Assembly: GCA_964357395.1 (NCBI GenBank)
Contig: CAYHLC010000001.1
Span: 119,599 to 183,598 of the forward strand
Length of the DNA stretch: 64,000 nucleotides
Direction of reading: 5' to 3'
Source of the DNA: an uncultured Candidatus Saccharibacteria bacterium
GTDB taxonomy: Bacteria > Patescibacteriota > Minisyncoccia > Phycocordibacterales > Phycocordibacteraceae
Shown: piece by piece, positions 1 through 64,000 of the stretch
Numbering within the stretch: the first letter of the stretch is position 1
How the letters are laid out: every line of letters begins with the position of its first letter
The notes under the pieces: model-generated
What the model saw: the letters and a program-made list of their open reading frames with translations, nothing else
The model's database searches: none
What the model was told of the DNA's origin: nothing
Program-made: the position numbers and the translations under genes

Positions 1-893
1 TTAAAAAAGACTCCAAAGACGCGTCCCAGGACTGCTTCCTCGACTCGGTGGTCGCCCGCGGCCTCGGGGGATATCGAGTGCGCCGCGAGTGACGGATTCT
101 CTATAACCGCTGTTGCAAGTGCCTCCTGGTCGCCGTAGAAGGTGAAGACCATTTCCTCTATGTACGGAACAGCGTGTGCCCCAACGAATGCCTCGAGGCG
201 CACCTCCTCGGGTATGCCTGCTTGCGACACTCTGACATCCTCGATTTGGTACGGACCAGCACCGATTGCCTCGAGGTTAAGTGTCGAGAAGGGGAACTCA
301 TCCTGGCTCACGTTCTGCCACAAGTGCTTGGGGAGTATGCCCATCGTCGTATTCTGAAGGAACGGAGCGTACGGGCTCTTGAGTGTAAAACTCACCGTGC
401 GCTCGTCCACTTCTGTAACAACAACACCCTCCCAGTTTGGACGCTTGGGACTCTTCAGTCCCGGGCTCTGTGCAAGCCCTATGGTAAAGGCGACGTCGGA
501 GGCTGTAATAGGCGTGCCGTCGTGGAATTCAGCGCCACTACGAATGGTAAATGTGTATGTTAAATGGTCGTCAGAAATGCTGTAGCTCTCTGCAATATCG
601 GGGATGAGCTCGCCCTCGGGGGTTGTGCGCATGAGCCCTGCATGGACGAGGGCGGTCATATCGCGGTCAGAGTCGGAGAGAGCGAGCAAAGGGTTAATGA
701 AGCGAGGGACACCAACGACACCCTCGTAGTACGTGCCGCCTCGAGCAGGGACCTCTGTGGTGAAGTGCAAGGAGACTTGCGCCAAAATGGTGCCAGCCGC
801 GAGGATTGCGATGCCACCCAAAATGGCCACCACCACCCAGTCGGATGGCGAAAAAGGAACACGTTGTAGGAATGAGGGCACTAAGGGCCGCAT
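1..893 (-). CDS. ABC transporter substrate-binding protein, family 5 (OppA/DppA-like); N-terminal ~297 aa, C-terminus beyond window edge
   Basis: Own translation of minus strand from ATG at 893 stays open to position 1: MRPLVPSFLQRVPFSPSDWVVVAILGGIAILAAG (signal anchor) ... YTFTIRSGAEFHDGTPITASDVAFTIGLAQSPGL, matching the conserved family-5 SBP motif region. Absent from ORF track because partial. Confidence 0.55.
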   Translation of the reverse strand, partial: MRPLVPSFLQRVPFSPSDWVVVAILGGIAILAAGTILAQVSLHFTTEVPARGGTYYEGVVGVPRFINPLLALSDSDRDMTALVHAGLMRTTPEGELIPDIAESYSISDDHLTYTFTIRSGAEFHDGTPITASDVAFTIGLAQSPGLKSPKRPNWEGVVVTEVDERTVSFTLKSPYAPFLQNTTMGILPKHLWQNVSQDEFPFSTLNLEAIGAGPYQIEDVRVSQAGIPEEVRLEAFVGAHAVPYIEEMVFTFYGDQEALATAVIENPSLAAHSISPEAAGDHRVEEAVLGRVFGVFF

Positions 894-905
894 GTTACGT
901 TCGAA

Positions 906-1142
906 TTACGCGAGCAATACCAAGAGGGAGGTTGCTGCGAACAACACTCCAAGCACAATCGTCGCGCGGAAGAGGAATAGCTCGGAACCGCGACGCTTGT
1001 AGTATGTCGAACCTCCTGCGTCTGTAAAGGCGCCACCCACTTGGGCGCCGCGTGTCTGCAAGAGTACTGTACCCACGATTAGGATCGAGAGTACAATCTG
1101 CACCACCGGGAGAAACCCGCTTAAGCTACTGAGGAGTGGCAT
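906..1142 (-). CDS. secG: preprotein translocase subunit SecG (78 aa)
   Basis: C-terminal part of track ORF 906..1526(-) from internal Met: MPLLSSLSGFLPVVQIVLSILIVGTVLLQTRGAQVGGAFTDAGGSTYYKRRGSE..., the SecG signature (TM helix, LLQ..G..GGAFG, second TM). The upstream part of that track ORF is antisense to groES and rejected. Confidence 0.6.
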   Translation of the reverse strand: MPLLSSLSGFLPVVQIVLSILIVGTVLLQTRGAQVGGAFTDAGGSTYYKRRGSELFLFRATIVLGVLFAATSLLVLLA

Positions 1143-1256
1143 ACCTTGGATCAGCGTATCGTAGCATGCGCGCCCCGGCCCGGCAACCAAGCTCCTGTTG
1201 AAACGAATACGCCAAACGTTGACCGCGCCGCCTACTTCCTTTATAGTTACGACACT

Positions 1257-1625
1257 ATGAAGAAAAAGACTAAGAAGGGAGTGAATGCTAAGAAACAGAA
1301 GAAGGTTGCAGTCAAGTCCAGCAGATCGACTGCTCCGATAGTCCCCCTCAATGATCGCGTCCTCGTCAGGCCACTCTCGGCCGATGATATGGCCACGACA
1401 ACAGCATCCGGCATTATTATTCCAGATTCGGCAAAGGAGAAGCCGGAGCAGGGCACCGTTATTGCGGTAGGGCCAGGCAAGTGGGAAGACGGCAAGCGCA
1501 CACCAGTTGGCGTATCTGTCGGTCACAAGGTTGTAGTCCGTGAATATTCGAAGAATGTCATTAAGATCAAGGGTGAAGAGTATTGGATTATTTCAGAGTC
1601 AGACGTTTTAGCGATCATCAACTAA
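1257..1625 (+). CDS. groES: co-chaperonin GroES with ~28-aa lysine-rich N-terminal extension
   Basis: ATG at 1257 gives MKKKTKKGVNAKKQKKVAVKSSRSTAPIVPLNDRVLVRP...EYSKNVIKIKGEEYWIISESDVLAII. Ends 1 nt before groEL. A TTGACC-17-TATAGT promoter ends 7 nt before the ATG. Confidence 0.9.
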   Translation: MKKKTKKGVNAKKQKKVAVKSSRSTAPIVPLNDRVLVRPLSADDMATTTASGIIIPDSAKEKPEQGTVIAVGPGKWEDGKRTPVGVSVGHKVVVREYSKNVIKIKGEEYWIISESDVLAIIN

Positions 1626-1626
1626 C

Positions 1627-3273
1627 ATGGCCAAAAAAATACTTTTCGACGCGGACGCACGCTCCGCTATTAAGGCAGGTATCGACGCTGCAGCACGCGC
1701 AGTCAAGGTGACCCTTGGTCCCCGTGGACGTAACGTCATTTTGGACAAGGGATACGGCGGCCCGCACATGACGAACGATGGCGTGACTATCGCCAAGGAG
1801 ATCTCGTTCAAAGACAAGTTTATGAACATGGGTGCGGAGATAGTGAAGGAGGTTGCAAATAAAACCAACGACCTAGCGGGTGACGGTACCACAACGTCAG
1901 TAGTCCTCTTCCAGGCACTCGTCGACGAGGGCATGAAGCAGACATCAATGGGCGTCAACGCGATGCTGATTCGCTCTGGTATGGAGAAGGCGGCCGAAGC
2001 AACGGTGAAGGCTCTGAAGGCGATAGCAAAGCCGGTCGCAGGTGACAAGGATATCAAGCAGGTGGCAACCATCTCCGCCGAGAGCGCAGAGATCGGCGAG
2101 ACCATTGCAGCAGTCATTGGTGAGGTAGGCCAGAACGGTGTCGTAACGGTAGAGGAATCTCCATCATTTGGAATAGAGAAGGAGGTGGTAGAGGGACTTG
2201 AGTTCGACCGCGGGTACGTCTCGGCGTACATGGTCACGAATCCAGAGAAGATGGAGGCGTCATACAAAGATGCGCAGATATTGATTACTGACAAGAAGAT
2301 CACCTCGGTGCAGGAGATCCTCCCAGTGCTCGAGGCGGTGGCACGTACTGGGAAGAAGGAGTTGGTGATTATCGCAGATGACGTGGAGGGCGAGGCACTG
2401 GCCACCTTCGTACTGAACCGCCTCAAAGGCGCGTTCAACGTCCTTGCAGTCAAGGCCCCAGGGTATGGCGATAGGAAGAAGGAGATGCTCCAGGACATCG
2501 CCATCATGACGGGCGGCACCGTCATTACTGAGGAAGTGGGACTCAAGCTCGACAAGACAGAGCTCACCATGCTCGGCCGCGCAGCAAAGGTGATCGCGAC
2601 CAAGGACTCGACTATTATCGTCGGAGGGAAGGGGACTAAGAAGGAGATCGACTCGCGCGTCGGCTCACTCAAGAAGCAGCTTGGTGATACTGATTCGAAG
2701 TTTGATAAGGAAAAGCTGGAGGAGCGCATCGCCAAGCTCTCGGGTGGCGTCGCGGTCATCCGTGTTGGTGCTGCAACGGAAACGGAGATGAAGTACTTGA
2801 AGGATAAGATCGAGGACGCAGTAAATGCTACGAAGGCAGCGATCGCAGAGGGTATCGTCCCAGGAGGCGGGACGGCGCTCGTAAAGGCCGCACAGAAAGT
2901 CGAGGCAGAGACGAACTGGGACAAGTTGAGCGCTGAGGAGGCGGTCGGCTACCGCATCGTCCTTGCTGCACTCGAGAAGCCCTTGAAGCAGATCGCAATG
3001 AACGCAGGCAAGGAGTCAGGCGAAGTCGTCGTTCAGGAGGTTAAGAAGGCAAAAGGCTTTGCAGGATACGATGCAGTCAAGGACGAGATCGTCCCTGACA
3101 TGATGGCTGCTGGCATTATCGACCCAGTCAAGGTGACACGCGGCGGTGTGCAGCATGCAGTATCAGCAGCAGCTATCCTCCTCACAACTGAAGCCGCGAT
3201 AGCAGACGAGCCAGAGGAGAAGCCTGCTGGTGGCGCCCCAGGTATGGGCGGCATGGGCGGAATGGACTACTAG
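1627..3273 (+). CDS. groL: chaperonin GroEL (548 aa) with C-terminal GGM repeats
   Basis: Track ORF; MAKKILFDADAR...GPRGRNV...DGTTT...AVKAPGYGDRKK...PGMGGMGGMDY. Confidence 0.97.
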   Translation: MAKKILFDADARSAIKAGIDAAARAVKVTLGPRGRNVILDKGYGGPHMTNDGVTIAKEISFKDKFMNMGAEIVKEVANKTNDLAGDGTTTSVVLFQALVDEGMKQTSMGVNAMLIRSGMEKAAEATVKALKAIAKPVAGDKDIKQVATISAESAEIGETIAAVIGEVGQNGVVTVEESPSFGIEKEVVEGLEFDRGYVSAYMVTNPEKMEASYKDAQILITDKKITSVQEILPVLEAVARTGKKELVIIADDVEGEALATFVLNRLKGAFNVLAVKAPGYGDRKKEMLQDIAIMTGGTVITEEVGLKLDKTELTMLGRAAKVIATKDSTIIVGGKGTKKEIDSRVGSLKKQLGDTDSKFDKEKLEERIAKLSGGVAVIRVGAATETEMKYLKDKIEDAVNATKAAIAEGIVPGGGTALVKAAQKVEAETNWDKLSAEEAVGYRIVLAALEKPLKQIAMNAGKESGEVVVQEVKKAKGFAGYDAVKDEIVPDMMAAGIIDPVKVTRGGVQHAVSAAAILLTTEAAIADEPEEKPAGGAPGMGGMGGMDY

Positions 3274-3501
3274 TTCCTATGGCCGAGAAGTGACCAAAAC
3301 CGCCAACACAAGGCGAACAAATGCAGTTCTCGCGCAAGCTCGTGGAGTGGTTGCAGTCGATACTTATGTTGGTGAGGGGAATTGTTGTTCCGCGACCGGC
3401 ATACAGAAGGCAGGAGACCTCGATAAAGAAGAAACCCCACCCACCACGTAGTAGTAAGATCAAGGGAGGGTTTCTCTAGATGCATTTGCTATAATGGGGG
3501 G

Positions 3502-4062
3502 ATGACACCCTTCTATATCGTTTTAGGCGTTGTTGTCGTCATCGGCCTGTACTTGGTCATGACCTACAACCGTTTTGTTACCCTCGTTAACCGCACCAAG
3601 GAGGCATGGGCCGACATCGACGTGCAGCTGAAGCGCCGGTACGACCTTATTCCTAACCTCGTCTCAACCGTGCAGGGCTATGCCGCGCACGAGAAGCAGG
3701 CGTTCGAGAATGTCACTAAGGCCCGCGCAGCTGCAATGGGGGCGCAATCAGTCGAGGATCACGCAAAAGCGGAGAACATGCTGACCGGGGCACTGAAGTC
3801 AATCTTCGCTATTGCTGAGGCGTACCCAGACCTGAAGGCGAACCAGAACTTCCTCGAGCTGCAGCGCGAGCTATCGGATACAGAGAACAAGATCCAGGCA
3901 GCGCGCCGCTTCTACAACGGCAATGTGCAGGATTTGAAGACCGCTCTCGAGCAGTTCCCCTCTAACATCGTCGGCAACATGTTCAGCTTCAAGGGCATGG
4001 ACTTCTTCCTGCTCGCCGCAGACGAGCAAGCCGCCAAGAATCCTGTCGCAGTGAAGTTTTAA
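3502..4062 (+). CDS. LemA family membrane protein
   Basis: Track ORF; N-terminal TM then NRFVTLVNRTKEAWADIDVQLKRRYDLIPNLV... typical of LemA. Confidence 0.85.
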   Translation: MTPFYIVLGVVVVIGLYLVMTYNRFVTLVNRTKEAWADIDVQLKRRYDLIPNLVSTVQGYAAHEKQAFENVTKARAAAMGAQSVEDHAKAENMLTGALKSIFAIAEAYPDLKANQNFLELQRELSDTENKIQAARRFYNGNVQDLKTALEQFPSNIVGNMFSFKGMDFFLLAADEQAAKNPVAVKF

Positions 4063-4070
4063 GATTCTGA

Positions 4071-4955
4071 ATGGCTACGCTCTACTCGCAAGCGGATAGC
4101 AATATACGTCGCACGTGGGTGTTGATGCTCACGTTCTTCATCGCGGTTGTCGGACTTGGGTGGGCGCTGTCCTTCGCGCTCGATAACCAGTTCATCCTCT
4201 ACGCTGCGGTCGGGCTCTCGTTGGTTATGAACGTCGGCTCGTACTGGTTTTCAGACAAGGTCGCCCTTAGCGCGAGTGGCGCCAAGCCCGCAGACGGACC
4301 AGAGTATGTAGAGCTCAACCGGATAGTAGAGAATCTTGCTATTACGGAAGGTATGCCAAAGCCGAATGTGTACATCATCAACGACCCCGCACCAAACGCG
4401 TTTGCTACCGGCCGGGACCCAAAGCATGGCGCTGTTGCAGTGACGACCGGCCTCCTCCGGATGATGGAGCGTTCAGAACTCGAGGGCGTACTTGCGCACG
4501 AACTCAGCCACATCAAGAATCGCGACACCCTGGTTATGACGGTGGTCGTCGTTCTTTTAGGAATCGTGACGCTCTTGTCGGATTTCTTCATCCGCTCACA
4601 AATGTTTGGTGGGGGAGACAGAGATAACAAGGCAGCTCCGTATCTAATGATCATCGGCATTGTGCTCGCGATACTCTCGCCAATCATTGCGCAGCTCATA
4701 CAACTCGCGATCTCTAGGCGGCGCGAGTTCCTCGCAGACGCCTCCGGCGCGCTTATGACTCGCTACCCAGAGGGCCTCGCGAGTGCTCTCACAAAAATAG
4801 GCGCCTACGCAGCGCCTATGCAGCGGGCCAACAATGCGACCGCGCACCTATTTATATCCAACCCCTTTGGCGCAGGCGCCATGAAGGGCATAGCCAAGTT
4901 CTTTATGACTCACCCTCCGGTAGAGGAGCGGGTTAGGGCTCTTCTCGGCAAGTGA
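4071..4955 (+). CDS. htpX: HtpX-like M48 zinc metalloprotease
   Basis: Track ORF; HELSHIKNRD (HExxH) plus polytopic membrane topology. Confidence 0.85.
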   Translation: MATLYSQADSNIRRTWVLMLTFFIAVVGLGWALSFALDNQFILYAAVGLSLVMNVGSYWFSDKVALSASGAKPADGPEYVELNRIVENLAITEGMPKPNVYIINDPAPNAFATGRDPKHGAVAVTTGLLRMMERSELEGVLAHELSHIKNRDTLVMTVVVVLLGIVTLLSDFFIRSQMFGGGDRDNKAAPYLMIIGIVLAILSPIIAQLIQLAISRRREFLADASGALMTRYPEGLASALTKIGAYAAPMQRANNATAHLFISNPFGAGAMKGIAKFFMTHPPVEERVRALLGK

Positions 4956-5184
4956 CCTACATTCCTACGAGCACCCTAAGAAACTCTGCCGCTTCATTTC
5001 CTGCGTTATCTGCTAATTGCTCTGCTTGGGTCAGCATCTGCTCGATAGCTGATACCTCTCCCTCTAATGCCTCGAAACGTCCCTCCATAGATGTTTGCTT
5101 AGGCTTATAATCTGACACTAGCCTTACCTATGCCTAGCGGTACGGGTTACGCATATGCTATACAAATAGAGCTACAGAGCAAAA

Positions 5185-5272
5185 GGAGACGTCGCATAGC
5201 GGTCTAGTGCACCACCTTGGAAAGGTGGCAATCGGGAAACCGGTTCGAGAGTTCGAATCTCTCCGTCTCCGC
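5185..5272 (+). tRNA. tRNA-Ser (anticodon GGA), class II with long variable arm
   Basis: Hand fold: acceptor GGAGACG/CGTCTCC, anticodon stem CCACC/GGTGG, loop TTGGAAA, variable arm CAATCGGGAAACCGGTTC, T-loop TTCGAAT. 3' end is G-CC (no full CCA). Confidence 0.85.
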
Positions 5273-5330
5273 CGAGCAGGGTGTCGCCGAGGTTAGGATG
5301 CCGCCATTGTTAGTCTGATACCATCTCCCT

Positions 5331-5756
5331 ATGGACACTTTCTCAGAATCCGACTTCGACATAAAGAAGTCATTGATCCTGCCCGTCAATTCGAAACGGG
5401 AATTGTTTGTACAGGATCGCCGCGGGCACAAAAAACCGGATTGGGGTTATTTTGGAGGCGGTATCGAACCAGGCGAGACCCCACTTGAGGCGGTGATACG
5501 GGAGAGTAAGGAAGAGCTTTGTATAAATCTTAAGGAATCCGATTTGGTACCGCTCGGAATTTCAACAACCAGTTGGGATGATGTGAAGATGCTCCGGTAT
5601 TTATATCTTTACCGAACGGATCAGGTGGAGTTTGATGTCCGCGAGGGTAAGGGTGGGCTGTGGCTCACGTTTGATGAGGCGCGAGAGCGTATGGATGGGA
5701 GGGATCTACTAGATGATGTGGTCGCGAGGATCAATCGCGCCCTCGACGCAGCGTAG
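5331..5756 (+). CDS. NUDIX hydrolase
   Basis: Nudix box GGGIEPGETPLEAVIRESKEELCI. Confidence 0.8.
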   Translation: MDTFSESDFDIKKSLILPVNSKRELFVQDRRGHKKPDWGYFGGGIEPGETPLEAVIRESKEELCINLKESDLVPLGISTTSWDDVKMLRYLYLYRTDQVEFDVREGKGGLWLTFDEARERMDGRDLLDDVVARINRALDAA

Positions 5757-5794
5757 GGGAGTGCACTACTCTGGCGTGATGCTGCAAAAAGCCG

Positions 5795-6808
5795 TTGTAT
5801 TATAGGGGCATGAATGGTGTAAACCCGCAGTACGTCATCGCCGGGATAGGCGTACTTATTATTATTGGTATCGCCGGCTATAGCGCGCTCGGCCCCTCAG
5901 CCGTCACTACTGACGAGCCGGTAGTTGCGGTGTCTGGCCCGGAGGGGACAGAGGAAGTGGCTACAGTACAGCCATCAGAGACAACTACTACTCCGAAACC
6001 TACGACACCAAAGCCAACTTCGCCAACACCAAACCCTTCGACCGGTGCGGGATCTCCAGCCGCACCTTCGACCCCAGCTGAAACGCCGGCAGCTCCACCA
6101 GAATCCACACCACCGGTAGCTCCGACAGCACCAACGGCTCCAGCGGCATACAACCCAGGCTTTCAAGCATCGACTCGCGTGCACCCTGGTATTCCGTCAG
6201 AAAACGAGCGTGCCACGCTGCCATCTTGCGATGGCAAAAAGTTTACTATCGACCCAGTCAATTTCGGTGCGGTAACGTCGATCACTGCAAATGGGAGCTT
6301 CAGCGGCGTCGCCCCGCATGAGTATGCAGTTATTCGACTCAACACCACTGGCACTGAGGCCATGTACGACCTTACCGCGCCACAGGACGTGTGGGTGACG
6401 TCTTTGGTGCAAGAGAGTGGACTCTCCGTCGACTCGAGCGATACCACCATTTACTTTGCGCTATGCAAAGATGTGATCGGCTACACTACGCACATCAAGG
6501 AACTCTCTACACAGACATACAAGATACTGACCGACTCATACTGCTTCGGCAAGCCGCATACGGGACCTAATGCCTGCAAGATCGAGATACTCCAACTGAT
6601 CGGTGGTGGCTCGTCGCTCGGCAAGGTAGGTAGGCTTGAGGGCGCCTTTGGGCTCGGCGTTATTGACCTTAGGACAGAGCGAGGCCTCATGAATCCAAGC
6701 GTATACTCGGTTATTACGAACTTTGCTCGCTGCCCCTTCAGCTACTTCACCAACGCAGAGGCGTTCAACAACAAGCTCACCGGCACTTCGGACCTGTGTG
6801 TGCAGTAG
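5795..6808 (+). CDS. hypothetical membrane-anchored protein with Pro/Thr-rich linker and Cys-containing C-terminal domain
   Basis: Track ORF; N-terminal TM (VIAGIGVLIIIGIAGY), ~90-aa PT-rich low-complexity linker, then globular domain with 6 Cys. No recognised family. Confidence 0.55.
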   Translation: MYYRGMNGVNPQYVIAGIGVLIIIGIAGYSALGPSAVTTDEPVVAVSGPEGTEEVATVQPSETTTTPKPTTPKPTSPTPNPSTGAGSPAAPSTPAETPAAPPESTPPVAPTAPTAPAAYNPGFQASTRVHPGIPSENERATLPSCDGKKFTIDPVNFGAVTSITANGSFSGVAPHEYAVIRLNTTGTEAMYDLTAPQDVWVTSLVQESGLSVDSSDTTIYFALCKDVIGYTTHIKELSTQTYKILTDSYCFGKPHTGPNACKIEILQLIGGGSSLGKVGRLEGAFGLGVIDLRTERGLMNPSVYSVITNFARCPFSYFTNAEAFNNKLTGTSDLCVQ

Positions 6809-6838
6809 CCTGCGAGCCCATTTCATGCTATAGTACTA

Positions 6839-7125
6839 GGAGCGTCAGGTAGTCGCTCTTTGAGAGAGGAAAGTCCGAACACACCCCCGCAAGGGGAGAA
6901 TCGTAGCGGGTAACCCCCGTCCAGTCCTCGGGCACGAGGCTGAGAGGTGCGAACAGAAACGATCCGGTTTAGTCCGGCTGAAACGGCAAAATCCTTACGT
7001 GTGTGCAAGGCCGTGCCCCACGAGCAATCGAGGGGAGTGCCGCAAAGATCCTGCTGGTAACAGTAGGGCAAGACAAATGGCTATCACCCGCAAGGGTACA
7101 GAATTCGGCTTATCGACGCGAAGTG
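6839..7125 (+). ncRNA. rnpB: RNase P RNA (bacterial type, minimal ~290 nt)
   Basis: Universally conserved P4 strands present: GAGGAAAGTCCG (6863-6874) and ACAGAATTCGGCTTATCG (7098-7115). P2 AGTCGC present, tiny P3 hairpin CTCTTTGAGAG. 5' GCGTC pairs 3' GACGC as P1. TATAGT -10 box at 6829-6834. Ends approximate. Confidence 0.75.
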
Positions 7126-7138
7126 CCCACAAGTGAGA

Positions 7139-7167
7139 ACACCCCTTATCGGGGGTGTTTTCTTTTT
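7139..7167 (+). terminator. rho-independent terminator after rnpB
   Basis: ACACCCC-TTATC-GGGGGTG followed by TTTTCTTTTT. Confidence 0.8.
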
Positions 7168-7205
7168 GGAGGGTATACTGGAGAGATACTAATAGTAAGT
7201 TATTT

Positions 7206-9479
7206 ATGGATACCACACGTTCGTTCCTATCCCTTTGGTCGTACCGCCTCTATATTGGGGCACTTTTCGTGCTGCCGTGGCTCGTTATTCCATCTTCAGT
7301 AGTCCCGTTTGCCTCATTCAAGATGGCACTCGCTGCCGGCCTTATTGGTCTCTCCGTCGTTCTTGCTATTGCAGCGGCGCTCTGGCGCGGCCAGATCAGC
7401 GTCCCATGGAGCATGCTCATGATCTCCGTGTGGGGAGTTGTGGGTGCGTATCTAGTCTCCACGCTGTTCGTACCGTCACCGATCAGCTCACTCATCGGTG
7501 CGGACCTCGCAGTCGACACGGTATTCTTTGTGGCACTCCTCGGTACAGCGCTCATGGTGCCGTTTTATGTCTTTGAGTCGCGGGCGGACTTCATGCGTGC
7601 GTTCTTTGTGGTTCTGGTTTCATCATGGGTCGTCGCTATTATCCACATACTCCGACTCCTTGTGGGGCCAGAGTTCCTCGCCTTCGGCGTGTACGGTTCG
7701 ACGCTCTTTTCGGTCCTCGGTAAGTGGAATGACCTTGGCCTCTTCTTTGGCCTCATCTCAGCACTCAGCCTCATTACGCTCGAAGCGCTGCCGCTCCAGG
7801 CAGTGTACGCCTGGGTTCTCCGCGTCTCTCTCGTAGTGTCGCTGTTCTTTGTTGCTCTCACTAACTTTATTCCAGTATGGGTGTTCCTTGGCCTCCTCGC
7901 GCTCGGCGTGGTGCTATACCGCGCGGTACTTGTTCGAGGTGCCGGAGGTGGCTTCTCACTCCCAGCTACAGCTGTCCTGCTCCTCGCCATCGTATGCACG
8001 CTCTTTACGGGTATCGGCACAGGCCTTTCGGCCGCAACCTCGACCGAGCAGATCGAGGCACGTCCGTCGCTCGGAGCAACGATGTCTGTCGTCAGCTCCG
8101 TACTGAACGAGAGCCCTCTGATCGGCTCTGGTCCCAATACCTTTATCTACGGCTGGGACAAGTATCGACCGCTGAGCCTCAATGGTTCCGTATTCTGGAA
8201 TGCGGACTTCAATGCTGGGGTCGGCTTTATCCCCACATCGCTCGCAACTGGTGGACTCCTCGCAGGAGCAGCATGGCTCCTCTTCATAGGCCTCTTTGTG
8301 ATTATGGGAGTGCGTGGACTACTCCTTGCACCACCAACCGACCCATCGACGTACTACCTCATGCTGGCCTCGTTCACTGCGGGACTCTACGTCCTCATTA
8401 TGGCGCTCCTCTACATTCCGAGCCCGGTCGTACTACTTATCGGCTTTGCAGCGATTGGTATGTGTGCAGCTTTGTACCACCGCGAACGCGGGGGTAGCGT
8501 GTGGACCATCGTGTTTGCCGAGCGCCCACGCCTTGGGTTTGTTGCAGTGCTCTCACTGACCATCAAGCTTATACTCGTCGTGCTGTTCCTCGCCGGAGTT
8601 GGCATGGCGTTCACCTCTGCTGTTGCATACGAGCGAGCATATGCCGCCGCACAAACTGCAGATACTCGAGGGGTCGCGATGGAGCATATCGCAGCAAGTA
8701 TTGCGGCAATGCCAACAGAGCGAGCACACCGCCTGGCGGTTGCTATCGAGCTCGCTCGACTCGACTCTGTAATCCAAGGCGCTTCCGGAGCTCCTTCGGA
8801 GACTGCACAAGCTGAGTTTCAGACCCGCCTTGGTTCCGCAGTAGAGCATGGACTTGCGGCAACAAATGGGGATGCTCGCGACTATCGAAACTGGCTCTCT
8901 CTCGGCAATGCGTACCACAGCGTTGTTGCGCTTAATGTCGATGGCGCCTATGAGTCAGCAAAAAACGCATACCAGCGTGCTGCAGAACTGAACCCGATAA
9001 TCCCTACAGTGCCGTACGCACAAGCTCAGCTCGAGATCTCACGTCAGCAGAGCGGAGCCTCGCGCCCGTTCCTCGAGTCAGCAATTAGCCTTAAGGCGGA
9101 CTTCGTCCCAGCTCTCGTGCTCCTCGCACAGCTCGAACTCGCAGAGGGGAACCTCCCGCAGGCAATCGAGCGCGCCGAGGCAGCCTCGGTTTTTGAGCCA
9201 ACAAACCCACTCCTGCAGTTCCAAACTGGTGTGCTGAAGTTCGAGCAGAAGGACTATGCGGGGGCCCGCACCGCGTTCGACGCTGCTCTAGAGCTCGCGC
9301 CTGACTACTCGAACGCTCGGTACTACCTCGGCCGGACACTCTTTGCTACTGCTGACGTGCCTGGCGCGATAGCAGCGTTCGAGGAGGTGCTACGTCTGAA
9401 CCCTGAGAACACGGAGGTCGCGGCAATTATTGAGTCGCTCAAAACCGGTGATGATCCGTTTGCCGCTCCAAAAGAGTAG
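7206..9479 (+). CDS. O-antigen ligase (Wzy_C)-like polytopic membrane protein with C-terminal TPR repeats
   Basis: Track ORF 7155..9479 trimmed to Met at 7206 (MDTTRSFLSL) because 7155 overlaps the rnpB terminator. ~12 TM helices then TPR-like repeats (AYQRAAELNP, AFDAALELAPDYSNARYYLG, AFEEVLRLNPEN). Confidence 0.7.
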   Translation: MDTTRSFLSLWSYRLYIGALFVLPWLVIPSSVVPFASFKMALAAGLIGLSVVLAIAAALWRGQISVPWSMLMISVWGVVGAYLVSTLFVPSPISSLIGADLAVDTVFFVALLGTALMVPFYVFESRADFMRAFFVVLVSSWVVAIIHILRLLVGPEFLAFGVYGSTLFSVLGKWNDLGLFFGLISALSLITLEALPLQAVYAWVLRVSLVVSLFFVALTNFIPVWVFLGLLALGVVLYRAVLVRGAGGGFSLPATAVLLLAIVCTLFTGIGTGLSAATSTEQIEARPSLGATMSVVSSVLNESPLIGSGPNTFIYGWDKYRPLSLNGSVFWNADFNAGVGFIPTSLATGGLLAGAAWLLFIGLFVIMGVRGLLLAPPTDPSTYYLMLASFTAGLYVLIMALLYIPSPVVLLIGFAAIGMCAALYHRERGGSVWTIVFAERPRLGFVAVLSLTIKLILVVLFLAGVGMAFTSAVAYERAYAAAQTADTRGVAMEHIAASIAAMPTERAHRLAVAIELARLDSVIQGASGAPSETAQAEFQTRLGSAVEHGLAATNGDARDYRNWLSLGNAYHSVVALNVDGAYESAKNAYQRAAELNPIIPTVPYAQAQLEISRQQSGASRPFLESAISLKADFVPALVLLAQLELAEGNLPQAIERAEAASVFEPTNPLLQFQTGVLKFEQKDYAGARTAFDAALELAPDYSNARYYLGRTLFATADVPGAIAAFEEVLRLNPENTEVAAIIESLKTGDDPFAAPKE

Positions 9480-9485
9480 TACGTA

Positions 9486-11120
9486 ATGGTCCGTCGATTC
9501 CTCGCTACGCTAACCCAAGAGATACGCGGCCTCCATGAGGCCGCGTATCTCTTGGCGTTCTTTACGCTACTCTCCCAGATCCTCGCACTCCTTCGGGATC
9601 GAACTTTCGCTCACTTCTTCGGTGCGGGGCCGACCTTGGACGCGTACTTTGCTGCATTCCGTATTCCCGACACTGTGTTTGCGGCGCTCACCCTTTTTGT
9701 TTCCTCGTTCGCGCTGGTGCCGCTCCTTGCAGGGCGGAGCGCTGAAGAGCAGGGGAAGGTCCTTGGGCCAGTCTTGCTCATCTTTGGAGTAGTGGCAGCT
9801 GCTATTGCAGCTACCCTCTTTGTTGCAGCACCGGTCCTGATAGCAGCGCTCATGCCCGGATTTGCAGCAGAGACAGAGGCGCAAGCGCTGCTCCTGACAC
9901 GTATTATGCTGTTGCAACCACTCCTCCTCGGCCTGTCATCGATAGCGGCATCGATCATACAGGCGTCGCGTATGTTCATGCTCTTTGCACTCGCGCCCAT
10001 TTTCTACAACATAGGCATCATTGCTGGCGCCCTATTTCTGTACCCCACGCTTGGTGTTGCAGGACTCGGTTGGGGAGTCGTCATTGGCGCGGTCATGCAC
10101 CTACTCGTGCAGGCAGTGCCACTCTTCTTTGGTAGCACACGACTCGTCCTTGGCTTTAGTAATGTGTGGCTGACCATCCGCAAGGTGGTCCTACCATCAG
10201 TACCGCGCTCCGCAGCACTGTTAGGGAATCAGCTTCTGATGCTCATATTTGCTGGCATAGCATCGGTCGTATCGGTCGGCGCGGTATCAGCACTTTCGTT
10301 CGCATTCAACCTTCAGTCAGTACCGCTTACCGTGATTGGTGTCTCCTATGCGGCAGCCCTCTTTCCCGCCCTCTCAGCTATGGTACAGGCGGGGGACCGT
10401 GCGGGGTTTAGCCGAGAGCTGTGGACGACGGTCAAGCATGTTGCCTTCTGGCTTTTGCCAGCGACTGTCCTATTTGTGGTGCTACGAGCGCACATCGTGC
10501 GTGTCATCCTCGGTTCAGGCGCCTTTTCGTGGGATGACACTCGGCTTACCGCCGCGGTACTCGCACTCTTTGTACTCTCACTTTTGCCGCAGGCACTCAT
10601 CCTCCTTTTCTCACGAACGTACTACGCTTCACAGCGAACTGCAGTTCCGGTATTGGTAAATGTCGGTGCGGCGATAGTGGCTGGCGTCGGTGCGTGGGGG
10701 CTCTTCGCTGTAGTCACGAACAACACAACAGCGCTATACTTCCTCGAGTCTCTCTTCCGGGTGGACGGAATACCAGGTACCGCTGTTCTGGTCGTGCCGC
10801 TCGCATACTCTACAGCGATGCTCCTCGCCAGCTTAGTATTTGGATTATTGCTGAAGAACGAGACGAAGCCTGAGGGCGTGTGGCTGTCCCTCGGAACCTC
10901 ATTTGTAGCCTCTGTCATTGGTGGCTTGGCGAGCTACACTGCGCTACAGTACTTCGGACCGCTCCTCCCAACGAACACCTTTTTCGGTATCTTCCTCCAG
11001 GGAGTAGGAGCTGGGGTGGTTGGCATGGTAGCCTGGGGCACAGTTCTAGCCCTATTGCGCTCTGCAGAGCTCTCTGAGGTACTAGCACTCCTGTACCGCA
11101 AGTATGCAAAACGTTCGTAA
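9486..11120 (+). CDS. murJ: lipid II flippase MurJ
   Basis: Track ORF; 14-TM MOP-family pattern; N-terminus LLAFFTLLSQILALLRDRTFAHFFGAGPTLDAYFAAFRIPD typical of MurJ/MviN. Confidence 0.8.
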   Translation: MVRRFLATLTQEIRGLHEAAYLLAFFTLLSQILALLRDRTFAHFFGAGPTLDAYFAAFRIPDTVFAALTLFVSSFALVPLLAGRSAEEQGKVLGPVLLIFGVVAAAIAATLFVAAPVLIAALMPGFAAETEAQALLLTRIMLLQPLLLGLSSIAASIIQASRMFMLFALAPIFYNIGIIAGALFLYPTLGVAGLGWGVVIGAVMHLLVQAVPLFFGSTRLVLGFSNVWLTIRKVVLPSVPRSAALLGNQLLMLIFAGIASVVSVGAVSALSFAFNLQSVPLTVIGVSYAAALFPALSAMVQAGDRAGFSRELWTTVKHVAFWLLPATVLFVVLRAHIVRVILGSGAFSWDDTRLTAAVLALFVLSLLPQALILLFSRTYYASQRTAVPVLVNVGAAIVAGVGAWGLFAVVTNNTTALYFLESLFRVDGIPGTAVLVVPLAYSTAMLLASLVFGLLLKNETKPEGVWLSLGTSFVASVIGGLASYTALQYFGPLLPTNTFFGIFLQGVGAGVVGMVAWGTVLALLRSAELSEVLALLYRKYAKRS

Positions 11121-12900
11121 CTTTTCTATTATCGCGCACATCGACCATGGCAAGTCGACACTTGCCGACCGAATGCTCGAGATCACCAAGACCATAGAGG
11201 TACGCAAAATGCGTGACCAGGTCTTAGACGGTATGGACCTCGAGCGAGAGCGTGGGATCACCATCAAAATGCAACCAGTCCGAATGGCCTACACCCTAGA
11301 CACTACACCCTATACCCTCAATCTTATTGATACACCGGGACATATTGATTTCGCTTACGAAGTTTCTAGAGCCCTTACTGCAGTCGAGGGAGTGTTGCTA
11401 CTCGTCGACGCGACGCAGGGCGTGCAGGCGCAGACCTTGGCCACCTTGCGTATGGCGCAGGATGCGGGGTGCACTATCATTCCAGTTCTCACCAAGATCG
11501 ATTCGGGAGCAGCACGCATACCCGAAGTGCGACTTTCGCTCGCCCACCTCCTTGGTGTTGAGGAGGACACCGTGCTCGCCGTTTCCGGAAGAACAGGTGA
11601 GGGGGTGGAGGACCTTATTAAGGCAATCATCGCGCGAGTACCTGCACCGAAGAGCGACTACAAGGGTGCGGGTGGCAAGGCGCTCGTCTTTGACTTTTCA
11701 TACTCTGAGCATCGAGGTGTGGTGGCATATGTGCGAGTCCTCGATGGTGTCATATCTGCCAGGGAGGTAGCGGAACTCGTCGGCGTACAAAAAAAGTTTC
11801 CAGTCCCCGACGTGGGGTACCTCACGCCAGGGGAGGTGAAGGCGGATCGTATCGAGGCAGGAGACATCGGGTATGTAGTCACAACACTCAAGGAGCCGGG
11901 CTCCGGCGTCGTCGGAGATACGCTACGCACTTTTGGTATTGCACTACCCCCCCTACCGGGGTATCAGAATCCGCGCCCCGTTGTGTGGGCCTCTGTGTAT
12001 CCGGAATCGCAAGACGAGTTCACCCCTCTAAAGCACGCGCTCTCGCGACTCAAGCTTGCAGACGCAGCCCTCTCCTTTGAGGAGGATGGCTCGTCGATAC
12101 TCGGCAAGGGCTTTCGTTGCGGCTTCCTCGGCATGCTGCATATGGAGATCGTGACGGAGCGACTGAAACGCGAGTATAGCCTCACTCCAGTTATCACCAC
12201 TCCGTCGATCACCTACGAGATAACCACAACGCAAGGGGAGACGAAGCAGATCTTCTCTCCAACACAGTTTCCGAATGATGGCACCGTAGAGAGCGTGCGT
12301 GAGCAGTGGGTCAAGGCGACTATCATGACCCCACCCGAGTACCTCTCGGGCATCACACAGCTCCTCTACGAGCATGAAGGTGACATCACCAATACGGACA
12401 TGTTTGATGAGCGACTCGAGCTTACCGTGCTCATGCCGCTTCGGGAGTTGATGCGCGACTTCTTTGACATACTGAAGAGCGTATCCAAGGGCTATGCATC
12501 ATTGGCATACGAGTTCGCAGACCTGCGGAGCGCGGACGTGGTCCGGCTCGACATACTGGTCGCAGAGGATTTGGTAGCGGCGTTCTCGCGCGTGGTGTCG
12601 CGCCGACGACTCGAGACGGAAGCACGTTCAGCGGTGGAGCGACTGAAGGAGCTCTTGCCGCGGCAGATGTTCGTCGTTAAGATCCAGGCGAAGGCGGATG
12701 GGCGCATCGTAGCTTCGGAATCGATTAGTGCGTTTAAGAAAGACGTGACGGGGTATCTGTATGGCGGCGACGTGACTCGCAAAATGAAATTGCTTGAAAA
12801 GCAGAAGAAGGGCAAGGAGCGCCGCGGCGAGCAGGGCTCAAATAAAATGCACATCCCGCAGGATGTGTTCCTCAAGATGGTCCGCCCGAAGGACGACTAG
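11104..12900 (+). CDS. lepA: elongation factor 4 (LepA)
   Basis: NFSIIAHIDHGKSTLADRML, DTPGHIDF, and LepA C-terminal domain; overlaps murJ end by 17 nt. Confidence 0.95.
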   Translation: MQNVRNFSIIAHIDHGKSTLADRMLEITKTIEVRKMRDQVLDGMDLERERGITIKMQPVRMAYTLDTTPYTLNLIDTPGHIDFAYEVSRALTAVEGVLLLVDATQGVQAQTLATLRMAQDAGCTIIPVLTKIDSGAARIPEVRLSLAHLLGVEEDTVLAVSGRTGEGVEDLIKAIIARVPAPKSDYKGAGGKALVFDFSYSEHRGVVAYVRVLDGVISAREVAELVGVQKKFPVPDVGYLTPGEVKADRIEAGDIGYVVTTLKEPGSGVVGDTLRTFGIALPPLPGYQNPRPVVWASVYPESQDEFTPLKHALSRLKLADAALSFEEDGSSILGKGFRCGFLGMLHMEIVTERLKREYSLTPVITTPSITYEITTTQGETKQIFSPTQFPNDGTVESVREQWVKATIMTPPEYLSGITQLLYEHEGDITNTDMFDERLELTVLMPLRELMRDFFDILKSVSKGYASLAYEFADLRSADVVRLDILVAEDLVAAFSRVVSRRRLETEARSAVERLKELLPRQMFVVKIQAKADGRIVASESISAFKKDVTGYLYGGDVTRKMKLLEKQKKGKERRGEQGSNKMHIPQDVFLKMVRPKDD

Positions 12901-13004
12901 TACACCATCGGGATGTAGAGCGCGATCATTGAAATGATGACGAGGACTGCAACAATTGCCCACACCACCTTGATAACCTTTTTTGTTCGTTTATCGAAAA
13001 GCAT
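12897..13004 (-). CDS. small membrane protein (35 aa), hypothetical
   Basis: Own translation: MLFDKRTKKVIKVVWAIVAVLVIISMIALYIPMVY (K-rich N-terminus plus one TM). Stop overlaps lepA stop on the opposite strand (CTAG). Below the ORF-track size cut-off. Confidence 0.3.
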   Translation of the reverse strand: MLFDKRTKKVIKVVWAIVAVLVIISMIALYIPMVY

Positions 13005-13028
13005 ACAAATAGGATTATACTAGTAAGT

Positions 13029-13403
13029 ATGGCAACGCGCCAGGTACGCCGAATTGTGACGCGCTACTCGCTCTGGGCAGGTATAGCTATCGCTATGGTC
13101 TTGCTCGCGCTCCTCACTCGGGGCACGTGGGGTGTGTATAGCAAGATGCAAGAGGCGGCTGTACTCAAGGCCAATGCATTGCAGGAGCGCGAGGCACTCC
13201 TCGAGCGCCAAGGCGAGCTCACGGGCACCATTGCAGCTCTGGAGACCCCTCGCGGGGTGGAGGAGGAGATACGGACCCGCTACTCCGTCGTCATGCCCGG
13301 CGAGACCGAGTACGTCCTTATGGACCAGGTAACTGCTACGACGGCAGGCTCCGCCCCTTCTGAAGGCTTTTGGGATAGCCTGAAGTCCTGGTTCGGCCTC
13401 TAG
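13029..13403 (+). CDS. septum formation initiator (FtsB/DivIC-like) protein
   Basis: N-terminal TM (YSLWAGIAIAMVLLALLT) then coiled coil QEAAVLKANALQEREALLERQGELTGTIAALETPRGVEEEIRTRYSVVMPGETEYV, as in FtsB/DivIC. TATACT 8 nt before ATG. Confidence 0.5.
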   Translation: MATRQVRRIVTRYSLWAGIAIAMVLLALLTRGTWGVYSKMQEAAVLKANALQEREALLERQGELTGTIAALETPRGVEEEIRTRYSVVMPGETEYVLMDQVTATTAGSAPSEGFWDSLKSWFGL

Positions 13404-13404
13404 G

Positions 13405-13477
13405 GTGCAGGATCGGAGAATCGAACTCCGGCCTAATGCTTGGGAAGCACTCGTTCTGCCACTAAACTAATCCTGCA
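13405..13477 (-). tRNA. tRNA-Gly (anticodon CCC)
   Basis: Reverse-complement fold: acceptor GCAGGAT/ATCCTGC, anticodon stem AGTGC/GCATT, loop TTCCCAA, T-arm CGGAG-TTCGATT-CTCCG. 3' end CCC not CCA. Its 3' end abuts the stop codon of the convergent ftsB-like gene. Confidence 0.8.
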
Positions 13478-13527
13478 GACGCCACTTTTGGGCCTATGTT
13501 ATACTAGCAAAGCATTACAAAAATACC

Positions 13528-13764
13528 ATGGATGTAGTTATCTATTCGACACCAACGTGCCACTTCTGCGCGCTCAGCAAGGAATACTTCACTTCACATA
13601 ACATCGCATTTACCAATTACGACGTCTCGTCCGACTTTGAAAAGAGGCAGGAGATGATCGAGATGACCGGCCAGATGGGCGTCCCTGTCATCCGCATTGG
13701 CAACGACGTGGTCATCGGCTTCGACAAGCCCAAGCTCGCCGAGCTGCTAAACATCACAGAATAA
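13528..13764 (+). CDS. glutaredoxin/NrdH-like redoxin (78 aa)
   Basis: VVIYSTPTCHFCALSKEYF (CxxC in thioredoxin-fold context) ... GVPVIRIGNDVVIGFD. Confidence 0.8.
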   Translation: MDVVIYSTPTCHFCALSKEYFTSHNIAFTNYDVSSDFEKRQEMIEMTGQMGVPVIRIGNDVVIGFDKPKLAELLNITE

Positions 13765-13781
13765 GGCATACTAGGGGAGCC

Positions 13782-13853
13782 GCCCTCGTAGTTCAATGGA
13801 TAGAACCTCCGCGTCCTAAGCGGGTGATCTCAGTTCGATTCTGGGCGAGGGCA
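13782..13853 (+). tRNA. tRNA-Arg (anticodon CCT)
   Basis: Acceptor GCCCTCG/CGAGGGC, D-arm GTTC-AATGGAT-GAAC, anticodon stem TCCGC/GCGGG, loop GTCCTAA, T-arm CTCAG-TTCGATT-CTGGG. No encoded CCA. Confidence 0.8.
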
Positions 13854-13879
13854 CATAGTTTCGGGTTATAATAGTGGAC

Positions 13880-14203
13880 ATGATGGATGAGAAGAAGATC
13901 GAGGCCATGTACGAGGCCGTGATGGAGAACAACCGTATGCTGAAGAGCGCTCGACGCACGGCAATGGTGGGCGGTATTATCAAGTTTATATTCTGGATCT
14001 TCCTCCTCCTTATCCTGCCGTACCTCACGTGGCTCTACTTGCAGCCGTACCTCGACACGATCATGGGGCAGTACCAGACATTGCAGAACCAGAGTGGGGT
14101 AGTGAGTACGCAAGCTGCGGACCTACAAGAGCAGCTGAACAGCTTTGGCTCGTTCGATCTCCGTGAGATATACGACAAGTACTTTGCCCCAAAGGCTGAG
14201 TAA
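13880..14203 (+). CDS. hypothetical membrane protein
   Basis: Track ORF 13874 (GTG) trimmed to ATG 13880, which lies 7 nt after TATAAT (13867-13872). One TM (IIKFIFWIFLLLILPYLTWLYL). Confidence 0.5.
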   Translation: MMDEKKIEAMYEAVMENNRMLKSARRTAMVGGIIKFIFWIFLLLILPYLTWLYLQPYLDTIMGQYQTLQNQSGVVSTQAADLQEQLNSFGSFDLREIYDKYFAPKAE

Positions 14204-14364
14204 TGTTACATTTGGTGAGCGCGAGCCGGGATAAGGAAACCTTGTCCCGACTGCGTTCTGATCAAATGCGGCTACGCCCTTTTGTTCGGGCCATTGGAAA
14301 AGTAAGCGAGCTTCCTTTTCCGCAGCCCTCCAAAAGTCGCGCTCCGCGCTTGAGTAAGCAACTT

Positions 14365-14441
14365 GCCGGGATAGCTCAGTTAGTTAGAGCATTCCCCTGA
14401 AGAGGGAAGGGTCGTCAGTGCAAGTCTGACTCCCGGCACCA
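14365..14441 (+). tRNA. tRNA-Phe (anticodon GAA), CCA encoded
   Basis: Acceptor GCCGGGA/TCCCGGC, D-arm GCTC-AGTTAGTTA-GAGC, anticodon stem TTCCC/GGGAA, loop CTGAAGA, T-loop GTGCAAG, ACCA end. Confidence 0.9.
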
Positions 14442-15059
14442 ATGCAGGTTTTGGTAATACACGGGGCAGGAGGATTCGTCAGTCTTAACAGGGCTGACTT
14501 TGTAGCGGCACTGCGGCAGAAAAAGGTGAGTCTCAACGACCTCCGCCGCAAGGAGGACTGGAAGTCCAATCTATCCAAAGAGCTCGGCGCTAACTACGAC
14601 GTCCTCTATGCCCGCATGCCGGACAGCGATTCGCCGCAGTACATGGCTTGGGCAGCGTGGTTCGAGCAGATGCTACCCCTCCTCGATCCGGAAGTAGTGT
14701 TCATTGGTCACTCACTCGGGGCACTTTTCCTAGTAAAGTATCTGTCCGAGAACAAGATTACAAACACTGTGCGCTCACTGCACCTAGCAGCTAGCCCATA
14801 CACTGGCCCCGAGGTCCATTCGCAATTGGGAGGGCGGCTGGTGGATGGCAAGTGGCTTATGGCCAGCGACCTGGGTCTGCTCGCAGATCAGTGCAACAAA
14901 ATATACTTTTACCACAGTGTCGACGATCCTGCGGTGCCATACTCGGCAGCGGAAGCGTACATGGCAAAACTACCGCACGCGGTACTGCGCACATACGAAG
15001 GGCTCGGACACCTACGAGTAGAGATACTGCCCGGACTTGCTGAAGATATAAAAAGCTAG
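14442..15059 (+). CDS. alpha/beta-fold serine hydrolase (YdeN/RBBP9-like)
   Basis: MQVLVIHGAGGF N-terminus, nucleophile elbow GHSLG, Asp/His downstream. ATG begins at the nucleotide immediately after the tRNA-Phe CCA. Confidence 0.7.
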   Translation: MQVLVIHGAGGFVSLNRADFVAALRQKKVSLNDLRRKEDWKSNLSKELGANYDVLYARMPDSDSPQYMAWAAWFEQMLPLLDPEVVFIGHSLGALFLVKYLSENKITNTVRSLHLAASPYTGPEVHSQLGGRLVDGKWLMASDLGLLADQCNKIYFYHSVDDPAVPYSAAEAYMAKLPHAVLRTYEGLGHLRVEILPGLAEDIKS

Positions 15060-15538
15060 TTGCCGCGGACCTTGAGCTTGGTCTGGCGGTCCTTGTTGAT
15101 CTTTGGGAGGCGGATGGTGAGGAGCCCATGCTTCTGGTCTGCCTCGGCCATGTCGACATCAATCTCTGCTGGGAGTACCACTGTGCGACTGAATGCCCCC
15201 CAGAAGAGCTCGCGGTACACATAGTCGTTCTCCTCAATCTCTTTCTGCTCGATACGCTTGCCCGCTATGGTGACCATGTCGCGGGTTATGGAGATATCGA
15301 TCTCCTCCGGCTTCACACCAGCGACTAGCGCCTTGATGACTATCTCGTCCGGACTCTGGTACACGTCTACAGTCAGCTGTGCCTCACCGACGTCCTCGCG
15401 GATACTAGGCATGGCTGCAACTGAGCCGGTAGGGGTAAGGCGGCGCGCCTGCTGCGGTGCCTCCTCCTGAAAGGCATCAAAGTCGATGTCAAAGCTCGCA
15501 CCCGTGAGTCTGTCGAAAAATGATGGTTTCTTTGCCAT
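15056..15538 (-). CDS. Hsp20/alpha-crystallin small heat-shock protein
   Basis: Alpha-crystallin domain: DVYQSPDEIVIKALVAGVKPEEIDISI...YRELFWGAFSRTVVLPAEID...GLLTIRLPK. Confidence 0.9.
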   Translation of the reverse strand: MAKKPSFFDRLTGASFDIDFDAFQEEAPQQARRLTPTGSVAAMPSIREDVGEAQLTVDVYQSPDEIVIKALVAGVKPEEIDISITRDMVTIAGKRIEQKEIEENDYVYRELFWGAFSRTVVLPAEIDVDMAEADQKHGLLTIRLPKINKDRQTKLKVRGN

Positions 15539-15542
15539 ACGA

Positions 15543-16268
15543 TTAGTTTAGAGTAATGCGTTCCCACCACGCAGGTGGGCGGAGGAGCCTGATGCGCTCG
15601 AGTGCAAGCAGGATACTAATGATGCCAACCCATACTCCAAGGAATACGGTCAGCACGGTGCCTGCTCCCGTTGTAATTATAAGGAAATTAAAGAGTGCGT
15701 GCAATGAAGTAGCAAGGATAAGTCCTATCCCAATGTAGGTAATCTTTTCCGAGCGAGTACGAAAGTAGGTGAATCCGAGTGCTGCGCCAACGACAGCGGA
15801 GCCGAGTACGTGGATCAGCGTCGCCCCAATGAAGCGCATGTTGGCAGTGATGGCTCCTTCGAGCGCGGCGTGTTCGAAAAACGGTGTAATGAGGAACAGA
15901 GTGTTCTCGAGTGCAGCAAATCCGAGCGCGACGGTGATCATATAGATGACCATGTCCATCGGCTCGTCGACCGCCCTGTTGCGCAGCACCAAGAGCCACG
16001 CGAGGCCGAACTTAGCAACCTCCTCTATGAGTGCCCAGATCGCGAGGAGCCCGAACCCAAGGGGGAGCATGTCGCTTGCCACTTTCTGGAAGGGCAGCAC
16101 GACAGCAACCGCGAGCATGCCGGTGAGGAATGCAAAGAGGAGCCGCATCCGAGGCTCTGGATGCTCCCAGTCCTCGAATAGCCAAAAGCCGAGCCATATC
16201 AACACAGGCACCAGGCCGAGCATCCCTGCGCCAAGCGCGGCGTATGCGGTCGCTAAGAGGTTAGACAC
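15543..16268 (-). CDS. PrsW-family intramembrane protease
   Basis: Conserved motifs ALIEEVAKF (EExxK), FAALENTLF (FxxxE), HALFN plus 7 TM helices. Confidence 0.75.
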   Translation of the reverse strand: MSNLLATAYAALGAGMLGLVPVLIWLGFWLFEDWEHPEPRMRLLFAFLTGMLAVAVVLPFQKVASDMLPLGFGLLAIWALIEEVAKFGLAWLLVLRNRAVDEPMDMVIYMITVALGFAALENTLFLITPFFEHAALEGAITANMRFIGATLIHVLGSAVVGAALGFTYFRTRSEKITYIGIGLILATSLHALFNFLIITTGAGTVLTVFLGVWVGIISILLALERIRLLRPPAWWERITLN

Positions 16269-16447
16269 CCAATTATTGTATCGCGATTATCGGGGCCACC
16301 AGTGTTGCTTGTCGTGCACCTGCCTTATATGTTTCTCATAGTCATGTTGTGAAATGCCCGACCAGTCACATCCTGGGTGGCTGCACATGATAAGTGTCTC
16401 CTCGTTACATATTCTCTCCATACTTTAAGATTATCGCCAGTAAGTAA

Positions 16448-16474
16448 TAAAAATGCCCCTTGTCGGGGCTTTTG
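16448..16474 (-). terminator. rho-independent terminator downstream of valS (bidirectional hairpin)
   Basis: GCCCC-TTGTC-GGGGC with T-run on plus strand and A-run upstream (T-run when read on minus strand). Confidence 0.6.
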
Positions 16475-16590
16475 CGTTTCTGTGCGGAACATCGACGCTC
16501 ACCCCAAGGAATGGGCTATGACGACCACGACAGACGATGATCCGAGGACCATAGACACATGGTACACGCGCATATCTGCGTGTCAATCGT

Positions 16591-18705
16591 TTATTGAACG
16601 CCTATCGCGCCTGGCCACTGAGCGACCATCAGCATGTCGGAGTCCCTTAGGGGCAGCGACTGCCACACTTCCTCCGTAACGAATGGCATAAACGGGTGCA
16701 GCATCTTGAGGCACGTCGTAAGGATGGTGTAGAGCTTCCAGGCGGTCGCGCGCTGCGCCACCGCGTCGGTGCCCTTCAGTACCACCTTAGAGCGTTCGAT
16801 AATCTCGTCCGCAAAGGTGTGCCACACGTAGTGGTAGGCGCGATCTGCAGCAAGGTCGATGCGGTACTCCTCCAGGTTGCGAGTGACGTCTGCGACAACC
16901 CTGTTCAGCTCCGCTAGGTCCTCCTCATCCTGCTCGGATAGGTCGTGCTTCTCCGTCAGGTCCGTGCCCTCCGTGTTCTCCAAGACGAAGCGGGTGATAT
17001 TCCAGATCTTGTTAGCAAAGTTCTTGTACCCACGGATCTTGTCCTCGCGGAGCGCGAGGTCGGAGCCGGGCGGATTGCCCACCACAAGGCCGATGCGCAG
17101 AGCATCAGTACCAAACTTGCTTGTGAGGTCAAGTGGATTAGTTACATTGCCCTTCGACTTACTCATCTTCTTGCCGTGTTGATCGTTAACCAGGCCATGC
17201 AGGTACACGGTGTGGAATGGCGCCCTCGATGCAAGATAGAGGCCAAAGATGATCATGCGCGGCACCCACTTAAAGATGAGGTCGTGCCCGGTCTCCATCA
17301 CATCCGTTGGGTAATACTGGCTGGTGTTAGGGAAGTCGGTGACGAGTAGTGGCCACTGTCCGGATGAGAACCAGGTATCAAAGGTGTCCGGGTCCTTGAT
17401 CCATCCATCGCCCGGGGAGGTGAGTGACGCCTTTGTCTCGCCGCCCTTAAACCACGCAGGAATAGGGATGCCCCACACGATCTGGCGCGAGATGTTCCAG
17501 TCCAAGGTGTTCTCCATCCAGTAGCGGAAGATCTTCTCGTAGTTATCAGGAATGAACTTTACATCGCCATCCCTGACCGACTTGAGCGCCATCTCCGCAA
17601 GGGGCTTCATTTTAACGAACCATTGGTCCTTAACCTGCGGCTCGATGAGCTGCTCGCACTTATAGCAGCGCTTGGTAGCGTGCATGTATTTGTCATCGAT
17701 ATGATCCACCAATCCCTTGGCCTGCAGCTTCTCCATTATCTTGGGGCGTGCATCCAAGATCTTCAGTCCTGCAAACTCGCCAGCAATGGGCAGCAGCTTT
17801 CCGCGCCAGTCGATAACTTGCTCCAGCGGCAGGTCAAACTTTTGTGCCAGCTCAAAGTCGTGTTGGTCGTGCCATGGCGTAATAGTCATCACGCCTGTGC
17901 CGAATGTCATATCGTGACCTGGGTCGTGGAGCACCGTTGCAGTAATAGGTCCGTTGATCCACTCAAGGTCTATCTGCTGACCGTGCGAGTATTGTTTGTA
18001 TCGTTCATCGGCAGGGTTGATAACAACATGCTTATCGCCAAACTTGGTCTCTGGTCGGACAGTACCAATAACGAATGGTCCGTACTTGAGGTAATAAAAG
18101 GGGTCGTTCTGATCCTTCCAGCTCGTCTCGACGTCGGAGAGGGAGGTCTGATGCTTTGGGCACCAGTTAACGGTACGGAGTCCGCGGTACACTAATCCGT
18201 CGTCAAACATCTTAACGAAAGTCTCCTGCACGCGGGTGACGATGTCGGGGTCCAAGGTAAAGCGCTCGCGGCTCCAATCGCAGGAAGCCCCGAGGCTGCG
18301 AACCTGGTTTTCCATCACGCCTTTGTTGTGGATGGTGAAGTCGTATATCTCCTTATAGAGCTCCTGCGGGTCCATACCAAAGCGGGATCGGCCCTCCTTC
18401 TCTAGCTTCTTTTCGTACACCACTTGTGTCTCGAATCCTGCATGATCTGCCCCGGGAATCCAAAGAGCTCTCTTGCCCTGCATGCGGGCAAAGCGGGTCA
18501 TAATGTCCTCCAATGTTATGAAGAGCGCGTGGCCAGCGTGCAAGGAGCCATTGGCGTTCGGTGGCGGCATAACGATGGTGTAGGGCTCGCCATCCTTGTT
18601 GGGCAAGTTGTCGGGGTTGAAGTAGCCCGAGTCCTCCCACTTCTTATATATAGAGGCCTCCGTCGCGGCGGCGTCGTAGGGCTTGAGGAACTTCGGGTCC
18701 ATCAT
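16591..18705 (-). CDS. valS: valyl-tRNA synthetase, short form (704 aa, lacks C-terminal coiled-coil)
   Basis: PPPNANGSLHAGHA (HIGH), KMSKS; editing and catalytic domains ordered as in ValS. Confidence 0.88.
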   Translation of the reverse strand: MMDPKFLKPYDAAATEASIYKKWEDSGYFNPDNLPNKDGEPYTIVMPPPNANGSLHAGHALFITLEDIMTRFARMQGKRALWIPGADHAGFETQVVYEKKLEKEGRSRFGMDPQELYKEIYDFTIHNKGVMENQVRSLGASCDWSRERFTLDPDIVTRVQETFVKMFDDGLVYRGLRTVNWCPKHQTSLSDVETSWKDQNDPFYYLKYGPFVIGTVRPETKFGDKHVVINPADERYKQYSHGQQIDLEWINGPITATVLHDPGHDMTFGTGVMTITPWHDQHDFELAQKFDLPLEQVIDWRGKLLPIAGEFAGLKILDARPKIMEKLQAKGLVDHIDDKYMHATKRCYKCEQLIEPQVKDQWFVKMKPLAEMALKSVRDGDVKFIPDNYEKIFRYWMENTLDWNISRQIVWGIPIPAWFKGGETKASLTSPGDGWIKDPDTFDTWFSSGQWPLLVTDFPNTSQYYPTDVMETGHDLIFKWVPRMIIFGLYLASRAPFHTVYLHGLVNDQHGKKMSKSKGNVTNPLDLTSKFGTDALRIGLVVGNPPGSDLALREDKIRGYKNFANKIWNITRFVLENTEGTDLTEKHDLSEQDEEDLAELNRVVADVTRNLEEYRIDLAADRAYHYVWHTFADEIIERSKVVLKGTDAVAQRATAWKLYTILTTCLKMLHPFMPFVTEEVWQSLPLRDSDMLMVAQWPGAIGVQ

Positions 18706-18711
18706 GTAAGT

Positions 18712-19764
18712 CTATCGCGAAGCGAGGCGTTGCGCACCCTCAGCTTTCAGTTCGTTGCCTGGCAGGCCGGCGCTGTGGCGGAGGTATGCGGCCATACCAA
18801 TCATTATCGAGTTATCGAGGTGGAGCTTGCCGGCAGGGTAGGCGAGGTGCACATCACTAAACTCAGCCGCGATAAGCTCCTCGAGTCCCCGCCGGATATC
18901 GCGGCTTGCAGAAACGCCACCACCAACTGCAAGAGTGCGCGCTCCTGTTTCCTCTAGGGCCTTCTTCGTCTTAGCAACTATGACATCGCGCGCAGCATCC
19001 TGGAACGCCTGTGCGACATGCTCCTTGTCCTCCTCCGTTAGCTGCTCCATCTTCTTCAGCTTGTAGAGCACCGCAGTCTTGAGGCCAGAGAAGGAGAAGT
19101 CGCACGAGTCCTCATGTATGAGTGGGCGAGGAAAGACGATGTCGTGCGTAGCGTTGCGCTCAGTCGCTTTCTTGTGTAGCGCCTCGATCTTTGGTCCACC
19201 TGGATACTCGAGTCCCAGCATGCGTGCCACCTTGTCGAACGCCTCGCCAACGGCATCGTCCTTGGTCTTGCCGATCAGCTCGTACTCGAACCACTTTTTC
19301 ATCAACACTAACTCGGTGTGTCCGCCTGATATCAGTAGGCCAAGGACGGGGAACTCTATATTACCGAGTGCGTAAGTGTCAGGGCCCCCAGTTACCATGC
19401 CGCTAACAATATGGCCCTCCATATGGTCGGTGCCATAGACAGGCACGCCCCACTCCTGCCCTAGCTTCTTTGCAAACTCGATGCCGGTCCAGAGTGCAGG
19501 CTCGAGGCCCGGCCCCTGTGTGACCGCTATCAGCTCCACTCCGTCTGCGGCCTTCCGCACTTGTTCCAATAATGTAGGCAAGTTCTTGATATGCTCGCGC
19601 TTGGCAAGGGTAGGGAACACGCCGCCATACTCGGCATGCAAGTGCGCTTGTGAGTACAGGGCGTCGCCAAGGACGGTAAAGGTGGCGCCGCTAGTATCGC
19701 CCGTACACTCGAGTACTGATATCGCAGTCTCGTCGCACGAGGTCTCGATGGATAGGATATTCAT
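18712..19764 (-). CDS. tsaD: tRNA N6-adenosine threonylcarbamoyltransferase TsaD (Kae1/YgjD)
   Basis: MNILSIETSCDETAISV, HMEGH metal site, GGVSAS. Confidence 0.92.
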   Translation of the reverse strand: MNILSIETSCDETAISVLECTGDTSGATFTVLGDALYSQAHLHAEYGGVFPTLAKREHIKNLPTLLEQVRKAADGVELIAVTQGPGLEPALWTGIEFAKKLGQEWGVPVYGTDHMEGHIVSGMVTGGPDTYALGNIEFPVLGLLISGGHTELVLMKKWFEYELIGKTKDDAVGEAFDKVARMLGLEYPGGPKIEALHKKATERNATHDIVFPRPLIHEDSCDFSFSGLKTAVLYKLKKMEQLTEEDKEHVAQAFQDAARDVIVAKTKKALEETGARTLAVGGGVSASRDIRRGLEELIAAEFSDVHLAYPAGKLHLDNSIMIGMAAYLRHSAGLPGNELKAEGAQRLASR

Positions 19765-19794
19765 CTGTGGTACTGTGAGTCTAGCAAAAATCGT

Positions 19795-20349
19795 ATGAAT
19801 CAGCGAGACGACCTACTAGTGTGGATGGACCTTGAGATGACCTCGCTCCTCGACCCAAACATCGACACTATTACCGAAGTTGCAGCCATAATTACAGACA
19901 AGGACCTAAACATTGTTGCGGAAGGGGAGCCGGTCGTAATTAAGGCGGACATGACCCGCTTCGACCAGATCCCTGCAGACGTGCTCGCTATACACCAAAA
20001 GTCGGGAATCATCGAGCGAGTACGCGAGAGCACTACCACAATGGCAGAGGCAGAGGAGCAGGTACTCGCATTCGTATCGCAGTACTGCACGCCGGGGAGT
20101 GCGCCACTCTGTGGCAACTCGATGACACTGGACCGCACCTTTATGCGGCTGCAAATGCCAAAGTTCTACGGCTACCTGCACTATCGCAATATTGATGTAA
20201 CGGCGATCAAGGAGTTGGCACGCCGTTGGCGACCAGAGCTGTACGAGGAGGCGCAGAAGATGAAAGAGGGCAAGACCCATCGCGCCCTCGACGACGTCCG
20301 TGGCTCGATAGCCGAACTCAAGTTCTACCGCGACAACTGGCTTAAATAA
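19795..20349 (+). CDS. orn: oligoribonuclease
   Basis: DEDDh exonuclease motifs: LVWMDLEMTSL, H at FYGYLHYRNIDV, DDV. Divergent from tsaD with only a 30-nt spacer. Confidence 0.88.
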   Translation: MNQRDDLLVWMDLEMTSLLDPNIDTITEVAAIITDKDLNIVAEGEPVVIKADMTRFDQIPADVLAIHQKSGIIERVRESTTTMAEAEEQVLAFVSQYCTPGSAPLCGNSMTLDRTFMRLQMPKFYGYLHYRNIDVTAIKELARRWRPELYEEAQKMKEGKTHRALDDVRGSIAELKFYRDNWLK

Positions 20350-20377
20350 GAAAAGCCGGCTTCCGCCGGCTGTATCG

Positions 20378-20452
20378 GGTGGGCGATACAAGACTCGAAC
20401 TTGTAACCCTCTCAACGTCAATGAGATGCTCTACCAATTGAGCTAATCGCCC
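20378..20452 (-). tRNA. tRNA-Val (anticodon GAC)
   Basis: Reverse-complement fold: acceptor GGGCGAT/ATCGCCC, D-arm GCTC-AATTGGTA-GAGC, anticodon stem TCTCA/TGAGA, loop TTGACGT, T-arm CAAGT-TCGAGTC-TTG. Confidence 0.85.
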
Positions 20453-20498
20453 AAATACCGGCTTATTTTTGCACTATTTAGGGCTACTGGCAATGCTG

Positions 20499-20527
20499 CA
20501 TAACCCACTTGACCTCTGAATATGAAG
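20499..20527 (+). promoter_or_regulatory. sigma70-like promoter TTGACC-N17-TATGAT
   Basis: Canonical spacing; drives a short unit ending at the terminator 20754..20777. Confidence 0.5.
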
Positions 20528-20630
20528 GACGTATGATCCCTTAATGCCTTGATTAAGAAGCAAGGTATCTCTGAAAGAAGGTCTCTTTCTAGGAAAGGGG
20601 AATTCTCTTGGGGGTTGTAATCAAAAAGAT

Positions 20631-20750
20631 ATGGGATTTGACGGTTCAGGATTTGAGGCGACATCGTACAACGAAGATGCCGGTTGCCCTGCTTGCAGTG
20701 GCGAAAAGGCTCCTCATAGCGACGGCTGCGCGTTCAAGAAGAAAAGATAG
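20631..20750 (+). CDS. small Cys-containing ORF (39 aa), hypothetical
   Basis: Own translation: MGFDGSGFEATSYNEDAGCPACSGEKAPHSDGCAFKKKR; directly followed by a strong terminator. Confidence 0.25.
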   Translation: MGFDGSGFEATSYNEDAGCPACSGEKAPHSDGCAFKKKR

Positions 20751-20753
20751 TCC

Positions 20754-20777
20754 AAAGGCCCCGAAAGGGGCTTTTTG
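20754..20777 (+). terminator. rho-independent terminator
   Basis: AGGCCCC-GAAA-GGGGCT followed by TTTTT. Confidence 0.75.
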
Positions 20778-20828
20778 TTATATACCCCATGAGATGACGC
20801 AGGCTATCTCACGGGGTATACTCCCCAA

Positions 20829-21374
20829 ATGATCTGGCTGTATCCAACTGATACGCTTTTTGGGCTTGGGGCCGATGCTACGGACCCGGCTGCTATCGCT
20901 GTGCTCCGCGAGCTGAAGGGGAGCCCGGGAGAAAAGCACATTTCGATAGTAGTCGCCGACCTAGCAATGATGCGGCAGTATGCGGAAGTAACTCCGCTAG
21001 CGGAAAAGCTGGCTGCTGCGTTCCTACCTGGCAAGCTGACACTCGTACTGAACGCTAAGAACTTGCCGAAGGACCTGTCGGAAGATGGCACTATCGGCAT
21101 ACGCATTCCGAACCACCCGGTGCCGCTCGCGCTGGTGCGCAAGCTCGGCAAGCCCATTACGGCGACGTCGGCTAACGTTTCGGGGCAGCCGTGCATGATG
21201 AGCGTGCCGGAGATACACGACCAGTTTGGAGACAAGTACTACCTACTCAAGCGCGAGGACGAGTGGCCGATGTGGCTACCACCATCCGCCCCCTCAACTG
21301 TTGTGGACGCCCGTGGTGACACCCCAATTGTGATCAGAGAGGGCGCGATCACTACTCAGCAAATATTCTTCTAG
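20829..21374 (+). CDS. tsaC: L-threonylcarbamoyladenylate synthase TsaC/YrdC
   Basis: YrdC-domain pattern: YPTDTLFGLGADATDP...GKLTLVLNAKN...KPITATSANVSGQP; ATG 6 nt after TATACT. Confidence 0.85.
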   Translation: MIWLYPTDTLFGLGADATDPAAIAVLRELKGSPGEKHISIVVADLAMMRQYAEVTPLAEKLAAAFLPGKLTLVLNAKNLPKDLSEDGTIGIRIPNHPVPLALVRKLGKPITATSANVSGQPCMMSVPEIHDQFGDKYYLLKREDEWPMWLPPSAPSTVVDARGDTPIVIREGAITTQQIFF

Positions 21375-21445
21375 ATATTATAAGCTACGATCGTACATAA
21401 TAATGTCGAGCTTGTGTAGTGGGGGTGGTGACGTAGAATAGGGGA

Positions 21446-22126
21446 ATGAAACTCACTCTGATCGGCAAACGCGTTGAGGCGGAGGCGGTAACGTCGTTTG
21501 TTTGGCAGCCAGAGGTACCACTCGCGTGGGAGGCGGGGCAGTATCTAGAGTACACGCTCCCGCACGAGAATCCGGACGAGCGGGGGATACAACGCTGGTT
21601 CACCATCGCGTCCGCGCCATACGAGGGCACGCCAATGATCACTACCCGGGTAGCACCCGATAGGAGTAGCACCTTCAAGGTCGCTTTGCAGACGCTCGAG
21701 CCGGGAGCGACTATTGAAGTCGACGCCCCTGAGGGGGACTTTGTGCTCGGCGATCCGACTGCCGAATACGTTTTCATTGCTGGCGGTATCGGCGTTACCC
21801 CATTCCACTCGATACTGAAAGAAGCCGATCATGCCGGGACAAGGTTGAAGGTCACACTGCTCTATGCCAACCGCAGCGCCGATGTTCCGTTCGGGGCGGA
21901 GCTCGACTCGTTTGCTGCGCACAACTCAAACTTGAAGATCATATACCTCACCGACCCCGAGCGGATAGACGAGTTGTCGATCAGGAAGTATGTGCCGAAC
22001 CTCGCGTCCTCCATGCTCTATGTATCTGGTCCAGAGAAGATGGTAAAGGGCATAGCGGCCGAATTGGTACGGCTCGGCGCGACAGAAGGAAATATCAAGA
22101 TGGACGACTTCCCAGGGTACGACTAG
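21446..22126 (+). CDS. FAD/NAD(P)-binding oxidoreductase (ferredoxin-NADP reductase-like)
   Basis: RWFTIAS (RxYS-type FAD site), GGIGVTP NAD(P) motif; 226 aa. Confidence 0.7.
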   Translation: MKLTLIGKRVEAEAVTSFVWQPEVPLAWEAGQYLEYTLPHENPDERGIQRWFTIASAPYEGTPMITTRVAPDRSSTFKVALQTLEPGATIEVDAPEGDFVLGDPTAEYVFIAGGIGVTPFHSILKEADHAGTRLKVTLLYANRSADVPFGAELDSFAAHNSNLKIIYLTDPERIDELSIRKYVPNLASSMLYVSGPEKMVKGIAAELVRLGATEGNIKMDDFPGYD

Positions 22127-22277
22127 CCAAAGCTGCAATGTGGTGTATACTAGCTGCAGCTCTGGTCCTATAACCCTAGGACTGACTGTTCAGAGATTGC
22201 GAGAGGGGATACCCTCCGAAAAACCCGTCAGGGGTCAGTCTTTGTATGTCAGAATTAGGACTTGGCCCGAGTTATAT

Positions 22278-24047
22278 ATGCAGATACATAACATACCAAG
22301 AGCACCACTCCGCTTCGCACTACACGTTTCGAAGCCTTTTTGGCCGTGGGCACTACTGACGATTGCTTTTGGTGTGATCGCTGGCACCATGGACACGGCG
22401 ACGTACTACGTATTTAAGCAATTGGTCGACACCGCAGAGGCGTACACCCTCGGCGCTAGTGTCCAGTCAGTGATGCTCTTTTGGGTGCTGATATATGCAG
22501 TCACGGCTGTCGGGCACAACTTTATGTGGAGAGTCTCAGGCCTCTCGGCCATGCAATGGTTTACTGGCTCACGTAAGTACTCGACCGATCTGCTGTACCG
22601 CTACCTTGCCGAGCACTCGACGCCCTACTTCAACAACCGCTTTGCTGGCTCGATTGCCAACAAGATCGCAAACGCCTCGGGCGGTGTGCAGGGTTTGTAC
22701 GAGACCATCATGTGGAGTTACCTAAACGTCGCGATCGCGATCACCGGTGCCACATACCTGATCCTAACAGTAAGCCAGACATTGGCAGGAATATTTATTG
22801 GTTGGATAGTGCTCCTCCTTGTTGCCAACTACTTCCTGTCAAAGAGGACTACACTCTATTCCGAGCGCCGCGCAGAAGTAAAGTCGAGGGTCAATGGAAT
22901 GGTGGTCGACATCATCACCAACATGCGTGCAGTCAAGAGCTTTGCACAGGGACAGGAAGAAATTGCGAGAGTGGAGGGGGGAACAGAGGAGATCAAGCGT
23001 GCCACCATCCTTAGTTGGTTTTATGGCGACATGCTACTTGTGTTTAACGCGGTGGTGATGGGCCTCTTTGCCGTTAGCATGATCGCGGGCGCGTGGTACC
23101 TGTGGAGCATCAGCATGATGTCGACTGGCGAGTTTGTGATGATCCTTACGATATTGAACGGAATTATCGGCTGGTTTACTCACATTGGACAATCAATGCG
23201 TGCGTTTGCCGAGCGGTATGGCGAGGTGGAGGAGGGGCTCGACGAGATCCTCGTTCCGCACGAGATAGTGGACGCGGAGGGCGCCAAGGATCTGACACTC
23301 GAGAAGGGCGACGTCGTCTTCGATAATGTCACCTTCAAGTACACTACGCAGAACGTGTTTGAGGACTTCAACCTTACCATTCCTGCGGGACAGCGCGTAG
23401 GCATCGTCGGTCCATCGGGCGCTGGCAAGACCTCGCTCGTTGCACTCTTGATGCGCCAGCACGATGTGAACGTCGCGGGGCGGATCACCGTAAGCGGGCA
23501 GGACATACGTGACCTAACCCAGGACTCGCTGCACGAGGCCATAGCCCTCGTGCCGCAGGAGCCGAACCTCTTCCACCGCTCGATACGCGACAACATCGCC
23601 TATGGTCGCCCAGACGCGACCGATGAGCAGGTGCATGAGGCAGCACGTAAGGCGCAGGCGCACGAGTTCATTATGGCTCTGCCGGATGGATACAAGACGT
23701 TGGTGGGCGAGCGCGGCATCAAGCTCTCTGGCGGACAGCGCCAGAGGGTGGCTATTGCTCGCGCGATACTGAAGGCCGCACCGTTCCTGATACTCGACGA
23801 GGCAACATCATCATTGGACTCCGAGTCAGAGGCAGAGATCCAGACAGCCCTCCACGAGCTGATGCAGGGGAAGACGGTGATCGCTATCGCGCACCGCCTC
23901 TCGACGATCAAGGAGATGGATCGTATCGTGGTCATGGACGGCGGCGCCATTACTGAGGACGGCACACACGCTGAGCTCGTTGGTATTAAGGACGGGCTCT
24001 ATGCCCGCCTCTGGACCCACCAAGCTGGCGGCTTCCTCGAAGACTAA
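22278..24047 (+). CDS. ABC exporter, fused permease/ATPase (MsbA-like)
   Basis: Track ORF 22140 trimmed to Met 22278 before the first TM. 6 TM then Walker A GPSGAGKTS, signature LSGGQRQRVAIARA, Walker B ILDEATSSLD. Confidence 0.85.
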   Translation: MQIHNIPRAPLRFALHVSKPFWPWALLTIAFGVIAGTMDTATYYVFKQLVDTAEAYTLGASVQSVMLFWVLIYAVTAVGHNFMWRVSGLSAMQWFTGSRKYSTDLLYRYLAEHSTPYFNNRFAGSIANKIANASGGVQGLYETIMWSYLNVAIAITGATYLILTVSQTLAGIFIGWIVLLLVANYFLSKRTTLYSERRAEVKSRVNGMVVDIITNMRAVKSFAQGQEEIARVEGGTEEIKRATILSWFYGDMLLVFNAVVMGLFAVSMIAGAWYLWSISMMSTGEFVMILTILNGIIGWFTHIGQSMRAFAERYGEVEEGLDEILVPHEIVDAEGAKDLTLEKGDVVFDNVTFKYTTQNVFEDFNLTIPAGQRVGIVGPSGAGKTSLVALLMRQHDVNVAGRITVSGQDIRDLTQDSLHEAIALVPQEPNLFHRSIRDNIAYGRPDATDEQVHEAARKAQAHEFIMALPDGYKTLVGERGIKLSGGQRQRVAIARAILKAAPFLILDEATSSLDSESEAEIQTALHELMQGKTVIAIAHRLSTIKEMDRIVVMDGGAITEDGTHAELVGIKDGLYARLWTHQAGGFLED

Positions 24048-24066
24048 GCACAAATACTGCTCAGGA

Positions 24067-24423
24067 TTACTCTTGCTGCTTATCAAGCTTTGCAGCAGCT
24101 TCTGGTGTGGACACCGTTTTGCTCATGAGCAGTAGCTGCACAATTGCGTATGCAACGAGCAAATACACAAACATTGCAAGCAATGTTGTCCACTCGAAAA
24201 TGCTGCCCTGCACCACAGTTCTCGGAAACACCGCAAGAAACGGTGCCGTGAAGGGCCACGTGAGGCTATAGACGAGGCTCGTGAATCCCGCGTCCGCATT
24301 TGCTGCCATAAGCTTTAGCACAAAGCGGAAGGCGAGGAGTGCCTCAATCAAAGAGAGCAGATACCATACGATCTGAGTCCCCTTGAAAAGTGGTTTTGTG
24401 GTCGGCGAGTTGTAGGAATCCAT
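24067..24423 (-). CDS. YggT-like small membrane protein
   Basis: 118 aa, 3-4 TM. Weak resemblance to YggT/Ycf19. Confidence 0.4.
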   Translation of the reverse strand: MDSYNSPTTKPLFKGTQIVWYLLSLIEALLAFRFVLKLMAANADAGFTSLVYSLTWPFTAPFLAVFPRTVVQGSIFEWTTLLAMFVYLLVAYAIVQLLLMSKTVSTPEAAAKLDKQQE

Positions 24424-24444
24424 GAATGAGTGTGAATTGGTAAC

Positions 24445-24696
24445 TTATGAGCGACGAACCGCTTTTACAATTGCGATAAGTACGCACGCGCCAAGGATTG
24501 CAACTAAGAGGCTGTATAGGTCAAACCCTTGCACACCACTCTCGCCCACAATACTCATGAGCCATCCTCCAACAACCGCACCAACAACGCCAACGACGAC
24601 ATTCAAGACTGCGCCCTGCTCTGCGTCAGTCTTCATAATCATTGAGGCAATCCATCCAACCAATGCACCAAATACAATCCAAAGTATGAGTCCCAT
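24445..24696 (-). CDS. GlsB/YeaQ/YmgE family membrane protein
   Basis: MGLILWIVFGALVGWIASMIMKTD...VVGVVGAVVGGWL...LVAILGACVLIAIVKAV, the classic transglycosylase-associated small protein pattern. Confidence 0.8.
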   Translation of the reverse strand: MGLILWIVFGALVGWIASMIMKTDAEQGAVLNVVVGVVGAVVGGWLMSIVGESGVQGFDLYSLLVAILGACVLIAIVKAVRRS

Positions 24697-24701
24697 AGAG
24701 T

Positions 24702-25769
24702 TTATTTAGTTTTAAATGTTATACGGTCGCCGCGAACAACGCCTGTTGCGTTTTGGACTATCAGTCGAGCATAGTACGTGGTATTTGGCGTCAGGCCTGT
24801 AACCGGTGCGCTAACAGTTGCGGTGCTCTGTGTGCCCGCAGCCGGTAGGTGTGCAGTTTCATTGAGGAGTGATGCTACAAAGTTTGCGTCAGTACTATAC
24901 TCGAACCAGTACGTAACGGCCGCACCGTTTGGAGTTACCGTACCGCGGAGTGTGGCGCTCGTCCCTGTAACCACAGTAGCTGAGCCTGTGTTAGCTCCAG
25001 GCGCAGATGCTGCTTGCGGCCCAAGGGTTCTAAAGGTAAGTATCGAGCCGTTTACTGTGCCGAATTGATTTTGTGTGTTAATGCGGAAGTGATACGTGGT
25101 CAGTGGCTGTAGATTTGAGAGTGACTGTGATGCTGGGACTTTTGCCACGCCATCCCCGACTGGCACAAACGGGGTCGTGTTTCCTAACGCTGCGGTGGTG
25201 CCGTACTCAAACCAGTACTGCGTTGCGGCACTGTTCGGTGTCACTTCGCCACTCAAATTTGCGGTCATCCTGGTAATGTCAGAAGCGGCAAGCGTCTTGG
25301 TGGTTGGTGCTGAACCAACTGGTGCTGGGTTGTCATGTGTGGTGACAAATGTCCGTATGGTACCTGCAGTGTCGCCGTGCTGATTGGATGCCACGACTCG
25401 GGAGTGATACGTTGTGTCTTTTGTGAGCCCGGCAATAAATGCAGGGGAGGGGATGCTTGTGTAACCGGAACCGAGGTTCTGTGTCGTTGTTTTGCTTCCC
25501 AATGAGGCAGATGTGCCGTATTCATACCAATAGCTGGTAAGGGCGCCGTTTGGTGTAATACTGCCCGTCACGACAGCAGCAGTGTCTGATGGTACTGCAA
25601 GCGAGTCAGTAGTGGCAACCGGTGCCCCCGGAGTAAACTCCTCCGTGTTGACCCCCGTTGGAGTGGAGGTTGCAGTCTGCGACGTCGTGTCTACCGTCGT
25701 GGCGTAGTAGGCGAGTCCAGCGAGTAAGACGATGACGATTCCAATAATTATTACTGTGTTTTGGTTCAT
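24702..25769 (-). CDS. membrane-anchored surface protein with three tandem FN3-like ~95-aa repeats
   Basis: N-terminal TM then three repeats each with TPNG(A)..T.YW(Y/F)EYGT...L...T.YH.R..A.N..G...G.I.TF.T. Confidence 0.65.
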   Translation of the reverse strand: MNQNTVIIIGIVIVLLAGLAYYATTVDTTSQTATSTPTGVNTEEFTPGAPVATTDSLAVPSDTAAVVTGSITPNGALTSYWYEYGTSASLGSKTTTQNLGSGYTSIPSPAFIAGLTKDTTYHSRVVASNQHGDTAGTIRTFVTTHDNPAPVGSAPTTKTLAASDITRMTANLSGEVTPNSAATQYWFEYGTTAALGNTTPFVPVGDGVAKVPASQSLSNLQPLTTYHFRINTQNQFGTVNGSILTFRTLGPQAASAPGANTGSATVVTGTSATLRGTVTPNGAAVTYWFEYSTDANFVASLLNETAHLPAAGTQSTATVSAPVTGLTPNTTYYARLIVQNATGVVRGDRITFKTK

Positions 25770-25886
25770 GACAAAATGATTATTAAAAGGCTAAATACCT
25801 TAAAGTCTAATCATAGAGGTATTGCCATGAAAGCCACATGAAGCTCCTTCATGAAGGCCTAAAACAAAGATTAATTAATTTGGGTG

Positions 25887-26255
25887 TTATTTCCGCAAGA
25901 TCTTGTCCATCGTGCGGCCGCGAGCGAGCTCGTCAACCAGCTTGTCCATATAGCGGATGGCCTGCATCGTAGGCTCCTTGATATCCTCCACCCGTACGCC
26001 GCAGATAAGGCCCGTAACTAGCCTCCGTTTCGGATTCAGCTTAGGCGCCTTCTTAAAGAATGTTTGGAGGTCCGTACCTTTCTTAATCTGCACCTCGAGC
26101 CCCTTTTGCGTATATCCAGTCAGCCAGCAGAGGACCTCGTCGAGCTCCTTCTTAGTCCTACCCTTCCTCTTAACCTTGGTCAGATACAGGCCATAGATCA
26201 GCGCAAAGCTGTATGCGTACACTCGCTCCAGAGTCTTCTTGCTTGCGGGCTTCAT
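25887..26255 (-). CDS. DUF2200 domain protein
   Basis: RVYAYSFALIYGLYLTKVKRKGRTKKELDEVLCWLTGYTQKGLE...LICGVRVEDIKEPTMQAIRYMDKLVDELARGRTMDKILRK matches the DUF2200 pattern. Confidence 0.75.
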   Translation of the reverse strand: MKPASKKTLERVYAYSFALIYGLYLTKVKRKGRTKKELDEVLCWLTGYTQKGLEVQIKKGTDLQTFFKKAPKLNPKRRLVTGLICGVRVEDIKEPTMQAIRYMDKLVDELARGRTMDKILRK

Positions 26256-26258
26256 GAC

Positions 26259-26741
26259 TTAGCCACGGCGGGCAGCCTCGATGGCTGCTATATCAATCTT
26301 CTGCATCTGCATCATCGCGTCGAAGGCGCGCTTGCCCTCCGCACCCCCAGCTGCAATAGCATCGGTTAGGGCACGCGGCGTTATCTGCCACGAGACTCCC
26401 CAGCGATCCTTACACCACCCGCACGCACTCTCTACGCCGCCGTTCCCAACAATTGCGTTCCAATACTTATCAGTCTCTTCCTGGTTATCAGTAGCGATCT
26501 GGAAGGAGAACGCCTCGCTCTGCTTAAAGGCGGTGCCGCCATTCAATCCGATGCAGGGGATACCAAAGACGGTGAACTCGACCGTGAGCACGTCGCCCTC
26601 CTTACCGTCGGGGAAGTCCGAAGGCGCCTTATAGATAGCCCCCACCTTACTATCAGGGAACGTAGCTGCATAGAACTCGGCTGCCGCCTGCGCATCTCTG
26701 TCATACCAAAGGCATATTGTGTTTTTTGGTTGTGTGTTCAT
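26259..26741 (-). CDS. PhnB-like VOC-family protein (3-demethylubiquinone-9 3-methyltransferase domain)
   Basis: Track ORF 26259..26828 trimmed to Met 26741 (MNTQPKNTICLWYDRDAQ...); conserved GIPCIGLNGG...ACGWCKDRWGVSWQI. Confidence 0.7.
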   Translation of the reverse strand: MNTQPKNTICLWYDRDAQAAAEFYAATFPDSKVGAIYKAPSDFPDGKEGDVLTVEFTVFGIPCIGLNGGTAFKQSEAFSFQIATDNQEETDKYWNAIVGNGGVESACGWCKDRWGVSWQITPRALTDAIAAGGAEGKRAFDAMMQMQKIDIAAIEAARRG

Positions 26742-26866
26742 GATAAGGAGCATTGTAACAAATCGTCTATGAAAATTGCCCCGAAGGGGCATTTTTCTGT
26801 GAGCGGCACCCTGCCGTGGCAGGTGCACTTGGATTTTCTAGAACGCTTCGCGTTAAGAAAAATCTC

Positions 26867-26955
26867 GGCGGAGAGGGAGGGATTCGAACCCTCGAAGAGG
26901 TTTCCCCCTTGCTGGTTTTCGAAACCAGTGCGTTCGACCACTCTGCCACCTCTCC
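26867..26955 (-). tRNA. tRNA-Ser (anticodon CGA), class II
   Basis: Reverse-complement fold: acceptor GGAGAGG/CCTCTCC, anticodon stem CTGGT/ACCAG, loop TTCGAAA, long variable arm, T-arm GAGGG-TTCGAAT-CCCTC. Confidence 0.85.
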
Positions 26956-27023
26956 AGGTTTTGCTCCGTGACGAACTGTTCGATTCTAGCATTTCGGGGC
27001 CAAAATGCTATATTTCCCACTGA

Positions 27024-27095
27024 GGCCCTATCGTCTAACGGTTAGGACACCAGCTTTTCAAGCTGAGAACCCGGGTTCGACTCCCGGTAGGGTCA
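27024..27095 (+). tRNA. tRNA-Glu (anticodon TTC)
   Basis: Acceptor GGCCCTA/TAGGGTC, D-arm GTCT-AACGGTTA-GGAC, anticodon loop TTTTCAA, T-arm CCGGG-TTCGACT-CCCGG. Confidence 0.8.
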
Positions 27096-27211
27096 TGCAG
27101 ACAAACCAATCCCATCGCGGTGGAATAATCATGCAAATACTGCCTGGCATTACCTCCCCTCATATAGTTGAGCTACTATTAAGAAAGAGGTTACCTTGGG
27201 TGATCTGTCGT

Positions 27212-27240
27212 TTGAGTGGCGTCCCTCAGCGACATATAAT
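27212..27240 (+). promoter_or_regulatory. canonical sigma70-type promoter TTGAGT-N17-TATAAT for the 801-aa island gene
   Basis: -35 27212-27217, -10 27235-27240, ATG at 27252 (near-leaderless). Confidence 0.55.
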
Positions 27241-27251
27241 GTACGCAGCAT

Positions 27252-29657
27252 ATGGATTTATCGCTCCTAAAGGTCAAGATAAAACAACTAATCGGAAAGG
27301 TCGGAACGATTCTTAAACTCAATGCCTTAAATAACAACAGGCTTGATATAGAGATAACAAAGGAAAAGATTGAGGCAAAGATAGAGGCTGACTCTATTAT
27401 TGGACAAATCGGCCAGCTTAATCAGACCCACACAGAAATTGGGAGTATTAGTGTGGTTTTACAGGGCGATCAGTTACCTGAAGATATTAAGCAGTTGCTT
27501 GGCGTTGCACAACCCGAAGCTCCACTTCTTCCGGCCTCTCCTGAATCAACAGGCGGTGACGTTCCAGTTCCAGGTAACGCAAGAGCAAAGAAGCTTAAGG
27601 TCTTGCTAGAGAATTTCGTTAGCGAGCATAATGAAGACCAAACCTTTCTTCTTGGAGTTGGACAACTCCTATTTTTTTACAGGCATCGCTCAAACATAGA
27701 TTTTTCTGAAGCAGAACTTATTTTGTTGCTTCGCTCTTCGCTCAAGCACGGCTTTCCTTTTTGGTACTGGTCGTTTCTTTATCGTGAAAAATTCAGTAAT
27801 GTAATTCCTCTAATAAAAGAGAGCTACAAAACGAATGACGTAAAGATCCGTATCGAACTAGTTCGTGTTCTAACAAGATTTACTGAAACTGCTGAGGAGC
27901 TATGTGCTCTTGCGGAAACAGAAAAGAATGAAGAGATTCTTGGCGCTATGGTTGCCGCATTGTTTGAGGGGAAAAACGAAGACCACGCGCAACGTGTTAT
28001 TTCCAATGCAATCTCCCGTCGGTTAGTACCTAGGGTTGAGCTCGATCGGATTAAGCTGCTTAGTGCGGAACTGGGCGCGAGTGAAAAAAGATTTCTAAGA
28101 CAGATTGTTATTGACGGATGGCCTGAGGAAAAAGTATTTGCGTTGAATTTGCTTAGCGTCTCTCCTTCGCCCGATGACCTTCATGTGATTGAAAATGTAA
28201 TTGATAATTTGCGATATCCGAAAGCTGTAGTTAGTGCACTACATTGTGTTTCTCGCATTGGCAGAACAGGCAAAATTGAAGTGATTAAAAAGCTGATAGA
28301 TGAGACAAGATCTGAAGAGATATTCATGCAGGCTTTGGAGGTACTTGCTCTACTTAAGGAAAAGAGCGCGTTCCCAGCCCTTTTTGACTTAGTAAAAAAA
28401 CCGGAAAGCGTTCATTGGCGGCTGACTGATTTAAATACTTGGACCTACGGCAGGAAGCTTGATGAAGCGGCCGTAGGCACATTTGATAAAAGTCATTACG
28501 AGTTGGTTGTAAAGGAGATTCTTTCAAAAAAGATTTGGGATGAAAACTGGGGCCTCTATGCATGGAGACCCCTGCACTTCCTTAAGTCTATAGAAGACCC
28601 CGAGGTGCGCTCTTTAATAGAGGTCGAAACCCGATTAAACGAAATGCCAGAATGGCGCGAAGTAGTTGAGGGTAGTAGGGGGGATCGAGAGATTGAGATA
28701 AGTGACGCTTCATCCTTGGTGGCTAAAGTTGGTACTTCAGATTTCGCTTTATCTGAACGATCCTTTAAGGCTTTATGGAAGCTCATTCCTTCATCAGAGG
28801 CTTTGGATTACCAAGAATATATTGAGAACTTGAGGATGGACCTGGCTGAAAGGTTAGTCGAGATTCGTAAGGATGAAACACTGCCACCTGAACAAAAAAA
28901 CTTATTGAAGAATGACTTGGACTACTTCCTTGGAGATAACACGCTTGCTTTTGGAGACCTGAGAACTGCTGGAAGTGTCTCACGTGGCAAAAAAAGGGAT
29001 GATGAAAAGAGTAAATTGGATAGACTGATAGAAGATATAAGTAAATTTGATTCTATTGAGAGCAGCTTCGTGGCTTTTGTTCTGACAAGCCAGAATCAGA
29101 GAACGTATGATTTCTTGATCACTCAGATCGGAAGACCTTTCGAGAAATTGTATTCCACTCTATCTGCGAAGTGGGGTGAGGTAGATAAGACACAGCTTAA
29201 ACCATTACTTGATAGCATAGTGAACAACAACCCCAACATCCTCATTAAATTGCGAGCTATTGAAGCGGGTTTAAGAATCGGAATATTTGACCGAGAGGAA
29301 GCACGGCTTACGGTTTTGGATGCACTTATGCCTGTTCGAGAGAAGCTCAAAAAGGAAGGTCGCGTGAATGAGAATAGCTTTATAACGCAGATTGCCTACA
29401 ACTCATGCATAAATACTTTGGCGGAAATTGGAAATCCAAATGATCTGCACTTCATTGAAGAGTCAGCTAACAGAGAACTAATAGTCTTTAGGAGCTACGC
29501 AAACTTTTCTGATATTCATAGCATTGAGGCGATTGAAAAGCTTCTAAATGTAATAGAGCTCACTACAGATGAAAAGGACATAAAATACGCACGTTTGGCC
29601 CTTGATAGTCTTGATTACAGATGGTCAGCAAAGGTGCTGGGGTTTGAGGCAAGTTAG
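27252..29657 (+). CDS. large alpha-helical HEAT/PBS-lyase-like repeat protein (801 aa) on an AT-rich island
   Basis: Track ORF; nucleotide composition ~40% GC versus ~58% flanks. HEAT-like repeat units (VSALHCVSRIGRTGKIEVIKKLID, QALEVLALLKEKSAFPALFDLV, CINTLAEIGNPNDLHFIEE, AIEAGLRIGIF). No enzymatic motif recognised. Confidence 0.7.
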   Translation: MDLSLLKVKIKQLIGKVGTILKLNALNNNRLDIEITKEKIEAKIEADSIIGQIGQLNQTHTEIGSISVVLQGDQLPEDIKQLLGVAQPEAPLLPASPESTGGDVPVPGNARAKKLKVLLENFVSEHNEDQTFLLGVGQLLFFYRHRSNIDFSEAELILLLRSSLKHGFPFWYWSFLYREKFSNVIPLIKESYKTNDVKIRIELVRVLTRFTETAEELCALAETEKNEEILGAMVAALFEGKNEDHAQRVISNAISRRLVPRVELDRIKLLSAELGASEKRFLRQIVIDGWPEEKVFALNLLSVSPSPDDLHVIENVIDNLRYPKAVVSALHCVSRIGRTGKIEVIKKLIDETRSEEIFMQALEVLALLKEKSAFPALFDLVKKPESVHWRLTDLNTWTYGRKLDEAAVGTFDKSHYELVVKEILSKKIWDENWGLYAWRPLHFLKSIEDPEVRSLIEVETRLNEMPEWREVVEGSRGDREIEISDASSLVAKVGTSDFALSERSFKALWKLIPSSEALDYQEYIENLRMDLAERLVEIRKDETLPPEQKNLLKNDLDYFLGDNTLAFGDLRTAGSVSRGKKRDDEKSKLDRLIEDISKFDSIESSFVAFVLTSQNQRTYDFLITQIGRPFEKLYSTLSAKWGEVDKTQLKPLLDSIVNNNPNILIKLRAIEAGLRIGIFDREEARLTVLDALMPVREKLKKEGRVNENSFITQIAYNSCINTLAEIGNPNDLHFIEESANRELIVFRSYANFSDIHSIEAIEKLLNVIELTTDEKDIKYARLALDSLDYRWSAKVLGFEAS

Positions 29658-29686
29658 TGGGGAATGGTGTCAGATACTATGTGTAA

Positions 29687-29980
29687 ATGAGAAGAGAGTT
29701 TCGCTTCAGTGCGAAGGTACAGGTATATCCAGGCCCGGGAGGGTGGAGGGTGGTGGCTTTGCCAAAGCTTGCGTCGGTGCGGATAGGGGCGCGGCGGGGG
29801 AGGAGGAAGAAGAGTTGGAACTTCTTTAATGTATCCACCACCATCGGCAAGACGACATGGACTAGCAGCCTCTGGCCGAAGCAGAAGGAGGGCGTGTATC
29901 TCATCGTCATCAAGAAGCCCGTACTAAAGAAGGAGGGGATTATGGACGGCGACAAGGTCAGCGTAACGATCACCTACTAG
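29687..29980 (+). CDS. DUF1905 domain protein
   Basis: YPGPGGWRVVALPK...TTIGKTTWTSSLWPKQKEGVYLIVIKKPVLKKEGIMDGDKVSVTI matches DUF1905. Confidence 0.75.
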   Translation: MRREFRFSAKVQVYPGPGGWRVVALPKLASVRIGARRGRRKKSWNFFNVSTTIGKTTWTSSLWPKQKEGVYLIVIKKPVLKKEGIMDGDKVSVTITY

Positions 29981-30000
29981 CCGTTTGCTACACTGATAGT

Positions 30001-30162
30001 ATGGACAAAATAAAGATAGAGAATCATACGTTCGGCTTCGGAATCTGGGTTATCGGATGGCTCTTTACTATCGGATACCTCAAGCTCGCATTTTGGAACG
30101 GAGTACTCGCAGTTATCGTCTGGCCGTACTTCCTCGGCGTCTCGTTTAGTTCGGTACTGTGA
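30001..30162 (+). CDS. small two-TM membrane protein (53 aa), hypothetical
   Basis: Own translation: MDKIKIENHTFGFGIWVIGWLFTIGYLKLAFWNGVLAVIVWPYFLGVSFSSVL. Stop overlaps the GTG start of the next gene (ctGTGAag); ATG 6 nt after TACACT. Confidence 0.4.
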   Translation: MDKIKIENHTFGFGIWVIGWLFTIGYLKLAFWNGVLAVIVWPYFLGVSFSSVL

Positions 30163-30866
30163 AGCTGCTACTCACATCCAGCGGATTCATTGGGAGCACC
30201 TTGGAAAAGGACTTTTGGGAGCTCGTCGGCGACCGCAAGAACCTAAAGGTGGCAATCATTCCTAATGCTACCGATCCTATTGAGTGGGTTGCCGAAAAGG
30301 AGGGCGACCCGGTAAGTGCATATGTAGCGAGGCTGACACGCGGAAATGATGTGAACTATGGAAAAGGGAAGGACTATGACTACTTCAAAAGCAAAGGCTG
30401 CGAGGTGGTCATTGTCGACCTGAAGGAGGATTCCGCAGAGGTGAGGAGAAAGCTCGAGAGTGTCGACATAATCGATGTGTGGGGAGGCGACGGTAACTGG
30501 CTACTCGATTGGGCAAAGAACGCGAAGTTGGACACGTACCTCAAAGAGATATTGGACAAGGGTGTGGTGTATGTCGGCGCGAGCGCGGGGAGTTGTCTAC
30601 TCACGCCAGACATTGGCCTCGGTTGGTGGACTCCGGAATGGAAATCGGATCATATAGGACTAGGAGTCGTTGATTTTACAATCGCCCCTCATCAAAAGGA
30701 AAGTGAGCTGGCAGAGAAAGTGCAAAAATATACCGAGCAGAGAAAGCAACTGCAGACAATAATCGATTTTCCTTGGAAGATATATCTACTCCAGGACGAC
30801 CAAGCGATTAAGGTTGATGGCGATACAGTTGAGCATATTGGGGAAGGGGAACGAAGGTCGATCTAA
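30159..30866 (+). CDS. peptidase S51 / class-I glutamine amidotransferase-like (dipeptidase E-like)
   Basis: Track ORF (GTG start); VAIIPNATDP, GASAGSCLL nucleophile elbow, His downstream. Confidence 0.7.
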   Translation: MKLLLTSSGFIGSTLEKDFWELVGDRKNLKVAIIPNATDPIEWVAEKEGDPVSAYVARLTRGNDVNYGKGKDYDYFKSKGCEVVIVDLKEDSAEVRRKLESVDIIDVWGGDGNWLLDWAKNAKLDTYLKEILDKGVVYVGASAGSCLLTPDIGLGWWTPEWKSDHIGLGVVDFTIAPHQKESELAEKVQKYTEQRKQLQTIIDFPWKIYLLQDDQAIKVDGDTVEHIGEGERRSI

Positions 30867-30904
30867 GCTGAAGTAGCAGCTGCGAGCGATGATAGGATGT
30901 ACTC

Positions 30905-32938
30905 ATGATCAGTCAGCAGCTCTTGGAGCATGCACGCGAGCAACTCGCCGCTGGCGTGTCGCCCGAAGCGCTCGAGCAAGAGCTACTGAAGCATGGTTGG
31001 GCAGCAGATGGTGTTAAGGAGGCAATCACGGCTGCGTCGAACTCGACGATCATAACTCCGCGTATCACGCCACTCCCGGCGCACGCTGCGGTGCCTCAGA
31101 TGCCCGCAATGACGGGTGGGCGGGGTGGCGAGTGGATGCTACTTACCGGCATTGCGGTAGGAATTGGCGCGCTTATGTATTGGGGCCTCAGTATGGTCGT
31201 ACCGCCGGAGCTATCGCTCTTTACGCTATTCGAGCCAGAGGCACAGGGTATGTGGTTTTACTTCCTTATCCCGGGTGTTGTTATTGGCCTACTTGCGCTC
31301 GGCGCGAGCTCCGTGTGGGGTGTGCGAGTCATCTGGGCTGAGGGTAAGCCGATACACGGGTTCCTGCTCGGAGTGTCGGTGTACCTCCTGCTCCTCTTTG
31401 GAATAGTAGAGGCAGCGCAATACGCCGCAGCGCAGTATGCAAACACACTTCCTGAAGACGGACCTTTTGTTGTTGGACTCATGTTCTCTAGCTCGTTTCT
31501 GTACTCGGCGCAGATCTTTTATGGCCTCCTCGTCATACTGATGCTGGTGCTGATTGTTGCCTCGCGTCGAAGGCAGCGCGAGCCGCTAAAAAAGCGCGCG
31601 CCGTGGGTGGTGTATGCACGCGGAGCTATTATCGCTGCTGGTGTAGTACTAACGCTGTACGTGTTCGGTGCAGCAGCGCCGGTAGCTCTCATAACTGGAG
31701 AGCAGTGGGTGTGCAATGCCGTGTACCCAAAGCAGATTAAGACGAGGTGCTTCCTAACCAACACTGCAACCCTAAGCGAGACCTCTGCACCATCTGGCGA
31801 ATTTGTTATCGAGAAGAGTGGCTACGCAGAGATCAAGGACCTGCACGATATTGGAGGCAAGCTGGCATACGCGTTCGAGAACGATGACGGAACGTCCGGC
31901 GTTGTGTACGACGGCAAGGTGGTGAGTGGCGCGTATAGCAAAGTAGGAATACTGCCTATCGAGGACCTGGGCGGCAAGCTGGCATACGAAGCGATAAAAG
32001 GCGATAAGACGATAATAGTCTACGACGGCGACGAGTACGGACTGGAGTACGACAGAGCACATAGCCCTACCCTAGTTGGAGGCAAGCTGGCGTTCCTCGC
32101 GCAGAAGGGGACAGTGCGCCCCGACATTAAGCAGGTAGTGGTGTGGGACGGCAAGGAGTATGGCACCGAGTACGCGGGCACAGGCAACATTATGGATATC
32201 GACGGCCAGCTGGGATATCAGGGGGGTACGCTCAATAATCAGTATCTTGTTGTAGGAGATACGAAGTACGGACCGTACCAGTTCATCAGCTGGACCAAGT
32301 ACGAGGGTGGGCACACAGTGTCGAAGGTGAGGAAGAACGATGAGCAGCTGTACCTCGTCGACGGAGTGGAGATAGGCAATACGGACTACGACTACCTCAC
32401 CGACATGTACGCATTTGTTGATGGCAAGTTTGCGTTCGCTGGGGCAAGGAACAAAGAGCTGTTTGTTGTGTACGACGGCAAGGAGGTAGGAGTCGGAAGC
32501 GGGTCATCAGAGGTCGGGCCATTCCGCATTAACAACAAGCTCGCATACATCGACGTAAATGTCGACGGGACAGCGCAGCTCTTCGTCGACGGCGTCGCGA
32601 CGGGGCCGGTCTTCGAGGACCGAGTTAACAATGTTGCCGTTTCAGAGCAGGGCAAGGTGGCAATACAAACAGAGAGCGAGACCAAGGAGATGGCGGTGTA
32701 TATCGATGGCAAGGAGGTGTACCGCGGCAAGGGCGGCAACCCGTTCGGCTTCTTCGGCGAGCGGCTGTTGGTGTGGGTCAAGGAGGACGGGCTCGACGGA
32801 CTTTGGATCGACGGCAAGGTGGTTGGTAAGGGCTTCTTCGGCTTTAGTTATATCGAACTCGTGAATGGGAGGTTCGTCATAGTGGGGAGTGTCCGCGTGG
32901 GTGACAAGATAGAGAGGTCGCTCCTTATAGAGCAATAA
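30905..32938 (+). CDS. polytopic membrane protein with ~9 tandem ~35-aa beta-repeats (WG/KLAY-type)
   Basis: N-terminal helical domain, 5-6 TM, then repeats of form GGKLAY.a..dG...vVYDGKEyG.EYD. Confidence 0.6.
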   Translation: MISQQLLEHAREQLAAGVSPEALEQELLKHGWAADGVKEAITAASNSTIITPRITPLPAHAAVPQMPAMTGGRGGEWMLLTGIAVGIGALMYWGLSMVVPPELSLFTLFEPEAQGMWFYFLIPGVVIGLLALGASSVWGVRVIWAEGKPIHGFLLGVSVYLLLLFGIVEAAQYAAAQYANTLPEDGPFVVGLMFSSSFLYSAQIFYGLLVILMLVLIVASRRRQREPLKKRAPWVVYARGAIIAAGVVLTLYVFGAAAPVALITGEQWVCNAVYPKQIKTRCFLTNTATLSETSAPSGEFVIEKSGYAEIKDLHDIGGKLAYAFENDDGTSGVVYDGKVVSGAYSKVGILPIEDLGGKLAYEAIKGDKTIIVYDGDEYGLEYDRAHSPTLVGGKLAFLAQKGTVRPDIKQVVVWDGKEYGTEYAGTGNIMDIDGQLGYQGGTLNNQYLVVGDTKYGPYQFISWTKYEGGHTVSKVRKNDEQLYLVDGVEIGNTDYDYLTDMYAFVDGKFAFAGARNKELFVVYDGKEVGVGSGSSEVGPFRINNKLAYIDVNVDGTAQLFVDGVATGPVFEDRVNNVAVSEQGKVAIQTESETKEMAVYIDGKEVYRGKGGNPFGFFGERLLVWVKEDGLDGLWIDGKVVGKGFFGFSYIELVNGRFVIVGSVRVGDKIERSLLIEQ

Positions 32939-32972
32939 CCGCTTCATTGACGGAACATCTGAAGTTGGTAGT

Positions 32973-33155
32973 ATGTCCAATAATATGGCTTGGACGATGC
33001 ATGAAGGTGTGCTCCACGGGCCCCACCAGGAGGCAAATCTTGTGTACGAGCTATGGTGCATGGCGGACTGTGGCTATACAGCCGCAGATGGCCCCGAGCC
33101 GGACGAGTGCCCGCGCTGTGGCGAGGGCGACGTGGTGCGTCGTGTTAAGCAGTAG
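32973..33155 (+). CDS. small zinc-ribbon protein (60 aa)
   Basis: CMADCGYTAADGPEPDECPRCGEG, two CxxC-type pairs. Confidence 0.4.
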   Translation: MSNNMAWTMHEGVLHGPHQEANLVYELWCMADCGYTAADGPEPDECPRCGEGDVVRRVKQ

Positions 33156-33197
33156 TCCTGTCATGGCAGGCCTTTGCGAGCGTCCTAAAGATAGGAC

Positions 33198-33971
33198 ATG
33201 AAAGCGCTTTCCATTGTTGGCGGAATAGCACTACTCCTCTTTATTGCGGGAGTCTTGGCATACACAGTGTCGGATCCGAACACTGGTGGGCCGGTATCAA
33301 ACACAGATGATGCGGCTATTCGCAAAGTCGTAATGGAGTTCGGACTGAAGATGAAAGAGGTATCACTGCTTGCTACAACTGCTGATCGCGAGGCAGCAAT
33401 GATGGAGCATTATGGCCTGTACGTCACACCGGAGTTGAGGCTGGCATGGGCACCGGAGGGAGCTGAGGCGCTCGGTAGGTACACATCGAGCCCGTGGCCC
33501 GACAGCATCAACATTGTCGAGGTACGTCAGCAGGGCGATGGGTATAGGGTCGAAGGCAATGTGCTGGAGGTCGCTAACTCGGCCGAAGGCAGTGAGCCCG
33601 AGCCTGTGGCCACGTATCCGGTGAGCCTCCGGATGGAGAAGCGGGGCGAGGCATGGATGATTGCAGAGGCTATTAAGGGCGCGTACAGCGAGCTCCCGCA
33701 CCGGCAAGTAGTAATCGGCTTTTGGGAGTGCCTGCCGAGCGGGGATACGAGCGGGCCGCAGACGCTGGAGTGCGCGCTCGGAATTGCTATCGATCAGTCG
33801 GACGGACATATGGCCATTGATACCTCGCTCATGTCTACATACCCAGCAGACTTTCCGACTGGAACCAAGGTGCGGGTGAGTGGCGTAGTGACCCCTGCTA
33901 ATCAGCTGAGTAGCGAGCAGAAGTACGACATCGACGGCATCATCCGCGCCACGACGATTGAGAAGATCTAG
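33198..33971 (+). CDS. hypothetical membrane-anchored protein
   Basis: Track ORF; N-terminal TM, no recognised domain. Confidence 0.5.
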   Translation: MKALSIVGGIALLLFIAGVLAYTVSDPNTGGPVSNTDDAAIRKVVMEFGLKMKEVSLLATTADREAAMMEHYGLYVTPELRLAWAPEGAEALGRYTSSPWPDSINIVEVRQQGDGYRVEGNVLEVANSAEGSEPEPVATYPVSLRMEKRGEAWMIAEAIKGAYSELPHRQVVIGFWECLPSGDTSGPQTLECALGIAIDQSDGHMAIDTSLMSTYPADFPTGTKVRVSGVVTPANQLSSEQKYDIDGIIRATTIEKI

Positions 33972-34009
33972 CTCATGACGCCACTGGCGGTTTGATACAC
34001 TGTAGGGGT

Positions 34010-34435
34010 ATGGAAATAAACTATATCGCCATAGTGGTTGCGGCAGTAGCGCAATTTATTGTAGGAGGGATCTGGTACATGCCACTTTTTGGCAAGATGT
34101 GGGGAGAGATGCACGGGTTTGATAAGGTCGCGCCCGAAGTACAAAAGCAGATGAGCAAGGACATGATGCCACTCCTTGTGGTGCAGGCATTCTTGGCACT
34201 CGTGACGAGCGCAGTCTTTGGCATCCTCGTTGCGTACATGACACTTCCGCAGGACTGGACCCTATGGTGCCTCGCAGCACTTTATTGGCTCGGCTTTGCG
34301 GCTCCATCCCAAGTCAGCTTAGTTATCTTTGGTGGCACAGAGCCGAAGTGGGTGGTTAAGAAGACGTTGATCGCAATCGGAGGCTCGCTGCTCTGCTTCC
34401 TCGCGATGGCAGCAGTCTTCGTACTCCTTGGCTAA
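34010..34435 (+). CDS. DUF1761 family membrane protein
   Basis: Track ORF 33992 trimmed to MEINYIAIVVAAVAQFIVGGIWYMPLFGKMWG..., the typical DUF1761 N-terminus. Confidence 0.65.
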   Translation: MEINYIAIVVAAVAQFIVGGIWYMPLFGKMWGEMHGFDKVAPEVQKQMSKDMMPLLVVQAFLALVTSAVFGILVAYMTLPQDWTLWCLAALYWLGFAAPSQVSLVIFGGTEPKWVVKKTLIAIGGSLLCFLAMAAVFVLLG

Positions 34436-35094
34436 TGGGTCTGCGGTGCCGAAGGAGGCAATACTGAGTGCGATTTGATCAGGTCGAATAGGTACACACC
34501 GCTTGCTAGGAAGAGCAGTGCGGTATGCACGGCCATCCCGCCAGCAAAAGATGACTCGAAGTAGAGGATCGGGAGTGACGCAAGATTGCCAATTATCGCT
34601 AGGCTTCCGGCCACTATTAGGAACGAGGGGAGCAGTAGTGCAGTAGCTAAAGGCATGCGAGCGCCCCAAACAAGCAATCCACATGCAGCAGTGCTACACA
34701 GAAAGCTGAGGAGCGTTACTGGCGAGGATGTGAGCGGGACCCACCGCCATGCATCCGTAGTGGGGAGTGATGGTATCAGTCCAAAATAGTATGCGATCTC
34801 AGAAGACATTCCCGCAAGGATTGAGCCTACAATTAATATTGCCGATAGTGCGCTAATAGCCCAGAACCATATGCGTATACTGCCGGATGTTTTATGTGTT
34901 GTTACAGCAATTTTGGCTAGCAATAGTGTTGCGCCACTAAGTATAAAGAGTATTGCGGTAGGAAGTTTCATGCTCGTCTCGAGGGGGCCAAAGTGGGTGA
35001 CGGTCGGCATGTACCAGATCCAACTAATAGCAACCAGTAGTCCTACCGCGCTTACCATCCAAGGCACGGTTGCGAGGAATCTAACGTGGTTCAT
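34432..35094 (-). CDS. hypothetical polytopic membrane protein
   Basis: Track ORF; ~6 TM; 4-nt convergent overlap with previous gene. Confidence 0.5.
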   Translation of the reverse strand: MNHVRFLATVPWMVSAVGLLVAISWIWYMPTVTHFGPLETSMKLPTAILFILSGATLLLAKIAVTTHKTSGSIRIWFWAISALSAILIVGSILAGMSSEIAYYFGLIPSLPTTDAWRWVPLTSSPVTLLSFLCSTAACGLLVWGARMPLATALLLPSFLIVAGSLAIIGNLASLPILYFESSFAGGMAVHTALLFLASGVYLFDLIKSHSVLPPSAPQTH

Positions 35095-35140
35095 ATATGC
35101 TCAGTATAGCGTGGCTTGAAAATTTGATACCCTGGCCTGT

Positions 35141-35743
35141 ATGAGTCCCGCGCTACTCAAGAAGGCGATACTGCACCTAAGGAAGGACGTGCGCCTGAAG
35201 GGTATCGAGGCGCACCGGCCCGAGTTCACCCGGTCACGCGATCCGTTTGAGGCGCTCTGTCGCGCTATCGTGGGGCAGCAGCTCTCAGTCAAGGCCGCGG
35301 CGACTATCTACGCGCGCTTCGGTACCATATATGGTACTGCGCCAACGCCGCGAGCAGTCAGCAAAACACCAATTGCAAAACTGCGAGCAGCTGGACTCTC
35401 GGGGCAAAAAGCGTCCTACGTCCAGGACCTGGCACGGAAGTTCCTAGACTGCACCATAGAGCCAAGCAAGTTTGGCAAGATGACTGACGAGGAGATACGC
35501 GCGCACCTAGTTGCGGTAAAGGGGATAGGACGCTGGACCGCAGACATGTTCCTCATGTTTACCCTCCACAGGCCGGACGTGCTGCCAACAGGGGACCTCG
35601 GCATACAAAAGGGGATGCAAAAGGTCTTTAAGCTTAAGAAGCTCCCAAGCCCTGACCAGATGCAGAAGCTGGCCGCCCCATGGGCCCCGCACCGCTCCGT
35701 TGCCTGCTATTACCTATGGCACCTGCTTGACAAACAAGCATAA
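35141..35743 (+). CDS. alkA: DNA-3-methyladenine glycosylase II (HhH-GPD, AlkA-like)
   Basis: HhH-GPD motif VKGIGRWTADMFLMF...LPTGDLGIQKGM with catalytic Asp. Confidence 0.8.
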   Translation: MSPALLKKAILHLRKDVRLKGIEAHRPEFTRSRDPFEALCRAIVGQQLSVKAAATIYARFGTIYGTAPTPRAVSKTPIAKLRAAGLSGQKASYVQDLARKFLDCTIEPSKFGKMTDEEIRAHLVAVKGIGRWTADMFLMFTLHRPDVLPTGDLGIQKGMQKVFKLKKLPSPDQMQKLAAPWAPHRSVACYYLWHLLDKQA

Positions 35744-35788
35744 TATGATAGTGTAACCACTGCGTAATTAGCAAAGTAAGATGTACAT

Positions 35789-35974
35789 ATGAGCGACGAA
35801 AGTTTGAATAGGTGGTTCAGGTTCCCAAGGGTTGGTGCATGGGCCGTAGGTGGTGTTGCACTTGGTGTAGTAGCAAATTACCTTTTTGAGGTAGAGGGCA
35901 TCCTACTACCAATCATTGGCGGCGCAGTTGGATTAGTTAAGGGAGTAGCGGACGAGCAGGGGCGCAACCTTTAG
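35789..35974 (+). CDS. small hypothetical protein (61 aa)
   Basis: Track ORF followed directly by a strong terminator; Gly-rich hydrophobic. Confidence 0.4.
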   Translation: MSDESLNRWFRFPRVGAWAVGGVALGVVANYLFEVEGILLPIIGGAVGLVKGVADEQGRNL

Positions 35975-35990
35975 CATAAGAAGAGCAGGA

Positions 35991-36012
35991 AGGGCCCGAA
36001 AGGGCCTTTTTT
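35991..36012 (+). terminator. rho-independent terminator
   Basis: AGGGCCC-GAAA-GGGCCT then TTTTTT. Confidence 0.8.
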
Positions 36013-36032
36013 GTATGTGATACATTGCGGGC

Positions 36033-36578
36033 ATGAAGCTATATAGGTTTAGCCCGATCGCCGACAAGGCGCAGCTACTAGAGGCTATAAAGGCAGCCCA
36101 CCTTGGGTGCTTCCGCCTCTGCAAGCAATCCCTCGGGCACTACCTGCCTATAGCGGGGAACATGGGCATCTTTTGCCACTACGACGAGGAGTATGAGCGA
36201 TTGATTGCTATCCGCAAGGAGATGGCAGAGACTTCTAACAACTTCAACCAAAAGTACTTCAAGCTCCACGAGCCGATAGTCATTCCTGCTGAGGGCGACG
36301 TGCCTGAGACGACATACACGTACCTATATATCCGCAGGCCGGACCCATATCGCGCGCAGATTGGTGACGTCGACTTTGTGCTTAGTGTAGAGGAATATGC
36401 AAAGCTAAAGGAATCGCTCCAGAGCGGCACCAAGATCAAGGGCGCACGAATCTTTGAAAGAGCGGACCTCGACATGGTGGAGTTGCACGACCCAGACATC
36501 GACGCACTAGCATACATCAACGTGCAGTCTATGGCCGAGGCGGTGCGAGTCAAGCTCTCTGACGCGACCAATCTCTAA
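36033..36578 (+). CDS. hypothetical protein (181 aa)
   Basis: Track ORF, ATG 7 nt after TGTGATACA extended -10; no recognised family. Confidence 0.5.
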   Translation: MKLYRFSPIADKAQLLEAIKAAHLGCFRLCKQSLGHYLPIAGNMGIFCHYDEEYERLIAIRKEMAETSNNFNQKYFKLHEPIVIPAEGDVPETTYTYLYIRRPDPYRAQIGDVDFVLSVEEYAKLKESLQSGTKIKGARIFERADLDMVELHDPDIDALAYINVQSMAEAVRVKLSDATNL

Positions 36579-37105
36579 GCTTTCTTATTCCAGCCAAGTT
36601 TATCGAATAGCCAGTCCTTGTACACATTGAAGTGCTGCATCACCTTCTGCTTCACCTCCTTGTAGTTGGTAGGGCCGACCAGGCGACCAGCATAGGCATT
36701 CTTGAACTGGAAGTACGCCACAATGCCTGCGGTGACGTATATAAAGTCCAAGAGGAGTCCGTCGAGTACGTGCCCGCTGATCCAATCGATAGCAAAGATG
36801 GTAGCAGCGAGCCCCGCCCAGCCTATGCCAGAAACAACGCAGCCTGCGCGCTCTAAGGTACCCAGCGTGCGGCCGGATACTACCGCGAGCTCGGGTTTTA
36901 CATCAGAGGGCTGCACACCGCCATGGTGTTGGTGGTGGTCATGCCCCGCGTGAGCTGTGCGCACAACACCCTCGCGTTGACAATCGAGACAGAACCGCGG
37001 AGCACTCTCCGCCTCTATCGGTATAGATATGTCCGCAGAGTGCCCGCGCTCCGAACGGGGCATCTCTTTGTCATTGCCACCGTGCAAGCCCTCGCGATCC
37101 TCCAT
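36575..37105 (-). CDS. hypothetical protein with His-rich segment and C-terminal 2-TM domain
   Basis: HAGHDHHQHHGG low-complexity His cluster; immediately downstream of trxB (2-nt gap). Confidence 0.45.
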   Translation of the reverse strand: MEDREGLHGGNDKEMPRSERGHSADISIPIEAESAPRFCLDCQREGVVRTAHAGHDHHQHHGGVQPSDVKPELAVVSGRTLGTLERAGCVVSGIGWAGLAATIFAIDWISGHVLDGLLLDFIYVTAGIVAYFQFKNAYAGRLVGPTNYKEVKQKVMQHFNVYKDWLFDKLGWNKKA

Positions 37106-37106
37106 G

Positions 37107-38021
37107 CTAGCTAGTCTTTAGGGCGATATAGATATCCTCGAGCGCCTTGACGGCATCGCCTGCAGCAATGTTGTTTTGGTGATAGAGCGCCGTAGTGCAG
37201 TCGCCTGCGGCCCAGATGCCGCTCGCGGATGTGCGCTGGGTCCACGGGTCGATAACCACGCGGCCCTGCTCGTTTAGGTCGACGACACCCTTCAGATACT
37301 CAGTAGATGGGATAAGGCCGATCTCTACGAAGATGCCACCTGTAGCAAGCTCATGCTCTCCGGATGCGTCCTTGTAGGTAAGTGACTTAACAAACTTCTC
37401 GCCCTTAACCTCTACTATCTCCGTATTAGGAATCGCTGTCATCTTAGGGTCGGCCGTAACCATCTTGACCGTTACAGGGTCCGCGCGGAAGTCGCTACGA
37501 GCAAGCAAGGTTACTGACTTGCAGTAGGCGAGTAGCTGCGCCGCTGTCTCAAAGGCGGCGTTCCCACCACCAATCACTGCTACGTCGGCGCCACTGAATA
37601 GGGGACCATCGCAGGTCGCGCAGTAGGTGAGGCCCTTGTGCTCGTATTGGTCGGCGCCAGGCGCGTCGAGCTTGCGGCGCTGGCCGCCAGTAGTAACAAG
37701 GATCGTGCGGGCCTCAAACGACTTGCCCGTACTAGTTCCGATCAGGAAATGGTCACCCTGCTTCTCCACCTTGGTAACCCGAGTACCAGTGATGATTGTC
37801 ACCACATCGCCCGCATAGGTGCGTACATGTTGCTCTAGGATCTTGGCCAGGTCGGGGCCGGGGATGTGCGGCGTGCCTATCCAGTTCTGTACGTCAGCTG
37901 AGTCGATAGACTGGCCACCAAAGTTTTCAGTAATAAGAACAGTCTTCAGGAGCTTACGAGCTGCATAGACGCCTGCTGCGCATCCTGCTGGGCCGCCTCC
38001 AATTATTGCCAAATCAAACAT
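37107..38021 (-). CDS. trxB: thioredoxin-disulfide reductase
   Basis: GGGPAGCAAGVYAAR FAD site, redox-active CATCDG, GGGNAA NADPH site. Confidence 0.92.
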   Translation of the reverse strand: MFDLAIIGGGPAGCAAGVYAARKLLKTVLITENFGGQSIDSADVQNWIGTPHIPGPDLAKILEQHVRTYAGDVVTIITGTRVTKVEKQGDHFLIGTSTGKSFEARTILVTTGGQRRKLDAPGADQYEHKGLTYCATCDGPLFSGADVAVIGGGNAAFETAAQLLAYCKSVTLLARSDFRADPVTVKMVTADPKMTAIPNTEIVEVKGEKFVKSLTYKDASGEHELATGGIFVEIGLIPSTEYLKGVVDLNEQGRVVIDPWTQRTSASGIWAAGDCTTALYHQNNIAAGDAVKALEDIYIALKTS

Positions 38022-38075
38022 GTCCTTGCAGTGTAGCGCGCGGACATGAAACTAAAAAGTAGGGGATATCCCCGC

Positions 38076-38249
38076 TTAGTGCAGCAGGTCGTTCTTGCCG
38101 GGAGACGTATGATCGTCTCTAAATTCCTCGTGGTCGTCAGCAGGAAGGTGGCTCGCCCAATACCACCCGAGGGCAACAATAAGAGCGCCCATGACAACGC
38201 CTGACCATATTAGGACCTCGCCGAGGTCTGCTGCTTCTGGAGCTGCCAT
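38076..38249 (-). CDS. small membrane protein (57 aa), hypothetical, immediately after ftsZ
   Basis: Own translation: MAAPEAADLGEVLIWSGVVMGALIVALGWYWASHLPADDHEEFRDDHTSPGKNDLLH. Start codon directly abuts the ftsZ stop (TAGATG on minus strand). Different frame from track ORF 38003..38197. Confidence 0.35.
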   Translation of the reverse strand: MAAPEAADLGEVLIWSGVVMGALIVALGWYWASHLPADDHEEFRDDHTSPGKNDLLH

Positions 38250-39425
38250 CTAGCTCTTTTTGTTACGGCGAAGGAATGCTGGGACGCCCCACTCGTCATC
38301 CTCATCGACTGCTTTTGGCGCGGTCTCCTTGGGTGCCGCTATTGGCGGTACTGCCTCCTCATCCTTCGGACTCATAACGGAGTTGTAGAGCTTGCCGACA
38401 GCGCCCTCGTCGTCCTTCTTCTCCTTCTTAACAGGCATCTGGAAGAGTGGCGTGCGGCTCTGTGCGCCTTCCTCTGGGAACCCGGTAGCAATAACCGTGA
38501 CGCGGATCTCGCCCTTCCTCAGGCGCTCGTCCTTGGATGAGCCAAAGATGACCTTGGCGTTCTTGTCGATAGACTCGGTAACGATCTGCGCTGCTGCCTG
38601 GACCTCGAGGAGGCCGAGATCCTCGCCACCTGCGATAGACAAGAGGACGCCCTTCGCGCCATTGATCGAGATGTCGAGGAGGGGAGAGTTGATAGCGAGG
38701 CGTGCAGCTTCCTCGGCGCGCTTGTCGCCGGATGCAACGCCGACACCCATAAGGGCCGAGCCGGCGTCCTCCATAACCGCCTTGATGTCGGCGAAGTCGA
38801 GGTTGATAGAGCCTGGGGTGGTGATTAAATCAGAAACACCCTCGACTGCCTGGCGCAGCACCTCGTCGCACATGGCGAACGCAGAGCGGACCGTGGTCTC
38901 CTTATCAACAACAGCGAGGAGGCGATCGTTCGGAATCACGATGAGCGCGTCCACTTCCTTACGCAGTTCGTCGAGTCCCTGCTCTGCAAGGCGCATGCGC
39001 TGCTGACCCTCGAACGAGAACGGCTTTGTAACAACTGCAACAGTGAGTGCACCGCTTTCCTTGGCGATGCGCGCGATAACAGGGGCCGCACCGGTGCCGG
39101 TACCGCCACCCATACCGCCTGCAATAAAGACCATGTCGGAATTGCGGAGAACGTCCTGGATCTCTGACTGCGTCTCCTCTGCTGCGCGCTTGCCGACTGC
39201 AGGGTTCATACCTGCGCCAAGGCCGCGTGTCAGATTCTTGCCAATGTGGATCTTGGTGCGCGCTGCTGATTGCTGCAAGTCCTGTGCGTCGGTGTTCACC
39301 ACAACAAAGTCCACGCCCTTCACTTTGGACTGAACCATGTGATTAACGGCGTTCTTGCCTGAGCCTCCAATACCTACGACGCGGATGCGTGCGGATGACT
39401 CAAGTTCTTGGTGGATTTGGGGCAT
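38250..39425 (-). CDS. ftsZ: cell division GTPase FtsZ
   Basis: GGGTGTGAAPVIA tubulin signature, NTDAQ, T7 loop. Confidence 0.97.
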   Translation of the reverse strand: MPQIHQELESSARIRVVGIGGSGKNAVNHMVQSKVKGVDFVVVNTDAQDLQQSAARTKIHIGKNLTRGLGAGMNPAVGKRAAEETQSEIQDVLRNSDMVFIAGGMGGGTGTGAAPVIARIAKESGALTVAVVTKPFSFEGQQRMRLAEQGLDELRKEVDALIVIPNDRLLAVVDKETTVRSAFAMCDEVLRQAVEGVSDLITTPGSINLDFADIKAVMEDAGSALMGVGVASGDKRAEEAARLAINSPLLDISINGAKGVLLSIAGGEDLGLLEVQAAAQIVTESIDKNAKVIFGSSKDERLRKGEIRVTVIATGFPEEGAQSRTPLFQMPVKKEKKDDEGAVGKLYNSVMSPKDEEAVPPIAAPKETAPKAVDEDDEWGVPAFLRRNKKS

Positions 39426-39568
39426 AGGTTAGGGATTCAATAAGTCCACTCATCATAGAGTAAAAGGGGGCTGGGCGCCAACCCTTGACTTTCCGGCGTA
39501 ACCGTTATAGGGTTCAGCGGGTATCTATAATACAGATTAACAATTAATCAAGCTTTTAAAGCAAAAAC

Positions 39569-39874
39569 ATGTTTTCAGCACCAGAAGCAGTACAGGAAGC
39601 AGCGCCAGTAGCAGCAGCGCCTGCAGCAACTCCGGTTGCCGAGTCGGGGTTTATTACCCATGATCCAGCAGGCCACCTCGAGCTCAACTTTGGGGTCGTC
39701 GACCTCAACAATTGGACGCTTGGAGAGCTTGGCGTTGCCGCGATACTCTTTGGCATAGTTCTTGGGTTGAACGCAGGTAACTCACATGAGTTGAAAGGCA
39801 CACAAGGAAGTATCGCAGGATTAAGCGGCTTTGTAGGCGTCATGGGAGTACTTGCACACGCAGTCGGAGTATAA
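39569..39874 (+). CDS. hypothetical protein (101 aa) on opposite strand between ftsA and ftsZ
   Basis: Track ORF; Ala/Pro-rich N-terminus, hydrophobic C-terminus; followed by a bidirectional terminator. Confidence 0.35.
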   Translation: MFSAPEAVQEAAPVAAAPAATPVAESGFITHDPAGHLELNFGVVDLNNWTLGELGVAAILFGIVLGLNAGNSHELKGTQGSIAGLSGFVGVMGVLAHAVGV

Positions 39875-39885
39875 AGAATGCCACA

Positions 39886-39917
39886 ACAAAAAATCCCACC
39901 GCGAGGTGGGATTTTTT
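39886..39917. terminator. bidirectional rho-independent terminator (serves ftsA on minus and the 39569 ORF on plus)
   Basis: AAAAAA-ATCCCACC-GCGA-GGTGGGAT-TTTTTT. Confidence 0.8.
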
Positions 39918-39918
39918 G

Positions 39919-41124
39919 TTAGGGGAGGAACTGGCGGAGGAACGAACCAACTGACTTGCCAAAGTGGGCGGCAGCGGCCTTGAAGTGTGGTCCGCCGATG
40001 CCATCGGCACCGGTCAGGCCCCAGATGGTGAGGCCATAGGCAACTGCCCAGGTAGAGTCCTTGATCTTCGCATCAGACGGGATCTGCAGCGATGCGATCT
40101 TGGAGTGGAGCTTCAGCGAGTGCTCGGCGATCTCCTTGATAGGGCCGATACCTGCACCACCTCCGCTCAATATTATTCCAGCAGGGAGGAGCTGGTCCTT
40201 GCCGAGCTTCTTCAAGTGGTTATCAATAAGCTCGAATATGTCGGTGAGCCTCGCAGCGAGGATGTCGTCTAACTTCTTTTTTGGATAGGTAGTGTGGGTG
40301 ATAGCACCGAGCTTCAGCTGCTCAGCTTCCTCGAGGGAGATACGGAGCCCAAGCGCGATATCCTTGGTGATATCCATCGATCCGATGCGGAAGACCTTCA
40401 CTGATACGGGAATGCCGTTATCAAAAATAACTATCGATACTGTTTCGGAGCCGATGTTAGCAAGGACGCACCCTGCCTTCTTCTCTGCGTTTGACAAGGA
40501 GACGATAGAACCTGCAAGCGGGGAGGCCATCACGTCCGAGACGCCAATGTTGGCAGCCTCGACCGCGTCCACCATATCTGCGACGTGCTGCTCTAGGCAG
40601 GTAACGTACAGTGTCTCGACGCCGAGCTTGGTACCCTTCATGCCTTGCGGGCGGCCCATTACCTCCGTGCCATCGACAGTGTAGGCGAGTGGGACGGTGT
40701 GGAGGACGCGGCGATTTTGGAAGCGGACCGTAGCGTGGTCCCTAGCCACATCTATAGCTTTCTCGATATCCAGGTCTGTTACCTCGGCGTCCGCACGTGC
40801 GATGATGGTCTCGCCCTTGCCGCGCACCTCATCGAGTCCGATGCCGCCTATCGAGAGGAACGCGTCGCGGATACGGACCCCGGCGACCTTCTCTGCTTGG
40901 TTTGCGGCGACACGTATCGCCCGAGCCACATCGTCCACATTGACTATGTAGCCATGGCGGAGACCCTTTGATTCCGCGCAGCCGGTACCTATGATGCGGG
41001 GGTAGCCCTTAGTTCCCTCATCTCGCGCGACGACGACGCGCACGCTGTGCGTGCCGACGTCGATTCCCACTGCGATCCGTCCTGCCATTTGTTTTTTCTG
41101 AATCACGCGGATGCACGAGGCCAA
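39919..41124 (-). CDS. ftsA: cell division protein FtsA
   Basis: Actin-fold: IAVGIDVGTHSVRVVV, DIG...; start may be the internal Met at 41088 (MAGRIAVGIDVGT). Confidence 0.9.
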   Translation of the reverse strand: MASCIRVIQKKQMAGRIAVGIDVGTHSVRVVVARDEGTKGYPRIIGTGCAESKGLRHGYIVNVDDVARAIRVAANQAEKVAGVRIRDAFLSIGGIGLDEVRGKGETIIARADAEVTDLDIEKAIDVARDHATVRFQNRRVLHTVPLAYTVDGTEVMGRPQGMKGTKLGVETLYVTCLEQHVADMVDAVEAANIGVSDVMASPLAGSIVSLSNAEKKAGCVLANIGSETVSIVIFDNGIPVSVKVFRIGSMDITKDIALGLRISLEEAEQLKLGAITHTTYPKKKLDDILAARLTDIFELIDNHLKKLGKDQLLPAGIILSGGGAGIGPIKEIAEHSLKLHSKIASLQIPSDAKIKDSTWAVAYGLTIWGLTGADGIGGPHFKAAAAHFGKSVGSFLRQFLP

Positions 41125-41458
41125 AACGGCGACAGTACTTGCGCTCCTCAGATTCCATTATACGCCCGTGATCGAGCCCTCGGAGGTGCAGCATGCCGTG
41201 GATAACAAGAAAGGGGAGATACTGGGCTGCGGCCATGCCCCACTCTTTGGCATGACTTGCAACCTCCGACTTGCACATAATGATCTCGCCCGAATTCTTG
41301 GAAAGTGGGAACGAGAGTATGTCGGTAGCTTTGTTGATCTTCCGGTGCGCGCGGTTTAGCACCTTCATCTTTGCCGGTGTGACGTAAGCGACTGATAGAT
41401 CAAAACGCCGTCCTAGGACGGCGTTTTTGTATTTCGTAATTGTTGCTGCCGAGAGCAC
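41018..41458 (-). CDS. ybeY: rRNA maturation RNase YbeY (unusually long C-terminal tail overlapping ftsA start)
   Basis: TDILSFPL and HGMLHLRGLDHG (H3xH5xH zinc site). In-frame Arg-rich tail continues 70-107 nt into ftsA. Confidence 0.7.
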   Translation of the reverse strand: MLSAATITKYKNAVLGRRFDLSVAYVTPAKMKVLNRAHRKINKATDILSFPLSKNSGEIIMCKSEVASHAKEWGMAAAQYLPFLVIHGMLHLRGLDHGRIMESEERKYCRRFGLVHPRDSEKTNGRTDRSGNRRRHAQRARRRRAR

Positions 41459-41460
41459 GG

Positions 41461-41706
41461 TTAGCGGCGTGGGCCGCGTATTACCTCCTTGATGAGGCCG
41501 AGGCGCTCCTGCTCTGCCTGTGTCTCCTTCTTGGTGATGCGGCGGATAGCGGACTTCTTGCGCTTGGTCTTGGACTTGAGGCGGTCATGGTAGCGAGCGC
41601 CCTTAACCCTACGGATGATACCCGCGCCCTGGACGCGCTTCTGGAATCGGCGGATGAGGGACATCGAGTTCTCTGTCCCACTCTTTACGACCGTAACATT
41701 AATCAT
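41461..41706 (-). CDS. rpsU: 30S ribosomal protein S21
   Basis: Track ORF 41461..41796 trimmed to Met 41706: MINVTVVKSGTENSMSLIRRFQKRVQGAGIIRRVKGARYHDRLKSKTKRKK, the S21 pattern. Stop 2 nt before ybeY start. Confidence 0.65.
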   Translation of the reverse strand: MINVTVVKSGTENSMSLIRRFQKRVQGAGIIRRVKGARYHDRLKSKTKRKKSAIRRITKKETQAEQERLGLIKEVIRGPRR

Positions 41707-41882
41707 GACCTGACTAGTTAACCATAGCCTTAGCCCTTTTGCAATCCAGATACCCCTGTCCCCACCGAGAAAGTCCTTCTTGAAAAACTCATCCAAAAAG
41801 GCTATTATGGGTGGGTCTTTCGGTTTTGGTTAACCGAGAGGGAATCACATCCAAGGGCAACCCTCCGCGAGGAGGGTTGTTT

Positions 41883-42500
41883 CTATTTAGGGCTCTTATC
41901 GTCGCGGTGCCGTAGCTCCCGTCCCCAGATATCCTCCTCCAAATCCAGAACATCGAAATAGCCATCGGCGCCGGTCCGCAGCTCCTGCGAGACATTGTTC
42001 TTAGAGGAGAAAATATACACCTTCTTGCTGTTATTTCTTAGATAAGCTACTAGAGCAAGAAAGTCAGAGTCGCCTGTAAACAGGACAGCAGTTTCATACT
42101 TAGATCTAAAGTGCATCGCGTCGATTGTCATTTCGACATCCATGTTCCCTTTTTCTTCTACTGACTCACCGTGCTCGTTCGTCACTGTAATCCGCTTCAA
42201 CTCCTTCTTCCTGACGGTAAACTTTAACCCCTTTTTGAGGTATGTGTAGAATTTATGCTTCCCTTCAGTACTGTACGATCTGGTGCCCTCGGCCGGATAG
42301 GCAGTATAGTACAGAACGTGCATCTCGGTTCCAGAGAACTTGGCCTTTATGAAAGCGGTGAGTTTTGCATAGTCTAAGAATCTACCTTTTGCCTTCTGTG
42401 CAGCCCAAAGGTTGGAGGCATCTATGAAGACATCAATCCTGTTTGCCACCGACCCACTATACTCCTCAGTAAGATGACTGAACAACTGACCCCCGTTCAA
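41883..42500 (-). CDS. NYN-domain (LabA/PIN-like) putative RNase
   Basis: IDVFIDASNLW..., YYTAY, and D-rich NYN motifs; gene body noticeably AT-richer (~45% GC) than flanks. Confidence 0.75.
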   Translation of the reverse strand: MNGGQLFSHLTEEYSGSVANRIDVFIDASNLWAAQKAKGRFLDYAKLTAFIKAKFSGTEMHVLYYTAYPAEGTRSYSTEGKHKFYTYLKKGLKFTVRKKELKRITVTNEHGESVEEKGNMDVEMTIDAMHFRSKYETAVLFTGDSDFLALVAYLRNNSKKVYIFSSKNNVSQELRTGADGYFDVLDLEEDIWGRELRHRDDKSPK

Positions 42501-42736
42501 TGGGCAGTCCCGTAATGGATGCGATTGTGTCTACTGGCGGTGGCGCATCTATCCAAGTTGGTGAAGATGGATTGGTATCCAGGAGCGCGCCCCCGATGAT
42601 AAATACAATTGATAGTATGCCAAAAAACAAAGGTACCCCCCTAAAGCTTTCTGAGTCAAATTACTAGACCCTCAAGGTCTGATGAATACATGACATTGGA
42701 TGTCGTGTAAGAAAAGCGAAGTGCTAGAGTAAAGCC

Positions 42737-43519
42737 ATGGCGCTACTAAGCTATGACGAGTATGTACAGAGCCATCATCAGTGGCCCTATACCTACATCA
42801 TACGGAAAGGGGACCAGGCACTCTACTACTTTGGCGAGGCGCACTCGTTCGACCCGGCGCACCCTGAGTGGCAGGTGCTAAAAAAGTTTTGGGCCGAGTT
42901 CCTTAAAGAATCTGAAGGCAAGGACAGGATTGTTTGTATCGAGGGCGGCGTGGGACATCGGCAGGGCGCAACAACTGAGCGTGACTCGATACTGCAAGGC
43001 GGAGGGATGGGACTCAGCGAGTTTAATGCAGAGGCTGCAGGTATACCAGTCGTCACTACGGAGCCTCCGGTTACCTACGAACGCGCTGAGCTTGAGAAGT
43101 TGTTTAGTCGCGAGGAGATCCAATATAACTACTTTGTGCGTCAGGCCTATCAGTGGACACAGATGTTAGAGCCGCGAGAGCCGTTTGATGTCTATATGCG
43201 GCGCTTCCTGCATTACGAAGAGGAGCGTAGCGGTTGGGCCGACTTTGACTTCAGTCTTGAAGCGATGCTGAAGTTGCATCGTGAGATGCATGGTAAAGAG
43301 CTTGATCTGACAGACACTGACTTTTTGTACGATCTCAATAACCCTGTAGATCTGAAAACAAAAAATAGTCACGTCTCCCGTGCAGAGAGCATAATCCGCG
43401 ATGAGTATTGCGCCGACGCAATTGCAGGGTACATCAAAAAAGGTACATCGGTCTTCGTGCACTTTGGCGGCACGCACGCGGTGATGCAGGAGCCCCACCT
43501 CCGCGAGCTCCTCGCGTAA
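42737..43519 (+). CDS. TraB/GumN-family-like protein (hypothetical hydrolase)
   Basis: N-terminal LYYFGEAHS and C-terminal SVFVHFGGTHAVMQEPHL resemble the paired G.(A/T)H motifs of TraB/GumN/ChaN-like proteins. ATG 6 nt after TAGAGT. Confidence 0.4.
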   Translation: MALLSYDEYVQSHHQWPYTYIIRKGDQALYYFGEAHSFDPAHPEWQVLKKFWAEFLKESEGKDRIVCIEGGVGHRQGATTERDSILQGGGMGLSEFNAEAAGIPVVTTEPPVTYERAELEKLFSREEIQYNYFVRQAYQWTQMLEPREPFDVYMRRFLHYEEERSGWADFDFSLEAMLKLHREMHGKELDLTDTDFLYDLNNPVDLKTKNSHVSRAESIIRDEYCADAIAGYIKKGTSVFVHFGGTHAVMQEPHLRELLA

Positions 43520-43526
43520 CCCCGAA

Positions 43527-44675
43527 CTATTTGCGGGAGCGGTTGATGGACTGGATCAGCTTATCGACCGTGACTGAGGCCTGCATCTGGGAGGTAGAGG
43601 AGCGGACTATGACGGTGTTATCGAGCGCCTCGCGCTGGCCGATGATAGCGATATACGGAACACCGAGCATCTTGGCCCGCTCCATCTGCTCCCGAAGGGT
43701 CTCAGCGAGGAGTGCCTGCCGTACAGAGACCCGCGCGCGCCAGAGAGCTTCGAGTAGGGTAAAGGCTTTCAGCTTGGCAGCCTCGCCGACATGGACCACG
43801 TAGCATTGCGCTTGCTCGAACTCCTCGTCCAGCTCAACCTCCTGCGGGACAGTGACCGCGATGCCGACTGCGGCGGTGGCGCCGATCTTCTTATTGGCAA
43901 ACTCGTCAAACCGACCGCCCTCTGCAACTACCGAGCGCACACCTTTCTGCATGCCAGTTACAGCGAAGAGGAGTTCCGACTCGATGCCGGGCGCGGAAGG
44001 GAGGTGTGGTGCGAGTGTATACGCGATACCAACTGACTCGAAGAGGGCCAAGGTGTCCATCATGACCTTCCTAGAGTTCTCTGACAGGTAGTCGATGGGG
44101 CGCGGCAACCGCTCCCGCAAACTATCATCACTTGCGAGTAGCGCACGGTACGCTGCGTCTGGATCTTTGGTTGCGCTCTCCTTGGTATCTCCTGATAGAG
44201 CGTCGCTGTTGCGCTTGAAAAAGGACGTGAGCTCGCGCGTGAAGCGTCTGCGCGACTCACCATCGCCAACAGAGGAGACCATCACTTGGCACTCCTCGAA
44301 CCCGGAGAGCTCGGCTATCGAGAGCGCGGTCTTGACCACCAGCGCGTGCGAGAGCGAGTGCCGACCACTCGTTACAGAAAAGGTGAGTGTGGTGCCGCCG
44401 CCTTTCTTCGTGAGTCCCCATGACTGCGCGGGCTTGCCCCGTGAGATAGCCTCTGTCATCTCATGGGGCTTGCCACCTGCCTGCGCAGGCAGGCCTGCAG
44501 GAGTAGCGGAAAGAAGTGCCATCACTGCAGCGGTGTGGTGGTCGACGTCGCCCTGATCCGCGATGGCGCGTCGGCTAAGAGTGATCGCGGGAGAGGTAAA
44601 TCCGTATGCCGAGGCAACCTGCATTACAGCTTTGTCTAAAGACTCACGACGCGTGCCTCGCTCGAGTGATCTCAT
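43527..44675 (-). CDS. class II aminoacyl-tRNA synthetase-like protein (HisS or HisZ-like, divergent)
   Basis: Motif-3-like GGRFDEFANKKIGATAAVGIAV and anticodon-binding-domain pattern GVPYIAIIGQREALDNTVIVRS; N-terminal motifs 1/2 not recognisable by eye. Confidence 0.5.
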   Translation of the reverse strand: MRSLERGTRRESLDKAVMQVASAYGFTSPAITLSRRAIADQGDVDHHTAAVMALLSATPAGLPAQAGGKPHEMTEAISRGKPAQSWGLTKKGGGTTLTFSVTSGRHSLSHALVVKTALSIAELSGFEECQVMVSSVGDGESRRRFTRELTSFFKRNSDALSGDTKESATKDPDAAYRALLASDDSLRERLPRPIDYLSENSRKVMMDTLALFESVGIAYTLAPHLPSAPGIESELLFAVTGMQKGVRSVVAEGGRFDEFANKKIGATAAVGIAVTVPQEVELDEEFEQAQCYVVHVGEAAKLKAFTLLEALWRARVSVRQALLAETLREQMERAKMLGVPYIAIIGQREALDNTVIVRSSTSQMQASVTVDKLIQSINRSRK

Positions 44676-45259
44676 CTGGTTTGTAGTGATCCTGGTAATA
44701 CATCGATCCTGTTCGGTGGAAAGAGGCGGACCAGCGCGCGGCCAACGAGGTCACGCTTTGGCAGCGGGCCCCACACACGCGAGTCAGACGACTCGTCGCG
44801 GTTGTCGCCCATGACGAAGTACTCGTCGCCCTCGAGTGTGTAGGTAGCAAACTCGGGACGCACGTTGCTGATGTCGATGAATGACTGATCCAGCACCTCA
44901 GGCTCACTGCCATCCTTGCTGACACTAATTGTGTTGCCCTGAATATCGACGGTCTCGCCCGGGAGGCCAATGATGCGCTTGATGAAGTAGATAGATTCGT
45001 CCTTGGGGTAGCGGAGTATCACCACGTCGCCACGCTTGGGCTCCTCGAAGCGGTAGGTAAGTTGGTCCACAATCAAATACTCGCCGGTATAGAAGGTCGG
45101 CTCCATCGATGCGCCGCGCACAATGAATGGCTGCGCTACAAACCAACGAATCGGAATGACAATAATGAGAGCAATGAGTGCAAAGGAGAGGATGTCGCTA
45201 CCAATTCCTTTTTCTCCACCAGGCATACGTGCAGTGTAGGCGAGGAGTTGCTTACACAC
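44672..45259 (-). CDS. lepB: signal peptidase I
   Basis: RGASMEPT (Ser nucleophile), Lys box YFIKRIIGLPGE, GDNRDESSDSRVWGPL. Confidence 0.9.
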   Translation of the reverse strand: MCKQLLAYTARMPGGEKGIGSDILSFALIALIIVIPIRWFVAQPFIVRGASMEPTFYTGEYLIVDQLTYRFEEPKRGDVVILRYPKDESIYFIKRIIGLPGETVDIQGNTISVSKDGSEPEVLDQSFIDISNVRPEFATYTLEGDEYFVMGDNRDESSDSRVWGPLPKRDLVGRALVRLFPPNRIDVLPGSLQTR

Positions 45260-45291
45260 AAGCGTTTTTTTGTGTCATGATGTGTGTATCC

Positions 45292-45885
45292 ATGGCAACA
45301 CACATTATTGTCGGATTAGGAAACCCGGGAGCTGAGTATGAGGGCACACGGCACAACACAGGACGCATGTTAGTCGAGAGGTTGCACGCGACACACGACT
45401 TTGGCGAGTGGAAAACGGAAAAGAAGCCCAAAATGCGCTGGGCGAGGGGTAGTATTGCTGGGAAGAAGGCCACACTGGTAGCCCCCGACACCTTTATGAA
45501 CAACTCGGGGCAGGCGGTCGCCCACTTTGTGAAGAATAAATCGGGGGCCGGTAACACTATAGTTGTATACGATGATCTCGACCTACCCTTGGGGACTATC
45601 AAGATCAGCCACGACCGCAGCTCGGGCGGGCACAACGGTGTTCAGTCTGTAATCCGGTCCCTCAAAACACAAGCATTTGTCCGTATCCGTGTCGGCGTCT
45701 CGCCAGCGAGCGCGAAGGGGGTCGCACGGAAGCCAAGTGGGGAGGATAAGGTGCTGAAGTTCCTCCTAGGCAAGTTTACGGGTAGCGAGCTTGCAGAGCT
45801 CAAGAAGACCTTTAAGAAGGCGATAGAGGCAGTGGAGACGATAGTAAGTGAGGGCTACCAGGCGGGCATGACAGCGCACAATTAG
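45292..45885 (+). CDS. pth: peptidyl-tRNA hydrolase
   Basis: Track ORF 45178 trimmed to MATHIIVGLGNPGAEYEGTRHNTG...; catalytic His/Asp pattern of Pth. Confidence 0.9.
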   Translation: MATHIIVGLGNPGAEYEGTRHNTGRMLVERLHATHDFGEWKTEKKPKMRWARGSIAGKKATLVAPDTFMNNSGQAVAHFVKNKSGAGNTIVVYDDLDLPLGTIKISHDRSSGGHNGVQSVIRSLKTQAFVRIRVGVSPASAKGVARKPSGEDKVLKFLLGKFTGSELAELKKTFKKAIEAVETIVSEGYQAGMTAHN

Positions 45886-45903
45886 TGTGGTATAGTCTGG
45901 CCG

Positions 45904-46110
45904 ATGGAAAGGTCAGGAGCATTCCTCTCAAGGTGGAACTACCTACTCGGCGGCGCTATGATCGCCAGCGGGGCTTTGTGGGGTGTTATTGAGCAGGATA
46001 TCAACATCTTCTACTGCGCACTCGGTGCTGGCGCAGTGTGGGTACTCTTTACCGCGATGTCCCAAGCGGCAACAGAACCAGGCTTAACGAGGATGGGCCC
46101 ACGCGGCTAG
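45904..46110 (+). CDS. small membrane protein (68 aa), hypothetical
   Basis: Track ORF; ATG 7 nt after TGGTATAGT extended -10; two TM. Confidence 0.4.
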   Translation: MERSGAFLSRWNYLLGGAMIASGALWGVIEQDINIFYCALGAGAVWVLFTAMSQAATEPGLTRMGPRG

Positions 46111-46325
46111 TATGCAGACTGATCCACTACCAAAGTTAACTGCGGACTACAATGCGGTAGTAGTGCTTGAAAGTGTTGCTACCAGGCCAGAGGACAAAGC
46201 ATCTTTCTCTTGGCTGCGGTTTATATACTATTGCGCGATCGCTACGGCTATTGGCGCTGGTGTCACCTACCACTAACAGAATTGAGCGTTTGACAGCGCT
46301 AAGCAGCTCGGGTACTCTCCTCTGG

Positions 46326-46619
46326 ATGGGAAAGTTTGATATCAAGAACGAAAACCACCTCGGCATGTTGGGTGAGGTTATGGAGGTCACCAAGCCGCAT
46401 TACTGGTACGCAATTGCGATAGCCGCTGCCGGTGCTGCAGCTGGCTGGGCCTTTACCGGCGGAGAGCCAGGGGGACCACTTGTTGGTGGGGTAGGAAGCG
46501 GACTCCTCGGTCTACTCGCCATCCATTTTATGAAGCGCGCGAATACGATCGCAGCGATTGACGTGATATTGGAAGCGAATCCGGACATGATAGACGAACT
46601 GAAAGAAAACCCGGCATAG
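46326..46619 (+). CDS. small membrane protein (97 aa), hypothetical
   Basis: Track ORF 46167 trimmed to MGKFDIKNENHLG...; Gly/Ala-rich TM; stop codon lies in the loop of a terminator hairpin. Confidence 0.45.
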   Translation: MGKFDIKNENHLGMLGEVMEVTKPHYWYAIAIAAAGAAAGWAFTGGEPGGPLVGGVGSGLLGLLAIHFMKRANTIAAIDVILEANPDMIDELKENPA

Positions 46620-46637
46620 ACCGGGTTTTCTTTTTTC
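46606..46637. terminator. bidirectional terminator shared by convergent 46326 ORF and rpsA
   Basis: AAAACCCGG-CATAGA-CCGGGTTTT followed by CTTTTTTC. Confidence 0.8.
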
Positions 46638-46646
46638 TCGCTGACT

Positions 46647-47750
46647 TTATTTCTTCGCCTTGGTGAAGGAGAGCGTCATGCGATGCTCCTTCGGCTCGAA
46701 GAGGGTAATAGCAAAGGTGTAGGTCTTGCCGAGAGAGAGCGCCTCGCGGAGCTTTGCCTCCGACTCGAACTCTGATACATGCACCAAGCCCGCGACTCCT
46801 TCCTCAATAGAGGCGAGCGCACCGTACTTGTTGTACTTGATGATAGCGGCATTCACCGTGTCGTCCTTCTTGTACTTCGTGCTTGCTGTGACCCATGGGT
46901 CCTCAGAAAGCTGCTTCAGGGAGAGCGAGATCTTACCGTCCTTGATATCAATGACCTTGACCTTGACCTCCTCGCCGACCTTGGCAAAGACGCGCGGGTC
47001 CTCCACCAAGCCCCAGTCGATTTCTGAGATGTGGACCAAGCCCTCCAAGCCCTCGCGTACCTTAACAAAGATACCGAAGTCCACGATGCCAGTTACAGTT
47101 CCCTCCAACACGTCGCCGACTGTGTAGTCGCCGGCCAAGACCTCCTTGCCACCGTCGCCACCACCGCGCTCGCTGAAGATCAGCTTGCCCTCACGTGGAT
47201 CGGCAGTAATAATAGAGACCTGCAGTGTCTGTCCGATCAACTTCTTCAGTTCGTCCAGAATCAAATGCTTCTCGCCGCCAGTGACGCGCGGGTAGTGCTC
47301 GGGCTTCAGTTGCGATGCGGGGAGGAAACCTTGGATACCCTGCCATGCAATGATGAGGCCACCCTTGTTGGCGTCCTTGACCATGAGGTCGAACACGGTG
47401 CCACCTGCGATCGCCTTTTCCGCGTCGCCCCAGATCATCGCCTGGCGAGCTTCCTTTAGTGAGAGCTCGATATAGCCCTCCTTATTAGAGGTGCGTACGA
47501 CCTTGGCTGACACAGTGTCGCCGAGTGCAACCTTCTTCAGCACATCACGCGCTGAGAGGTACTCCTTGCCGTAAATAATACCGGTGCCGAATGGGGGCAG
47601 GTCGATATACACCTTGCCTGACTGCAGGGCGATAACGGGACCCTCGAGCGTGTCGCCCACAACGGGCGGATTAGCGGACTCCCCTAACAGGGTGTCCATG
47701 AGCGTCGGCTCCTTAACTTCCTCTACTTTCTTAGATGCTTTTTTAGCCAT
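46647..47750 (-). CDS. rpsA: 30S ribosomal protein S1 (4 S1 domains, short form)
   Basis: Track ORF trimmed to MAKKASKKVEE; repeated S1-domain motifs (GDTLEGPVIALQ..., GTVFDLMVKD..., GDVLEGTVTGIVDFGIFVKV..., VNAAIIKYNKYGALASI...). Confidence 0.88.
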   Translation of the reverse strand: MAKKASKKVEEVKEPTLMDTLLGESANPPVVGDTLEGPVIALQSGKVYIDLPPFGTGIIYGKEYLSARDVLKKVALGDTVSAKVVRTSNKEGYIELSLKEARQAMIWGDAEKAIAGGTVFDLMVKDANKGGLIIAWQGIQGFLPASQLKPEHYPRVTGGEKHLILDELKKLIGQTLQVSIITADPREGKLIFSERGGGDGGKEVLAGDYTVGDVLEGTVTGIVDFGIFVKVREGLEGLVHISEIDWGLVEDPRVFAKVGEEVKVKVIDIKDGKISLSLKQLSEDPWVTASTKYKKDDTVNAAIIKYNKYGALASIEEGVAGLVHVSEFESEAKLREALSLGKTYTFAITLFEPKEHRMTLSFTKAKK

Positions 47751-47933
47751 GAACCAGTAATCAGGGCGGGTATCCGATGCGTTACCGCAAAGGAGGGTTA
47801 TTCCGTCCCAAAGTGATTGGTATCTGAGGAGCATAGCACGCTGCGCGTGCCCACTCAAGCTGGGCAGTATCTGTCAGAATCCCGGGTTTCTGACATATTT
47901 GACAGGCAGGGGGTGGAACGTACCATAAGCGGT

Positions 47934-48182
47934 ATGGCCGAGGAACCGCCCTTAACGAAGCAGGAGATGGAAGCGGCTACGCGCTTTGTGATTCGTTGCC
48001 TCACCCTTGTTGCCGGGGTATACCTCGCGCTCCAGGTCGCGCACGAGTATGAGTTTCTGCCGGACTTTATTGATTTTGGCTCATTCGAATCCCCGTGGTG
48101 GAGGTTCGCACTCATTGTATTCGGTGCTGGTCTCGTGACTGGAGGAAGGGGGAAGCGAGGCGGCACTACTCCGAACCCCTAG
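47934..48182 (+). CDS. small membrane protein (82 aa), hypothetical
   Basis: Track ORF 47817 trimmed to MAEEPPLTKQEMEAATRFVIRCLTLVAGVYLALQV...; followed by terminator hairpin. Confidence 0.4.
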   Translation: MAEEPPLTKQEMEAATRFVIRCLTLVAGVYLALQVAHEYEFLPDFIDFGSFESPWWRFALIVFGAGLVTGGRGKRGGTTPNP

Positions 48183-48185
48183 CTT

Positions 48186-48216
48186 AAACAGCCCGAGGTC
48201 GGACCTCGGGCTGTTT
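48186..48216 (+). terminator. terminator hairpin
   Basis: CAGCCCGAGG-TCGGA-CCTCGGGCTG then TTT. Confidence 0.6.
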
Positions 48217-48422
48217 GCAGGTTTGACATGGCTAGGGCGTAGCGCATAATGGCGGCATGGCAGGATTCGAGAATGCACCAAATAGACTTGAGGGTAGCGT
48301 TTGGTGCTCGGGGTGCACATCTCGCGTAAGTGCTTTTTCATTGGACGGTGGACAAAGCTGGACCAAGTATGTGCACTCGCCTTGCGACGATGAATAGCAC
48401 CAACCTCTGATATACTCGACGC

Positions 48423-49046
48423 ATGGTTATACAGAAAGTAGGAGGGTACTGCTTCAAGATCTCTGCAGGTCCAGTCACGGTGGCACTCAACCCGCCAGGG
48501 ACAAAGAGCAAGCTGAAGGTCAACAAGTTCGGATCGAACTTGGTGATGATTGCCGTGCGGAACGATGATTGGGATGGAGCGGAGACAGCGAGCCACGGGG
48601 ACAAGGAGCCGTTCGTCATCTCGGGCCCCGGTGCATACGAGGTAGGCGATATCACGGTGTCCGGCTTTGCAACTGCAACTGACTATGATGGCCACAAGGA
48701 AGTGGGGAACACGGCGTACGTATTTGAGATGGACGGCATCAAGGTACTCGCGCTCGGTGCGATATCGAATGGAAAATTGCCGCAGGACCTGCGCGCCGAG
48801 CTCGACGATATCGGCATCGTGCTTGTCCCGGTTGGCGACGGTACCCTAGATCCGAAAGCCGCGCACGAGCTGGTGGTGGCCTTGGAGCCCAAAATCATAA
48901 TCCCGTACGGAGTCGGCAAGGATGGCGACGCTGCCGTTAAGGCCTTCTGCAAGGCCGAGGGCGAGAGTCCAAAGGAGGAGGAAAAGCTCACCATTCGCGC
49001 TAAAGAAGTCCAAGAAAAGGACGGCGACGTAGTACTATTGGCGTAA
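48423..49046 (+). CDS. MBL-fold metallo-hydrolase
   Basis: Beta-lactamase-fold pattern with conserved H/D (AVRNDDWDG..., LVPVGDG, ...); ATG 6 nt after TATACT. Confidence 0.7.
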   Translation: MVIQKVGGYCFKISAGPVTVALNPPGTKSKLKVNKFGSNLVMIAVRNDDWDGAETASHGDKEPFVISGPGAYEVGDITVSGFATATDYDGHKEVGNTAYVFEMDGIKVLALGAISNGKLPQDLRAELDDIGIVLVPVGDGTLDPKAAHELVVALEPKIIIPYGVGKDGDAAVKAFCKAEGESPKEEEKLTIRAKEVQEKDGDVVLLA

Positions 49047-49240
49047 TGTTCCTCAGTTATATAGAGCGACTGCGCGGGGAGCCGCCAGAGGTGCGGCGGC
49101 AGGCAGTCTTTTGGCTGACGACATGGATCGTCGCAATTATCGTGCTTATATATGTGGCGTATCTCTTTTTGGTCCCATCCTTTATGCCGACAGCTGAGCC
49201 AGAAAACCTCATAACCCCGCCATACCAAGCCACAAATTAG
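49046..49240 (+). CDS. small membrane protein (64 aa)
   Basis: Track ORF; TAATG overlap with previous gene; one TM. Confidence 0.4.
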   Translation: MFLSYIERLRGEPPEVRRQAVFWLTTWIVAIIVLIYVAYLFLVPSFMPTAEPENLITPPYQATN

Positions 49241-49278
49241 GCTGATTTTTTGGTCATTGTGTGATAAAATGAGAGGAT

Positions 49279-51762
49279 ATGGCCCGTAAAAAGGGAGACG
49301 ATTCTGTTGACTCTACCGAGGCGGAGGGGGCACCCGAGCGCATAAATGTTATCTCGCAATCGATCACGGATGAGATGCGTAAGTCGTACCTCGACTACGC
49401 GATGTCCGTTATCACCAGCCGCGCCCTCCCAGACGTGCGCGACGGACTAAAGCCGGTGCATCGCCGCATCCTCTACGCCATGCACGACATGGGCCTCACC
49501 TCGAGTGCCAAGTTCCGCAAGTCAGCAACGGTGGTGGGAGAGGTCTTGGGTAAGTACCACCCGCACGGCGACACGGCTGTGTATGACGCCCTGGCAAAGT
49601 TGGTACAAGACTTCACCACCCGCTATCCACTCATCCTCGGGCAAGGCAACTTTGGGTCACTCGACGGCGACAGTCCCGCTGCGATGCGTTACACCGAGGC
49701 CAAGATGTCTGCGGTTTCGGGCGAGCTCTTGAGGGACTTGGAAAAGGAGACTGTCTCGTGGCGCCCCAACTACGACTCGAGTAGGAAGGAGCCGGAGGTA
49801 TTGCCTGCAGCGGCGCCAAATATACTACTGAACGGAACTTTGGGTATCGCCGTTGGTATGGCGACCAACATGCCTCCGCACAACCTCACCGAAGTGGGGG
49901 ACGCGACGACACATCTTATCGACAACCCCGACGCTGACACCGACGATCTACTCGGATTCATCAAGGGTCCCGACTTCCCAACTGGCGCAGTCGCCTTCAA
50001 CCAAGCTGATATCAAGCATGCGTACACCAGCGGTCGTGGGCCTGTGGTTGTGCGCGGCGAGGCAGAGATAACCGAAGACAAAAAGGGCAACAGCATCATC
50101 GTCATCACCTCTATCCCATACCGCGTCAACAAGGCGGACCTCATAGTCAAGATGGCCGACCTGGTGCGCGAAAAGAAGTTGGAAGGTATTCGCGATATCC
50201 GCGACGAGTCGACCAAGGACGTCCGCATTGTTATCGAGATCAAGAACAACGCACAGCCGCAGGCGGTCCTCAACTATCTCTACAAACACACACAGCTCGA
50301 GGAGGCATTCCACTACAACATGGTCCTCCTCGTTGATGGCGTCCCCGAGACGCTCTCCCTCTCGGGCATACTCGGGAACTTTATCGAGCACCGCAAGGTA
50401 GTTATTAAGCGTCGAACTGAGTACGATCTCAAGATTGCCAAGGCTCGCGAGCACATCCTTCTCGGACTCAGTAAGGCGCTCGACCATATCGACGAGATCA
50501 TCAAGCTCATCAAGGCAGCCAAGGATGTCCCCGCAGCCCAGCTTGCACTCATGACCAAGTTCAAGTTCTCTGAGCTACAGGCCAATGCGATTTTGGAGAT
50601 GCGCCTCTCGAAGCTGGCTGGCCTTGAGCGCAAAAAGATTGAGGACGAGCTGAAGGCGGTGCAAGCGCTCATCAAGGAATTAGAGGAGATACTCTCGTCG
50701 GCAAAAAAGATATTGGCCGTGGTTAAGAAGGAGCTGGTCGCGCTGAAAGAGAAGTTCGGTGACGACAGGCGTACCAAGATCGTCAAGGGCGGCGTCAAGA
50801 ACATGAGTCAGGAGGATTTGGTTGCAGACGAGGCAGCGATGCTCACCCTCACTTCGTCTGGCTATATCAAGCGCACCAACCCTGGTGAGTACAAGAAGCA
50901 GAACCGCGGTGGTGTAGGCGTCATCGACCTCAACACGAAGGACGAGGACTTCGTCACGCTCTTTTTGGAAGCGTCGACGCACGACCATGTGCTGTTCTTC
51001 TCTGACAAAGGCAAGGTGTATCAGACACGCATGTTCGACATCCCTGAGGGGCGCCGCGCTACGAAGGGCAAGTCTATTATGAATGTGCTCCCGCTCTCGC
51101 AGGAAGAGAAGATCACCTCCGTCGTGACCATGCCAAAGGATATGAAGTCGAAGGCTGAGGCAACCGCATTTATGCTGGTAACCGAAAAGGGCGTCGCAAA
51201 GAAGGTGAAGGCGGACCAGTTTGGCGAAGTACGCCGCTCGGGCATCATCGCTATGACTTTACAGACAGGGGATAGGCTCATCGCCGCGCTCCCCGTTATG
51301 AAGAGCGACACCGTGATGCTCACCACCTCCGGCGGACAGGCAATACGATTCAAAGAGAGCGACATCCGGGAGATGGGCCGCACTGCGGCGGGCGTACGCG
51401 CTATGAAGGTGGGCGGCAAGGGTATGATCGTCGGCGCTGATGTGGTACGGAACGAAGCTGAGTCAGACTTTGTAGTGCTTACCGACAAGGGCTACGGCAA
51501 GAAAACAAAAGTGAAGGAGTACAAAGTTCAAGGCCGCGGCGGCTCCGGTATCAAGACGGCTAACGTAACAGCAAAGACGGGCCCCGTCATCGCTGGACGC
51601 GTCGTCACACCCGCAATGATGGAGATAATCGTCGCGTCGCAAAAGGGGCAGGTGATCCGCACAGAACTAAAGCAGGTGCCGTGCCTCTCCCGCGCGACGC
51701 AAGGAGTGCGTATCATGAAGCTCTACGAAGGGGACAAGCTGGCCGCCTTCACCGCGTTTTAG
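49279..51762 (+). CDS. gyrA: DNA gyrase subunit A
   Basis: Active-site region [26 protein letters not shown], catalytic Tyr [11 protein letters not shown]-terminal beta-pinwheel repeats. Confidence 0.97.
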
Positions 51763-51771
51763 TGCAACTGT

Positions 51772-52056
51772 ATGGCAAGAATGTTTGAGGGGCTAGGCAA
51801 GTACCTAGACAATGCCGAGAAGGAAGGGAAGATAACACCACAAGAGCGGTGGCGCTTGGGTGTGTTGTATACCGCAGGCATTGGCTTGGTGCTGACTTCG
51901 ATAGTCGGGCATGTTGTAGAGATGGGCCTTAAGGACGCTGAGTATACGGATCTGATCCCGCACATGTATATCGACCTAGCGGGCCTTGCGGGCGCGGTGA
52001 CCTGGACAGGTGCAGCACTCTACTTTATTGCCGCACTTTCAAAGAAGAAGAATTAG
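51772..52056 (+). CDS. small two-TM membrane protein, paralog A
   Basis: MARMFEGLGKYLDNAEKEGKITPQERWRLGVLYTAGIGLVLTS...; paralogous to the next gene. Confidence 0.5.
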   Translation: MARMFEGLGKYLDNAEKEGKITPQERWRLGVLYTAGIGLVLTSIVGHVVEMGLKDAEYTDLIPHMYIDLAGLAGAVTWTGAALYFIAALSKKKN

Positions 52057-52102
52057 CTCCTGCCGCCTTCACCGCGTTCTAGTTGACAGTGGCAGCGCGT
52101 CG

Positions 52103-52408
52103 ATGTATGGTTCCTGCATGAAAGGACCATTCGAATACCTCAACAGCCACCTCCAGAAGACTGAGGACGCTGGCCTCATTACCCCAAGTGAGCGAGGTAT
52201 TATTGTGTGGGGCGCTATCCTCGGCATAACTGCCGGCTTAACAGGTTCAGTAGGGGCTGCAGATAAGTTCTTTAAGCTCGGCATTTTCGATAAAGCAACT
52301 GATCAAACACTCTCAGAGATTGCTATTGCTGGGTACTCAGTCGCCGCACTCTCAATGATTTCCGCCGTGTATTTTATCCTCCGTAATAATGGTGGTCAGA
52401 ATAAGTAG
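52103..52408 (+). CDS. small two-TM membrane protein, paralog B
   Basis: MYGSCMKGPFEYLNSHLQKTEDAGLITPSERGIIVWGAILGITAGLTGS... aligns with paralog A (F..L......G.ITP.ER...V...A.G..L); start 52103 or 52118. Confidence 0.45.
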   Translation: MYGSCMKGPFEYLNSHLQKTEDAGLITPSERGIIVWGAILGITAGLTGSVGAADKFFKLGIFDKATDQTLSEIAIAGYSVAALSMISAVYFILRNNGGQNK

Positions 52409-52431
52409 CCGAGTTCGCTACTAGGGCAACT

Positions 52432-52758
52432 ATGGCAGAGGGAATTATTGACAATACGGCGTATTCCGAGGCGGCACGCATTGAGGTGTCCAGCAATATA
52501 TACATGCGGCAGGTGGCAGTCGCAGTGGGACTCACGTTGCTTGCAGATTTCATTCTCTATACCTGGAGCATGGGTGGGGCAGTTGGTGCAGTGGGCAAGG
52601 AAGCTGCGCTAGAGGCGTTCTATTTTCGGGCGGCTGTTGTTAACGCAGCTATTCTGATCCCCACAACGATCGTAGCGGGTGCGGGCCACCGCATGCGAAA
52701 GCGTGGAATCATGGGGCCGGCAGAAAAGCCTGAGAAAAAGAACGAGGACGAAGGCTAG
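52432..52758 (+). CDS. hypothetical membrane protein (108 aa)
   Basis: Track ORF; ATG 7 nt after TACTAG. Confidence 0.45.
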   Translation: MAEGIIDNTAYSEAARIEVSSNIYMRQVAVAVGLTLLADFILYTWSMGGAVGAVGKEAALEAFYFRAAVVNAAILIPTTIVAGAGHRMRKRGIMGPAEKPEKKNEDEG

Positions 52759-52800
52759 TGGAATTTGCTTTTTGCTAAACTTTGTGTCATTATATTAGAT

Positions 52801-53184
52801 ATGGGTGGCTTTGTATCAGGCACTGAGCGTACGAAAAAACGAGTAAAGCGGGAGACTCGACACACACTGAAGAGTAGAACTGTGCTCTTGTGTGGCGCTC
52901 TCGTAGCGCTTGGGTTCCCTGGCTATCTACTGTATGTAGACGGCCCTGCGGTCGCTTGGCTCCTCTCTACGTCTGCGATGGAAAAGTTTTTTATTCTTGA
53001 CGTTAATGTCCAGTTCGGATTGTTGGTGGCGGCCGGATTTGGGGCTCTTGCCATTCTCAGTCGAATTCTCGGCCCGCGCACCAGCTCGAGTCGCTACTAC
53101 GAAACGAGTACGCCCGAGAAGGCTCCAGATACGGAAGATGATGGGGTGCTCGAGCCGCCGCATTTCGTCAGGTGGTACGACTAG
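52801..53184 (+). CDS. hypothetical membrane protein
   Basis: Track ORF 52765 trimmed to Met 52801. Confidence 0.4.
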   Translation: MGGFVSGTERTKKRVKRETRHTLKSRTVLLCGALVALGFPGYLLYVDGPAVAWLLSTSAMEKFFILDVNVQFGLLVAAGFGALAILSRILGPRTSSSRYYETSTPEKAPDTEDDGVLEPPHFVRWYD

Positions 53185-53222
53185 TAACAAGCCGCAGAAG
53201 CGGGGATTTTCATTGGTACAAT

Positions 53223-53759
53223 ATGGGGATGTTACTCGCGGACCCGCGTGAGGTCTTAAAGTTCGTGACGCTGCGCCCCGGCTACCGGGTTGCAGACTTT
53301 GGTGCGGGCTCTGGCGCGTACACATCGGTACTCCTCGAGCGTATTGGTACGGAGGGGAAGGTGTACGCCTTGGACGCGCTGCCGCAGTCCTTGGAGCGGA
53401 TACGCCACAGCGCTGAGGGGAGCGGCAAGAAGTGTATGACCTTGAACTGCGAGTTCGAGTCGGCGCTGCCAATGAAGGAAAACTTGTTGGACCTCGCCAT
53501 TCTTGCTAACACGCTACACCATGTCGACCCGCACGCGCGGCAGAGCTTCGTGTCGGAGTTGGCGCGCGTCGTTGTGCCAGGTGGTGAGGTCCTGATTGTT
53601 GATTGGGCAGGGTCGTTCAATAACATGGGGCCGGCGCGCTCGATGATCGTCACTCCCGTAGATGCGGTACGACTCTTCCGCGCATCAGGTTTCAACACTG
53701 GCGACATGCTCCCCGCGGGTACACACCAGTACGCATTCGTAGCCACTTTGCCAAGGTAG
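53223..53759 (+). CDS. class I SAM-dependent methyltransferase
   Basis: Motif I VADFGAGSGAYT, motif post-I, LIVDW. Confidence 0.7.
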   Translation: MGMLLADPREVLKFVTLRPGYRVADFGAGSGAYTSVLLERIGTEGKVYALDALPQSLERIRHSAEGSGKKCMTLNCEFESALPMKENLLDLAILANTLHHVDPHARQSFVSELARVVVPGGEVLIVDWAGSFNNMGPARSMIVTPVDAVRLFRASGFNTGDMLPAGTHQYAFVATLPR

Positions 53760-53779
53760 AATAAAGTAGAAAGACGTAG

Positions 53780-55069
53780 ATGAAACCATTTCAGGCGGCA
53801 GTACTCGGAATCTTCCTCTTCCTCGCCTTGGTTGGCGTCTTTGTGTTTGCCACCTTTACCTCCTCACGCCAGGATGCTATCGGTGAGGTGGTCATCTGGG
53901 GCTCCTTGCCGCAGGACATTGTGGACGACCTCCTTACTATTGTGCGCGGAACACGAGATGATTTTAATGGAGTGACGTATCGCGATTTTACTAAGGAAGA
54001 GCTAATGCCGACCCTGGTGCAGGCTATCGCCTCGGGCCGCGGGCCGGACCTCATACTCTTCCCGTCCTCTGCGTTTGTTAAGGATGGCGACAAGCTGCAA
54101 CCTATTTCCTACAGCACCGTGCCCCGCAGGACCTTTCAAGACACCTTTGTCGAGGCAGGCGAGATATTCCTCACCGCAGAGGGCATCGCTGCGCTTCCCA
54201 TGACTATCGATCCAACGGTTATGTACTGGAACCGCACCATGTTTGCAAACGCAAGTATTGCGCGTCCACCAAAGTATTGGGACGAACTTGCAACACAGGC
54301 GCCAAAGTTGACTAAGAAGCAGCCGAACGGATCTCTCATAACAAGCGCGGCTCCGCTCGGCAGCTGGGACAACGCGACTCATCCTAAGGAAATATTGGTA
54401 ACGCTGCTACGCCAGCTCGGCACTACGGTTATTACTCGCGATGAGGAGGGGCTGTATCGCAATGTACTAGCGGGTACGAATGATGCGGAGGTGTCACCTG
54501 CAGAGTCTGCCATCCACTACCTGGTAGACTTTGCAGACCCCGTTAAGCCGAACTATAGCTGGAACCGATCGCAGAAGAACGCCAGGGACGCGTTCCTCGC
54601 TGGCACTCTCGCGCTCTACTTCGGGCCAGCGTCCGAGCTGCTCTCCATCCGTGAGTCGAACCCGAACCTTAACTTTGATGTCGCACCTATGCCGATAGCC
54701 CGTGGGGGCGGCGAGGGAGTCTATGCCGACGTGGAGGCACTCGCGGTGCCGCGAGGCGCGGCGAACCCTGGTGGAGCGACGGCAGTCGCACTCATCCTCG
54801 TATCAGCGCCGATATCGACCGAACTTGCCAAGGCGACACGCCTCCCATCACCCCGCCGCGATGTGCAGCTGGACGCATCCGCGGATCAATACTTAACCAC
54901 GTTCCGCGCATCGGCGCTCAAGGCGTTCGCATTCATGGACCCAGACCCGAGTGCCTCGAGTGCGATATTTAGTCGTATGATCGATAATGTTGCCTCGGGC
55001 CGCTCGCGTATATCCGAGGCCATCCGAGCTGCGGATGAAGAGTTGCGAGTCCTTATTCGGGTGCAATAA
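53780..55069 (+). CDS. extracellular solute-binding protein (family 1-like), orphan
   Basis: N-terminal TM/signal, ~400-aa periplasmic-binding-fold pattern; no permease or ATPase gene adjacent. Confidence 0.5.
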   Translation: MKPFQAAVLGIFLFLALVGVFVFATFTSSRQDAIGEVVIWGSLPQDIVDDLLTIVRGTRDDFNGVTYRDFTKEELMPTLVQAIASGRGPDLILFPSSAFVKDGDKLQPISYSTVPRRTFQDTFVEAGEIFLTAEGIAALPMTIDPTVMYWNRTMFANASIARPPKYWDELATQAPKLTKKQPNGSLITSAAPLGSWDNATHPKEILVTLLRQLGTTVITRDEEGLYRNVLAGTNDAEVSPAESAIHYLVDFADPVKPNYSWNRSQKNARDAFLAGTLALYFGPASELLSIRESNPNLNFDVAPMPIARGGGEGVYADVEALAVPRGAANPGGATAVALILVSAPISTELAKATRLPSPRRDVQLDASADQYLTTFRASALKAFAFMDPDPSASSAIFSRMIDNVASGRSRISEAIRAADEELRVLIRVQ

Positions 55070-55076
55070 TGTGTCT

Positions 55077-55400
55077 ATGATCAAAAGAGCATTTGCACTC
55101 ATTGTGCCCACACTCCTCCTTTCGCCTATCGTGGCGCTCGCTGCACTTACGAACCCGCTGCAGACTGCGAGTCTCTCACAATTCCTCACGATGCTCCTGC
55201 GACTCGTTGCAGAGATAGCCTCGCCGATCATCGTCCTTATGATTGTGTACATCGGCTTCCTGTTCATTACCGCGCAGGGCAATCCGGATAAGCTGAAGAA
55301 GGCCAGAGAGTACTTCCTCTGGGCTATGATCGGCGCCTTGCTCGTCCTTGGCGCGTACGCACTCTCGCTCGCTATCGAAGGGACCGTAAGCCAACTCTAG
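55077..55400 (+). CDS. VirB2/TrbC-like (T4SS-pilin-like) small protein, paralog 1
   Basis: Signal-like N-terminus MIKRAFALIVPTLLLSPIVALAA, helix LLRLVAEIASPIIVLMIVYIGFLFITAQ, loop GNPDKLKKAREY, helix FLWAMIGALLVLGAYALSLAI. Confidence 0.55.
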   Translation: MIKRAFALIVPTLLLSPIVALAALTNPLQTASLSQFLTMLLRLVAEIASPIIVLMIVYIGFLFITAQGNPDKLKKAREYFLWAMIGALLVLGAYALSLAIEGTVSQL

Positions 55401-55401
55401 T

Positions 55402-55671
55402 ATGCCGCAAGTAGGACAAAAGCCAGAGAATCTGACAGAGCTCATACAGATGCTCACGAGCATCGTAGGAGCGTTCATCCCCGTTGCGGTCGGGTTCTGC
55501 GTTGTTGCTTTTGCATGGGGGCTGATGACCGTCCTGATGGATACGGACAACGCGGATAAGCGCAAAGAGGGCTCGAAACGTATGATCTGGAGTGTCCTCG
55601 CGCTCTTCGTCGTCCTCTCCCTTGGCGGCATCATTGAGATTCTGAAGGCCACACTACTTGGTGAACAATAA
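55402..55671 (+). CDS. VirB2/TrbC-like small protein, paralog 2
   Basis: LTELIQMLTSIVGAFIPVAVGFCVVAFAWGLMTVLM - DTDNADKRKEGSKR - MIWSVLALFVVLSLGGIIEIL. Confidence 0.55.
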   Translation: MPQVGQKPENLTELIQMLTSIVGAFIPVAVGFCVVAFAWGLMTVLMDTDNADKRKEGSKRMIWSVLALFVVLSLGGIIEILKATLLGEQ

Positions 55672-55767
55672 GAGCTACGGCTATCCACACGGTACTCGCT
55701 TGGGGGTCTTGAGCGGGTAGCAGCAGGGTACACTGTAAGAAGTTAATAATATATTGATACTAATTAC

Positions 55768-56109
55768 ATGAACACGCTTTTGAAAGTTGGCTCTATTGCA
55801 TTCCTCGCGGCCCTCCCGGTTGCGGCGTTTGCAGATACATTAATCGATGTGGCAAACACTATCGGAGATATCGTCGGCATCGTAACGCCTATCGTCGTTG
55901 CTATCGCCCTCATCCTCTTCTTCTGGAACCTCGCTATGTACTTCATAGGCAAGGAGGAGGACAAGAAGAAGGCCGTCTCCGGCATGATCTACGGCGTCCT
56001 GATCCTCTTCGTCATGGTATCGATCTGGGGTATCGTCAACGTCTTGCAAGACACCTTTAACGTCGGTGGTACGCAGACGGTCACACCGCCTAACGTACAA
56101 GGCATCTAA
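55768..56109 (+). CDS. VirB2/TrbC-like small protein, paralog 3 (clear signal peptide)
   Basis: MNTLLKVGSIAFLAALPVAAFA | DTLIDVANTIGDIVGIVTPIVVAIALILFFWNLAMYFI - GKEEDKKKAVSG - MIYGVLILFVMVSIWGIVNVL; ATG 6 nt after GATACT. Confidence 0.6.
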   Translation: MNTLLKVGSIAFLAALPVAAFADTLIDVANTIGDIVGIVTPIVVAIALILFFWNLAMYFIGKEEDKKKAVSGMIYGVLILFVMVSIWGIVNVLQDTFNVGGTQTVTPPNVQGI

Positions 56110-56114
56110 GTACT

Positions 56115-56312
56115 GTGGAGGATAGGAAGAGCATACTCGAGACCGTGAAGCCGAGTGACGCTCTAGTGCGCCTCGGCTCTCGGCAATCTGGATTCCGTAT
56201 GTGGGCGGTGGTCATAGCCGTGCTCTTCCTCTTTGGTGTTGTGATAGTTGCTGCAAGCATCTTTAACTCAACTGGTGCATCTAATGAGCCAGTACCATCA
56301 GTAAGTATCTAG
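56115..56312 (+). CDS. small TM protein (65 aa, GTG start)
   Basis: Track ORF; one TM (WAVVIAVLFLFGVVIVAASIF). Confidence 0.3.
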   Translation: MEDRKSILETVKPSDALVRLGSRQSGFRMWAVVIAVLFLFGVVIVAASIFNSTGASNEPVPSVSI

Positions 56313-56313
56313 T

Positions 56314-56559
56314 ATGGACGCACTCACCGGATTCGTCGACAACTTAGTGCGGCTCATCATCCAGCCGCTCGTCGTGCTGCTCCTCACTGCAGGCGTGGCG
56401 TACTTCATTTGGGGCGTTGGTACGTACCTATGGAAAGGGGAGAAGGGCGAGGATCGATCGAAGGCCGCGCAGAACATGCTCTGGGGCCTCATCGGCCTCG
56501 TCATCATGGTCGCTGTCGTTGGCCTCCTCGAAATCCTAACCTCCACCTTCGGGGTCTAG
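56314..56559 (+). CDS. VirB2/TrbC-like small protein, paralog 4
   Basis: LVRLIIQPLVVLLLTAGVAYFIWGVGTYLW - KGEKGEDRSKAAQN - MLWGLIGLVIMVAVVGLLEIL. Confidence 0.55.
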   Translation: MDALTGFVDNLVRLIIQPLVVLLLTAGVAYFIWGVGTYLWKGEKGEDRSKAAQNMLWGLIGLVIMVAVVGLLEILTSTFGV

Positions 56560-56593
56560 CCGAGGCGTGATACATTAAACCTGCTCCTCGCTC

Positions 56594-56677
56594 GGGCGAG
56601 TGGTGAAATTGGCAGACACGCCAGCCTTAGGAGCTGGTCCTCGCAAGAGGGTGGAGGTTCAAGTCCTCTCTCGCCCA
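56594..56677 (+). tRNA. tRNA-Leu (anticodon TAG), class II
   Basis: Acceptor GGGCGAG/CTCGCCC, anticodon stem CCAGC/GCTGG, loop CTTAGGA, long variable arm TCCTCGCAAGAGGGT, T-arm GGAGG-TTCAAGT-CCTCT. Confidence 0.9.
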
Positions 56678-56684
56678 CAGAATA

Positions 56685-56705
56685 AGGCCCAACTGGGCCT
56701 TTGTT
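56685..56705 (+). terminator. rho-independent terminator after tRNA-Leu
   Basis: AGGCCC-AACT-GGGCCT then TTGTT. Confidence 0.7.
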
Positions 56706-56769
56706 CATAGGTGCATAAAGTGCTTGCGGTGCCTCCTTGCCGGGTGTAGGATAGGCAGATACCACGTGC

Positions 56770-56798
56770 TTGACTATACTAGAACAGCATGGTATAAT
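56770..56798 (+). promoter_or_regulatory. promoter TTGACT-N17-TATAAT, start codon 6 nt downstream
   Basis: Canonical hexamers and spacing; ATG at 56805. Confidence 0.55.
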
Positions 56799-56804
56799 GC
56801 AAAT

Positions 56805-56993
56805 ATGTGTGGATACTTCATACACCCTGAGGAGGGTTTCACCCTAAAAGGGGGTCTTACTATTTTTGGCGCCGTTTTCTTGTTAGGGTGTATAGCTACG
56901 TACGTCCTTGTCGATAAGGATACTGTACCAAGCAAGTTGATCCTTGAAATTTTGGGCGGATCTTCCTCTAATGGGCCTACCTACGAAACCTAA
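56805..56993 (+). CDS. small TM protein (62 aa), hypothetical
   Basis: MCGYFIHPEEGFTLKGGLTIFGAVFLLGCIATYVLV...; lies in an AT-rich segment. Confidence 0.4.
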   Translation: MCGYFIHPEEGFTLKGGLTIFGAVFLLGCIATYVLVDKDTVPSKLILEILGGSSSNGPTYET

Positions 56994-57490
56994 CGAAATT
57001 ATATGGCAAGAGAGGATTCATACCGCCCCACACGAACTGAGTTTATCCTAATTGCAGCTATTCTCTTGTTGGTAGTTGCGGGTATCAATATTGCGCCAGG
57101 GGAAGGCGCGGCAATCGATGCGTCGGAAGGTAAGTTTACTCCAAAGAGCAATCCTGATTTATACCCTAATTAAATTGTGTGGCATTTGAAGGAGACCAAC
57201 ACAAGCCAGAGCCTAATTATCTCCTCAGAGGCGCGCTATTCATTTTTGCAGCTGTCTCGATATTTATAATGCTCGGCATATCCGGTCCTTCGGGCATTGA
57301 GCTTGAGTGAGAGCATACATCCTGCAGAAGCGGGGTTTTTGTTTTGAGGCCTTTAATTAATCTGTATATCTGTTAGTATTCTGACTGTCCCCGATGAGGG
57401 GGCGGAGTGAACTACTCGCGCCCATAAGCGAAGCTTTTGGGCGCTGCACTCGGACGCCATGAGTGCAAGCACTCGCGGCGTCACTCGTTT

Positions 57491-57566
57491 GCGCCCATAG
57501 CTCAGCTGGTAGAGCAACCGACTCTTAATCGGCAGGTCCTTGGTTCGAATCCAAGTGGGCGCACCA
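57491..57566 (+). tRNA. tRNA-Lys (anticodon CTT), CCA encoded
   Basis: Acceptor GCGCCCA/TGGGCGC, D-arm GCTC-AGCTGGTA-GAGC, anticodon loop CTCTTAA, T-loop TTCGAAT. Confidence 0.9.
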
Positions 57567-57571
57567 AGAAC

Positions 57572-57600
57572 AAAACATCCCACCTGCGTGGGATTTTTGT
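57572..57600 (+). terminator. rho-independent terminator after tRNA-Lys
   Basis: ATCCCAC-CTGC-GTGGGAT then TTTTGTT. Confidence 0.85.
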
Positions 57601-57737
57601 TACTTGGTGCGAGACGGAGCCGTGTTTTCTGTTTCAGAAAACGGGCGAGTCGGGGCCTGCGTGCGCAAGCGAACGGAGGTGAGCTTGTGACATGTGGGCC
57701 ACTTGTGCGGGACGGAGCCAAGTCTTGTGCATTGTAC

Positions 57738-57767
57738 TATTCGCGCGAATTAGAGCATGAGGGTTTG
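57738..57767 (+). promoter_or_regulatory. conserved ~30-nt motif with perfect palindrome TTCGCGCGAA (copy 1), upstream of HAD hydrolase gene
   Basis: TATTCGCGCGAATTAGAGCATGAGGGTTTG; 31/33 identical to copy at 59074..59102. Confidence 0.5.
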
Positions 57768-57806
57768 CGGGCTTGTGACGGTCATTAGGCAAGGTACACT
57801 TATGCA

Positions 57807-58538
57807 ATGCTGCAGTTGCCGAAGGCAGTTTTGTTTGATATCGACGATACATTGACCCACAGCTATGAAGAGCCGGCTCAGGAGTTGGTGGCAGACCTCG
57901 ACTCACTCATAGCCAGAATCCCTGTTGCTATTGTCTCCGCGGCCAGCTTTACACGCATTGAAAAGCACTTCCTCAGCGTCCTAGTGTCGCACCAAAAGGA
58001 GGGCAAGTTGTATATCTTTTCCAACAATGCGTCCCAATGTTTTTTGTTCAGAAACTCGCAGTGGGAGCTAGAGTACGCATTTGGCATGACGGATGAGGAG
58101 CGCGGGAGCATAAAGGCTGCAATTAGTGAGAGCGCAGCAGAGCTTGGTATCGAGCACAACGTCATTGATAGGGAGACAAAGATTGTGTACCACGGCGTCT
58201 CAAACGATGCTCACCAAGATATAAAGAAGGCATGGGACCCTGATATGGCAAAGCGGAGTGGTATGAAGTCGGCACTCGAAAAGCGCATATCAGGGTATGA
58301 GATCTTGATTGGGGGCACGCACACGCTCGATATCACCAAGCAGGGGGTCAACAAGTCGTACGCGGTGGAGTGGCTCGCAAAGGACCTCAAGGTCGCGCCC
58401 GCAGAGATGCTCTTTGTTGGTGACGCACTGTACGAGGGCGGAAACGACGCTGTCGTAATCCCAACTGGCATACAGACCCGCCAGGTGGCCGGCCCACACG
58501 AGACACATGTACTTATCAAAGAACTACTTACACTCTAA
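57807..58538 (+). CDS. HAD-superfamily hydrolase (Cof/HAD-IIB-like)
   Basis: Motif I VLFDIDDTLT, motif II/III and C-terminal GD..ND. Confidence 0.8.
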   Translation: MLQLPKAVLFDIDDTLTHSYEEPAQELVADLDSLIARIPVAIVSAASFTRIEKHFLSVLVSHQKEGKLYIFSNNASQCFLFRNSQWELEYAFGMTDEERGSIKAAISESAAELGIEHNVIDRETKIVYHGVSNDAHQDIKKAWDPDMAKRSGMKSALEKRISGYEILIGGTHTLDITKQGVNKSYAVEWLAKDLKVAPAEMLFVGDALYEGGNDAVVIPTGIQTRQVAGPHETHVLIKELLTL

Positions 58539-58540
58539 GT

Positions 58541-59050
58541 ATGAAATGGATAGGAATTACCGGTAGTTGGCGTGCGACAAGCGCCGAGGTGGAGCGGGAC
58601 GTACGCGACTTTGTGCGCACAGCGATAGAGCGCGGAGACGGTATCGTTACTGGCGGAGCACTGAACGTCGACTACTTCGCAACCGACGAGGCGCTGAAGT
58701 ATGACTCCGGGGCGGATCGAATAAAGACCTTCCTCCCCGCGACGCTGGATCGGTACGCCGCCCACTACCGCAAGCGGGCAGGGGAAGGGGTGATAACGAG
58801 CGAGCAGGCAGAACAGCTTGTGGCACAACTAACTGAGGTCAAGCGGAGGAATCCGAATGCGCTTATAGAGAACCTGACTAACGAGATTGTAGACAAGACT
58901 AACTATTACAATCGGAATACCGACGTTGTCGACGCATCAGACGAACTGGCCGCATTCCAAGTCAACGAGAGCAAGGGTGCGCAGGACACGATAGACAAAG
59001 CCAGGGCGCAAGGGAAGCCGGTGACTCTCAAACAGTACACCATTCAGTAG
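58541..59050 (+). CDS. Rossmann-fold protein of the DprA/LOG (SLOG)-like type
   Basis: GITGSWRATSAEVERDVRDFVRTAIERGDGIVTGGALNVDYFATDEAL resembles the DprA/Smf and LOG nucleotide-binding core (hGiTG...ivSGgA.GiD); function unknown. Confidence 0.4.
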   Translation: MKWIGITGSWRATSAEVERDVRDFVRTAIERGDGIVTGGALNVDYFATDEALKYDSGADRIKTFLPATLDRYAAHYRKRAGEGVITSEQAEQLVAQLTEVKRRNPNALIENLTNEIVDKTNYYNRNTDVVDASDELAAFQVNESKGAQDTIDKARAQGKPVTLKQYTIQ

Positions 59051-59073
59051 CTCTGTACATTTCCTTATTTCCT

Positions 59074-59102
59074 TATTCGCGCGAATTAGATAATGAGGGT
59101 TG
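59074..59102 (+). promoter_or_regulatory. conserved motif with palindrome TTCGCGCGAA (copy 2), upstream of def
   Basis: TTATTCGCGCGAATTAGATAATGAGGGTTGG; preceded by tandem TTCCTTATT x2. Confidence 0.5.
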
Positions 59103-59154
59103 GTTGAGGGTTGTGAAAGTGCGTGCAGCGTTTTGGGTTTGATATAGTAGCCAC

Positions 59155-59709
59155 ATGAGTACAGATTTCGTTGCGAGGCTGAAGGCTCTAGAGAGGGTAT
59201 TGATGGAAGTGCCGGAGCTTACCTATGCAGGGAACCTGGTGCTGCGCACCCCAGCTGCAGAGGTCACAGTAGATGAGGGTAAGGACATAGCTTCGAGGCT
59301 GGAGGACGCACTCCTAAAGTATCGTGCTATTACTGGCACCGGCCGTGGACTTGCTGCGCCGCAAATTGGTGTTGGCAAGGCGGTGTTTATTACGTACCTG
59401 GAGGACAAGATTGAAGTGTTCTTGAACCCTAGGATTGTCGGGAAGTCGGGGGAGACCAGTATGTATAAAGAGCTCTGCATGAGCGTCGGCGTGGTGGCAG
59501 CTGATGTGGAGCGTCCGCAATGGATAGTGCTCGCATGGACCGACTTGGAGGGCAATGCGCATGAGGAGAAGTTCGATTCCTTTAAGGCACGCCTCTACCA
59601 GCACGAGGAGGCGCACCTCCGTGGCCTCCTCAACATTGACGAGGCAGTGTCGGGAGGTATCGAGCTTGCCAACTTTGACCCACTTAAGGAGCAGCTCCGT
59701 CCCAAATAG
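59155..59709 (+). CDS. def: peptide deformylase
   Basis: Motif 1 GRGLAAPQIG, motif 2 ELCMS, motif 3 QHEEAHLRG. Confidence 0.9.
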   Translation: MSTDFVARLKALERVLMEVPELTYAGNLVLRTPAAEVTVDEGKDIASRLEDALLKYRAITGTGRGLAAPQIGVGKAVFITYLEDKIEVFLNPRIVGKSGETSMYKELCMSVGVVAADVERPQWIVLAWTDLEGNAHEEKFDSFKARLYQHEEAHLRGLLNIDEAVSGGIELANFDPLKEQLRPK

Positions 59710-59785
59710 ATTGACAGTTGTAGGGTGGCTGATACGATTAGTGGATGACGCACAAGACATTTCTCGAGCTCTTCGGCTTTAGACG

Positions 59786-59863
59786 GGGTCTTGGCGACTT
59801 CTCTTGCTAGCAGTAACTTCCGAAGAGAATCCACCAAGACCCACCAAAAAAGGGTCTTATTTT
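59786..59863 (+). promoter_or_regulatory. alternative-hairpin element (possible attenuator/terminator) between def and ybaK
   Basis: Long hairpin GGGTCTTGG(59786-94)...CCAAGACCC(59834-42) with nested TTCTCTT/AAGAGAA, versus terminator-like hairpin AAGACCC(59836-42)-ACCAAAAAA-GGGTCTT(59852-58)+ATTTT. The two share the CCAAGACCC strand, so they are mutually exclusive. Confidence 0.4.
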
Positions 59864-59877
59864 ATAACCAGCAAACT

Positions 59878-59994
59878 ATGAGTTACGAAAACAAAATCAT
59901 CTTAGAATCAGCAACAGTGGACGAGCCCACATGCCGACACGGCGTGCGGCTCCCGAAGTCCAACTGCAATGCGTGTAAGAACGGTTACTTATAA
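59878..59994 (+). CDS. small Cys-containing ORF (38 aa), hypothetical
   Basis: Own translation: MSYENKIILESATVDEPTCRHGVRLPKSNCNACKNGYL (C..H...C..C). Confidence 0.25.
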   Translation: MSYENKIILESATVDEPTCRHGVRLPKSNCNACKNGYL

Positions 59995-60003
59995 ACTAAC
60001 AGA

Positions 60004-60555
60004 ATGCTTATGGAGCTTGGAACCTTAAAGATTGTGAGTGTGGCAGAGGGTCAGGAATTGTTGGCACCCACAGTAGCCGCAGCCCTCGCTTGGTTGGAGA
60101 TTGCTGAGGTAGGAGTAACAGAGATCGATCCCACGCTGTCGGACACAGCGGCGTTCTGCGAACATTACAAGGTAGCTATGAGCCAGGCTGCTAACTGCGT
60201 GGTGCTGGAGGCCAAGCGGGCAGACCGGGTGTGGTACGCAGCGTGCGTGATCCTCGGGACCACACGTGCTGACATTAACGGCATAGCACGGAAGACTTTG
60301 GATGCGCGGAAGGTGTCCTTCGCCCCCATGGACCAAGCAGTATCTAAGACGGGCATGGAGTATGGAGCTATTACGCCGGTTGGCCTACCTGCAGACTGGT
60401 CCATACTGATAGACAGGGCGGTAGCGGATTCGGAATACGTCATCATCGGGAGCGGGGTACGGAAGTCGAAGCTGGTGGTGCCAGGCAGCTTCCTTGCCAA
60501 GCTACCAAACGTGCAGGTTATCGATGGCCTCGGCCGCGTACCACCGCAACTCTAA
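60004..60555 (+). CDS. ybaK: YbaK/ProX-type aminoacyl-tRNA deacylase (Cys-tRNA(Pro) deacylase)
   Basis: YbaK-domain pattern: NCVVLEAKR, GAITPVG, VIIGSGVRKSKL. Confidence 0.75.
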   Translation: MLMELGTLKIVSVAEGQELLAPTVAAALAWLEIAEVGVTEIDPTLSDTAAFCEHYKVAMSQAANCVVLEAKRADRVWYAACVILGTTRADINGIARKTLDARKVSFAPMDQAVSKTGMEYGAITPVGLPADWSILIDRAVADSEYVIIGSGVRKSKLVVPGSFLAKLPNVQVIDGLGRVPPQL

Positions 60556-60751
60556 CCGTTGATTGCGCTTTGCAAAGCGAGTGCGCAGGCTGCGCAGAAG
60601 GCTGCTGCAAGGATCACTGTAGTTCCAGTTCTAACCGTAATGTGCTGCGTGCCATCTGCCTCGCAGCCCGATACCTCACTGGCGTTGCAGCGGATCTTAC
60701 CTGACGAGCGGGTCCGCGTCACCTCGAGTTTTCCTTCTGGTGCTGACATAG

Positions 60752-60837
60752 TGCCGGGGGTGGGAGTCGAACCCACAAACACCTTGCGGTGTTACAAATT
60801 TTAAGTCTGCTGCGTACACCAATTCCGCCACCCCGGC
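60752..60837 (-). tRNA. tRNA-Leu (anticodon TAA), class II
   Basis: Reverse-complement fold: acceptor GCCGGGG/CCCCGGC, 3-bp D-stem GCG/CGC, anticodon stem GCAGA/TTTGT (two G-U pairs), loop CTTAAAA, variable arm ACACC-GCAA-GGTGT, T-arm GTGGG-TTCGACT-CCCAC. Confidence 0.75.
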
Positions 60838-60857
60838 GCACTATAGTTCTACCACAA

Positions 60858-61517
60858 CTAATTGCCCCGGACTATGTCGATTTTCATGCGGTAGGCGCCA
60901 ATGATAGCGAGTACAGAAAAGCCGATACCTATGCCCGCGATCGCGTACCAGTTACCGCTCACGATCACGTCGCCAAATGCGGTGTAGAGAACAATGAAGG
61001 GTACCTGCACCGCCATATGCACCACGATGTAATACCAGTAGGGGATCCGGGTTAAGCCGGCTGCGTACGCAAAGAGGTCCATAAACCCCATGAAGTACAC
61101 ACGCGCCTTGGCAAAGCTCCACTTATCACCGAGCTGCCCCAAGACCTGGTCGACCATAGGCCGTTGGGAGGTAGACGTGAAGTAGTTAAGAACAGAGCGG
61201 CCAAAGAATCTGCTGATGAAGAAGGCGATAGTAGAGCCGATCAGATCTCCGAGGAATACATATGCAAATCCGGTCCAGAATCCGAATACTGCGCCGGAGA
61301 TGGGGTAGATAATGGCACCACCAAGCGGTGCTACTACTATCGTTGTCGCTTTCAGCAAGATCACAATAAGTGGCGCAAATATACCCGCGTCCGCCACTTT
61401 GTCGCGCAGTGTGTCGAGGCCGACTGTAACTGTGATGATGTATGCGACACCAACCGTCACGGCGATAATACCGAGGTTCCAAAACGCTTCCTTTGCTGAC
61501 GGCTTAGTGTCTTCCAT
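60858..61517 (-). CDS. DedA/TVP38 family membrane protein
   Basis: Track ORF trimmed to MEDTKPSAKE; DedA core ...GFAYVFLGDLIGSTIAFFISRFFGR... and re-entrant loops. Confidence 0.75.
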   Translation of the reverse strand: MEDTKPSAKEAFWNLGIIAVTVGVAYIITVTVGLDTLRDKVADAGIFAPLIVILLKATTIVVAPLGGAIIYPISGAVFGFWTGFAYVFLGDLIGSTIAFFISRFFGRSVLNYFTSTSQRPMVDQVLGQLGDKWSFAKARVYFMGFMDLFAYAAGLTRIPYWYYIVVHMAVQVPFIVLYTAFGDVIVSGNWYAIAGIGIGFSVLAIIGAYRMKIDIVRGN

Positions 61518-61604
61518 TTTGAGGCCACGGCGGGAATCGCACCCGCGCATAAAGGATTTGCAGTCCTCTGCCTTGCTACTTGGCTACGTGGCCGCTTCCC
61601 AATA

Positions 61605-61919
61605 TTACTCTATCGGTGGGGCTTCACCAACTATAACGCCGCCGATGTTTGGGTCTTGCTGGAAGGTGAAGTAGGGGATCATCCTCATCTTAATCGTCTT
61701 TTTAACATGATCGCGGAAGTCCTCGCGCACGCGATTCAGAAACTCCAAGGCAGGGGCTGCTGCCGAGTCGGGGAATATGCTCACAAAGATTATGCCGCGC
61801 ATACCGCGCTCGCCAAGCTGGACCTTGGTGACGGTGATCAGCGACCGCCTATTGGACTCGCGGTTTATAAACTCGGCTGCAGCTTGTGCTATCGCGGATA
61901 CGACCTTGGCGTTATCCAT
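61605..61919 (-). CDS. rbfA: ribosome-binding factor A
   Basis: Track ORF 61605..62132 trimmed to Met 61919: [49 protein letters not shown]..., the RbfA KH-like pattern. Overlaps infB end by 8 nt. Confidence 0.75.
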   Translation of the reverse strand: MDNAKVVSAIAQAAAEFINRESNRRSLITVTKVQLGERGMRGIIFVSIFPDSAAAPALEFLNRVREDFRDHVKKTIKMRMIPYFTFQQDPNIGGVIVGEAPPIE

Positions 61920-63417
61920 GTTTCTTACCACCGATCTGCACCATATCGCCACCGACGATATCCGCCTTACTATCGATCTGCATACCAAACTCGAGGCCCT
62001 CGGCCACAGTAGAGACGTTAGAGCGCTGCTGCTGCAGGTTGCTAATCTTGCCGTGGCCGATCTCAAGGCCGCGTCGGAAGATGGATACCTGCTCGCCGAG
62101 CTTGATAACACCACTCTCAACCTTTGCTCCAACGACGTGCTTGGAGCCTGCAGCAGAAAAGAGCTTGATTATCTTGGCAGTACCGGTTATTGCTTCTGCA
62201 CTCCGATCCGGTGCGTGCCTGATCAGCTCCGCTGCGAGCCACTCTGAGAGCTCATAGATAATCGCACGTGACTCGAGCATGATCCGCTGGCGCTCCGCGA
62301 GGTCCTTGGCAGATGGGTCCACCTTTATGTTGAAGGCGAGTATCGCCGAAGGGGAGAATCCGATAAGTAACTTAACATCATTCTCGTTTACTGCGCCGAC
62401 GCCGGTCGCCACGGTTAAGACCTCGACATCAGGGTGTGTCACCTTGGCGAGTTCGTACTGCAGCGCCTCGATAGAACCCTGTGTGTCTGCCTTCAGCACC
62501 ACGCGCATCACTACTTTGTCGGTGTTTTCGGCGTTGGATCGTGTAGCGTCGCTGTTCTTCCTCGCAATAGTAGCTGCGACTACCATTTCCTCTGCCTCCT
62601 TCTTTGTGCTAACCACGGTGACGGTGGAGCCGACGACAGGCTCGGCAGTAAATCCGGTGAGGCGCGCGGGCTTGCCGCACTCTAGGGAGTCGACCCGCTT
62701 GCCTGCAAAGTTCTCGATCGAGCGGAGCGGTGCGTAGGCGGTGCCAGTCACTGCAAATCCACCAGTTTGTAGTGTGCCCTGGCGGATGATAACGGTTGCT
62801 GCGGTGCCGCTCTTCGCGTCGCGAGACGACTCGATAACCACTGCCTCTACCGCAGCTCCAGGGTCGGCCTTCAGCTCCTGCACTTCTGCAACGAGGAGGA
62901 TGAGGTCCATGAGTTCCGGAATGCCCTCGCCGCTTTTGCCAGAGACTGCTGCCCACGGAACATCGCCGCCGAGTCCCTCCAGGTAGACACCTTCGCGCAG
63001 CACCGTCTCCTTGGCCTTTTCGATATTAGCCGTGTCCTTATCAATCTTGGTAAATGCGACAATCATCGGGACCCCAGCATCGTTGATAGCCTTGATGGCC
63101 TCTTGGGTTTGCGGCTTGACGCCATCGTCTGCTGCAACAATAAGGATGGCGATGTCTGCTGCGCGTGCAGAGCGGCGACGCATAGCACCAAAGGCCTCGT
63201 GGCCTGGTGTGTCGATAAAGGTGATCAGATGCTCACCGCTAGCATTCTTGTGGACTGCCTCATATGCAGAAACGCGCTGGGTGATACCGCCGTGCTCGCC
63301 ACCCGCGACATTAGCCTTTCGGATGTAGTCGAGGAGGGTAGTCTTGCCGTGGTCGATGTGACCAACAATGGCAACTACAGGCTGTACCGGCGTACTCATT
63401 GATAAAGGAAAGCACAA
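61912..63417 (-). CDS. infB: translation initiation factor IF-2, N-terminally minimal form (501 aa)
   Basis: G domain at extreme N-terminus ([30 protein letters not shown]), followed by IF2 domains II-IV. Confidence 0.92.
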
Positions 63418-63425
63418 AAAACGGC

Positions 63426-63920
63426 TTACTGCAAACTCTTTTTGGCGTCCTCGATGGATGCGCGTTCATCGTCGGAGAGCTCACGCTCCGACTTGAACTC
63501 TGAGACCTCCTTGGCATAGACGCGCACGCCATCGCGAGAGTGGATGCCCGAGAGGACGACGCCGTCGCCCCTCTCGTTGAGGAGTGTGGCAGCAAAGCTC
63601 TGCTGACCGCCACCGCTCTGGAACGGATCAAAGCGGCGGACCGAAACGCCACGGATCGAGCCCTGCAGCCGTTCATCTAAATTATTGAGTGCCGTCTCGG
63701 TCGTTGCTGCGTGCTCCTCGACTTTCGCTATCCGCTCCGTGTTCTTGTGTATTACTGGCTCCAAGCTCTTGCCATCGGTCCCGCGGGTGAGCACCGTAAG
63801 TCGGCGAGAGAGTAGTACTGTCTGCACAAGGGCGAGCACCAAGAGGACGAGGACTATGTCGAGGAGTGGATCCGACATGACCCTTGCTGCAATCGTATCC
63901 AAAATACTTTGCAAATTCAT
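63426..63920 (-). CDS. DUF4446 family protein
   Basis: N-terminal TM, coiled coil, then RRFDPFQSGGGQQSFAATLLNERGDGVVLSGIHSRDGVRVYAK, typical of DUF4446. Confidence 0.65.
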   Translation of the reverse strand: MNLQSILDTIAARVMSDPLLDIVLVLLVLALVQTVLLSRRLTVLTRGTDGKSLEPVIHKNTERIAKVEEHAATTETALNNLDERLQGSIRGVSVRRFDPFQSGGGQQSFAATLLNERGDGVVLSGIHSRDGVRVYAKEVSEFKSERELSDDERASIEDAKKSLQ

Positions 63921-63943
63921 GCTGAAAATAATAGTATCACGGT

Positions 63944-64000
63944 ATGCCTATACGTCGGACCTACCTCGACTACGCCTCTGCGGCGCCCCTCGTGCCGAAA
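63944..64000 (+). CDS. cysteine desulfurase (NifS/IscS-like), N-terminal 19 codons only
   Basis: MPIRRTYLDYASAAPLVPK..., the typical desulfurase N-terminus; ATG 6 nt after TAGTAT; runs off window end. Confidence 0.45.
   Translation, partial: MPIRRTYLDYASAAPLVPK

Follow-up and report, generated by a model that had tools for sequence, protein, structure and literature searches.

How do ribosomes find gene starts that carry no Shine-Dalgarno (SD) sequence? The question is raised by the window analyzed here, a 64-kb stretch of DNA from an ultra-small, Parcubacteria-type member of the Patescibacteria (CPR) from Hainich groundwater. Approximately half of its genes carry a putative −10 box phased so that the predicted mRNA would begin at the AUG, and most genes without a box start a few bases from the preceding stop codon. 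This layout is of a known kind in an unusually pure form. It matches the leaderless type already described as GeneMarkS-2 "group C" (PMC6028130) but differs in that the window's remaining genes are without SD sequences, in agreement with a report that roughly half of Parcubacteria lack the anti-SD motif in their 16S rRNA (PMC9297842). The initial annotation was right that such a leaderless bias is uncommon, although its kind is not new.

Phasing was measured on a blind set of 73 genes called by codon usage, with the start taken as that of the longest ORF and the motif left unused. A TAnnnT hexamer lay 5 to 8 nt upstream of 28 of these 73 starts (binomial P ≈ 1e-31), compared to null rates of 3.9% at all other ATGs and 1.6% at internal start-like codons in frame; when positions −40 to −1 were shuffled with dinucleotides preserved, 5.8 ± 2.2 boxed starts remained (maximum, 13). 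The spacer was exactly 6 nt at 17 starts (P = 7e-19 for this spacer alone). So narrow a peak would be anticipated only where transcription is constrained to begin at the ATG. Information in the upstream column profile was confined to −12 T, −11 A, −9 A, and −7 T, with G depleted from −13 to −7 and no G-rich column. The earlier claim of TAnnnT enrichment 6 to 8 nt before starts is therefore upheld far above chance.

In the curated set, a box at a spacer of 5 to 9 nt was found in 39 of 74 genes (53%), or 34 of 53 (64%) when stop-start coupled and tRNA-abutting genes are excluded; the spacer was exactly 6 in 25 of the 39, and ATG was the start codon in 37. For 11 of these 39 starts, the box itself had guided the move to the associated codon, a circular choice, and the blind figure stays at 28/73. 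With 19 coupled, two tRNA-abutting, and about ten leadered genes, the layout had been overstated as near-universal. Folding of the predicted leaderless mRNAs is weaker over their first 40 nt than in internal windows (−6.0 versus −7.6 kcal/mol; P = 0.009).

Candidate boxes with a 6-nt spacer (plus strand unless marked) precede lemA (TGcTATAAT, ATG 3502; 3487..3504), a NUDIX gene (TGaTACCAT, ATG 5331; 5316..5333), a hypothetical gene of 332 aa whose longest ORF begins at TTG 5795 (TATTAT, ATG 5810; 5798..5812), prsW (TACAAT, GTG 16268; 16266..16280, minus), tsaC (TATACT, ATG 20829; 20817..20831; Pfam residue 3 at profile position 9), an FNR-like gene (TAGAAT, ATG 21446; 21434..21448), DUF1905 (TACTAT, ATG 29687; 29675..29689), a 53-aa ORF (TGcTACACT, ATG 30001; 29986..30003), hypothetical genes of 677 aa (TGaTAGGAT, ATG 30905; 30890..30907), 181 aa (TGaTACATT, ATG 36033; 36018..36035), and 260 aa (TGcTAGAGT, ATG 42737; 42722..42739), a 61-aa ORF (TAAGAT, ATG 35789; 35777..35791), an NYN gene (TATAGT, GTG 42449; 42447..42461, minus; Pfam residue 4 at profile position 1 from this GTG), and the signal peptidase gene lepB (TACACT, ATG 45226; 45224..45238, minus). 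The same spacer recurs at genes for an MBL-fold hydrolase (TGaTATACT, ATG 48423; 48408..48425), a methyltransferase (TGgTACAAT, ATG 53229; 53214..53231), and a HAD hydrolase (TACACT, ATG 57807; 57795..57809), at def (TGaTATAGT, ATG 59155; 59140..59157), and at a ybaK-like gene (TAAACT, ATG 60004; 59992..60006). It is also seen after full promoters at a 96-aa ORF (TTGACA-17-TATGGT, ATG 52118; 52083..52120) and a 62-aa ORF (TTGACT-17-TGgTATAAT, ATG 56805; 56770..56807).

A 7-nt spacer is found at a divIC-like gene (TATACT, ATG 13029; 13016..13031), a hypothetical gene of 107 aa (TATAAT, ATG 13880; 13867..13882), a 68-aa ORF (ATGACA-17-TGgTATAGT, ATG 45904; 45868..45906), and a 97-aa ORF whose start, chosen by its box, is the least certain (TACTCT, ATG 46326; 46313..46328). 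The spacer is 8 nt at DUF1761 (TGaTACACT, ATG 34010; 33993..34012), trxB (TACACT, ATG 38021; 38019..38035, minus; Pfam residue 2 at profile position 1), and gyrA (TGaTAAAAT, ATG 49279; 49262..49281). Both members of two divergent pairs are boxed: hyp220 (minus; TATACT, 8 nt, ATG 35094) and HhH-GPD (plus; TGaTACCCT, 7 nt, ATG 35141), 46 nt apart (35092..35143), and DUF4446 (minus; TATTAT, 7 nt, ATG 63920) and the next gene (plus; TAGTAT, 6 nt, ATG 63944), 23 nt apart (63918..63946). At a HEAT-repeat gene of 801 aa, TTGAGT-17-TATAAT lies 11 nt from ATG 27252 (27212..27254), with a predicted leader of 4 to 5 nt. Fourteen of the 17 examples first listed are exact. The groES spacer, noted as 7, is 9 (TTGACC-17-TATAGT, ATG 1257; 1219..1259; predicted 5′ UTR, 2 to 3 nt); TACTAG at 52432 is no TAnnnT; and GATACT, 6 nt before ATG 55768 of a second T4SS-pilin-like gene (55756..55770), retains only A2 and T6.

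The phased hexamers behave like sigma-70 −10 boxes. An extended TG is present at 14 of the 39 boxes (36%) versus a background of 6.7% for TAnnnT hexamers across the window as a whole (P = 1e-7), and the −35 match at curated boxes is only weakly enriched (P = 0.08). Downstream of strong TTGACA-16/18-TATAAT matches, an ATG follows at 5 to 9 nt in 9 of 14 cases versus 7% expected (P = 7e-8); in control loci, an ATG follows strong full promoters in 7% (Chloroflexota) and 0% (Brevibacillus). This promoter-first scan uncovered small ORFs absent from the codon-usage gene calls, namely one of 82 aa (TTGACA-16-TACCAT, 7 nt, ATG 47934, end 48182; 47899..47936) and one of 46 aa (TTGACA-16-CATAAT, 6 nt, ATG 48257, end 48397; 48223..48259). 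TGnTAnnnT also occurs 9 to 27 nt before several tRNAs. At rnpB, the proposed 6-nt distance to the RNA 5′ end was borne out, with TGCTATAGT ending 6 nt before position 1 of the RF00010 model (candidate promoter TGcTATAGT; 6826..6841, plus), which calibrates the −10-to-start distance on a noncoding gene. This RNase P RNA (6841-7128) is genuine but reduced, scoring 86 bits, under the gathering score of 100.

SD sequences are depleted upstream of the window's starts. Pairing with ACCUCCUUA at ΔG ≤ −4.5 kcal/mol occurred in 7% of upstream versus 32% of intragenic windows, and the same pipeline gave positive signals in control loci from Brevibacillus (65% versus 21%) and Chloroflexota (40% versus 23%). 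An SD-like 5-nt word was found in only 1 of 74 curated genes, where it immediately precedes the −10 box. The reported lack of SD sequences, including at operon-internal genes, is thus confirmed. The 16S rRNA 3′ end is absent from the 64-kb window and from the retrieved comparison loci; the host genome may have lost its anti-SD.

Operon-internal genes are not leaderless. Same-strand neighbors are bimodal, lying either ≤9 nt from the upstream stop and mostly boxless or ≥18 nt away, most with their own box. A total of 19 genes start −17 to +9 nt from an upstream stop, 17 of them within −4 to +9. Box-free and SD-free groEL follows the groES stop TAA by 1 nt (ATG 1627; 1623..1629). Others follow a stop at 6 nt (murJ, after the TPR stop TAG, ATG 9486; 9477..9488), 5 nt (after FN3, ATG 24696; 24694..24704, minus), 3 nt (DUF2200, ATG 26255; 26253..26261, minus), 1 nt (after trxB, ATG 37105; 37103..37109, minus), 0 nt (after ftsZ, stop TAG, ATG 38249; 38247..38252, minus), 9 nt (after gyrA, ATG 51772; 51760..51774), 7 nt (pilin-like, after the SBP stop, ATG 55077; 55067..55079), 1 nt (stop TAG, ATG 55402; 55398..55404), 5 nt (stop TAA, GTG 56115; 56107..56117), and 1 nt (stop TAG, ATG 56314; 56310..56316). 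Overlaps occur at lepA (ATG 11104, 17 nt into the murJ end; 11104..11120), peptidase S51 (GTG 30159, GTGA with the stop of the 53-aa ORF; 30159..30162), and class II aaRS (ATG 44675, ATGA with the lepB stop; 44672..44675, minus). Boxes occur at five coupled genes, at two of which the box incorporates the preceding gene's stop codon: htpX (TAAgat, 8 nt past the lemA stop, ATG 4071; 4060..4073) and class I aaRS (TAGact, ATGATG at 18705/18702, 6 to 9 nt past the tsaD stop; 18700..18714, minus). The others are hsp20 (4 nt past the prsW stop; TAAACT, 6 nt, ATG 15538; 15536..15550, minus), a dprA-like gene (2 nt past the HAD stop; TACACT, 6 nt, ATG 58541; 58529..58543), and a 64-aa ORF (1-nt overlap with the MBL stop; TACTAT, 7 nt, ATG 49046; 49033..49048).

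Two genes abut tRNAs. The alpha/beta hydrolase ATG 14442 (MQVLVIHG; Pfam residue 3 at profile position 1) stands directly after tRNA-Phe, whose encoded CCA ends at 14441 (14365..14444, plus), and has neither a −10 box nor an SD. The DedA/VTT ATG 61517 lies 3 nt past the 3′ end (61521, no encoded CCA) of tRNA-Cys (61515..61593, minus). About ten genes, including ftsZ, ftsA, grx, TPR, bS1, infB, and ABC, fit none of these three easy start routes and have leaders without SD. At ftsZ, TATGAT lies 26 nt upstream of ATG 39425, with a C/A-rich, SD-free leader (39423..39457, minus), and at the glutaredoxin gene TGtTATACT lies 22 nt before the Pfam-confirmed ATG 13528 (residue 3 at profile position 1), with an A-rich, SD-free leader of ~15 nt (13500..13530, plus). 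The true bS1 start, ATG 47750 (MAKKASKK...; 47748..47790, minus), has no box at 5 to 9 nt and no SD; its leader holds a YGATYACTG-like motif common to L001-L004. The infB gene (short IF2, 495 aa) starts at ATG 63399, 26 nt past the DUF4446 stop (63397..63428, minus), after a T-rich spacer lacking both box and SD.

Comparison with related Parcubacteria MAGs, as the initial annotation had proposed, showed that box-to-ATG phasing is kept at the same genes. In orthologues at 35 to 65% protein identity, flanks are scrambled and the box is still at 5 to 9 nt. Boxes at this distance were found in orthologues of the MBL gene (21/26), the methyltransferase gene (22/29), pth (14/20), lepB (10/17), and gyrA (11/28), and were consistently missing in those of ftsZ, infB, and class II aaRS. 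Among the orthologues listed, most closer ones of lepB have TACAAT at 6 to 7 nt, and 8 of 10 for ftsZ retain a −10-like hexamer ~25 to 40 nt upstream. In relatives, the promoter-first scan gave a much weaker signal (16 to 20% versus 8% expected), and the inverse relation of box excess to SD excess across them was not significant (rho = −0.31; P = 0.08).

We consider it probable that leaderless promoters, reinitiation, tRNA-abutting starts, and an SD-independent minority together explain these starts. In most transcription units, housekeeping sigma-70 RNA polymerase would bind the −10 element, often TGnTAnnnT, at promoters whose −35 is weak or missing, and would start 7 nt downstream, at the A of the ATG. 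Such an mRNA would have neither a 5′ UTR nor an SD site; for initiation, a ribosome carrying IF2 and initiator tRNA would therefore have to bind the 5′-terminal AUG directly, which is the established leaderless pathway. Genes without such a promoter may be reached mainly by termination-reinitiation, since a stop codon this close to the start (−17 to +9 nt) could let the terminating ribosome reengage without an SD. At the two tRNA-abutting genes, tRNA processing could generate an AUG-proximal 5′ end. The A/C/U-rich, SD-free leaders of ftsZ, ftsA, bS1, infB, grx, TPR, and ABC imply SD-independent entry, probably assisted by bS1.

The earlier view that the box defines true starts, and that this matters for gene calling, is supported by Pfam coordinates at NYN, DUF1761, lepB, and the methyltransferase gene and by public calls (ENA contig) placed at upstream TTGs: groES from TTG 1146 (159 aa), upstream of the box-defined ATG 1257, and the hypothetical gene from TTG 5795. 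Start calling in this genome should follow the −10 box.

Gene starts in this single 64-kb window, called with a home-made procedure, were strongly phased to a TAnnnT -10-like hexamer (here called the box). In a blind set of 73 genes, called from codon usage alone with the longest open reading frame (ORF) taken as the start and the motif unused, 28 carried a box with a spacer of 5 to 8 nt to the start codon, including 17 with a spacer of exactly 6 nt. When these upstream segments were shuffled with dinucleotide content preserved, the count was 5.8 ± 2.2, and background frequencies were 3.9% at other ATGs and 1.6% at in-frame internal start-like codons. The spacer-6 peak (17/73 blind and 25/74 curated starts; P = 7e-19) stood out from the remaining offsets between -40 and +20, which held 0 to 6 genes each, except for a second peak at -4 in the blind set that is due to upstream stop codons. 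Upstream information was confined to T at -12, A at -11, A at -9, and T at -7, and G was depleted across the region where a Shine-Dalgarno (SD) sequence would sit. The excess over shuffled sequence bears out, for the window, the initial annotation of a -10 hexamer 6 to 8 nt before start codons. Fourteen of the 17 examples given there were exact; at groES the spacer is 9 nt rather than the length assigned, the hexamer at 52432 is not a TAnnnT, and that at 55768 retains only the A2 and T6 positions.

After revision of starts (curated set, 74 genes), 39 genes carried a box at 5 to 9 nt (25 at 6 nt, 7 at 7 nt, and 4 at 8 nt), and 37 of these began with ATG. Eleven of the 39 starts had been shifted to the box-associated codon and are circular in this count. 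Pfam coordinates supported the shifted starts of the NYN, DUF1761, lepB, and methyltransferase genes, in line with the initial proposal that true starts are defined by the box. The starts of bS21, pth, and bS1 were set by homology and have no box at 5 to 9 nt.

Four independent lines say that the box is a promoter element. The TG of an extended -10 preceded 14 of the 39 curated boxes, compared with 6.7% of TAnnnT matches across the window (P = 1e-7), and a -35 element was only weakly enriched overall (P = 0.08). A promoter-first scan independent of gene calls (TTGACA-16/18-TATAAT, at least 10 of 12 positions matched) returned 14 sites, 9 of them with an ATG 5 to 9 nt downstream (7% by chance; P = 7e-8) and 6 with an ATG at exactly 6 nt; the corresponding values were 7% in Chloroflexota and 0% in Brevibacillus control loci. 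The scan found ORFs that the gene calls had overlooked (47934-48182, 48257-48397, and 59745-59810) and independently recovered an initially annotated ORF at 56805-56993. At the RNase P RNA gene, TGCTATAGT ends 6 nt before the first model position, and TGnTAnnnT lay upstream of several tRNA genes at a variable 9 to 27 nt. The motif therefore serves noncoding genes too, and the distance at rnpB means that the polymerase's -10 to +1 distance fits the spacer-6 peak. A box was present in 34/53 uncoupled genes (~64%) versus 5/19 coupled genes, that is, those starting -17 to +9 nt from an upstream stop codon. The A2 and T6 positions, the extended TGn, a -35 at 16 to 18 nt, and use at RNA genes are all as expected of a sigma-70 -10 element, and the mostly box-less operon-internal genes match the first-gene pattern of group C in the GeneMarkS-2 survey.

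SD sequences were nearly absent. When windows from -20 to -3 were paired with the canonical tail ACCUCCUUA (cutoff ΔG ≤ -4.5 kcal/mol), pairing was found upstream of 7% of starts versus 32% intragenically, while the same code gave 65% versus 21% for Brevibacillus and 40% versus 23% for Chloroflexota. The 74 curated genes yielded one 5-nt SD-like word, immediately 5' of the box of the gene concerned, and none was found upstream of groEL, htpX, ftsZ, ftsA, bS1, bS21, infB, or gyrA. With the controls positive, the initially noted absence of SD sequences, even at operon-internal groEL and htpX and at ftsZ, was confirmed. The intragenic rate itself was higher than in Chloroflexota and Brevibacillus (32% versus 21 to 23%, base composition uncontrolled); frequent internal SD-like sites would fit relaxed selection against them. 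An Rfam search returned no rRNA in the window, and conserved 16S words had no match in the 80 related loci examined. Before box-less genes of relatives, a search for an alternative RBS-like word turned up nothing beyond A/T-rich words and a weak excess of SD-like ones, the latter due to a few SD-using relatives. On the rRNA side, only 48% of Parcubacteria retain the 16S anti-SD motif, about half having lost it; the loss (and that of uL1) was reported without explanation, and SD helices were inferred not to form in the anti-SD-less members (Tsurumaki et al. 2022, RNA; PMC9297842).

Of the 19 coupled genes, 17 started within -4 to +9 nt of the upstream stop codon. The junctions comprised ATGA and GTGA overlaps and gaps of 0, 1, 1, 1, 1, 2, 3, 4, 5, 5, 6, 7, 8, 9, and 9 nt. 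Termination-reinitiation, or 70S scanning, is permitted where a start codon overlaps or lies a few nucleotides from an upstream stop, and all 19 junctions have this geometry. Such coupling in model bacteria is usually helped by an SD within the preceding gene, whereas none was present here, and gaps of 0 to 9 nt occurred as often as overlaps of the classical ATGA/TAATG type. A separate leaderless promoter for each operon-internal gene was considered and rejected on the low box count in coupled genes, two of whose five boxes (htpX and a class I aminoacyl-tRNA synthetase [aaRS] gene) are artifacts in which the TA is the upstream stop codon itself. Spacing between same-strand neighbors was therefore bimodal: a start was either no more than 9 nt from the preceding stop or 18 nt or more from it, and most starts of the latter class had their own box, with the promoter in the preceding gene's tail. 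About seven curated genes had a box 10 to 26 nt upstream, predicting short leaders, and about ten had leaders or unclear promoters. Start codons of the divergent pairs 19764/19795, 35094/35141, and 63920/63944 are 30, 46, and 23 nt apart, so that the divergent promoters must overlap each other and, in the 23- and 30-nt pairs, must reach into neighboring coding sequence.

Two genes adjoin tRNA 3' ends (14441/14442 and 61521/61517), neither with its own -10 box. On the + strand (14365-14444), tRNA-Phe ends in CACCA and is directly followed by the ATG of an alpha/beta hydrolase; on the - strand (61515-61593), tRNA-Cys is separated by 3 nt from the ATG of a DedA/VTT protein. tRNA-ATG abutments also occur in relatives (L003, 15672-15755; L007, 19967-20052). 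Among 77 tRNAs predicted by ARAGORN in the window and related Patescibacteria loci, there were nine tRNA-ATG pairs (eight distinct junctions), and four of the ORFs were at least 180 aa long. Since the start codon abuts the tRNA 3' end, tRNA processing would expose the AUG at or near a 5' end, an arrangement suggestive of mRNA 5' ends generated in the manner of mitochondrial tRNA punctuation, where the start codon of leaderless mRNAs likewise adjoins a tRNA 3' end. Unlike in mitochondria, the window holds two cases only. An encoded CCA, as in tRNA-Phe, disfavors RNase Z in studied bacteria. A search of metagenome contigs with the hydrolase protein returned only the identical Hainich sequence.

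Orthologs of 17 window genes were mapped in up to 29 related Patescibacteria loci, all sampled around gyrA (30 to 83% protein identity). A box at 5 to 9 nt was kept in MBL (21/26), methyltransferase (22/29), pth (14/20), lepB (10/17), and gyrA (11/28) orthologs, with control offsets at ~10 to 15%, so the phasing first annotated in the window held in related genomes as well; the bases around conserved boxes could not be aligned. The box was consistently missing from orthologs of ftsZ, infB, the solute-binding protein (SBP) gene, and a coupled class II aaRS gene, and most ftsZ orthologs had a -10-like hexamer ~25 to 40 nt upstream followed by a C/A-rich leader. Crude whole-locus statistics over 32 related loci gave a mean phased-box excess of +10 percentage points and an SD excess of +3, and a few loci (L007, L013, and L029) appear to use SD. 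Phased boxes and SD use did not trade off significantly over these 32 loci (rho = -0.31, P = 0.08). Together, the ortholog and whole-locus results make the layout a heterogeneous lineage property, which fits the 48% anti-SD retention in Parcubacteria.

The window has 55% G+C, is ~84% coding, and contains small genes and 11 scattered tRNAs. The best relatives of its GyrA (49279-51762; 62 to 79% identity) were all Patescibacteria/CPR MAGs labelled Kaiserbacteria, Paceibacterota, or Parcubacteria, followed by Chloroflexota and Brevibacillus at ~48 to 50% identity. Contigs from the 0.1-μm fraction of Hainich groundwater well H41 hold identical sequence. The RNase P RNA (6841-7128, + strand, 288 nt) fell short of the RF00010 gathering score (86 bits versus 100) and is therefore missed by a default Rfam search; it is apparently a class A RNA in reduced form. 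On the basis of the GyrA relatives, the Hainich 0.1-μm source, the reduced RNase P RNA, and the small proteins, we place the organism in Parcubacteria/Paceibacteria within the CPR. Pfam supported groES/groEL, lemA, htpX, murJ, lepA, tsaC/tsaD, ftsA/ftsZ, trxB, bS21, bS1, lepB, pth, gyrA, def, and a short infB; assignment of the 827-aa protein as ClpC was dropped, as Pfam identified it as GyrA.

Several regions of the window deserve separate mention. Between 24000 and 32000, G+C falls to ~49% (versus 55%), and a strong positive GC skew begins at 28001 and continues to 36000. This region, which encodes an FN3-repeat protein, an 801-aa HEAT-like protein, and several hypotheticals, may be horizontally acquired, and the -10 rule fits less well there at the FN3, yggT, and 3-dmu genes. 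A cluster at 53780-56559 (+ strand) comprises a solute-binding protein, two T4SS-pilin/TrbC-like small proteins, and four small membrane-like ORFs linked by 1- to 7-nt stop-start gaps, whose order many related loci preserve; the cluster probably belongs to a Patescibacteria type IV secretion or competence apparatus. The infB gene (61912-63399, - strand) encodes an IF2 of only 495 aa, with the GTPase domain from about residue 9 and without the N-terminal domains of typical bacterial IF2, a form that would be relevant to initiation relying on leaderless mRNAs. In the bS1 region (46647-47790, - strand), the true start is the ATG at 47750 and not that of the longest ORF. The protein is a short form with three S1-domain stretches matched by Pfam, and its leader has a YGATYACTG-like motif ~10 nt before the ATG, common to the four closest relatives (L001 to L004), that may be an autoregulatory site. 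Two small ORFs phased to promoters (47934-48182 and 48257-48397) lie in the 670-nt interval between bS1 and MBL. At 20509-20815 (+ strand), a strong promoter (TTGACC-17-TATGAT) lies 6 nt ahead of a two-codon ORF (ATG-CCT-TGA), beyond which a leadered 39-aa Cys-rich ORF (MGFDGSGFEATSYNEDAGCPACSGEKAPHSDGCAFKKKR) and a terminator-like hairpin were read directly from the sequence; the 375-nt gap at 20454-20828 gave no sign of a structured RNA (fold z-score, -0.84; no Rfam match). Consensus promoters also lie 6 nt from the ATGs of 17-aa and 21-aa ORFs (16545-16590, - strand; 59711-59810, + strand), which may encode micro-proteins or leader peptides or mark where noncoding or leadered transcripts start.

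From this layout we infer leaderless transcription and translation combined with reinitiation. The polymerase would recognize the extended -10 and start on the A of the ATG, and a ribosome with initiator tRNA and IF2 would bind the 5'-terminal AUG directly, a mode of leaderless initiation established in other organisms. Downstream cistrons would be reached through reinitiation at stop-start junctions, and a minority of genes would use SD-independent leadered initiation. Predicted leaderless 5' ends were less structured than internal windows. It is also conceivable that the promoters are real but that the polymerase starts a few bases before the ATG, or that many true starts lie downstream, leaving short SD-independent leaders. 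Spacers of 7 to 9 nt in 13 of the 39 boxes, and of 11 to 22 nt at HEAT801, tsaD, RNase T, grx, bS21, and SBP, are in line with such leaders, as are the SD-less leadered genes ftsZ, ftsA, and bS1, which mean that an SD-independent leadered pathway must exist anyway. We nevertheless consider this unlikely, since 25 of the 39 boxes lie at exactly 6 nt, placing +1 on the A of the ATG, the same 6 nt separate the box from the homology-defined RNase P RNA 5' end, and Pfam profile coordinates confirm many ATGs as true N termini; leaders of up to 5 nt, moreover, act as leaderless in studied systems. An origin of the pattern in gene calling, upstream AT richness, or a preceding TAA/TAG at -12 would account for the htpX and class I aaRS boxes, and it gains from home-made gene calls and from upstream regions being AT-richer than coding sequence. 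Yet it is largely refuted by the shuffles (5.8 ± 2.2 versus 28 observed), the promoter-first scan free of gene calls, and control loci that lacked such a peak under the same pipeline, and with phasing also kept in orthologs we give it almost no credence.

Leaderless initiation from a promoter box must also be weighed against a purely translational role, in which TAnnnT is a signal in the 5' untranslated region (UTR), either a non-SD motif of the group B type or the partner of an altered 16S tail. Its position 6 to 8 nt from the start is that of an RBS, and the positional overlap of RBS and -10 is known to confuse gene finders (PMC6028130). Group B motifs, however, occur at first and internal genes alike, whereas only 5 of 19 coupled genes have the box here; the boxes come with an extended TG and, in nine cases, a full -35 at 16 to 18 nt; the motif also precedes noncoding RNA genes; and intergenic gaps of 18 to 60 nt are too short for a separate promoter and UTR, all of which makes this role very improbable. 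A different concern is that the organism retains a functional anti-SD and employs SD at highly expressed or leadered genes outside the window, which would then contain few of them. Only 64 kb was examined, SD-like enrichment was seen in some related Parcubacteria loci (L007, L013, and L029), and about half of Parcubacteria keep the anti-SD (PMC9297842). We regard SD use elsewhere as improbable, given that groES/groEL, ftsZ, bS1, bS21, infB, and gyrA, highly expressed genes that normally have strong SDs, all lacked one and that SD-like words were rarer upstream of starts than inside genes. The further-reaching proposition, that the lineage has wholly abandoned SD/anti-SD, with de novo entry essentially confined to 5' ends made by AUG-start transcription or tRNA processing and all other ORFs served by reinitiation no farther than about 10 nt from a stop, is tentative, and we hold it to be possible but somewhat doubtful.

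The TAnnnT consensus and a Pribnow box near the starts of first operon genes are shared with group C. This group, mainly Actinobacteria and Deinococcus-Thermus (for example, Mycobacterium tuberculosis, Streptomyces, and Deinococcus deserti), has the Pribnow box 6 to 8 nt from the start, with 25 to 50% of operons predicted to be leaderless and SD-type RBSs at other genes; a cited figure for D. deserti is 167 leaderless genes of 262 mapped, and SD-tuned gene finders perform worse on group C genomes (PMC6028130). In contrast, ~64% of independently started genes were box-phased here, and an SD RBS was not detected at the remaining genes (pairing upstream of 7% of all starts versus 32% of intragenic windows). 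The CPR lineage is not named in the available text of that survey, in which "Parcubacteria" and "Candidatus" were not found. Group B (Bacteroidota type) resembles the window in leaving SD unused and in its A-rich, unstructured leaders, but it has leaders and a non-SD motif at all genes, whereas here leaders would be mostly absent and the motif is a promoter element. In haloarchaea such as Haloferax volcanii and Halobacterium salinarum, the leadered genes for the most part do not depend on SD. Leaderless transcripts exceed 60% in haloarchaea (PMC6028130), and a like combination of mostly leaderless transcripts and SD-less leaders is predicted for the window; unlike here, the haloarchaeal TATA box lies ~26 nt upstream and the initiation factors are archaeal, the transcription step not being homologous. 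The anti-SD-less Parcubacteria belong to the same broad lineage, and the absence of SD helices there parallels the mRNA side here; the available text of Tsurumaki et al. treats rRNA and ribosomal proteins only and does not describe mRNA starts (PMC9297842). A full-text search found no literature linking leaderless initiation to CPR, Patescibacteria, or Parcubacteria, and in the matching literature examined "leaderless" occurred only in reference lists or unrelated contexts. Among these sources, the nearest published observation is the rRNA-side loss of the anti-SD in Parcubacteria (PMC9297842). The layout is a clean, testable example with annotation consequences for CPR MAGs and not a new principle.

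SD-trained callers mis-set starts in such MAGs: groES was called 37 codons too long, further starts were displaced, and gene calling here overlooked small promoter-phased ORFs. Because Parcubacteria account for a large part of groundwater metagenomes, N termini, small-protein catalogs, and signal-peptide predictions for the group may be systematically off. The layout makes testable predictions (~40 named 5' ends, 19 reinitiation junctions, and two tRNA junctions) and supplies an mRNA-side picture matching the unexplained 16S anti-SD loss in about half of Parcubacteria. Placement of promoters inside the end of the previous gene, together with UTR loss, helps explain the 18- to 60-nt gaps and the divergent pairs 23 to 46 nt apart. 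If the regime is SD-free, it would be a bacterial parallel to haloarchaeal and mitochondrial initiation. Abandonment of SD/anti-SD, if true, would amount to convergence with both and to the mRNA-side counterpart of anti-SD (and uL1) loss, and an SD-free regime would bear on whether leaderless initiation is ancestral or favored by genome and ribosome reduction.

Follow-up and report, generated by a model that had tools for sequence, protein, structure and literature searches.

The locus

We have analyzed one stretch of DNA of 64 kb (hereafter, the window, by which we always mean the whole stretch), in which a short AT-rich segment between a pair of tRNA genes and a DUF1905 gene holds a single large gene, the HEAT gene. 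The features of the segment and of its borders, with strand and source, are as follows.

26867..26955, minus strand: tRNA-Ser(cga), the host gene left of the junction (ARAGORN; Rfam tRNA, 55.5 bits)
27024..27095, plus strand: tRNA-Glu(ttc), the left edge of the foreign segment, on the HEAT gene's strand (ARAGORN, Rfam)
27096..27251, plus strand: spacer of 156 nt from tRNA-Glu to the ATG of the HEAT gene, in which GC falls and which holds a promoter-like site (GC profile)
27212..27240, plus strand: sigma-70-like promoter match TTGAGT-N17-TATAAT, 10/12 positions (site scan)
27252..29657, plus strand: open reading frame (ORF) of 801 aa (ORF call, family alignment)
27252..27461, plus strand: N-terminal module, aa 1-70 (family alignment, AF2, periodicity)
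27462..27581, plus strand: variable linker rich in Pro, Gly and Gln, aa 71-110 (alignment, AF2)
27582..29639, plus strand: all-alpha solenoid, aa 111-796, about 40 helices, generic HEAT/ARM fold (AF2, Foldseek)
27582..27944, plus strand: solenoid "head," aa 111-231, with the signature SSLKxxFPxWFWxFxYREKF (hhalign, hmmsearch)
28236..28403, plus strand: HEAT_2 repeat, aa 329-384, the sole repeat detectable with Pfam, below the gathering score (Pfam)
29658..29686, plus strand: right edge, where GC is back to host level (GC profile)
29687-29980: DUF1905 gene, the next after the HEAT gene, GC3 76%

The ORF is complete, the near-invariant residues of its family are all present, and its NCBI entry (AAB955_02080) is a hypothetical protein of a Patescibacteria group bacterium. 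The coordinates of this 801-aa ORF and the calls of the two tRNA genes beside it, which had been proposed in an initial annotation made by eye, were confirmed. An Rfam scan returned these two tRNAs only (a match to sX4 over tRNA-Ser was sub-threshold and was dismissed), and the window as a whole contains 11 tRNA genes.

A gene of foreign composition

The initial annotation saw a sharply bounded AT-rich island, and so it is, although the flanks had been put too high at ~58% GC: the ORF has a GC content of 42.0%, compared with 54.8% for the rest of the window, the real values for the flanks are 53-55%, and the profile shifts within ~200 nt of either end of the ORF. The two checks of composition that had been suggested agree, with the ORF deviating most in the window in both; it is the lowest in GC of all 2.4-kb windows in the stretch (-4.7 SD) and, in tetranucleotide usage, the one that stands farthest out (+5.7 SD). 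GC3 is 40% in the HEAT gene and 51-76% in nine neighboring genes, and because GC3 is independent of amino-acid content, this gap counts against the idea that the low GC of the gene merely reflects the amino acids that it encodes. The gene is compositionally foreign in its genome, and relatives of it likewise form AT-rich islands, the GC of their hosts being 48% and ~60%.

Was the gene left with the means of its own expression? The boxes of the promoter (TTGAGT at 27212-27217 and TATAAT at 27235-27240, with a 17-nt spacer) are present, although a site described as near-perfect proves not to be statistically exceptional, the region having 4 promoter-like sites where 4.9 are expected in shuffled sequence. 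With a -10 box ending 11 nt ahead of the ATG and no Shine-Dalgarno sequence before the gene, the mRNA, predicted to start around 27246-27249, would be nearly leaderless. Homologues have comparable AT-rich, -10-like boxes near their ATG, and the first ~25 residues are conserved among them, which supports the start codon itself.

We have looked in several ways for traces of how the segment might have arrived. A tblastn search with six serine recombinases found no remnant of such an enzyme in the spacer or anywhere else in the 64-kb window. The att-like direct repeat of the tRNA-Glu 3' end that had been anticipated downstream was not found above the level of shuffles, but this test is weak, since the recombinases of the relatives (see below) are of the serine type, for which long repeats are not needed. 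To look for an empty site, we scanned genomes with the S51 gene of the flank, whose matches in other Patescibacteria were all nonsyntenic, and metagenome contigs with the flank protein of 677 aa and with tRNA-Glu as an exact sequence, neither of which gave a match. The flanks of the window have no sequence similarity to those of other loci of the family, and there is no partner gene of foreign composition beside the HEAT gene in the window, in which a search for the 65-aa and 318-aa partners of one relative, P0002, was also negative.

A solenoid with a conserved N-terminal module

The protein had been described as entirely alpha-helical, and this holds for the greater part of it. An AF2 model built from 18 sequences (pLDDT 80.4, pTM 0.70; a model from 2 sequences, with a pLDDT of 49, was too poor and was set aside) predicts a confident helical solenoid of ~690 residues, aa 110-796. 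The first ~65 aa, however, have a beta-type amphipathic periodicity, with 70% of windows beta-dominant compared with 49% in the solenoid. AF2 has no confidence for aa 1-70 and models aa 1-108 as disordered. The N-terminal region, once estimated at ~130 aa, is about 108 aa long, and it does include the proposed Pro-rich linker (aa 71-110, 17% Pro). Its first part, the module, has a high content of Ile, Leu and Lys and shows conservation across the family, in nearly all members and whatever the neighboring gene (M..FSFFK.xIxK.., VDVEIxK, QIxEQxN..I.I.G); it has no transmembrane segment and no effector domain of known kind.

The repeats, for which HEAT and PBS-lyase types had been suggested, are HEAT-like by fold. 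Pfam HEAT_2 (PF13646) detects one stretch only, at 24.6 bits and E 3e-5 against a gathering cut-off of 27.7, and it detects 12 of 18 family members at E<=0.01 (P0002 at 37.5 bits). The PBS-lyase profile (PF03130), on the other hand, has no match at E<=1 in the window protein and none at E<=0.01 in the 18 relatives. A Foldseek search of the PDB with the predicted structure, the remote homology check that had been proposed, returned only generic HEAT/ARM solenoids, with SF3B1, PP2A-A and karyopherins as the top matches. These scaffolds (the PP2A A subunit, SF3B1, karyopherins and CAND1) share the solenoid of alpha-alpha hairpins (Foldseek E 5e-5 to 1e-3), but they are eukaryotic housekeeping proteins, and a TM score of ~0.2 and an identity of 10-14% imply no specific relationship.

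Searches of Pfam, NCBIfam, PADLOC, PHROGs and PDB sequences found no catalytic domain, in agreement with the absence of catalytic motifs noted by eye. For the 801-aa protein, PADLOC-DB v2 gave 0 families at E<=1, and a sequence-profile search of the PDB gave nothing meaningful. No NTPase family was matched in Pfam, NCBIfam or PADLOC, and the family alignment has no conserved Walker motif; nor does the HEAT protein have a DNA-binding or recombinase-related domain.

One match of the solenoid head does go beyond general fold. Residues 111-231 of the window protein align with aa 630-750 of P0021 (hhalign probability 97%, E 7e-11; P0021 is also an hmmsearch match), a protein that Pfam reads as HD-CE + nSTAND1 + HEAT_2. 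Judged by these profile alignments, the head is homologous to the segment right after the nSTAND1 NTPase of this conflict protein, over about 120 residues and in one STAND protein only. The nSTAND1-type STAND/NLR-like conflict proteins (PF20703; Kaur et al., eLife 2021, PMC8195603) share with the window protein a C-terminal HEAT-type solenoid, in which the region of the WFW signature is homologous, and a common logic, that of a sensor repeat array with an N-terminal output module. The window protein, in contrast, is without a P-loop NTPase, HD or other enzymatic effector, and a nonenzymatic N-terminal region of ~108 aa stands in place of the nSTAND1 and HD parts.

A rare family and the elements that carry it

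An exhaustive search of 1.84e9 protein representatives found 23 matches, 18 of them at E<1e-30 (a word-indexed search with two profiles missed even known members of the family). About 20 clusters at 50% identity make up the family worldwide, and the distribution that was to be checked proves to be sparse, patchy and without synteny. Pfam, NCBIfam, PADLOC and PHROG have no model specific to the family; IMG/VR yielded no relatives to two individual proteins or to a profile of 7 sequences; and tblastn matched nothing in GenBank phages or PLSDB plasmids. The family is very rare, undescribed and previously unannotated.

Where, then, do the relatives live? A large serine recombinase lies near the HEAT gene in L002, L005, L006, L008, L011, L013 and L014, that is, in 7 of the 9 loci that are informative (those for which 3 kb or more of upstream sequence is available), always divergent from it and 1.2-4.9 kb away. 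These recombinases have Resolvase, Recombinase and Zn-ribbon domains and come from uncultivated, mostly low-GC hosts. The recombinase ORF overlaps with its 3' end a tRNA-Asn in L002 and a tmRNA in L011, and the position and orientation of these RNA genes match those of tRNA-Glu in the window. A 19-nt imperfect repeat brackets an element of ~9.9 kb in L002/L001; a match to the 3' end of the tmRNA in L011 was not above shuffles. In L012, no recombinase was called in 9 kb upstream, and the HEAT copy there is intact. In two loci, the gene immediately upstream of the HEAT gene is a small one of the HTH_17 type (excisionase/AlpA-like), which in L015 overlaps the HEAT start.

The HEAT gene and the recombinase are the only genes common to the elements. 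Codivergence of the two was considered and rejected (Spearman -0.24, n=20), as was a conserved downstream partner, the genes after the HEAT gene being unrelated among loci; the upstream neighbor also differs from locus to locus. With its downstream genes mutually nonhomologous and the divergences uncorrelated, the HEAT gene would be exchangeable cargo. Large-serine-recombinase elements carrying this family have not been described before. Defence islands mobilized by serine recombinases are known, for example the SCCmec-linked defences (PMC11470126), and small serine recombinases are markers of defence (PMC13552941), whereas the relatives here carry large ones.

Variable defence genes sit between and beyond the recombinase and the HEAT gene. 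Septu adjoins one homologue (PtuA 1e-161, PtuB 2e-57); a type I restriction-modification (R-M) system, YgjP and a protein with a FokI cleavage domain adjoin another (L012); pP_pnuc_1/Aga_Nuclease, a pPIWI-type nuclease, adjoins a third (L013), and DUF4238-Pers (1.5e-11) a fourth (L014). In three of these loci, a nuclease-type gene lies 5-36 nt from the HEAT gene (the FokI-domain gene in L012, pP_pnuc_1 in L013 and DUF4238 in L014), and a pair of HNH and MazG genes is found in two loci of the family. Defence, one of the candidate roles put forward at the start, gains support by association from Septu, the R-M and FokI-like genes, pP_pnuc_1 and DUF4238-Pers, an association that rests on about 10 loci and on counts without a background rate. 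The suggestion that the protein regulates the adjacent DUF1905 and S51 genes is not supported: no homologue is linked to S51, and a single homologue has DUF1905 in its vicinity, differently oriented and within DNA of host GC.

One locus calls to mind a quite different kind of signaling. In L002, the C terminus of a membrane protein of 65 aa reads QKTGDNSTAIQSGRDSNI, and the HEAT gene that overlaps it (P0002) begins with QETGEGSLAAQAGRDVNL; the 18-aa motif that the two share has an alignment score of 54, compared with 22.7 +/- 3.9 in shuffles, of which 0/5000 reach 54. This is the layout of Bab/Agp, the BASS11 abortive-infection amyloid-signaling pair of Escherichia coli, shown experimentally (bioRxiv 10.1101/2024.11.07.622273), in which the N-terminal motif of the receptor is repeated at the C terminus of a small adjacent protein with a hydrophobic helix at its N terminus (for the Bell/NLR BASS pairs, see bioRxiv 10.1101/2020.01.06.895854). 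In both cases the receptor is a large alpha-solenoid without an NLR NTPase (that of Agp is a TPR domain), and both Bab/Agp and the HEAT relatives lie in defence islands on mobile elements. The window protein differs in having no partner gene, its N-terminal module being fused, and in lacking a GreA/B-C, PIN, Bell or Babybell domain. When its fused N terminus was compared with the membrane protein of L002 and with the motif of P0002, no similarity was detected, and we rejected homology; nor is its N-terminal module similar to BASS11. The putative likeness to amyloid signaling is thus an analogy documented for one locus, L002, only.

Discussion

How might a lone gene of this kind have come to stand beside a tRNA in a small bacterial genome? 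We believe that the segment very probably derives from a mobile element. The horizontal acquisition that was first proposed is supported by the foreign composition and GC3, by the sparse and patchy family, and by relatives that ride on AT-rich recombinase elements. The segment from 27096 to 29686 would be a stranded piece of such an element with a single intact cargo gene. The family would normally travel on integrative elements of ~8-10 kb, which a large serine recombinase drives into the 3' end of a tRNA or tmRNA gene; here, in a Patescibacteria genome, the portion on the recombinase side would have been lost, and the outward-facing cargo gene, with its own promoter, would have been left beside tRNA-Glu. 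With tRNA/tmRNA-targeting elements, prophage ends that carry defence "morons" and serine-recombinase defence islands, the segment shares foreign composition, adjacency to a tRNA and a promoter of its own, and relatives of its gene share with them a variable set of defence genes and a nearby serine recombinase. The segment differs from the tRNA/tmRNA-targeting elements in having neither a recombinase nor any other element gene, and since a recombinase is found with most relatives, the window copy is probably a fragment reached by deletion, rather than a complete island.

As for function, a role of the 801-aa protein in conflict or defence strikes us as an evenly balanced proposition. It would be a single-gene, NTPase-less anti-phage or anti-MGE protein, the solenoid of which may act as a sensor that binds a protein of the invader; binding might release or cluster the N-terminal module, which could then self-associate and either kill or arrest the cell directly or recruit other factors. 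Self-association as the specific mechanism is a doubtful proposal. Taken as a whole, orphaned element cargo encoding a candidate NTPase-less conflict protein is the best explanation that we can offer, and we would give it roughly even chances.

The elements themselves suggest another answer, that the HEAT protein belongs to the core or the maintenance functions of the serine-recombinase element (for directionality or excision, or as a scaffold for host takeover or stabilization) and that the window copy is a relic that has not yet decayed. A gene that alone with the recombinase is common to the elements, always divergent from it in those 7 of 9 informative loci, might serve the element; the HTH_17 gene directly upstream in two loci (overlapping the start in L015) and the variable defence genes between and beyond a conserved pair, an arrangement like that of hotspots with core genes on either side, fit this idea, too. 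We nevertheless consider it unlikely: the copies in the window (with no recombinase in 64 kb) and in L012 are intact without one, the divergences are uncorrelated, the protein has no DNA-binding, NTPase or recombinase-related domain, and its head is homologous to a STAND conflict protein. That all of the near-invariant residues have been kept without a recombinase argues for a function independent of mobility. The nuclease-type genes so close by in L012, L013 and L014, the L002 membrane protein that overlaps the HEAT start and has a motif in common with it, and the want of an enzymatic domain in the HEAT protein would suit a solenoid that is the specificity or adaptor subunit of a separate neighboring effector, in which case the window copy would be partnerless and inactive or would use a host factor. 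The case for an adaptor is weakened by partners that are not conserved as a family (unrelated downstream, variable upstream), by an N-terminal module found in nearly all members regardless of neighbor, and by the absence of a foreign-composition partner in the window; we regard it as rather improbable.

An all-alpha binding scaffold without an enzymatic domain, carried on mobile elements with its own promoter near the element end, might also be an anti-defence or counter-defence factor, sequestering an immune or housekeeping protein of the host while the element becomes established. That it has been kept intact in a streamlined host genome after the mobility genes were lost, that its neighbors are defence genes rather than known anti-defence genes, that it has homology with the sensor region of a STAND protein, and that it is large, when known anti-defence proteins are usually small, make this very unlikely. 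What of an ordinary, vertically inherited host scaffold, with a low GC that comes from its amino acids or from mutational bias and a tRNA beside it by coincidence? No integrase, att repeat or empty site has been shown for the window, and with 11 tRNAs in 64 kb, adjacency alone is weak evidence of insertion, but this reading is strongly disfavored, to the point of being scarcely credible, by a GC3 that is independent of amino-acid content, by about 20 clusters worldwide without synteny, and by homologues that recombinase elements carry in hosts whose GC differs widely.

If we allow ourselves to go beyond orphaned cargo with a candidate conflict role, the family might be a minimal, NTPase-less, "NLR-like" abortive-infection protein, in which a STAND-derived sensor solenoid recognizes an invader and triggers an amyloid-like, beta-forming N-terminal module, fused in some members and split onto a small membrane protein in others, that self-assembles and so kills or arrests the cell. 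Elements with a large serine recombinase and a preference for tRNA or tmRNA genes would have carried it from one ultra-small member of the Patescibacteria to another. This is speculation, and we hold it quite unlikely to be right in full. To our knowledge, the Patescibacteria have tiny genomes with few recognized defence systems or mobile elements. What is new here is a compact gene family and the outline of the element that carries it: a large serine recombinase, targeting of tRNA and tmRNA genes, and variable defence cargo. Should the protein be a defence factor, an NLR-type sensor solenoid can work without an NTPase switch, and amyloid-like or self-association signaling would extend beyond the few cases known. 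Even if our guess about function is wrong, the family is a useful marker for tracking down defence hotspots and integrative elements among bacteria that have not been cultivated.

Results

A gene of foreign composition at tRNA-Glu

The locus holds the following features:

26867-26955, minus strand: tRNA-Ser(cga), preceding tRNA-Glu
27024-27095, plus strand: tRNA-Glu(ttc), 156 nt upstream of the HEAT ORF
27212-27240: promoter string TTGAGT-N17-TATAAT, upstream of the HEAT ATG
27252-29657, plus strand: HEAT ORF, 801 aa (ORF call)

As the initial annotation had noticed, the ORF beside tRNA-Glu is AT-rich and deviant: its GC is 42.0% against 54.8% in the remainder of the 64-kb window, the lowest among all 2.4-kb windows (-4.7 SD), and it is the window's strongest tetranucleotide outlier (+5.7 SD). 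Third codon positions deviate as well (40% GC, where nine neighbouring genes range over 51-76%), so the composition is not a by-product of amino-acid content. The GC profile shifts within about 200 nt of either end of the ORF, and the flanks measure 53-55%, lower than the ~58% first estimated. The gene that follows, DUF1905, is host-like (GC3 76%); DUF1905 also lies near the relative at L005, but there in the other orientation and inside host-GC DNA. The idea that HEAT regulates the adjacent DUF1905 and peptidase S51 genes found no support. The S51 gene (30159-30866) has homologues 74% and 58% identical in a Zambryskibacteria and a Gracilibacteria MAG, respectively (sites L016 1479-2344 and L017 2944-3850), where it comes right after a tRNA, not the same one in each (Tyr, Leu), and no further synteny is seen; judged by these contexts, the S51 gene could be tRNA-linked and mobile in its own right.

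The promoter that had been called near-perfect is present as a string, but such sites upstream of HEAT are no commoner than in shuffled sequence. Its -10 box ends 11 nt 5' of the ATG and no Shine-Dalgarno lies upstream, so the transcript would be nearly leaderless; family members conserve their first ~25 residues, which supports the start codon. The same promoter arrangement recurs in several homologues, which suggests that the family is expressed leaderless. In the window (27235-27254), L005, L006, L009, L011 and L014, an AT-rich -10-like box lies no more than about 15 nt from the ATG, and there is no Shine-Dalgarno.

The whole 64-kb window contains no recombinase homologue and no homologue of the partner genes of the L002 relative. 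The search for att-like repeats that had been suggested gave no repeat of the tRNA-Glu 3' end above chance. An empty site was sought in relatives: the S51 homologues there are not syntenic, and neither the flanking 677-aa protein nor the tRNA-Glu sequence had a match among metagenome contigs. Elsewhere in the window, a second AT-rich patch (~46% GC) carries a 205-aa ORF with NYN/LabA-like motifs (41883-42500, minus strand; DASNL...TGDSDF), and 56700-57400, at 45% GC between tRNA-Leu (56594-56678) and tRNA-Lys (57491-57566), has short hydrophobic ORFs only and is possibly a further small insertion beside a tRNA. An Rfam match to sX4, a proteobacterial sRNA, at 26806-26969 (minus strand; 42.6 bits, gathering threshold 70) lies over tRNA-Ser and is most likely a tRNA artefact.

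A rare family of solenoid proteins

The family is real but very rare. A word-indexed protein search returned only the window protein itself (NCBI AAB955_02080, hypothetical protein, Patescibacteria group bacterium) and one relative. Of 1.84 billion representatives, searched exhaustively with HMMER, 23 matched, 18 at E<1e-30. Almost every member measures 760-800 aa, with 29-42% identity to the window protein. No relatives were found in IMG/VR, GenBank phages or PLSDB plasmids, and the four family libraries searched hold no family-specific model.

That the protein has no recognisable catalytic domain was borne out: Pfam gives one sub-threshold HEAT_2 match (aa 329-384, 24.6 bits, cut-off 27.7), PADLOC and NCBIfam none, and PHROGs and PDB sequence profiles only insignificant ones (E >= 0.17). 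The AlphaFold2 model is confident (pLDDT 80.4, pTM 0.70; 18-sequence alignment). Against the PDB, Foldseek finds only generic HEAT/ARM scaffolds (SF3B1, PP2A-A, karyopherins, CAND1; TM ~0.2, identity 10-14%), and a viral structure library yields nothing at E<=0.001.

The product had been thought entirely helical, and so it is modelled over aa 110-796, an uninterrupted alpha-solenoid of ~40 helices; aa 1-108, however, have no confident structure. The N-terminal ~70 residues, kept across the family (M..FSFFK.xIxK, VDVEIxK, QIxEQxN...I.I.G), are Ile/Leu/Lys-rich, contain no transmembrane segment and alternate at i/i+2 as amphipathic beta-strands do (hydrophobic moment beta 0.50 against alpha 0.26 in the window protein; beta-dominant windows across the family, 70% at the N-terminus against 49% in the solenoid). 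A variable Pro/Gly/Gln-rich linker occupies aa 71-110.

P0021, a weak family match, is an HD-CE + nSTAND1 + HEAT protein whose aa 630-750, the stretch that follows the NTPase directly, align to window aa 111-231, WFW signature included (hhalign probability 97%, E 7e-11). By this alignment the window protein resembles the sensor portion of a STAND conflict protein, minus NTPase and effector. The L002 relative is without the N-terminal module; in its place, the gene upstream, which overlaps it, codes for a 65-aa protein bearing a strong transmembrane helix:

L002 6787-6984: 65-aa membrane protein
L002 6981-9260: overlapping HEAT gene

The pair has an 18-aa motif in common, the C-terminus of the small protein (QKTGDNSTAIQSGRDSNI) matching the HEAT N-terminus (QETGEGSLAAQAGRDVNL) with a score of 54 against 22.7 +/- 3.9 in shuffles, a value reached by 0/5000. 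The Bab/Agp abortive-infection pair (bioRxiv 10.1101/2024.11.07.622273) has this layout, as do Bell/NLR pairs of the BASS type, amyloid-signalling pairs of small effector and large receptor (bioRxiv 10.1101/2020.01.06.895854). Fused-type N-termini, the window's included, have no detectable similarity to the L002 motif, and the amyloid-signalling analogy is therefore a lead, not membership.

Recombinases and defence genes near the relatives

Ten distinct loci were examined for context. A large serine recombinase (Resolvase + Recombinase +/- Zn-ribbon), divergently transcribed, lies 1.2-4.9 kb upstream of HEAT in L002, L005, L006, L008, L011, L013 and L014, which is seven of the nine loci whose upstream sequence reaches 3 kb or more; the window is one of the two exceptions. 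These recombinases are mutually homologous. That of L005 (3261-4808, minus strand, 515 aa, 61% identical to L006's) was overlooked by the stored gene calls, which list an overlapping bPH_2 ORF instead, and was recovered by tblastn. The recombinase 3' end overlaps tRNA-Asn in L002 and tmRNA in L011, and HEAT is oriented alike relative to the RNA gene in L002, L011 and the window. A small HTH_17 gene lies immediately 5' of HEAT in two loci.

The L002/L001 composite carries an imperfect 19-nt direct repeat, GGAGCCAG[A/C]AACCAC[A/C]TCA, with one copy at the 3' end of tRNA-Asn (L002 476-495) and one at a GC jump (36% to 48%) just past the 318-aa gene that follows HEAT (L001 ~4103-4122), bracketing a ~9.9-kb AT-rich element with Septu and HEAT (z about 5); the copies are probably its attL and attR.

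Several relatives have recognised defence genes inside the element or beside HEAT. Septu lies within one relative's element (PtuA 1e-161, PtuB 2e-57); type I R-M, YgjP and a FokI cleavage-domain protein accompany another, 5 nt upstream of HEAT; a pP_pnuc_1/Aga_Nuclease-like protein lies 11 nt upstream in one locus, and DUF4238-Pers 35 nt downstream in one. A MazG-like + HNH pair common to L011 (13200-14512, minus strand) and L015 (6692-8054, plus strand), at 50% and 33% identity, could form a two-gene unit carried along by these elements.

Discussion

How does a lone gene of this kind come to sit beside a tRNA? We infer, as the simplest reading, insertion at tRNA-Glu followed by partial loss: an element like those of L002 and L011 would have inserted and later lost its recombinase-proximal part, so that only the distal cargo gene remained, with a promoter of its own. 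A mobile-element origin of the gene is highly probable, and that HEAT is an ordinary host gene, set beside its deviant composition, is scarcely credible. The gene might serve the element itself, in a core or maintenance role, linked as it is to recombinases; yet pairwise divergences of recombinase and HEAT are uncorrelated (Spearman -0.24, n=20), which is how exchangeable cargo behaves and not a co-diverging core gene, so we think this reading improbable.

What the cargo does is harder to say. We propose conflict or defence because of the neighbourhoods, the modular architecture, the STAND-sensor homology and the split variant, and because an intact copy has been kept in a streamlined genome after the mobility genes were lost; on such comparative grounds the proposal would stand at about an even chance. 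Genes downstream of HEAT in different loci share no homology, and a role as adaptor for variable neighbouring effectors is distinctly unlikely; an anti-defence scaffold is very unlikely. Were defence the function, binding by the solenoid sensor might trigger self-association of the N-terminal beta module, a mechanism that we ourselves doubt.

Foreign cargo genes at tRNAs in defence-island contexts are, as a general kind, already familiar; the libraries and literature that were searched describe neither the HEAT family nor the elements that carry it. Known from a small sample of loci, the family would nonetheless make a concrete, testable candidate.

Follow-up and report, generated by a model that had tools for sequence, protein, structure and literature searches.

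The window, 64,000 nucleotides from the chromosome of an ultra-small Hainich groundwater bacterium (Paceibacteria, Patescibacteria), carries a tandem array of four genes for pilin-like proteins, P1 to P4, together with a small gene, S65, and an upstream gene for a solute-binding protein (Table 1). The coordinates, plus strand and loop sequences that a sequence-only reading had given for the four paralogs were borne out, and hydropathy analysis agreed with the shared build described there: two long hydrophobic stretches and a short, net-positive loop of Gly, Lys, Asp and Glu. P1 and P3 begin with an N-terminal hydrophobic leader that ends in A-x-A (VALA↓A and AFA↓D, respectively) and is conserved in their orthologs, while P2 and P4 have no leader. 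An AlphaFold2 model of P1 showed a leader helix followed by a helical hairpin (H33-65/H70-106), with a pLDDT of ~90 over the hairpin, and P3 contains an invariant FVMVSxWG motif. Pairwise identity among the paralogs is 19-33%. Their relationship was detected by BLASTP for P2-P3 (E=1e-11), P2-P4 (E=5e-10) and P3-P4 (E=9e-11), and by hhalign comparison of ortholog profiles for P1-P4 (96.6%), P3-P4 (99.6%, E=8e-25) and P1-P2 (96.1%). Third-position GC of the array genes (0.64-0.80) is like that of gyrA and groEL, and they are therefore native coding genes.

Table 1. Positions of the array genes and of neighbouring features in the window.
Feature	Position	Strand	Remarks
Four small membrane ORFs	51772..53184	+	between gyrA and methyltransferase gene; species-specific, outside conserved module
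SAM-dependent methyltransferase, 176 aa as called	53229..53759	+	Pfam Methyltransf_25/11; gene call L001 3101-3631
Membrane-anchored solute-binding protein, sugar/oligosaccharide type, 429 aa	53780..55069	+	SBP_bac_1/8, E ~2e-21
P1, leader-bearing pilin-like protein, 107 aa	55077..55400	+	PF18895 32.8 bits; TrbC E=1e-4
P2, pilin-like hairpin without leader, 89 aa	55402..55671	+	PF18895 35.6 bits; NF045849 38.9 bits
P3, pilin-like hairpin with leader (AFA↓D) and conserved C-terminal tail, 113 aa	55768..56109	+	PF18895 29.3 bits
S65, conserved 65-aa single-helix protein, GTG start	56115..56312	+	between P3 and P4; part of array
P4, pilin-like hairpin without leader, 81 aa	56314..56559	+	PF18895 22.5 bits, under cut-off
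tRNA-Leu(tag)	56594..56678	+	ARAGORN and Rfam; trails array in most relatives
Lineage-specific insert	56770..57344	+	promoter-like site, three tiny single-helix ORFs, terminator-like hairpin
Hairpin, inverted repeat I5	57418..57444	+	shares ~9 nt (GCGCCCATA) with 5' end of tRNA-Lys
tRNA-Lys(ctt)	57491..57566	+	ARAGORN and Rfam

S65 had been overlooked inside the array by the sequence-only reading. Its product has one hydrophobic stretch (residues 24-55) and no family match in Pfam and NCBIfam searches. tblastn matches to it lie at the corresponding place in 8 related contigs, and inspection by eye found a similar ORF of 67-80 aa there in 9 of 13 listed loci.

The VirB2/TrbC-like pilin identity proposed for the four proteins was assessed with profile HMMs and held up: P1, P2 and P3 scored above the curated cut-off of PF18895 (T4SS_pilin; 26.6 bits). 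P4 joined the family by profile-profile comparison to P1 and P3 (hhalign), and its orthologs in two related loci (L023 and L024) carry unmarked PF18895 matches. All 19 P1 orthologs matched PF18895, and 15 of the 19 matched the TrbC/VirB2 family PF04956 at E<=1e-3 (best E=1e-7); thus, the relationship to TrbC/VirB2 is real but distant. P1 aligned to positions 12-94 of the 98-position PF04956 model, and the scores of P1 (22.8 bits) and P3 (17.6 bits) were under its cut-off of 27.9 bits. On NF045849, which has a cut-off of 40 bits, all four proteins also remained under the threshold, with P4 at 26.8, P1 at 25.3 and P3 at 21.6 bits behind P2. Of the four, P1 shows the highest conservation and the greatest likeness to TrbC/VirB2, and it is the candidate major subunit. 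The P1 profile retrieved 3,397 cluster representatives at E<=1e-10, and loop and helix motifs are conserved. The family includes single polypeptides of 5-8 fused hairpins, which suit an assembly embedded in the membrane no less than a filament. Type IV pilus (T4P) pilins were considered and rejected: the proteins gave no N_methyl/pilin Pfam match, and the class III leader motif G↓F/M-T-L-x-E, the site for prepilin peptidase and N-methylation, is absent from all four.

The sole plasmid match was a Pontibacillus protein annotated as 'Mbov_0395 family pilin-like conjugal transfer protein', which scored 47 bits on PF18895 and matched P1 reciprocally and position-specifically (34% identity over 70 aa). 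It is encoded in a cluster that consists of two tandem PF18895 genes and genes for TrbL/VirB6-like, PrgI/TraL-like, VirB4 (P-loop_TraG, AAA_10) and peptidoglycan hydrolase proteins, and because of this genomic context we take PF18895 to be a component of type IV secretion systems (T4SS). The same homolog also weakly matches DctQ, which is the small membrane subunit of a transporter that depends on a binding protein.

We compared the locus with those of related genomes and metagenome contigs; in ~50 of them, gyrA is followed in turn by the methyltransferase gene, the gene for the solute-binding protein and the pilin array. The results showed that gyrA, the methyltransferase gene, the binding protein gene, P1, P2, P3, S65 and P4 are collinear in 15 species-level relatives, and that the order from gyrA to P4 is also kept in most of 36 longer metagenome loci. 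Median identity to the 15 relatives was 58% for P1, 52% for P3, 48% for P4 and 35% for P2, the fastest-evolving paralog, whereas GyrA reached 81% and the binding protein 52%. Both the adjacent binding protein and the methyltransferase are less conserved than P1. Each paralog forms a distinct ortholog group at the same position across relatives with GyrA identities of 66-85% to the window, and the differences in build between paralogs (leader or none, tail or none) are conserved as well. The fixed positions, the conservation of P1 and the retained differences in build indicate fixed, non-redundant subunits, and since each paralog is a stable orthologous subunit, the array is not a fast-varying cassette. 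Array size among relatives ranges from 3 to 7 genes.

The solute-binding protein, whose closest relative of solved structure is MBP1 (4r9f), also a binding protein, has no adjacent permease and is separated from P1 by 8 nt. It had been regarded as an orphan. It is not a chance neighbour of the array: in 46 of 50 related loci, it lies directly upstream of the first pilin gene. Arrays without a binding protein occur in low-GC relatives (L052, L083 and L087). We found no description in the literature of a link between such a protein and a pilin array. The methyltransferase gene, which the sequence-only reading had overlooked, precedes the binding protein gene in nearly all related loci and is a conserved neighbour of the module. 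The small membrane proteins noted upstream proved to be four rather than two, lying between gyrA and the methyltransferase gene; two of them (U1/U2) are paralogs (E=2e-5), and the group has no counterpart in the relatives.

VirB4, VirD4, VirB6 and relaxase genes are all absent among the large and mid-size ORFs of the window, which are housekeeping genes or have no family match and gave no match to any T4SS family. Secretion machinery is absent also from the 10 kb past the right end of the window, confirming that the array lies apart from such genes. Furthermore, a search of 811 kb from 96 related loci revealed no VirB4-like gene within 10 kb of the array. The probe was a single Firmicute protein, which might fail to detect a divergent VirB4; of the large flanking ORFs, however, almost all were recognised as housekeeping genes. 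VirB6 and VirD4 were likewise not seen within 10 kb in any of the 96 loci, and 2.9 million viral contigs yielded no relative of the array. A second T4SS-type gene lies nearby, ~13.5 kb downstream and just outside the window; it encodes a PF18895-like hairpin in fusion with a lytic transglycosylase, an activity of the VirB1 type. Altogether, the locus lies in a housekeeping neighbourhood without mobility genes and is not a conjugation locus. The judgement that no canonical conjugation system explains it therefore stands, with no relaxase, coupling protein, VirB4 or integrase nearby and the housekeeping context repeated in ~50 genomes.

Patescibacteria, which account for a large proportion of uncultured bacteria, live attached to the cells of their hosts. 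Pilins are normally absent from single-membrane bacteria, and the T4SS of Patescibacteria is unusual in this respect. This system is essential in the one species tested (PMC10633639), and in the cultured Patescibacteria PMX.50 and PMX.108, genes for T4SS pilins rank with the unknown genes of highest expression (PMC10936435). In our view, the locus is probably a vertically inherited Paceibacteria chromosomal operon for the pilin-like subunits of a Patescibacteria-type T4SS. The operon comprises four distinct, orthologously conserved PF18895 hairpin proteins, one single-helix protein and the upstream binding protein. Systems of this type derive from the conjugation machinery of single-membrane bacteria. 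The hairpins would insert in the cell membrane so that both termini face outward and the basic loop faces the cell interior, in the case of P1 and P3 after cleavage of the leader at A-x-A, and a VirB4/VirB6/VirB3 machine, assumed to be encoded elsewhere in the genome, would extract and stack them. The product may be a short heteromeric pilus or conduit contacting the host cell, with P1 as its main building block and P2, P3, P4 and the 65-aa protein as fixed minor or adaptor subunits, and the co-transcribed binding protein may give glycan recognition at the contact site.

The description of the array as a self-contained module was not supported. In published surveys, VirB4 was present in 2,417 of 3,035 Patescibacteria assemblies and in 41 of 48 Paceibacteria MAGs in a sample of Table S1, giving a literature prior of ~80-85% for VirB4 in a genome of this kind, and pilin genes were near virB4 in only 1,135 of 1,948 assemblies, i.e. 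away from it in ~40% (PMC12102498). In Paceibacteria, the VirB4 machine is usually located near dnaA (PMC12102498).

The pilus model leaves the near-constant link to the binding protein unexplained. The lack of VirB4, VirB6 and VirD4 around the array, the generic nature of the two-helix fold, the missing leaders of P2 and P4 and the fused multi-hairpin polypeptides also weigh against it. Alternatively, the binding protein, the four hairpins and the single-helix protein might form a dedicated complex of nine membrane helices, independent of any type IV secretion ATPase, that captures or imports sugars derived from the host or attaches the cell to glycans of the host, and the pilin homology would then reflect shared ancestry only. 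We consider this unlikely. It would accommodate the binding protein directly upstream of the first pilin gene in most loci, with its short gap here, the 96 loci free of VirB4 within 10 kb, the lack of leaders in P2 and P4, the fused 5-8 hairpin polypeptides and the weak DctQ match, and a fixed order of stable orthologs is what a stoichiometric complex would be expected to show. However, no ATPase or other energising component is adjacent, and we know of no transporters built from two-helix hairpins. Arrays without a binding protein in the low-GC relatives, the TrbC/VirB2 matches of the P1 orthologs and the PF18895 proteins within a canonical single-membrane T4SS cluster in Pontibacillus also argue against it, as do the pilins inside the T4SS cluster of Ca. 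Southlakia epibionticum (PMC10633639). We are more doubtful that a large Paceibacteria clade possesses a fixed five-subunit pilin-like module, coupled to a sugar-type binding protein and independent of VirB4, as a new host-contact/uptake apparatus in which VirB2-like hairpins have been co-opted as a scaffold, in the membrane or in a filament, for the binding protein.

For the VirB2 arrays of Bartonella and Anaplasma, surface variation or matching to host strains has been suggested, and the same has been proposed for Patescibacteria. Paralogs that are interchangeable variants of one pilin would agree with the range of array sizes among relatives and with the low paralog identity, which is like the 25% average reported previously (PMC12102498). 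This explanation is nevertheless improbable here, given that each paralog keeps its own ortholog group and position across relatives, that neither the binding protein nor the methyltransferase beside the array is as well conserved as P1, and that the differences in leader and tail are maintained. It is very improbable that these are ordinary small membrane proteins that match pilins by hydrophobic composition, without homology. A profile search of the PDB did give only chance matches, to membrane helices of a G-protein-coupled receptor (GPCR; E ~0.01), P2 also matches Ion_trans and bears the NCBI name 'ion transporter', and Foldseek against the PDB was not discriminating, with generic helical hairpins only (best E=1.3), the two-helix hairpin being a generic fold. 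In contrast, three of the proteins exceed a curated Pfam cut-off, the match to the T4SS-embedded Firmicute homolog is reciprocal and position-specific, and both the motif conservation and the many clusters retrieved by the P1 profile speak for a genuine family. Finally, tRNA genes directly downstream, followed by a variable segment of lower GC, might suggest the remnant of an integrated conjugative element; the shared housekeeping synteny of ~50 genomes, native codon composition, the absence of integrase, relaxase and flanking repeats at the array, and the lack of relatives in viral or mobile contigs make this scarcely credible.

Tandem, divergent VirB2-like pilins without a relaxase have already been published for Patescibacteria (PMC10633639, PMC12102498, PMC12857230), and the array is therefore less novel than the sequence-only reading assumed. 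Although genuine and highly conserved, it adds a further case to a feature described in 2023-2025 and is not a new kind of system. A survey reported 441 VirB2 arrays in 383 assemblies, with 2-11 genes each and a mean identity of 25% (PMC12102498). The present locus, in a Patescibacteria genome and with four pilin genes plus the 65-aa gene, falls within the definition used there, i.e. at least two pilin genes in tandem or with one non-pilin gene between them, and it resembles those arrays in phylum, PF18895/PF04956 membership, ~25% paralog identity and lack of a relaxase. The survey was centred on virB4 neighbourhoods, and its arrays were most abundant in Microgenomatia and Saccharimonadia, whereas this Paceibacteria array was never within 10 kb of a VirB4-like gene in the 96 loci and is fixed beside gyrA, a methyltransferase and a binding protein, a context for which we found no description. 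Ca. Southlakia epibionticum ML1, compared here by description, is likewise a single-membrane epibiont with several divergent VirB2-like pilins and a T4SS without recognisable coupling protein or relaxase; its pilin series is essential and lies inside the T4SS cluster (SEML1_0006-0019; PMC10633639, reviewed in PMC12857230), whereas the present array stands apart from the machinery.

Among NCBIfam models, the best match for all four proteins is the Mbov_0395/MMCAP2_0565 family (NF045849) of Firmicute and Mycoplasma conjugative elements. The Pontibacillus member is one of two tandem genes that precede those for VirB6-like, VirB3-like and VirB4 proteins, and the family's own proteins lie on mobile elements beside the ATPase, unlike the sub-threshold relatives described here. 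VirB2 of the Agrobacterium T-pilus and TrbC of RP4 share with P1 a leader peptide ahead of two hydrophobic helices, with a short basic loop, but P1 falls short of the PF04956 cut-off and no structural match rose above noise; moreover, the present system has no outer membrane, VirB5, VirB7, VirB9 or VirB10. The Bartonella and Anaplasma arrays also consist of tandem divergent pilin genes; these lie in a T4SS locus and are interpreted in terms of surface variation, in contrast to the stable orthologous subunits found here. The locus leaves the current picture of Patescibacteria T4SS unchanged. Across a broad Paceibacteria clade, it shows the pilin genes as a set of separate subunits whose order and membership are stable, apart from the ATPase genes and beside a sugar-type binding protein, and it provides testable leads: which paralog builds the structure, whether the binding protein belongs to it, and whether the pilins need VirB4.

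Downstream, tRNA-Leu and tRNA-Lys are both real, as the sequence-only reading had recognised, and enclose the ~750-bp segment that it had joined to the array as one module. Synteny did not support that union: the DNA and ORFs of the segment are absent from the relatives and do not co-vary with the array, and the distance between the two tRNA genes there varies from 40 to ~1,300 nt, with variable orientation. The segment, its tiny ORFs and the supposed pseudo-tRNA are lineage-specific and not part of the pilin module; the segment probably represents an unrelated insertion hot spot. In agreement with its description as AT-rich, GC was 47% between the tRNAs against 54% for the window, and the TTGACT-17-TATAAT sequence was confirmed as a promoter-like site at 56770-56798 that matches 11 of 12 positions. 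The insert also contains a terminator-like hairpin at 57319-57336 with a T run, has no Pfam or Rfam match, and gave an RNA fold z of -0.7. The three tiny hydrophobic ORFs exist as reading frames (56805-56993, 57003-57173 and 57179-57310) but have no coding support: their third-position GC of 0.40-0.48 lacks the genome's signal, gene callers disagree on them, and none of 18 related loci used for comparison contained a homolog, whether of protein or of DNA. The degenerate tRNA-Lys mini-copy turned out to be a 12-bp hairpin in which neither ARAGORN nor Infernal (at E<=1) detected a tRNA, and the stretch 57380-57490 around it folds into three hairpins (z=-4.3).

Five small, tightly packed genes occupy positions 55077-56559 on the + strand: four paralogous VirB2/TrbC-like pilin-type genes (P1 to P4) and S65, which lies between P3 and P4. 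Each of P1 to P4 encodes two long hydrophobic stretches separated by a short loop with a net positive charge, and in P1 and P3 these are preceded by a hydrophobic leader with A-x-A at its end. Third-position GC of P1 to P4 (0.64-0.80) is as in gyrA and groEL, and the + strand is therefore the coding strand. A 185-aa antisense ORF over P1 and P2 was rejected as a gene, its apparent conservation in relatives being a consequence of that of the sense strand. An AlphaFold2 model of P1, built with 19 orthologs, consisted of a leader helix and a helical hairpin, with a pLDDT of about 90 across the hairpin.

Features of the array and its surroundings, with the median identity of proteins to their counterparts in 15 relatives
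Feature	Position	Strand	Description	Median identity
Low-GC stretch	27000-35000
tRNA-Glu	27024-27095
GyrA				81%
U1 and U2	51772-52408		small membrane ORFs
Methyltransferase	53229-53759			49%
Binding protein	53780-55069		membrane-anchored, sugar-type solute-binding protein	52%
P1	55077-55400	+	107 aa	58%
Antisense ORF	55176-55733	-	185 aa, rejected
P2	55402-55671	+	89 aa	35%
P3	55768-56109	+	113 aa	52%
S65	56115-56312	+	65-aa ORF, GTG start, one hydrophobic stretch
P4	56314-56559	+	81 aa	48%
tRNA-Leu(tag)	56594-56678
Three stable hairpins	57380-57490		111 nt
tRNA-Lys(ctt)	57491-57566
Hairpin-transglycosylase	~70,050-71,261 (L005 2660-3871)	- (in L005)	403 aa, just past the right end of the window

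Pairwise BLASTP joined P2, P3 and P4 at E values of about 1e-10; the links of P1 with P2 and with P4 were weaker (about 1e-4). Profile-profile comparison of the ortholog alignments gave 96.6% for P1 with P4, 96.1% for P1 with P2 and 99.6% for P3 with P4; a joint alignment of all four was too divergent to serve as a locus-scan query. Against the Pfam family PF18895 (T4SS_pilin; cut-off 26.6 bits), P1, P2 and P3 scored 32.8, 35.6 and 29.3 bits, respectively, and P4 scored 22.5 bits, below the cut-off; the P4 orthologs of two relatives do match this family. The pilin assignment proposed in the sequence-only reading holds for all four paralogs, in the case of P4 through its profile matches to P1 and P3. 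The score of P1 against TrbC/VirB2 (PF04956), 22.8 bits, was under the cut-off, and 15 of 19 P1 orthologs matched that family at E<=1e-3, the best at 1e-7. The top NCBIfam match of all four proteins was the Mbov_0395 'pilin-like conjugal transfer protein' family, in each case under the cut-off. Pfam searches and sequence inspection found no type IV pilus (prepilin) signature in P1 to P4. A Foldseek search of the PDB with the P1 model gave no significant match, because the helical hairpin is too generic a shape; at the sequence level, a profile search of the PDB produced nothing beyond chance similarity to the membrane helices of a G-protein-coupled receptor. The evidence for membership is therefore the sequence profiles, together with the gene neighbourhoods of family members in other organisms. 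The family is very large, with 3,397 cluster representatives found by the P1 profile at E<=1e-10. The name 'ion transporter' that P2 carries at NCBI, from a marginal Ion_trans (PF00520) match, is likely a misannotation.

For genomic context, P1 was searched against 72,556 translated plasmids and gave a single match, a gene on a Pontibacillus megaplasmid that is annotated as an Mbov_0395-family pilin-like protein and scores 47 bits against PF18895. Downstream of it lie a second, weaker PF18895 gene, a TrbL/VirB6-like gene and a gene for a PrgI/TraL (VirB3-like) protein, followed further along by a VirB4 ATPase (P-loop_TraG, AAA_10, DUF87) and a large peptidoglycan hydrolase. This gene order shows that PF18895 belongs to a canonical single-membrane type IV secretion (T4SS) cluster in a Firmicute, where it is already paired in tandem. 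In Pontibacillus the pair stands beside VirB4, whereas no VirB4 is within view of the array studied here.

The window is part of a Patescibacteria chromosome; its array proteins are identical to NCBI entries AAB955_02350-02370 ('Patescibacteria group bacterium'), and its DNA was also found in Hainich groundwater assemblies, whose contigs end at the left edge of the window. All of its large and mid-size ORFs are either housekeeping genes or without a family match, and those identified include groEL, lepA, murJ, a class I tRNA synthetase gene, tsaD, ftsZ, ftsA, rpsA, gyrA and infB. Pfam and NCBIfam searches assigned none of these ORFs to a T4SS family, confirming the earlier statement that no secretion machinery is in view. 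The 10 kb past the right end hold an aminotransferase gene, clpB, miaA, ahpC and a gene whose 403-aa product joins an N-terminal PF18895-like hairpin (25.1 bits) to an SLT lytic transglycosylase domain (27.2 bits). This predicted VirB1-type activity is encoded about 13.5 kb away from the array. In the related locus L010, a PF18895-matching gene follows clpB. A low-GC stretch elsewhere in the window, which may be an acquired island, falls to 43-45% at 27-30 kb, from just after tRNA-Glu, with strongly positive GC skew from 28 to 35 kb. It contains an 801-aa ORF with a weak HEAT-repeat match and a 677-aa membrane protein without a family; neither Pfam nor NCBIfam supported these two ORFs (27-33 kb) as hidden T4SS parts.

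We scanned species-representative genomes with the P1 ortholog profile and found 11 loci in 10 distinct genomes, the species of the window not being among them; look-ups of distant homologs added further loci, among them one in a complete 721-kb genome (CP174359.1, array at 412-433 kb). All share the order gyrA, variable small ORFs, methyltransferase, binding protein, P1, P2, P3, S65, P4, tRNAs and rbfA-infB. Among the small ORFs of the window, U1 and U2 are species-specific and mutual paralogs, 32% identical along 85 aa (E=2e-5, small database). Across species, each pilin paralog retains its characteristic build, defined by the presence or absence of a leader and of a tail and by a distinct loop motif. 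A search through the distant pilins P0056, P0058, P0109 and P0119 for arrays beside virB4 found only the gyrA/binding-protein synteny. A P3 profile scan of metagenomes yielded 80 more loci, and the 757-kb JGI contig Ga0621872_00045 also carries the array. The binding protein lies directly 5' of the first pilin in 46 of the 50 loci with upstream sequence in view, a count that includes manual correction of three script false negatives. The four loci without it belong to low-GC lineages, and a scan of the ORFs flanking the array in the three longer loci showed a housekeeping neighbourhood there too. Complete arrays hold 3 to 7 pilin genes, most commonly 4. With the Pontibacillus VirB4 as the query, a Firmicute protein that could miss divergent homologs, no VirB4 was detected near the arrays at a threshold as loose as E<=10 (96 loci, 811 kb), and no relatives of the array were found in 2.9 million viral contigs; the setting is a housekeeping, non-mobile one. 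Five TPA metagenome bins that share the synteny (L014, L015, L018, L019 and L021) are labelled 'uncultured Candidatus Saccharibacteria', and these labels look unreliable; GyrA of L014, L015 and L018 is 79-85% identical to that of the window, as in loci labelled Paceibacterota. In the low-GC relative L087 (10944-14603), the pyruvate phosphate dikinase gene is split by an intein with a LAGLIDADG domain.

Previously, Wang et al. 2023 (PMC10633639) described an essential T4SS in Ca. Southlakia epibionticum; it resembles Gram-positive conjugation systems, includes a set of pilins that are themselves essential, and lacks any coupling or relaxase protein that could be recognised. The survey by Quinonero-Coronel et al. 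2025 (PMC12102498) found VirB4 in 2,417 of 3,035 genomes, usually near dnaA in Paceibacteria, and 441 arrays of 2-11 pilin genes with an average identity of 25%; of 48 Paceibacteria MAGs sampled from its Table S1, 41 have VirB4. According to a 2025 review, the potential to make conjugative pili sets these systems apart among single-membrane bacteria (PMC12857230). In PMX.50 and PMX.108, cultured Patescibacteria that parasitise methanogens, the genes for T4SS pilins rank with the most strongly expressed genes of unknown function (PMC10936435). The array is therefore a further case of a phenomenon already described. The sequence-only reading was largely correct, in that it recognised the array and its pilins, and it overreached in calling the module self-contained and unexplained. 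One undescribed feature is the constant coupling, next to gyrA, between the array and a binding protein of the sugar type, which is worth following up.

Altogether, we consider it most probable, with moderate confidence, that the operon supplies pilin subunits to a T4SS of the Patescibacteria type whose other genes lie elsewhere. The TrbC-like P1 would be its main building block, with P2, P3, P4 and S65 as fixed accessory subunits. The hairpins would span the membrane, the leaders would be cleaved, and the products would form a filament that depends on VirB4; the binding protein and the methyltransferase may also have a role. If the paralogs were instead interchangeable variants, the stable orthology of each would not be expected, and it speaks against this possibility.

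In the main rival reading, which we regard as rather unlikely, the binding protein and the hairpins would make up a membrane or surface complex independent of VirB4. The near-invariant binding-protein linkage and the complete absence of nearby ATPases leave room for such a complex, as do family members (P0121, P0122, P0132, P0139, P0209 and P0221) in which 5-8 tandem pilin hairpins, separated by linkers of about 25-40 residues, are fused in single polypeptides of 455-820 aa. These chains look like whole arrays joined in one polypeptide, and they bear on the question of side-by-side hairpin assembly.

The segment between tRNA-Leu(tag) and tRNA-Lys(ctt), with its tiny ORFs, had been considered part of the module and proved to be unrelated. 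Both tRNAs lie downstream of the array in most relatives, in variable orientation and 40 to about 1,300 nt apart. The 812-bp spacer of the window (GC 47%) contains a promoter-like site matched at 11 of 12 positions, a terminator-like hairpin and three single-helix ORFs that lack the third-position GC signal of the genome, are annotated inconsistently by gene callers, have no Pfam match and are without counterparts, whether as proteins or as DNA, among the 18 related loci compared. The spacer transcript was rejected as a structured RNA (no Rfam match; fold z=-0.7), and the supposed degenerate tRNA-Lys mini-copy is a 12-bp hairpin with about 9 nt in common with the tRNA 5' end, which no tool calls as a tRNA. 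The region that follows the array is a site of variable insertions and lies outside the module. In L012, where no tRNAs were found, an ORF of >2,200 aa with SpvB/FG-GAP/RHS-repeat domains of the polymorphic-toxin type (11512-18111) lies directly 3' of the array, and in another relative a GIY-YIG gene adjoins the tRNAs. Immediately upstream of tRNA-Lys in the window, the three stable hairpins fold with -55.8 kcal/mol (z=-4.3).
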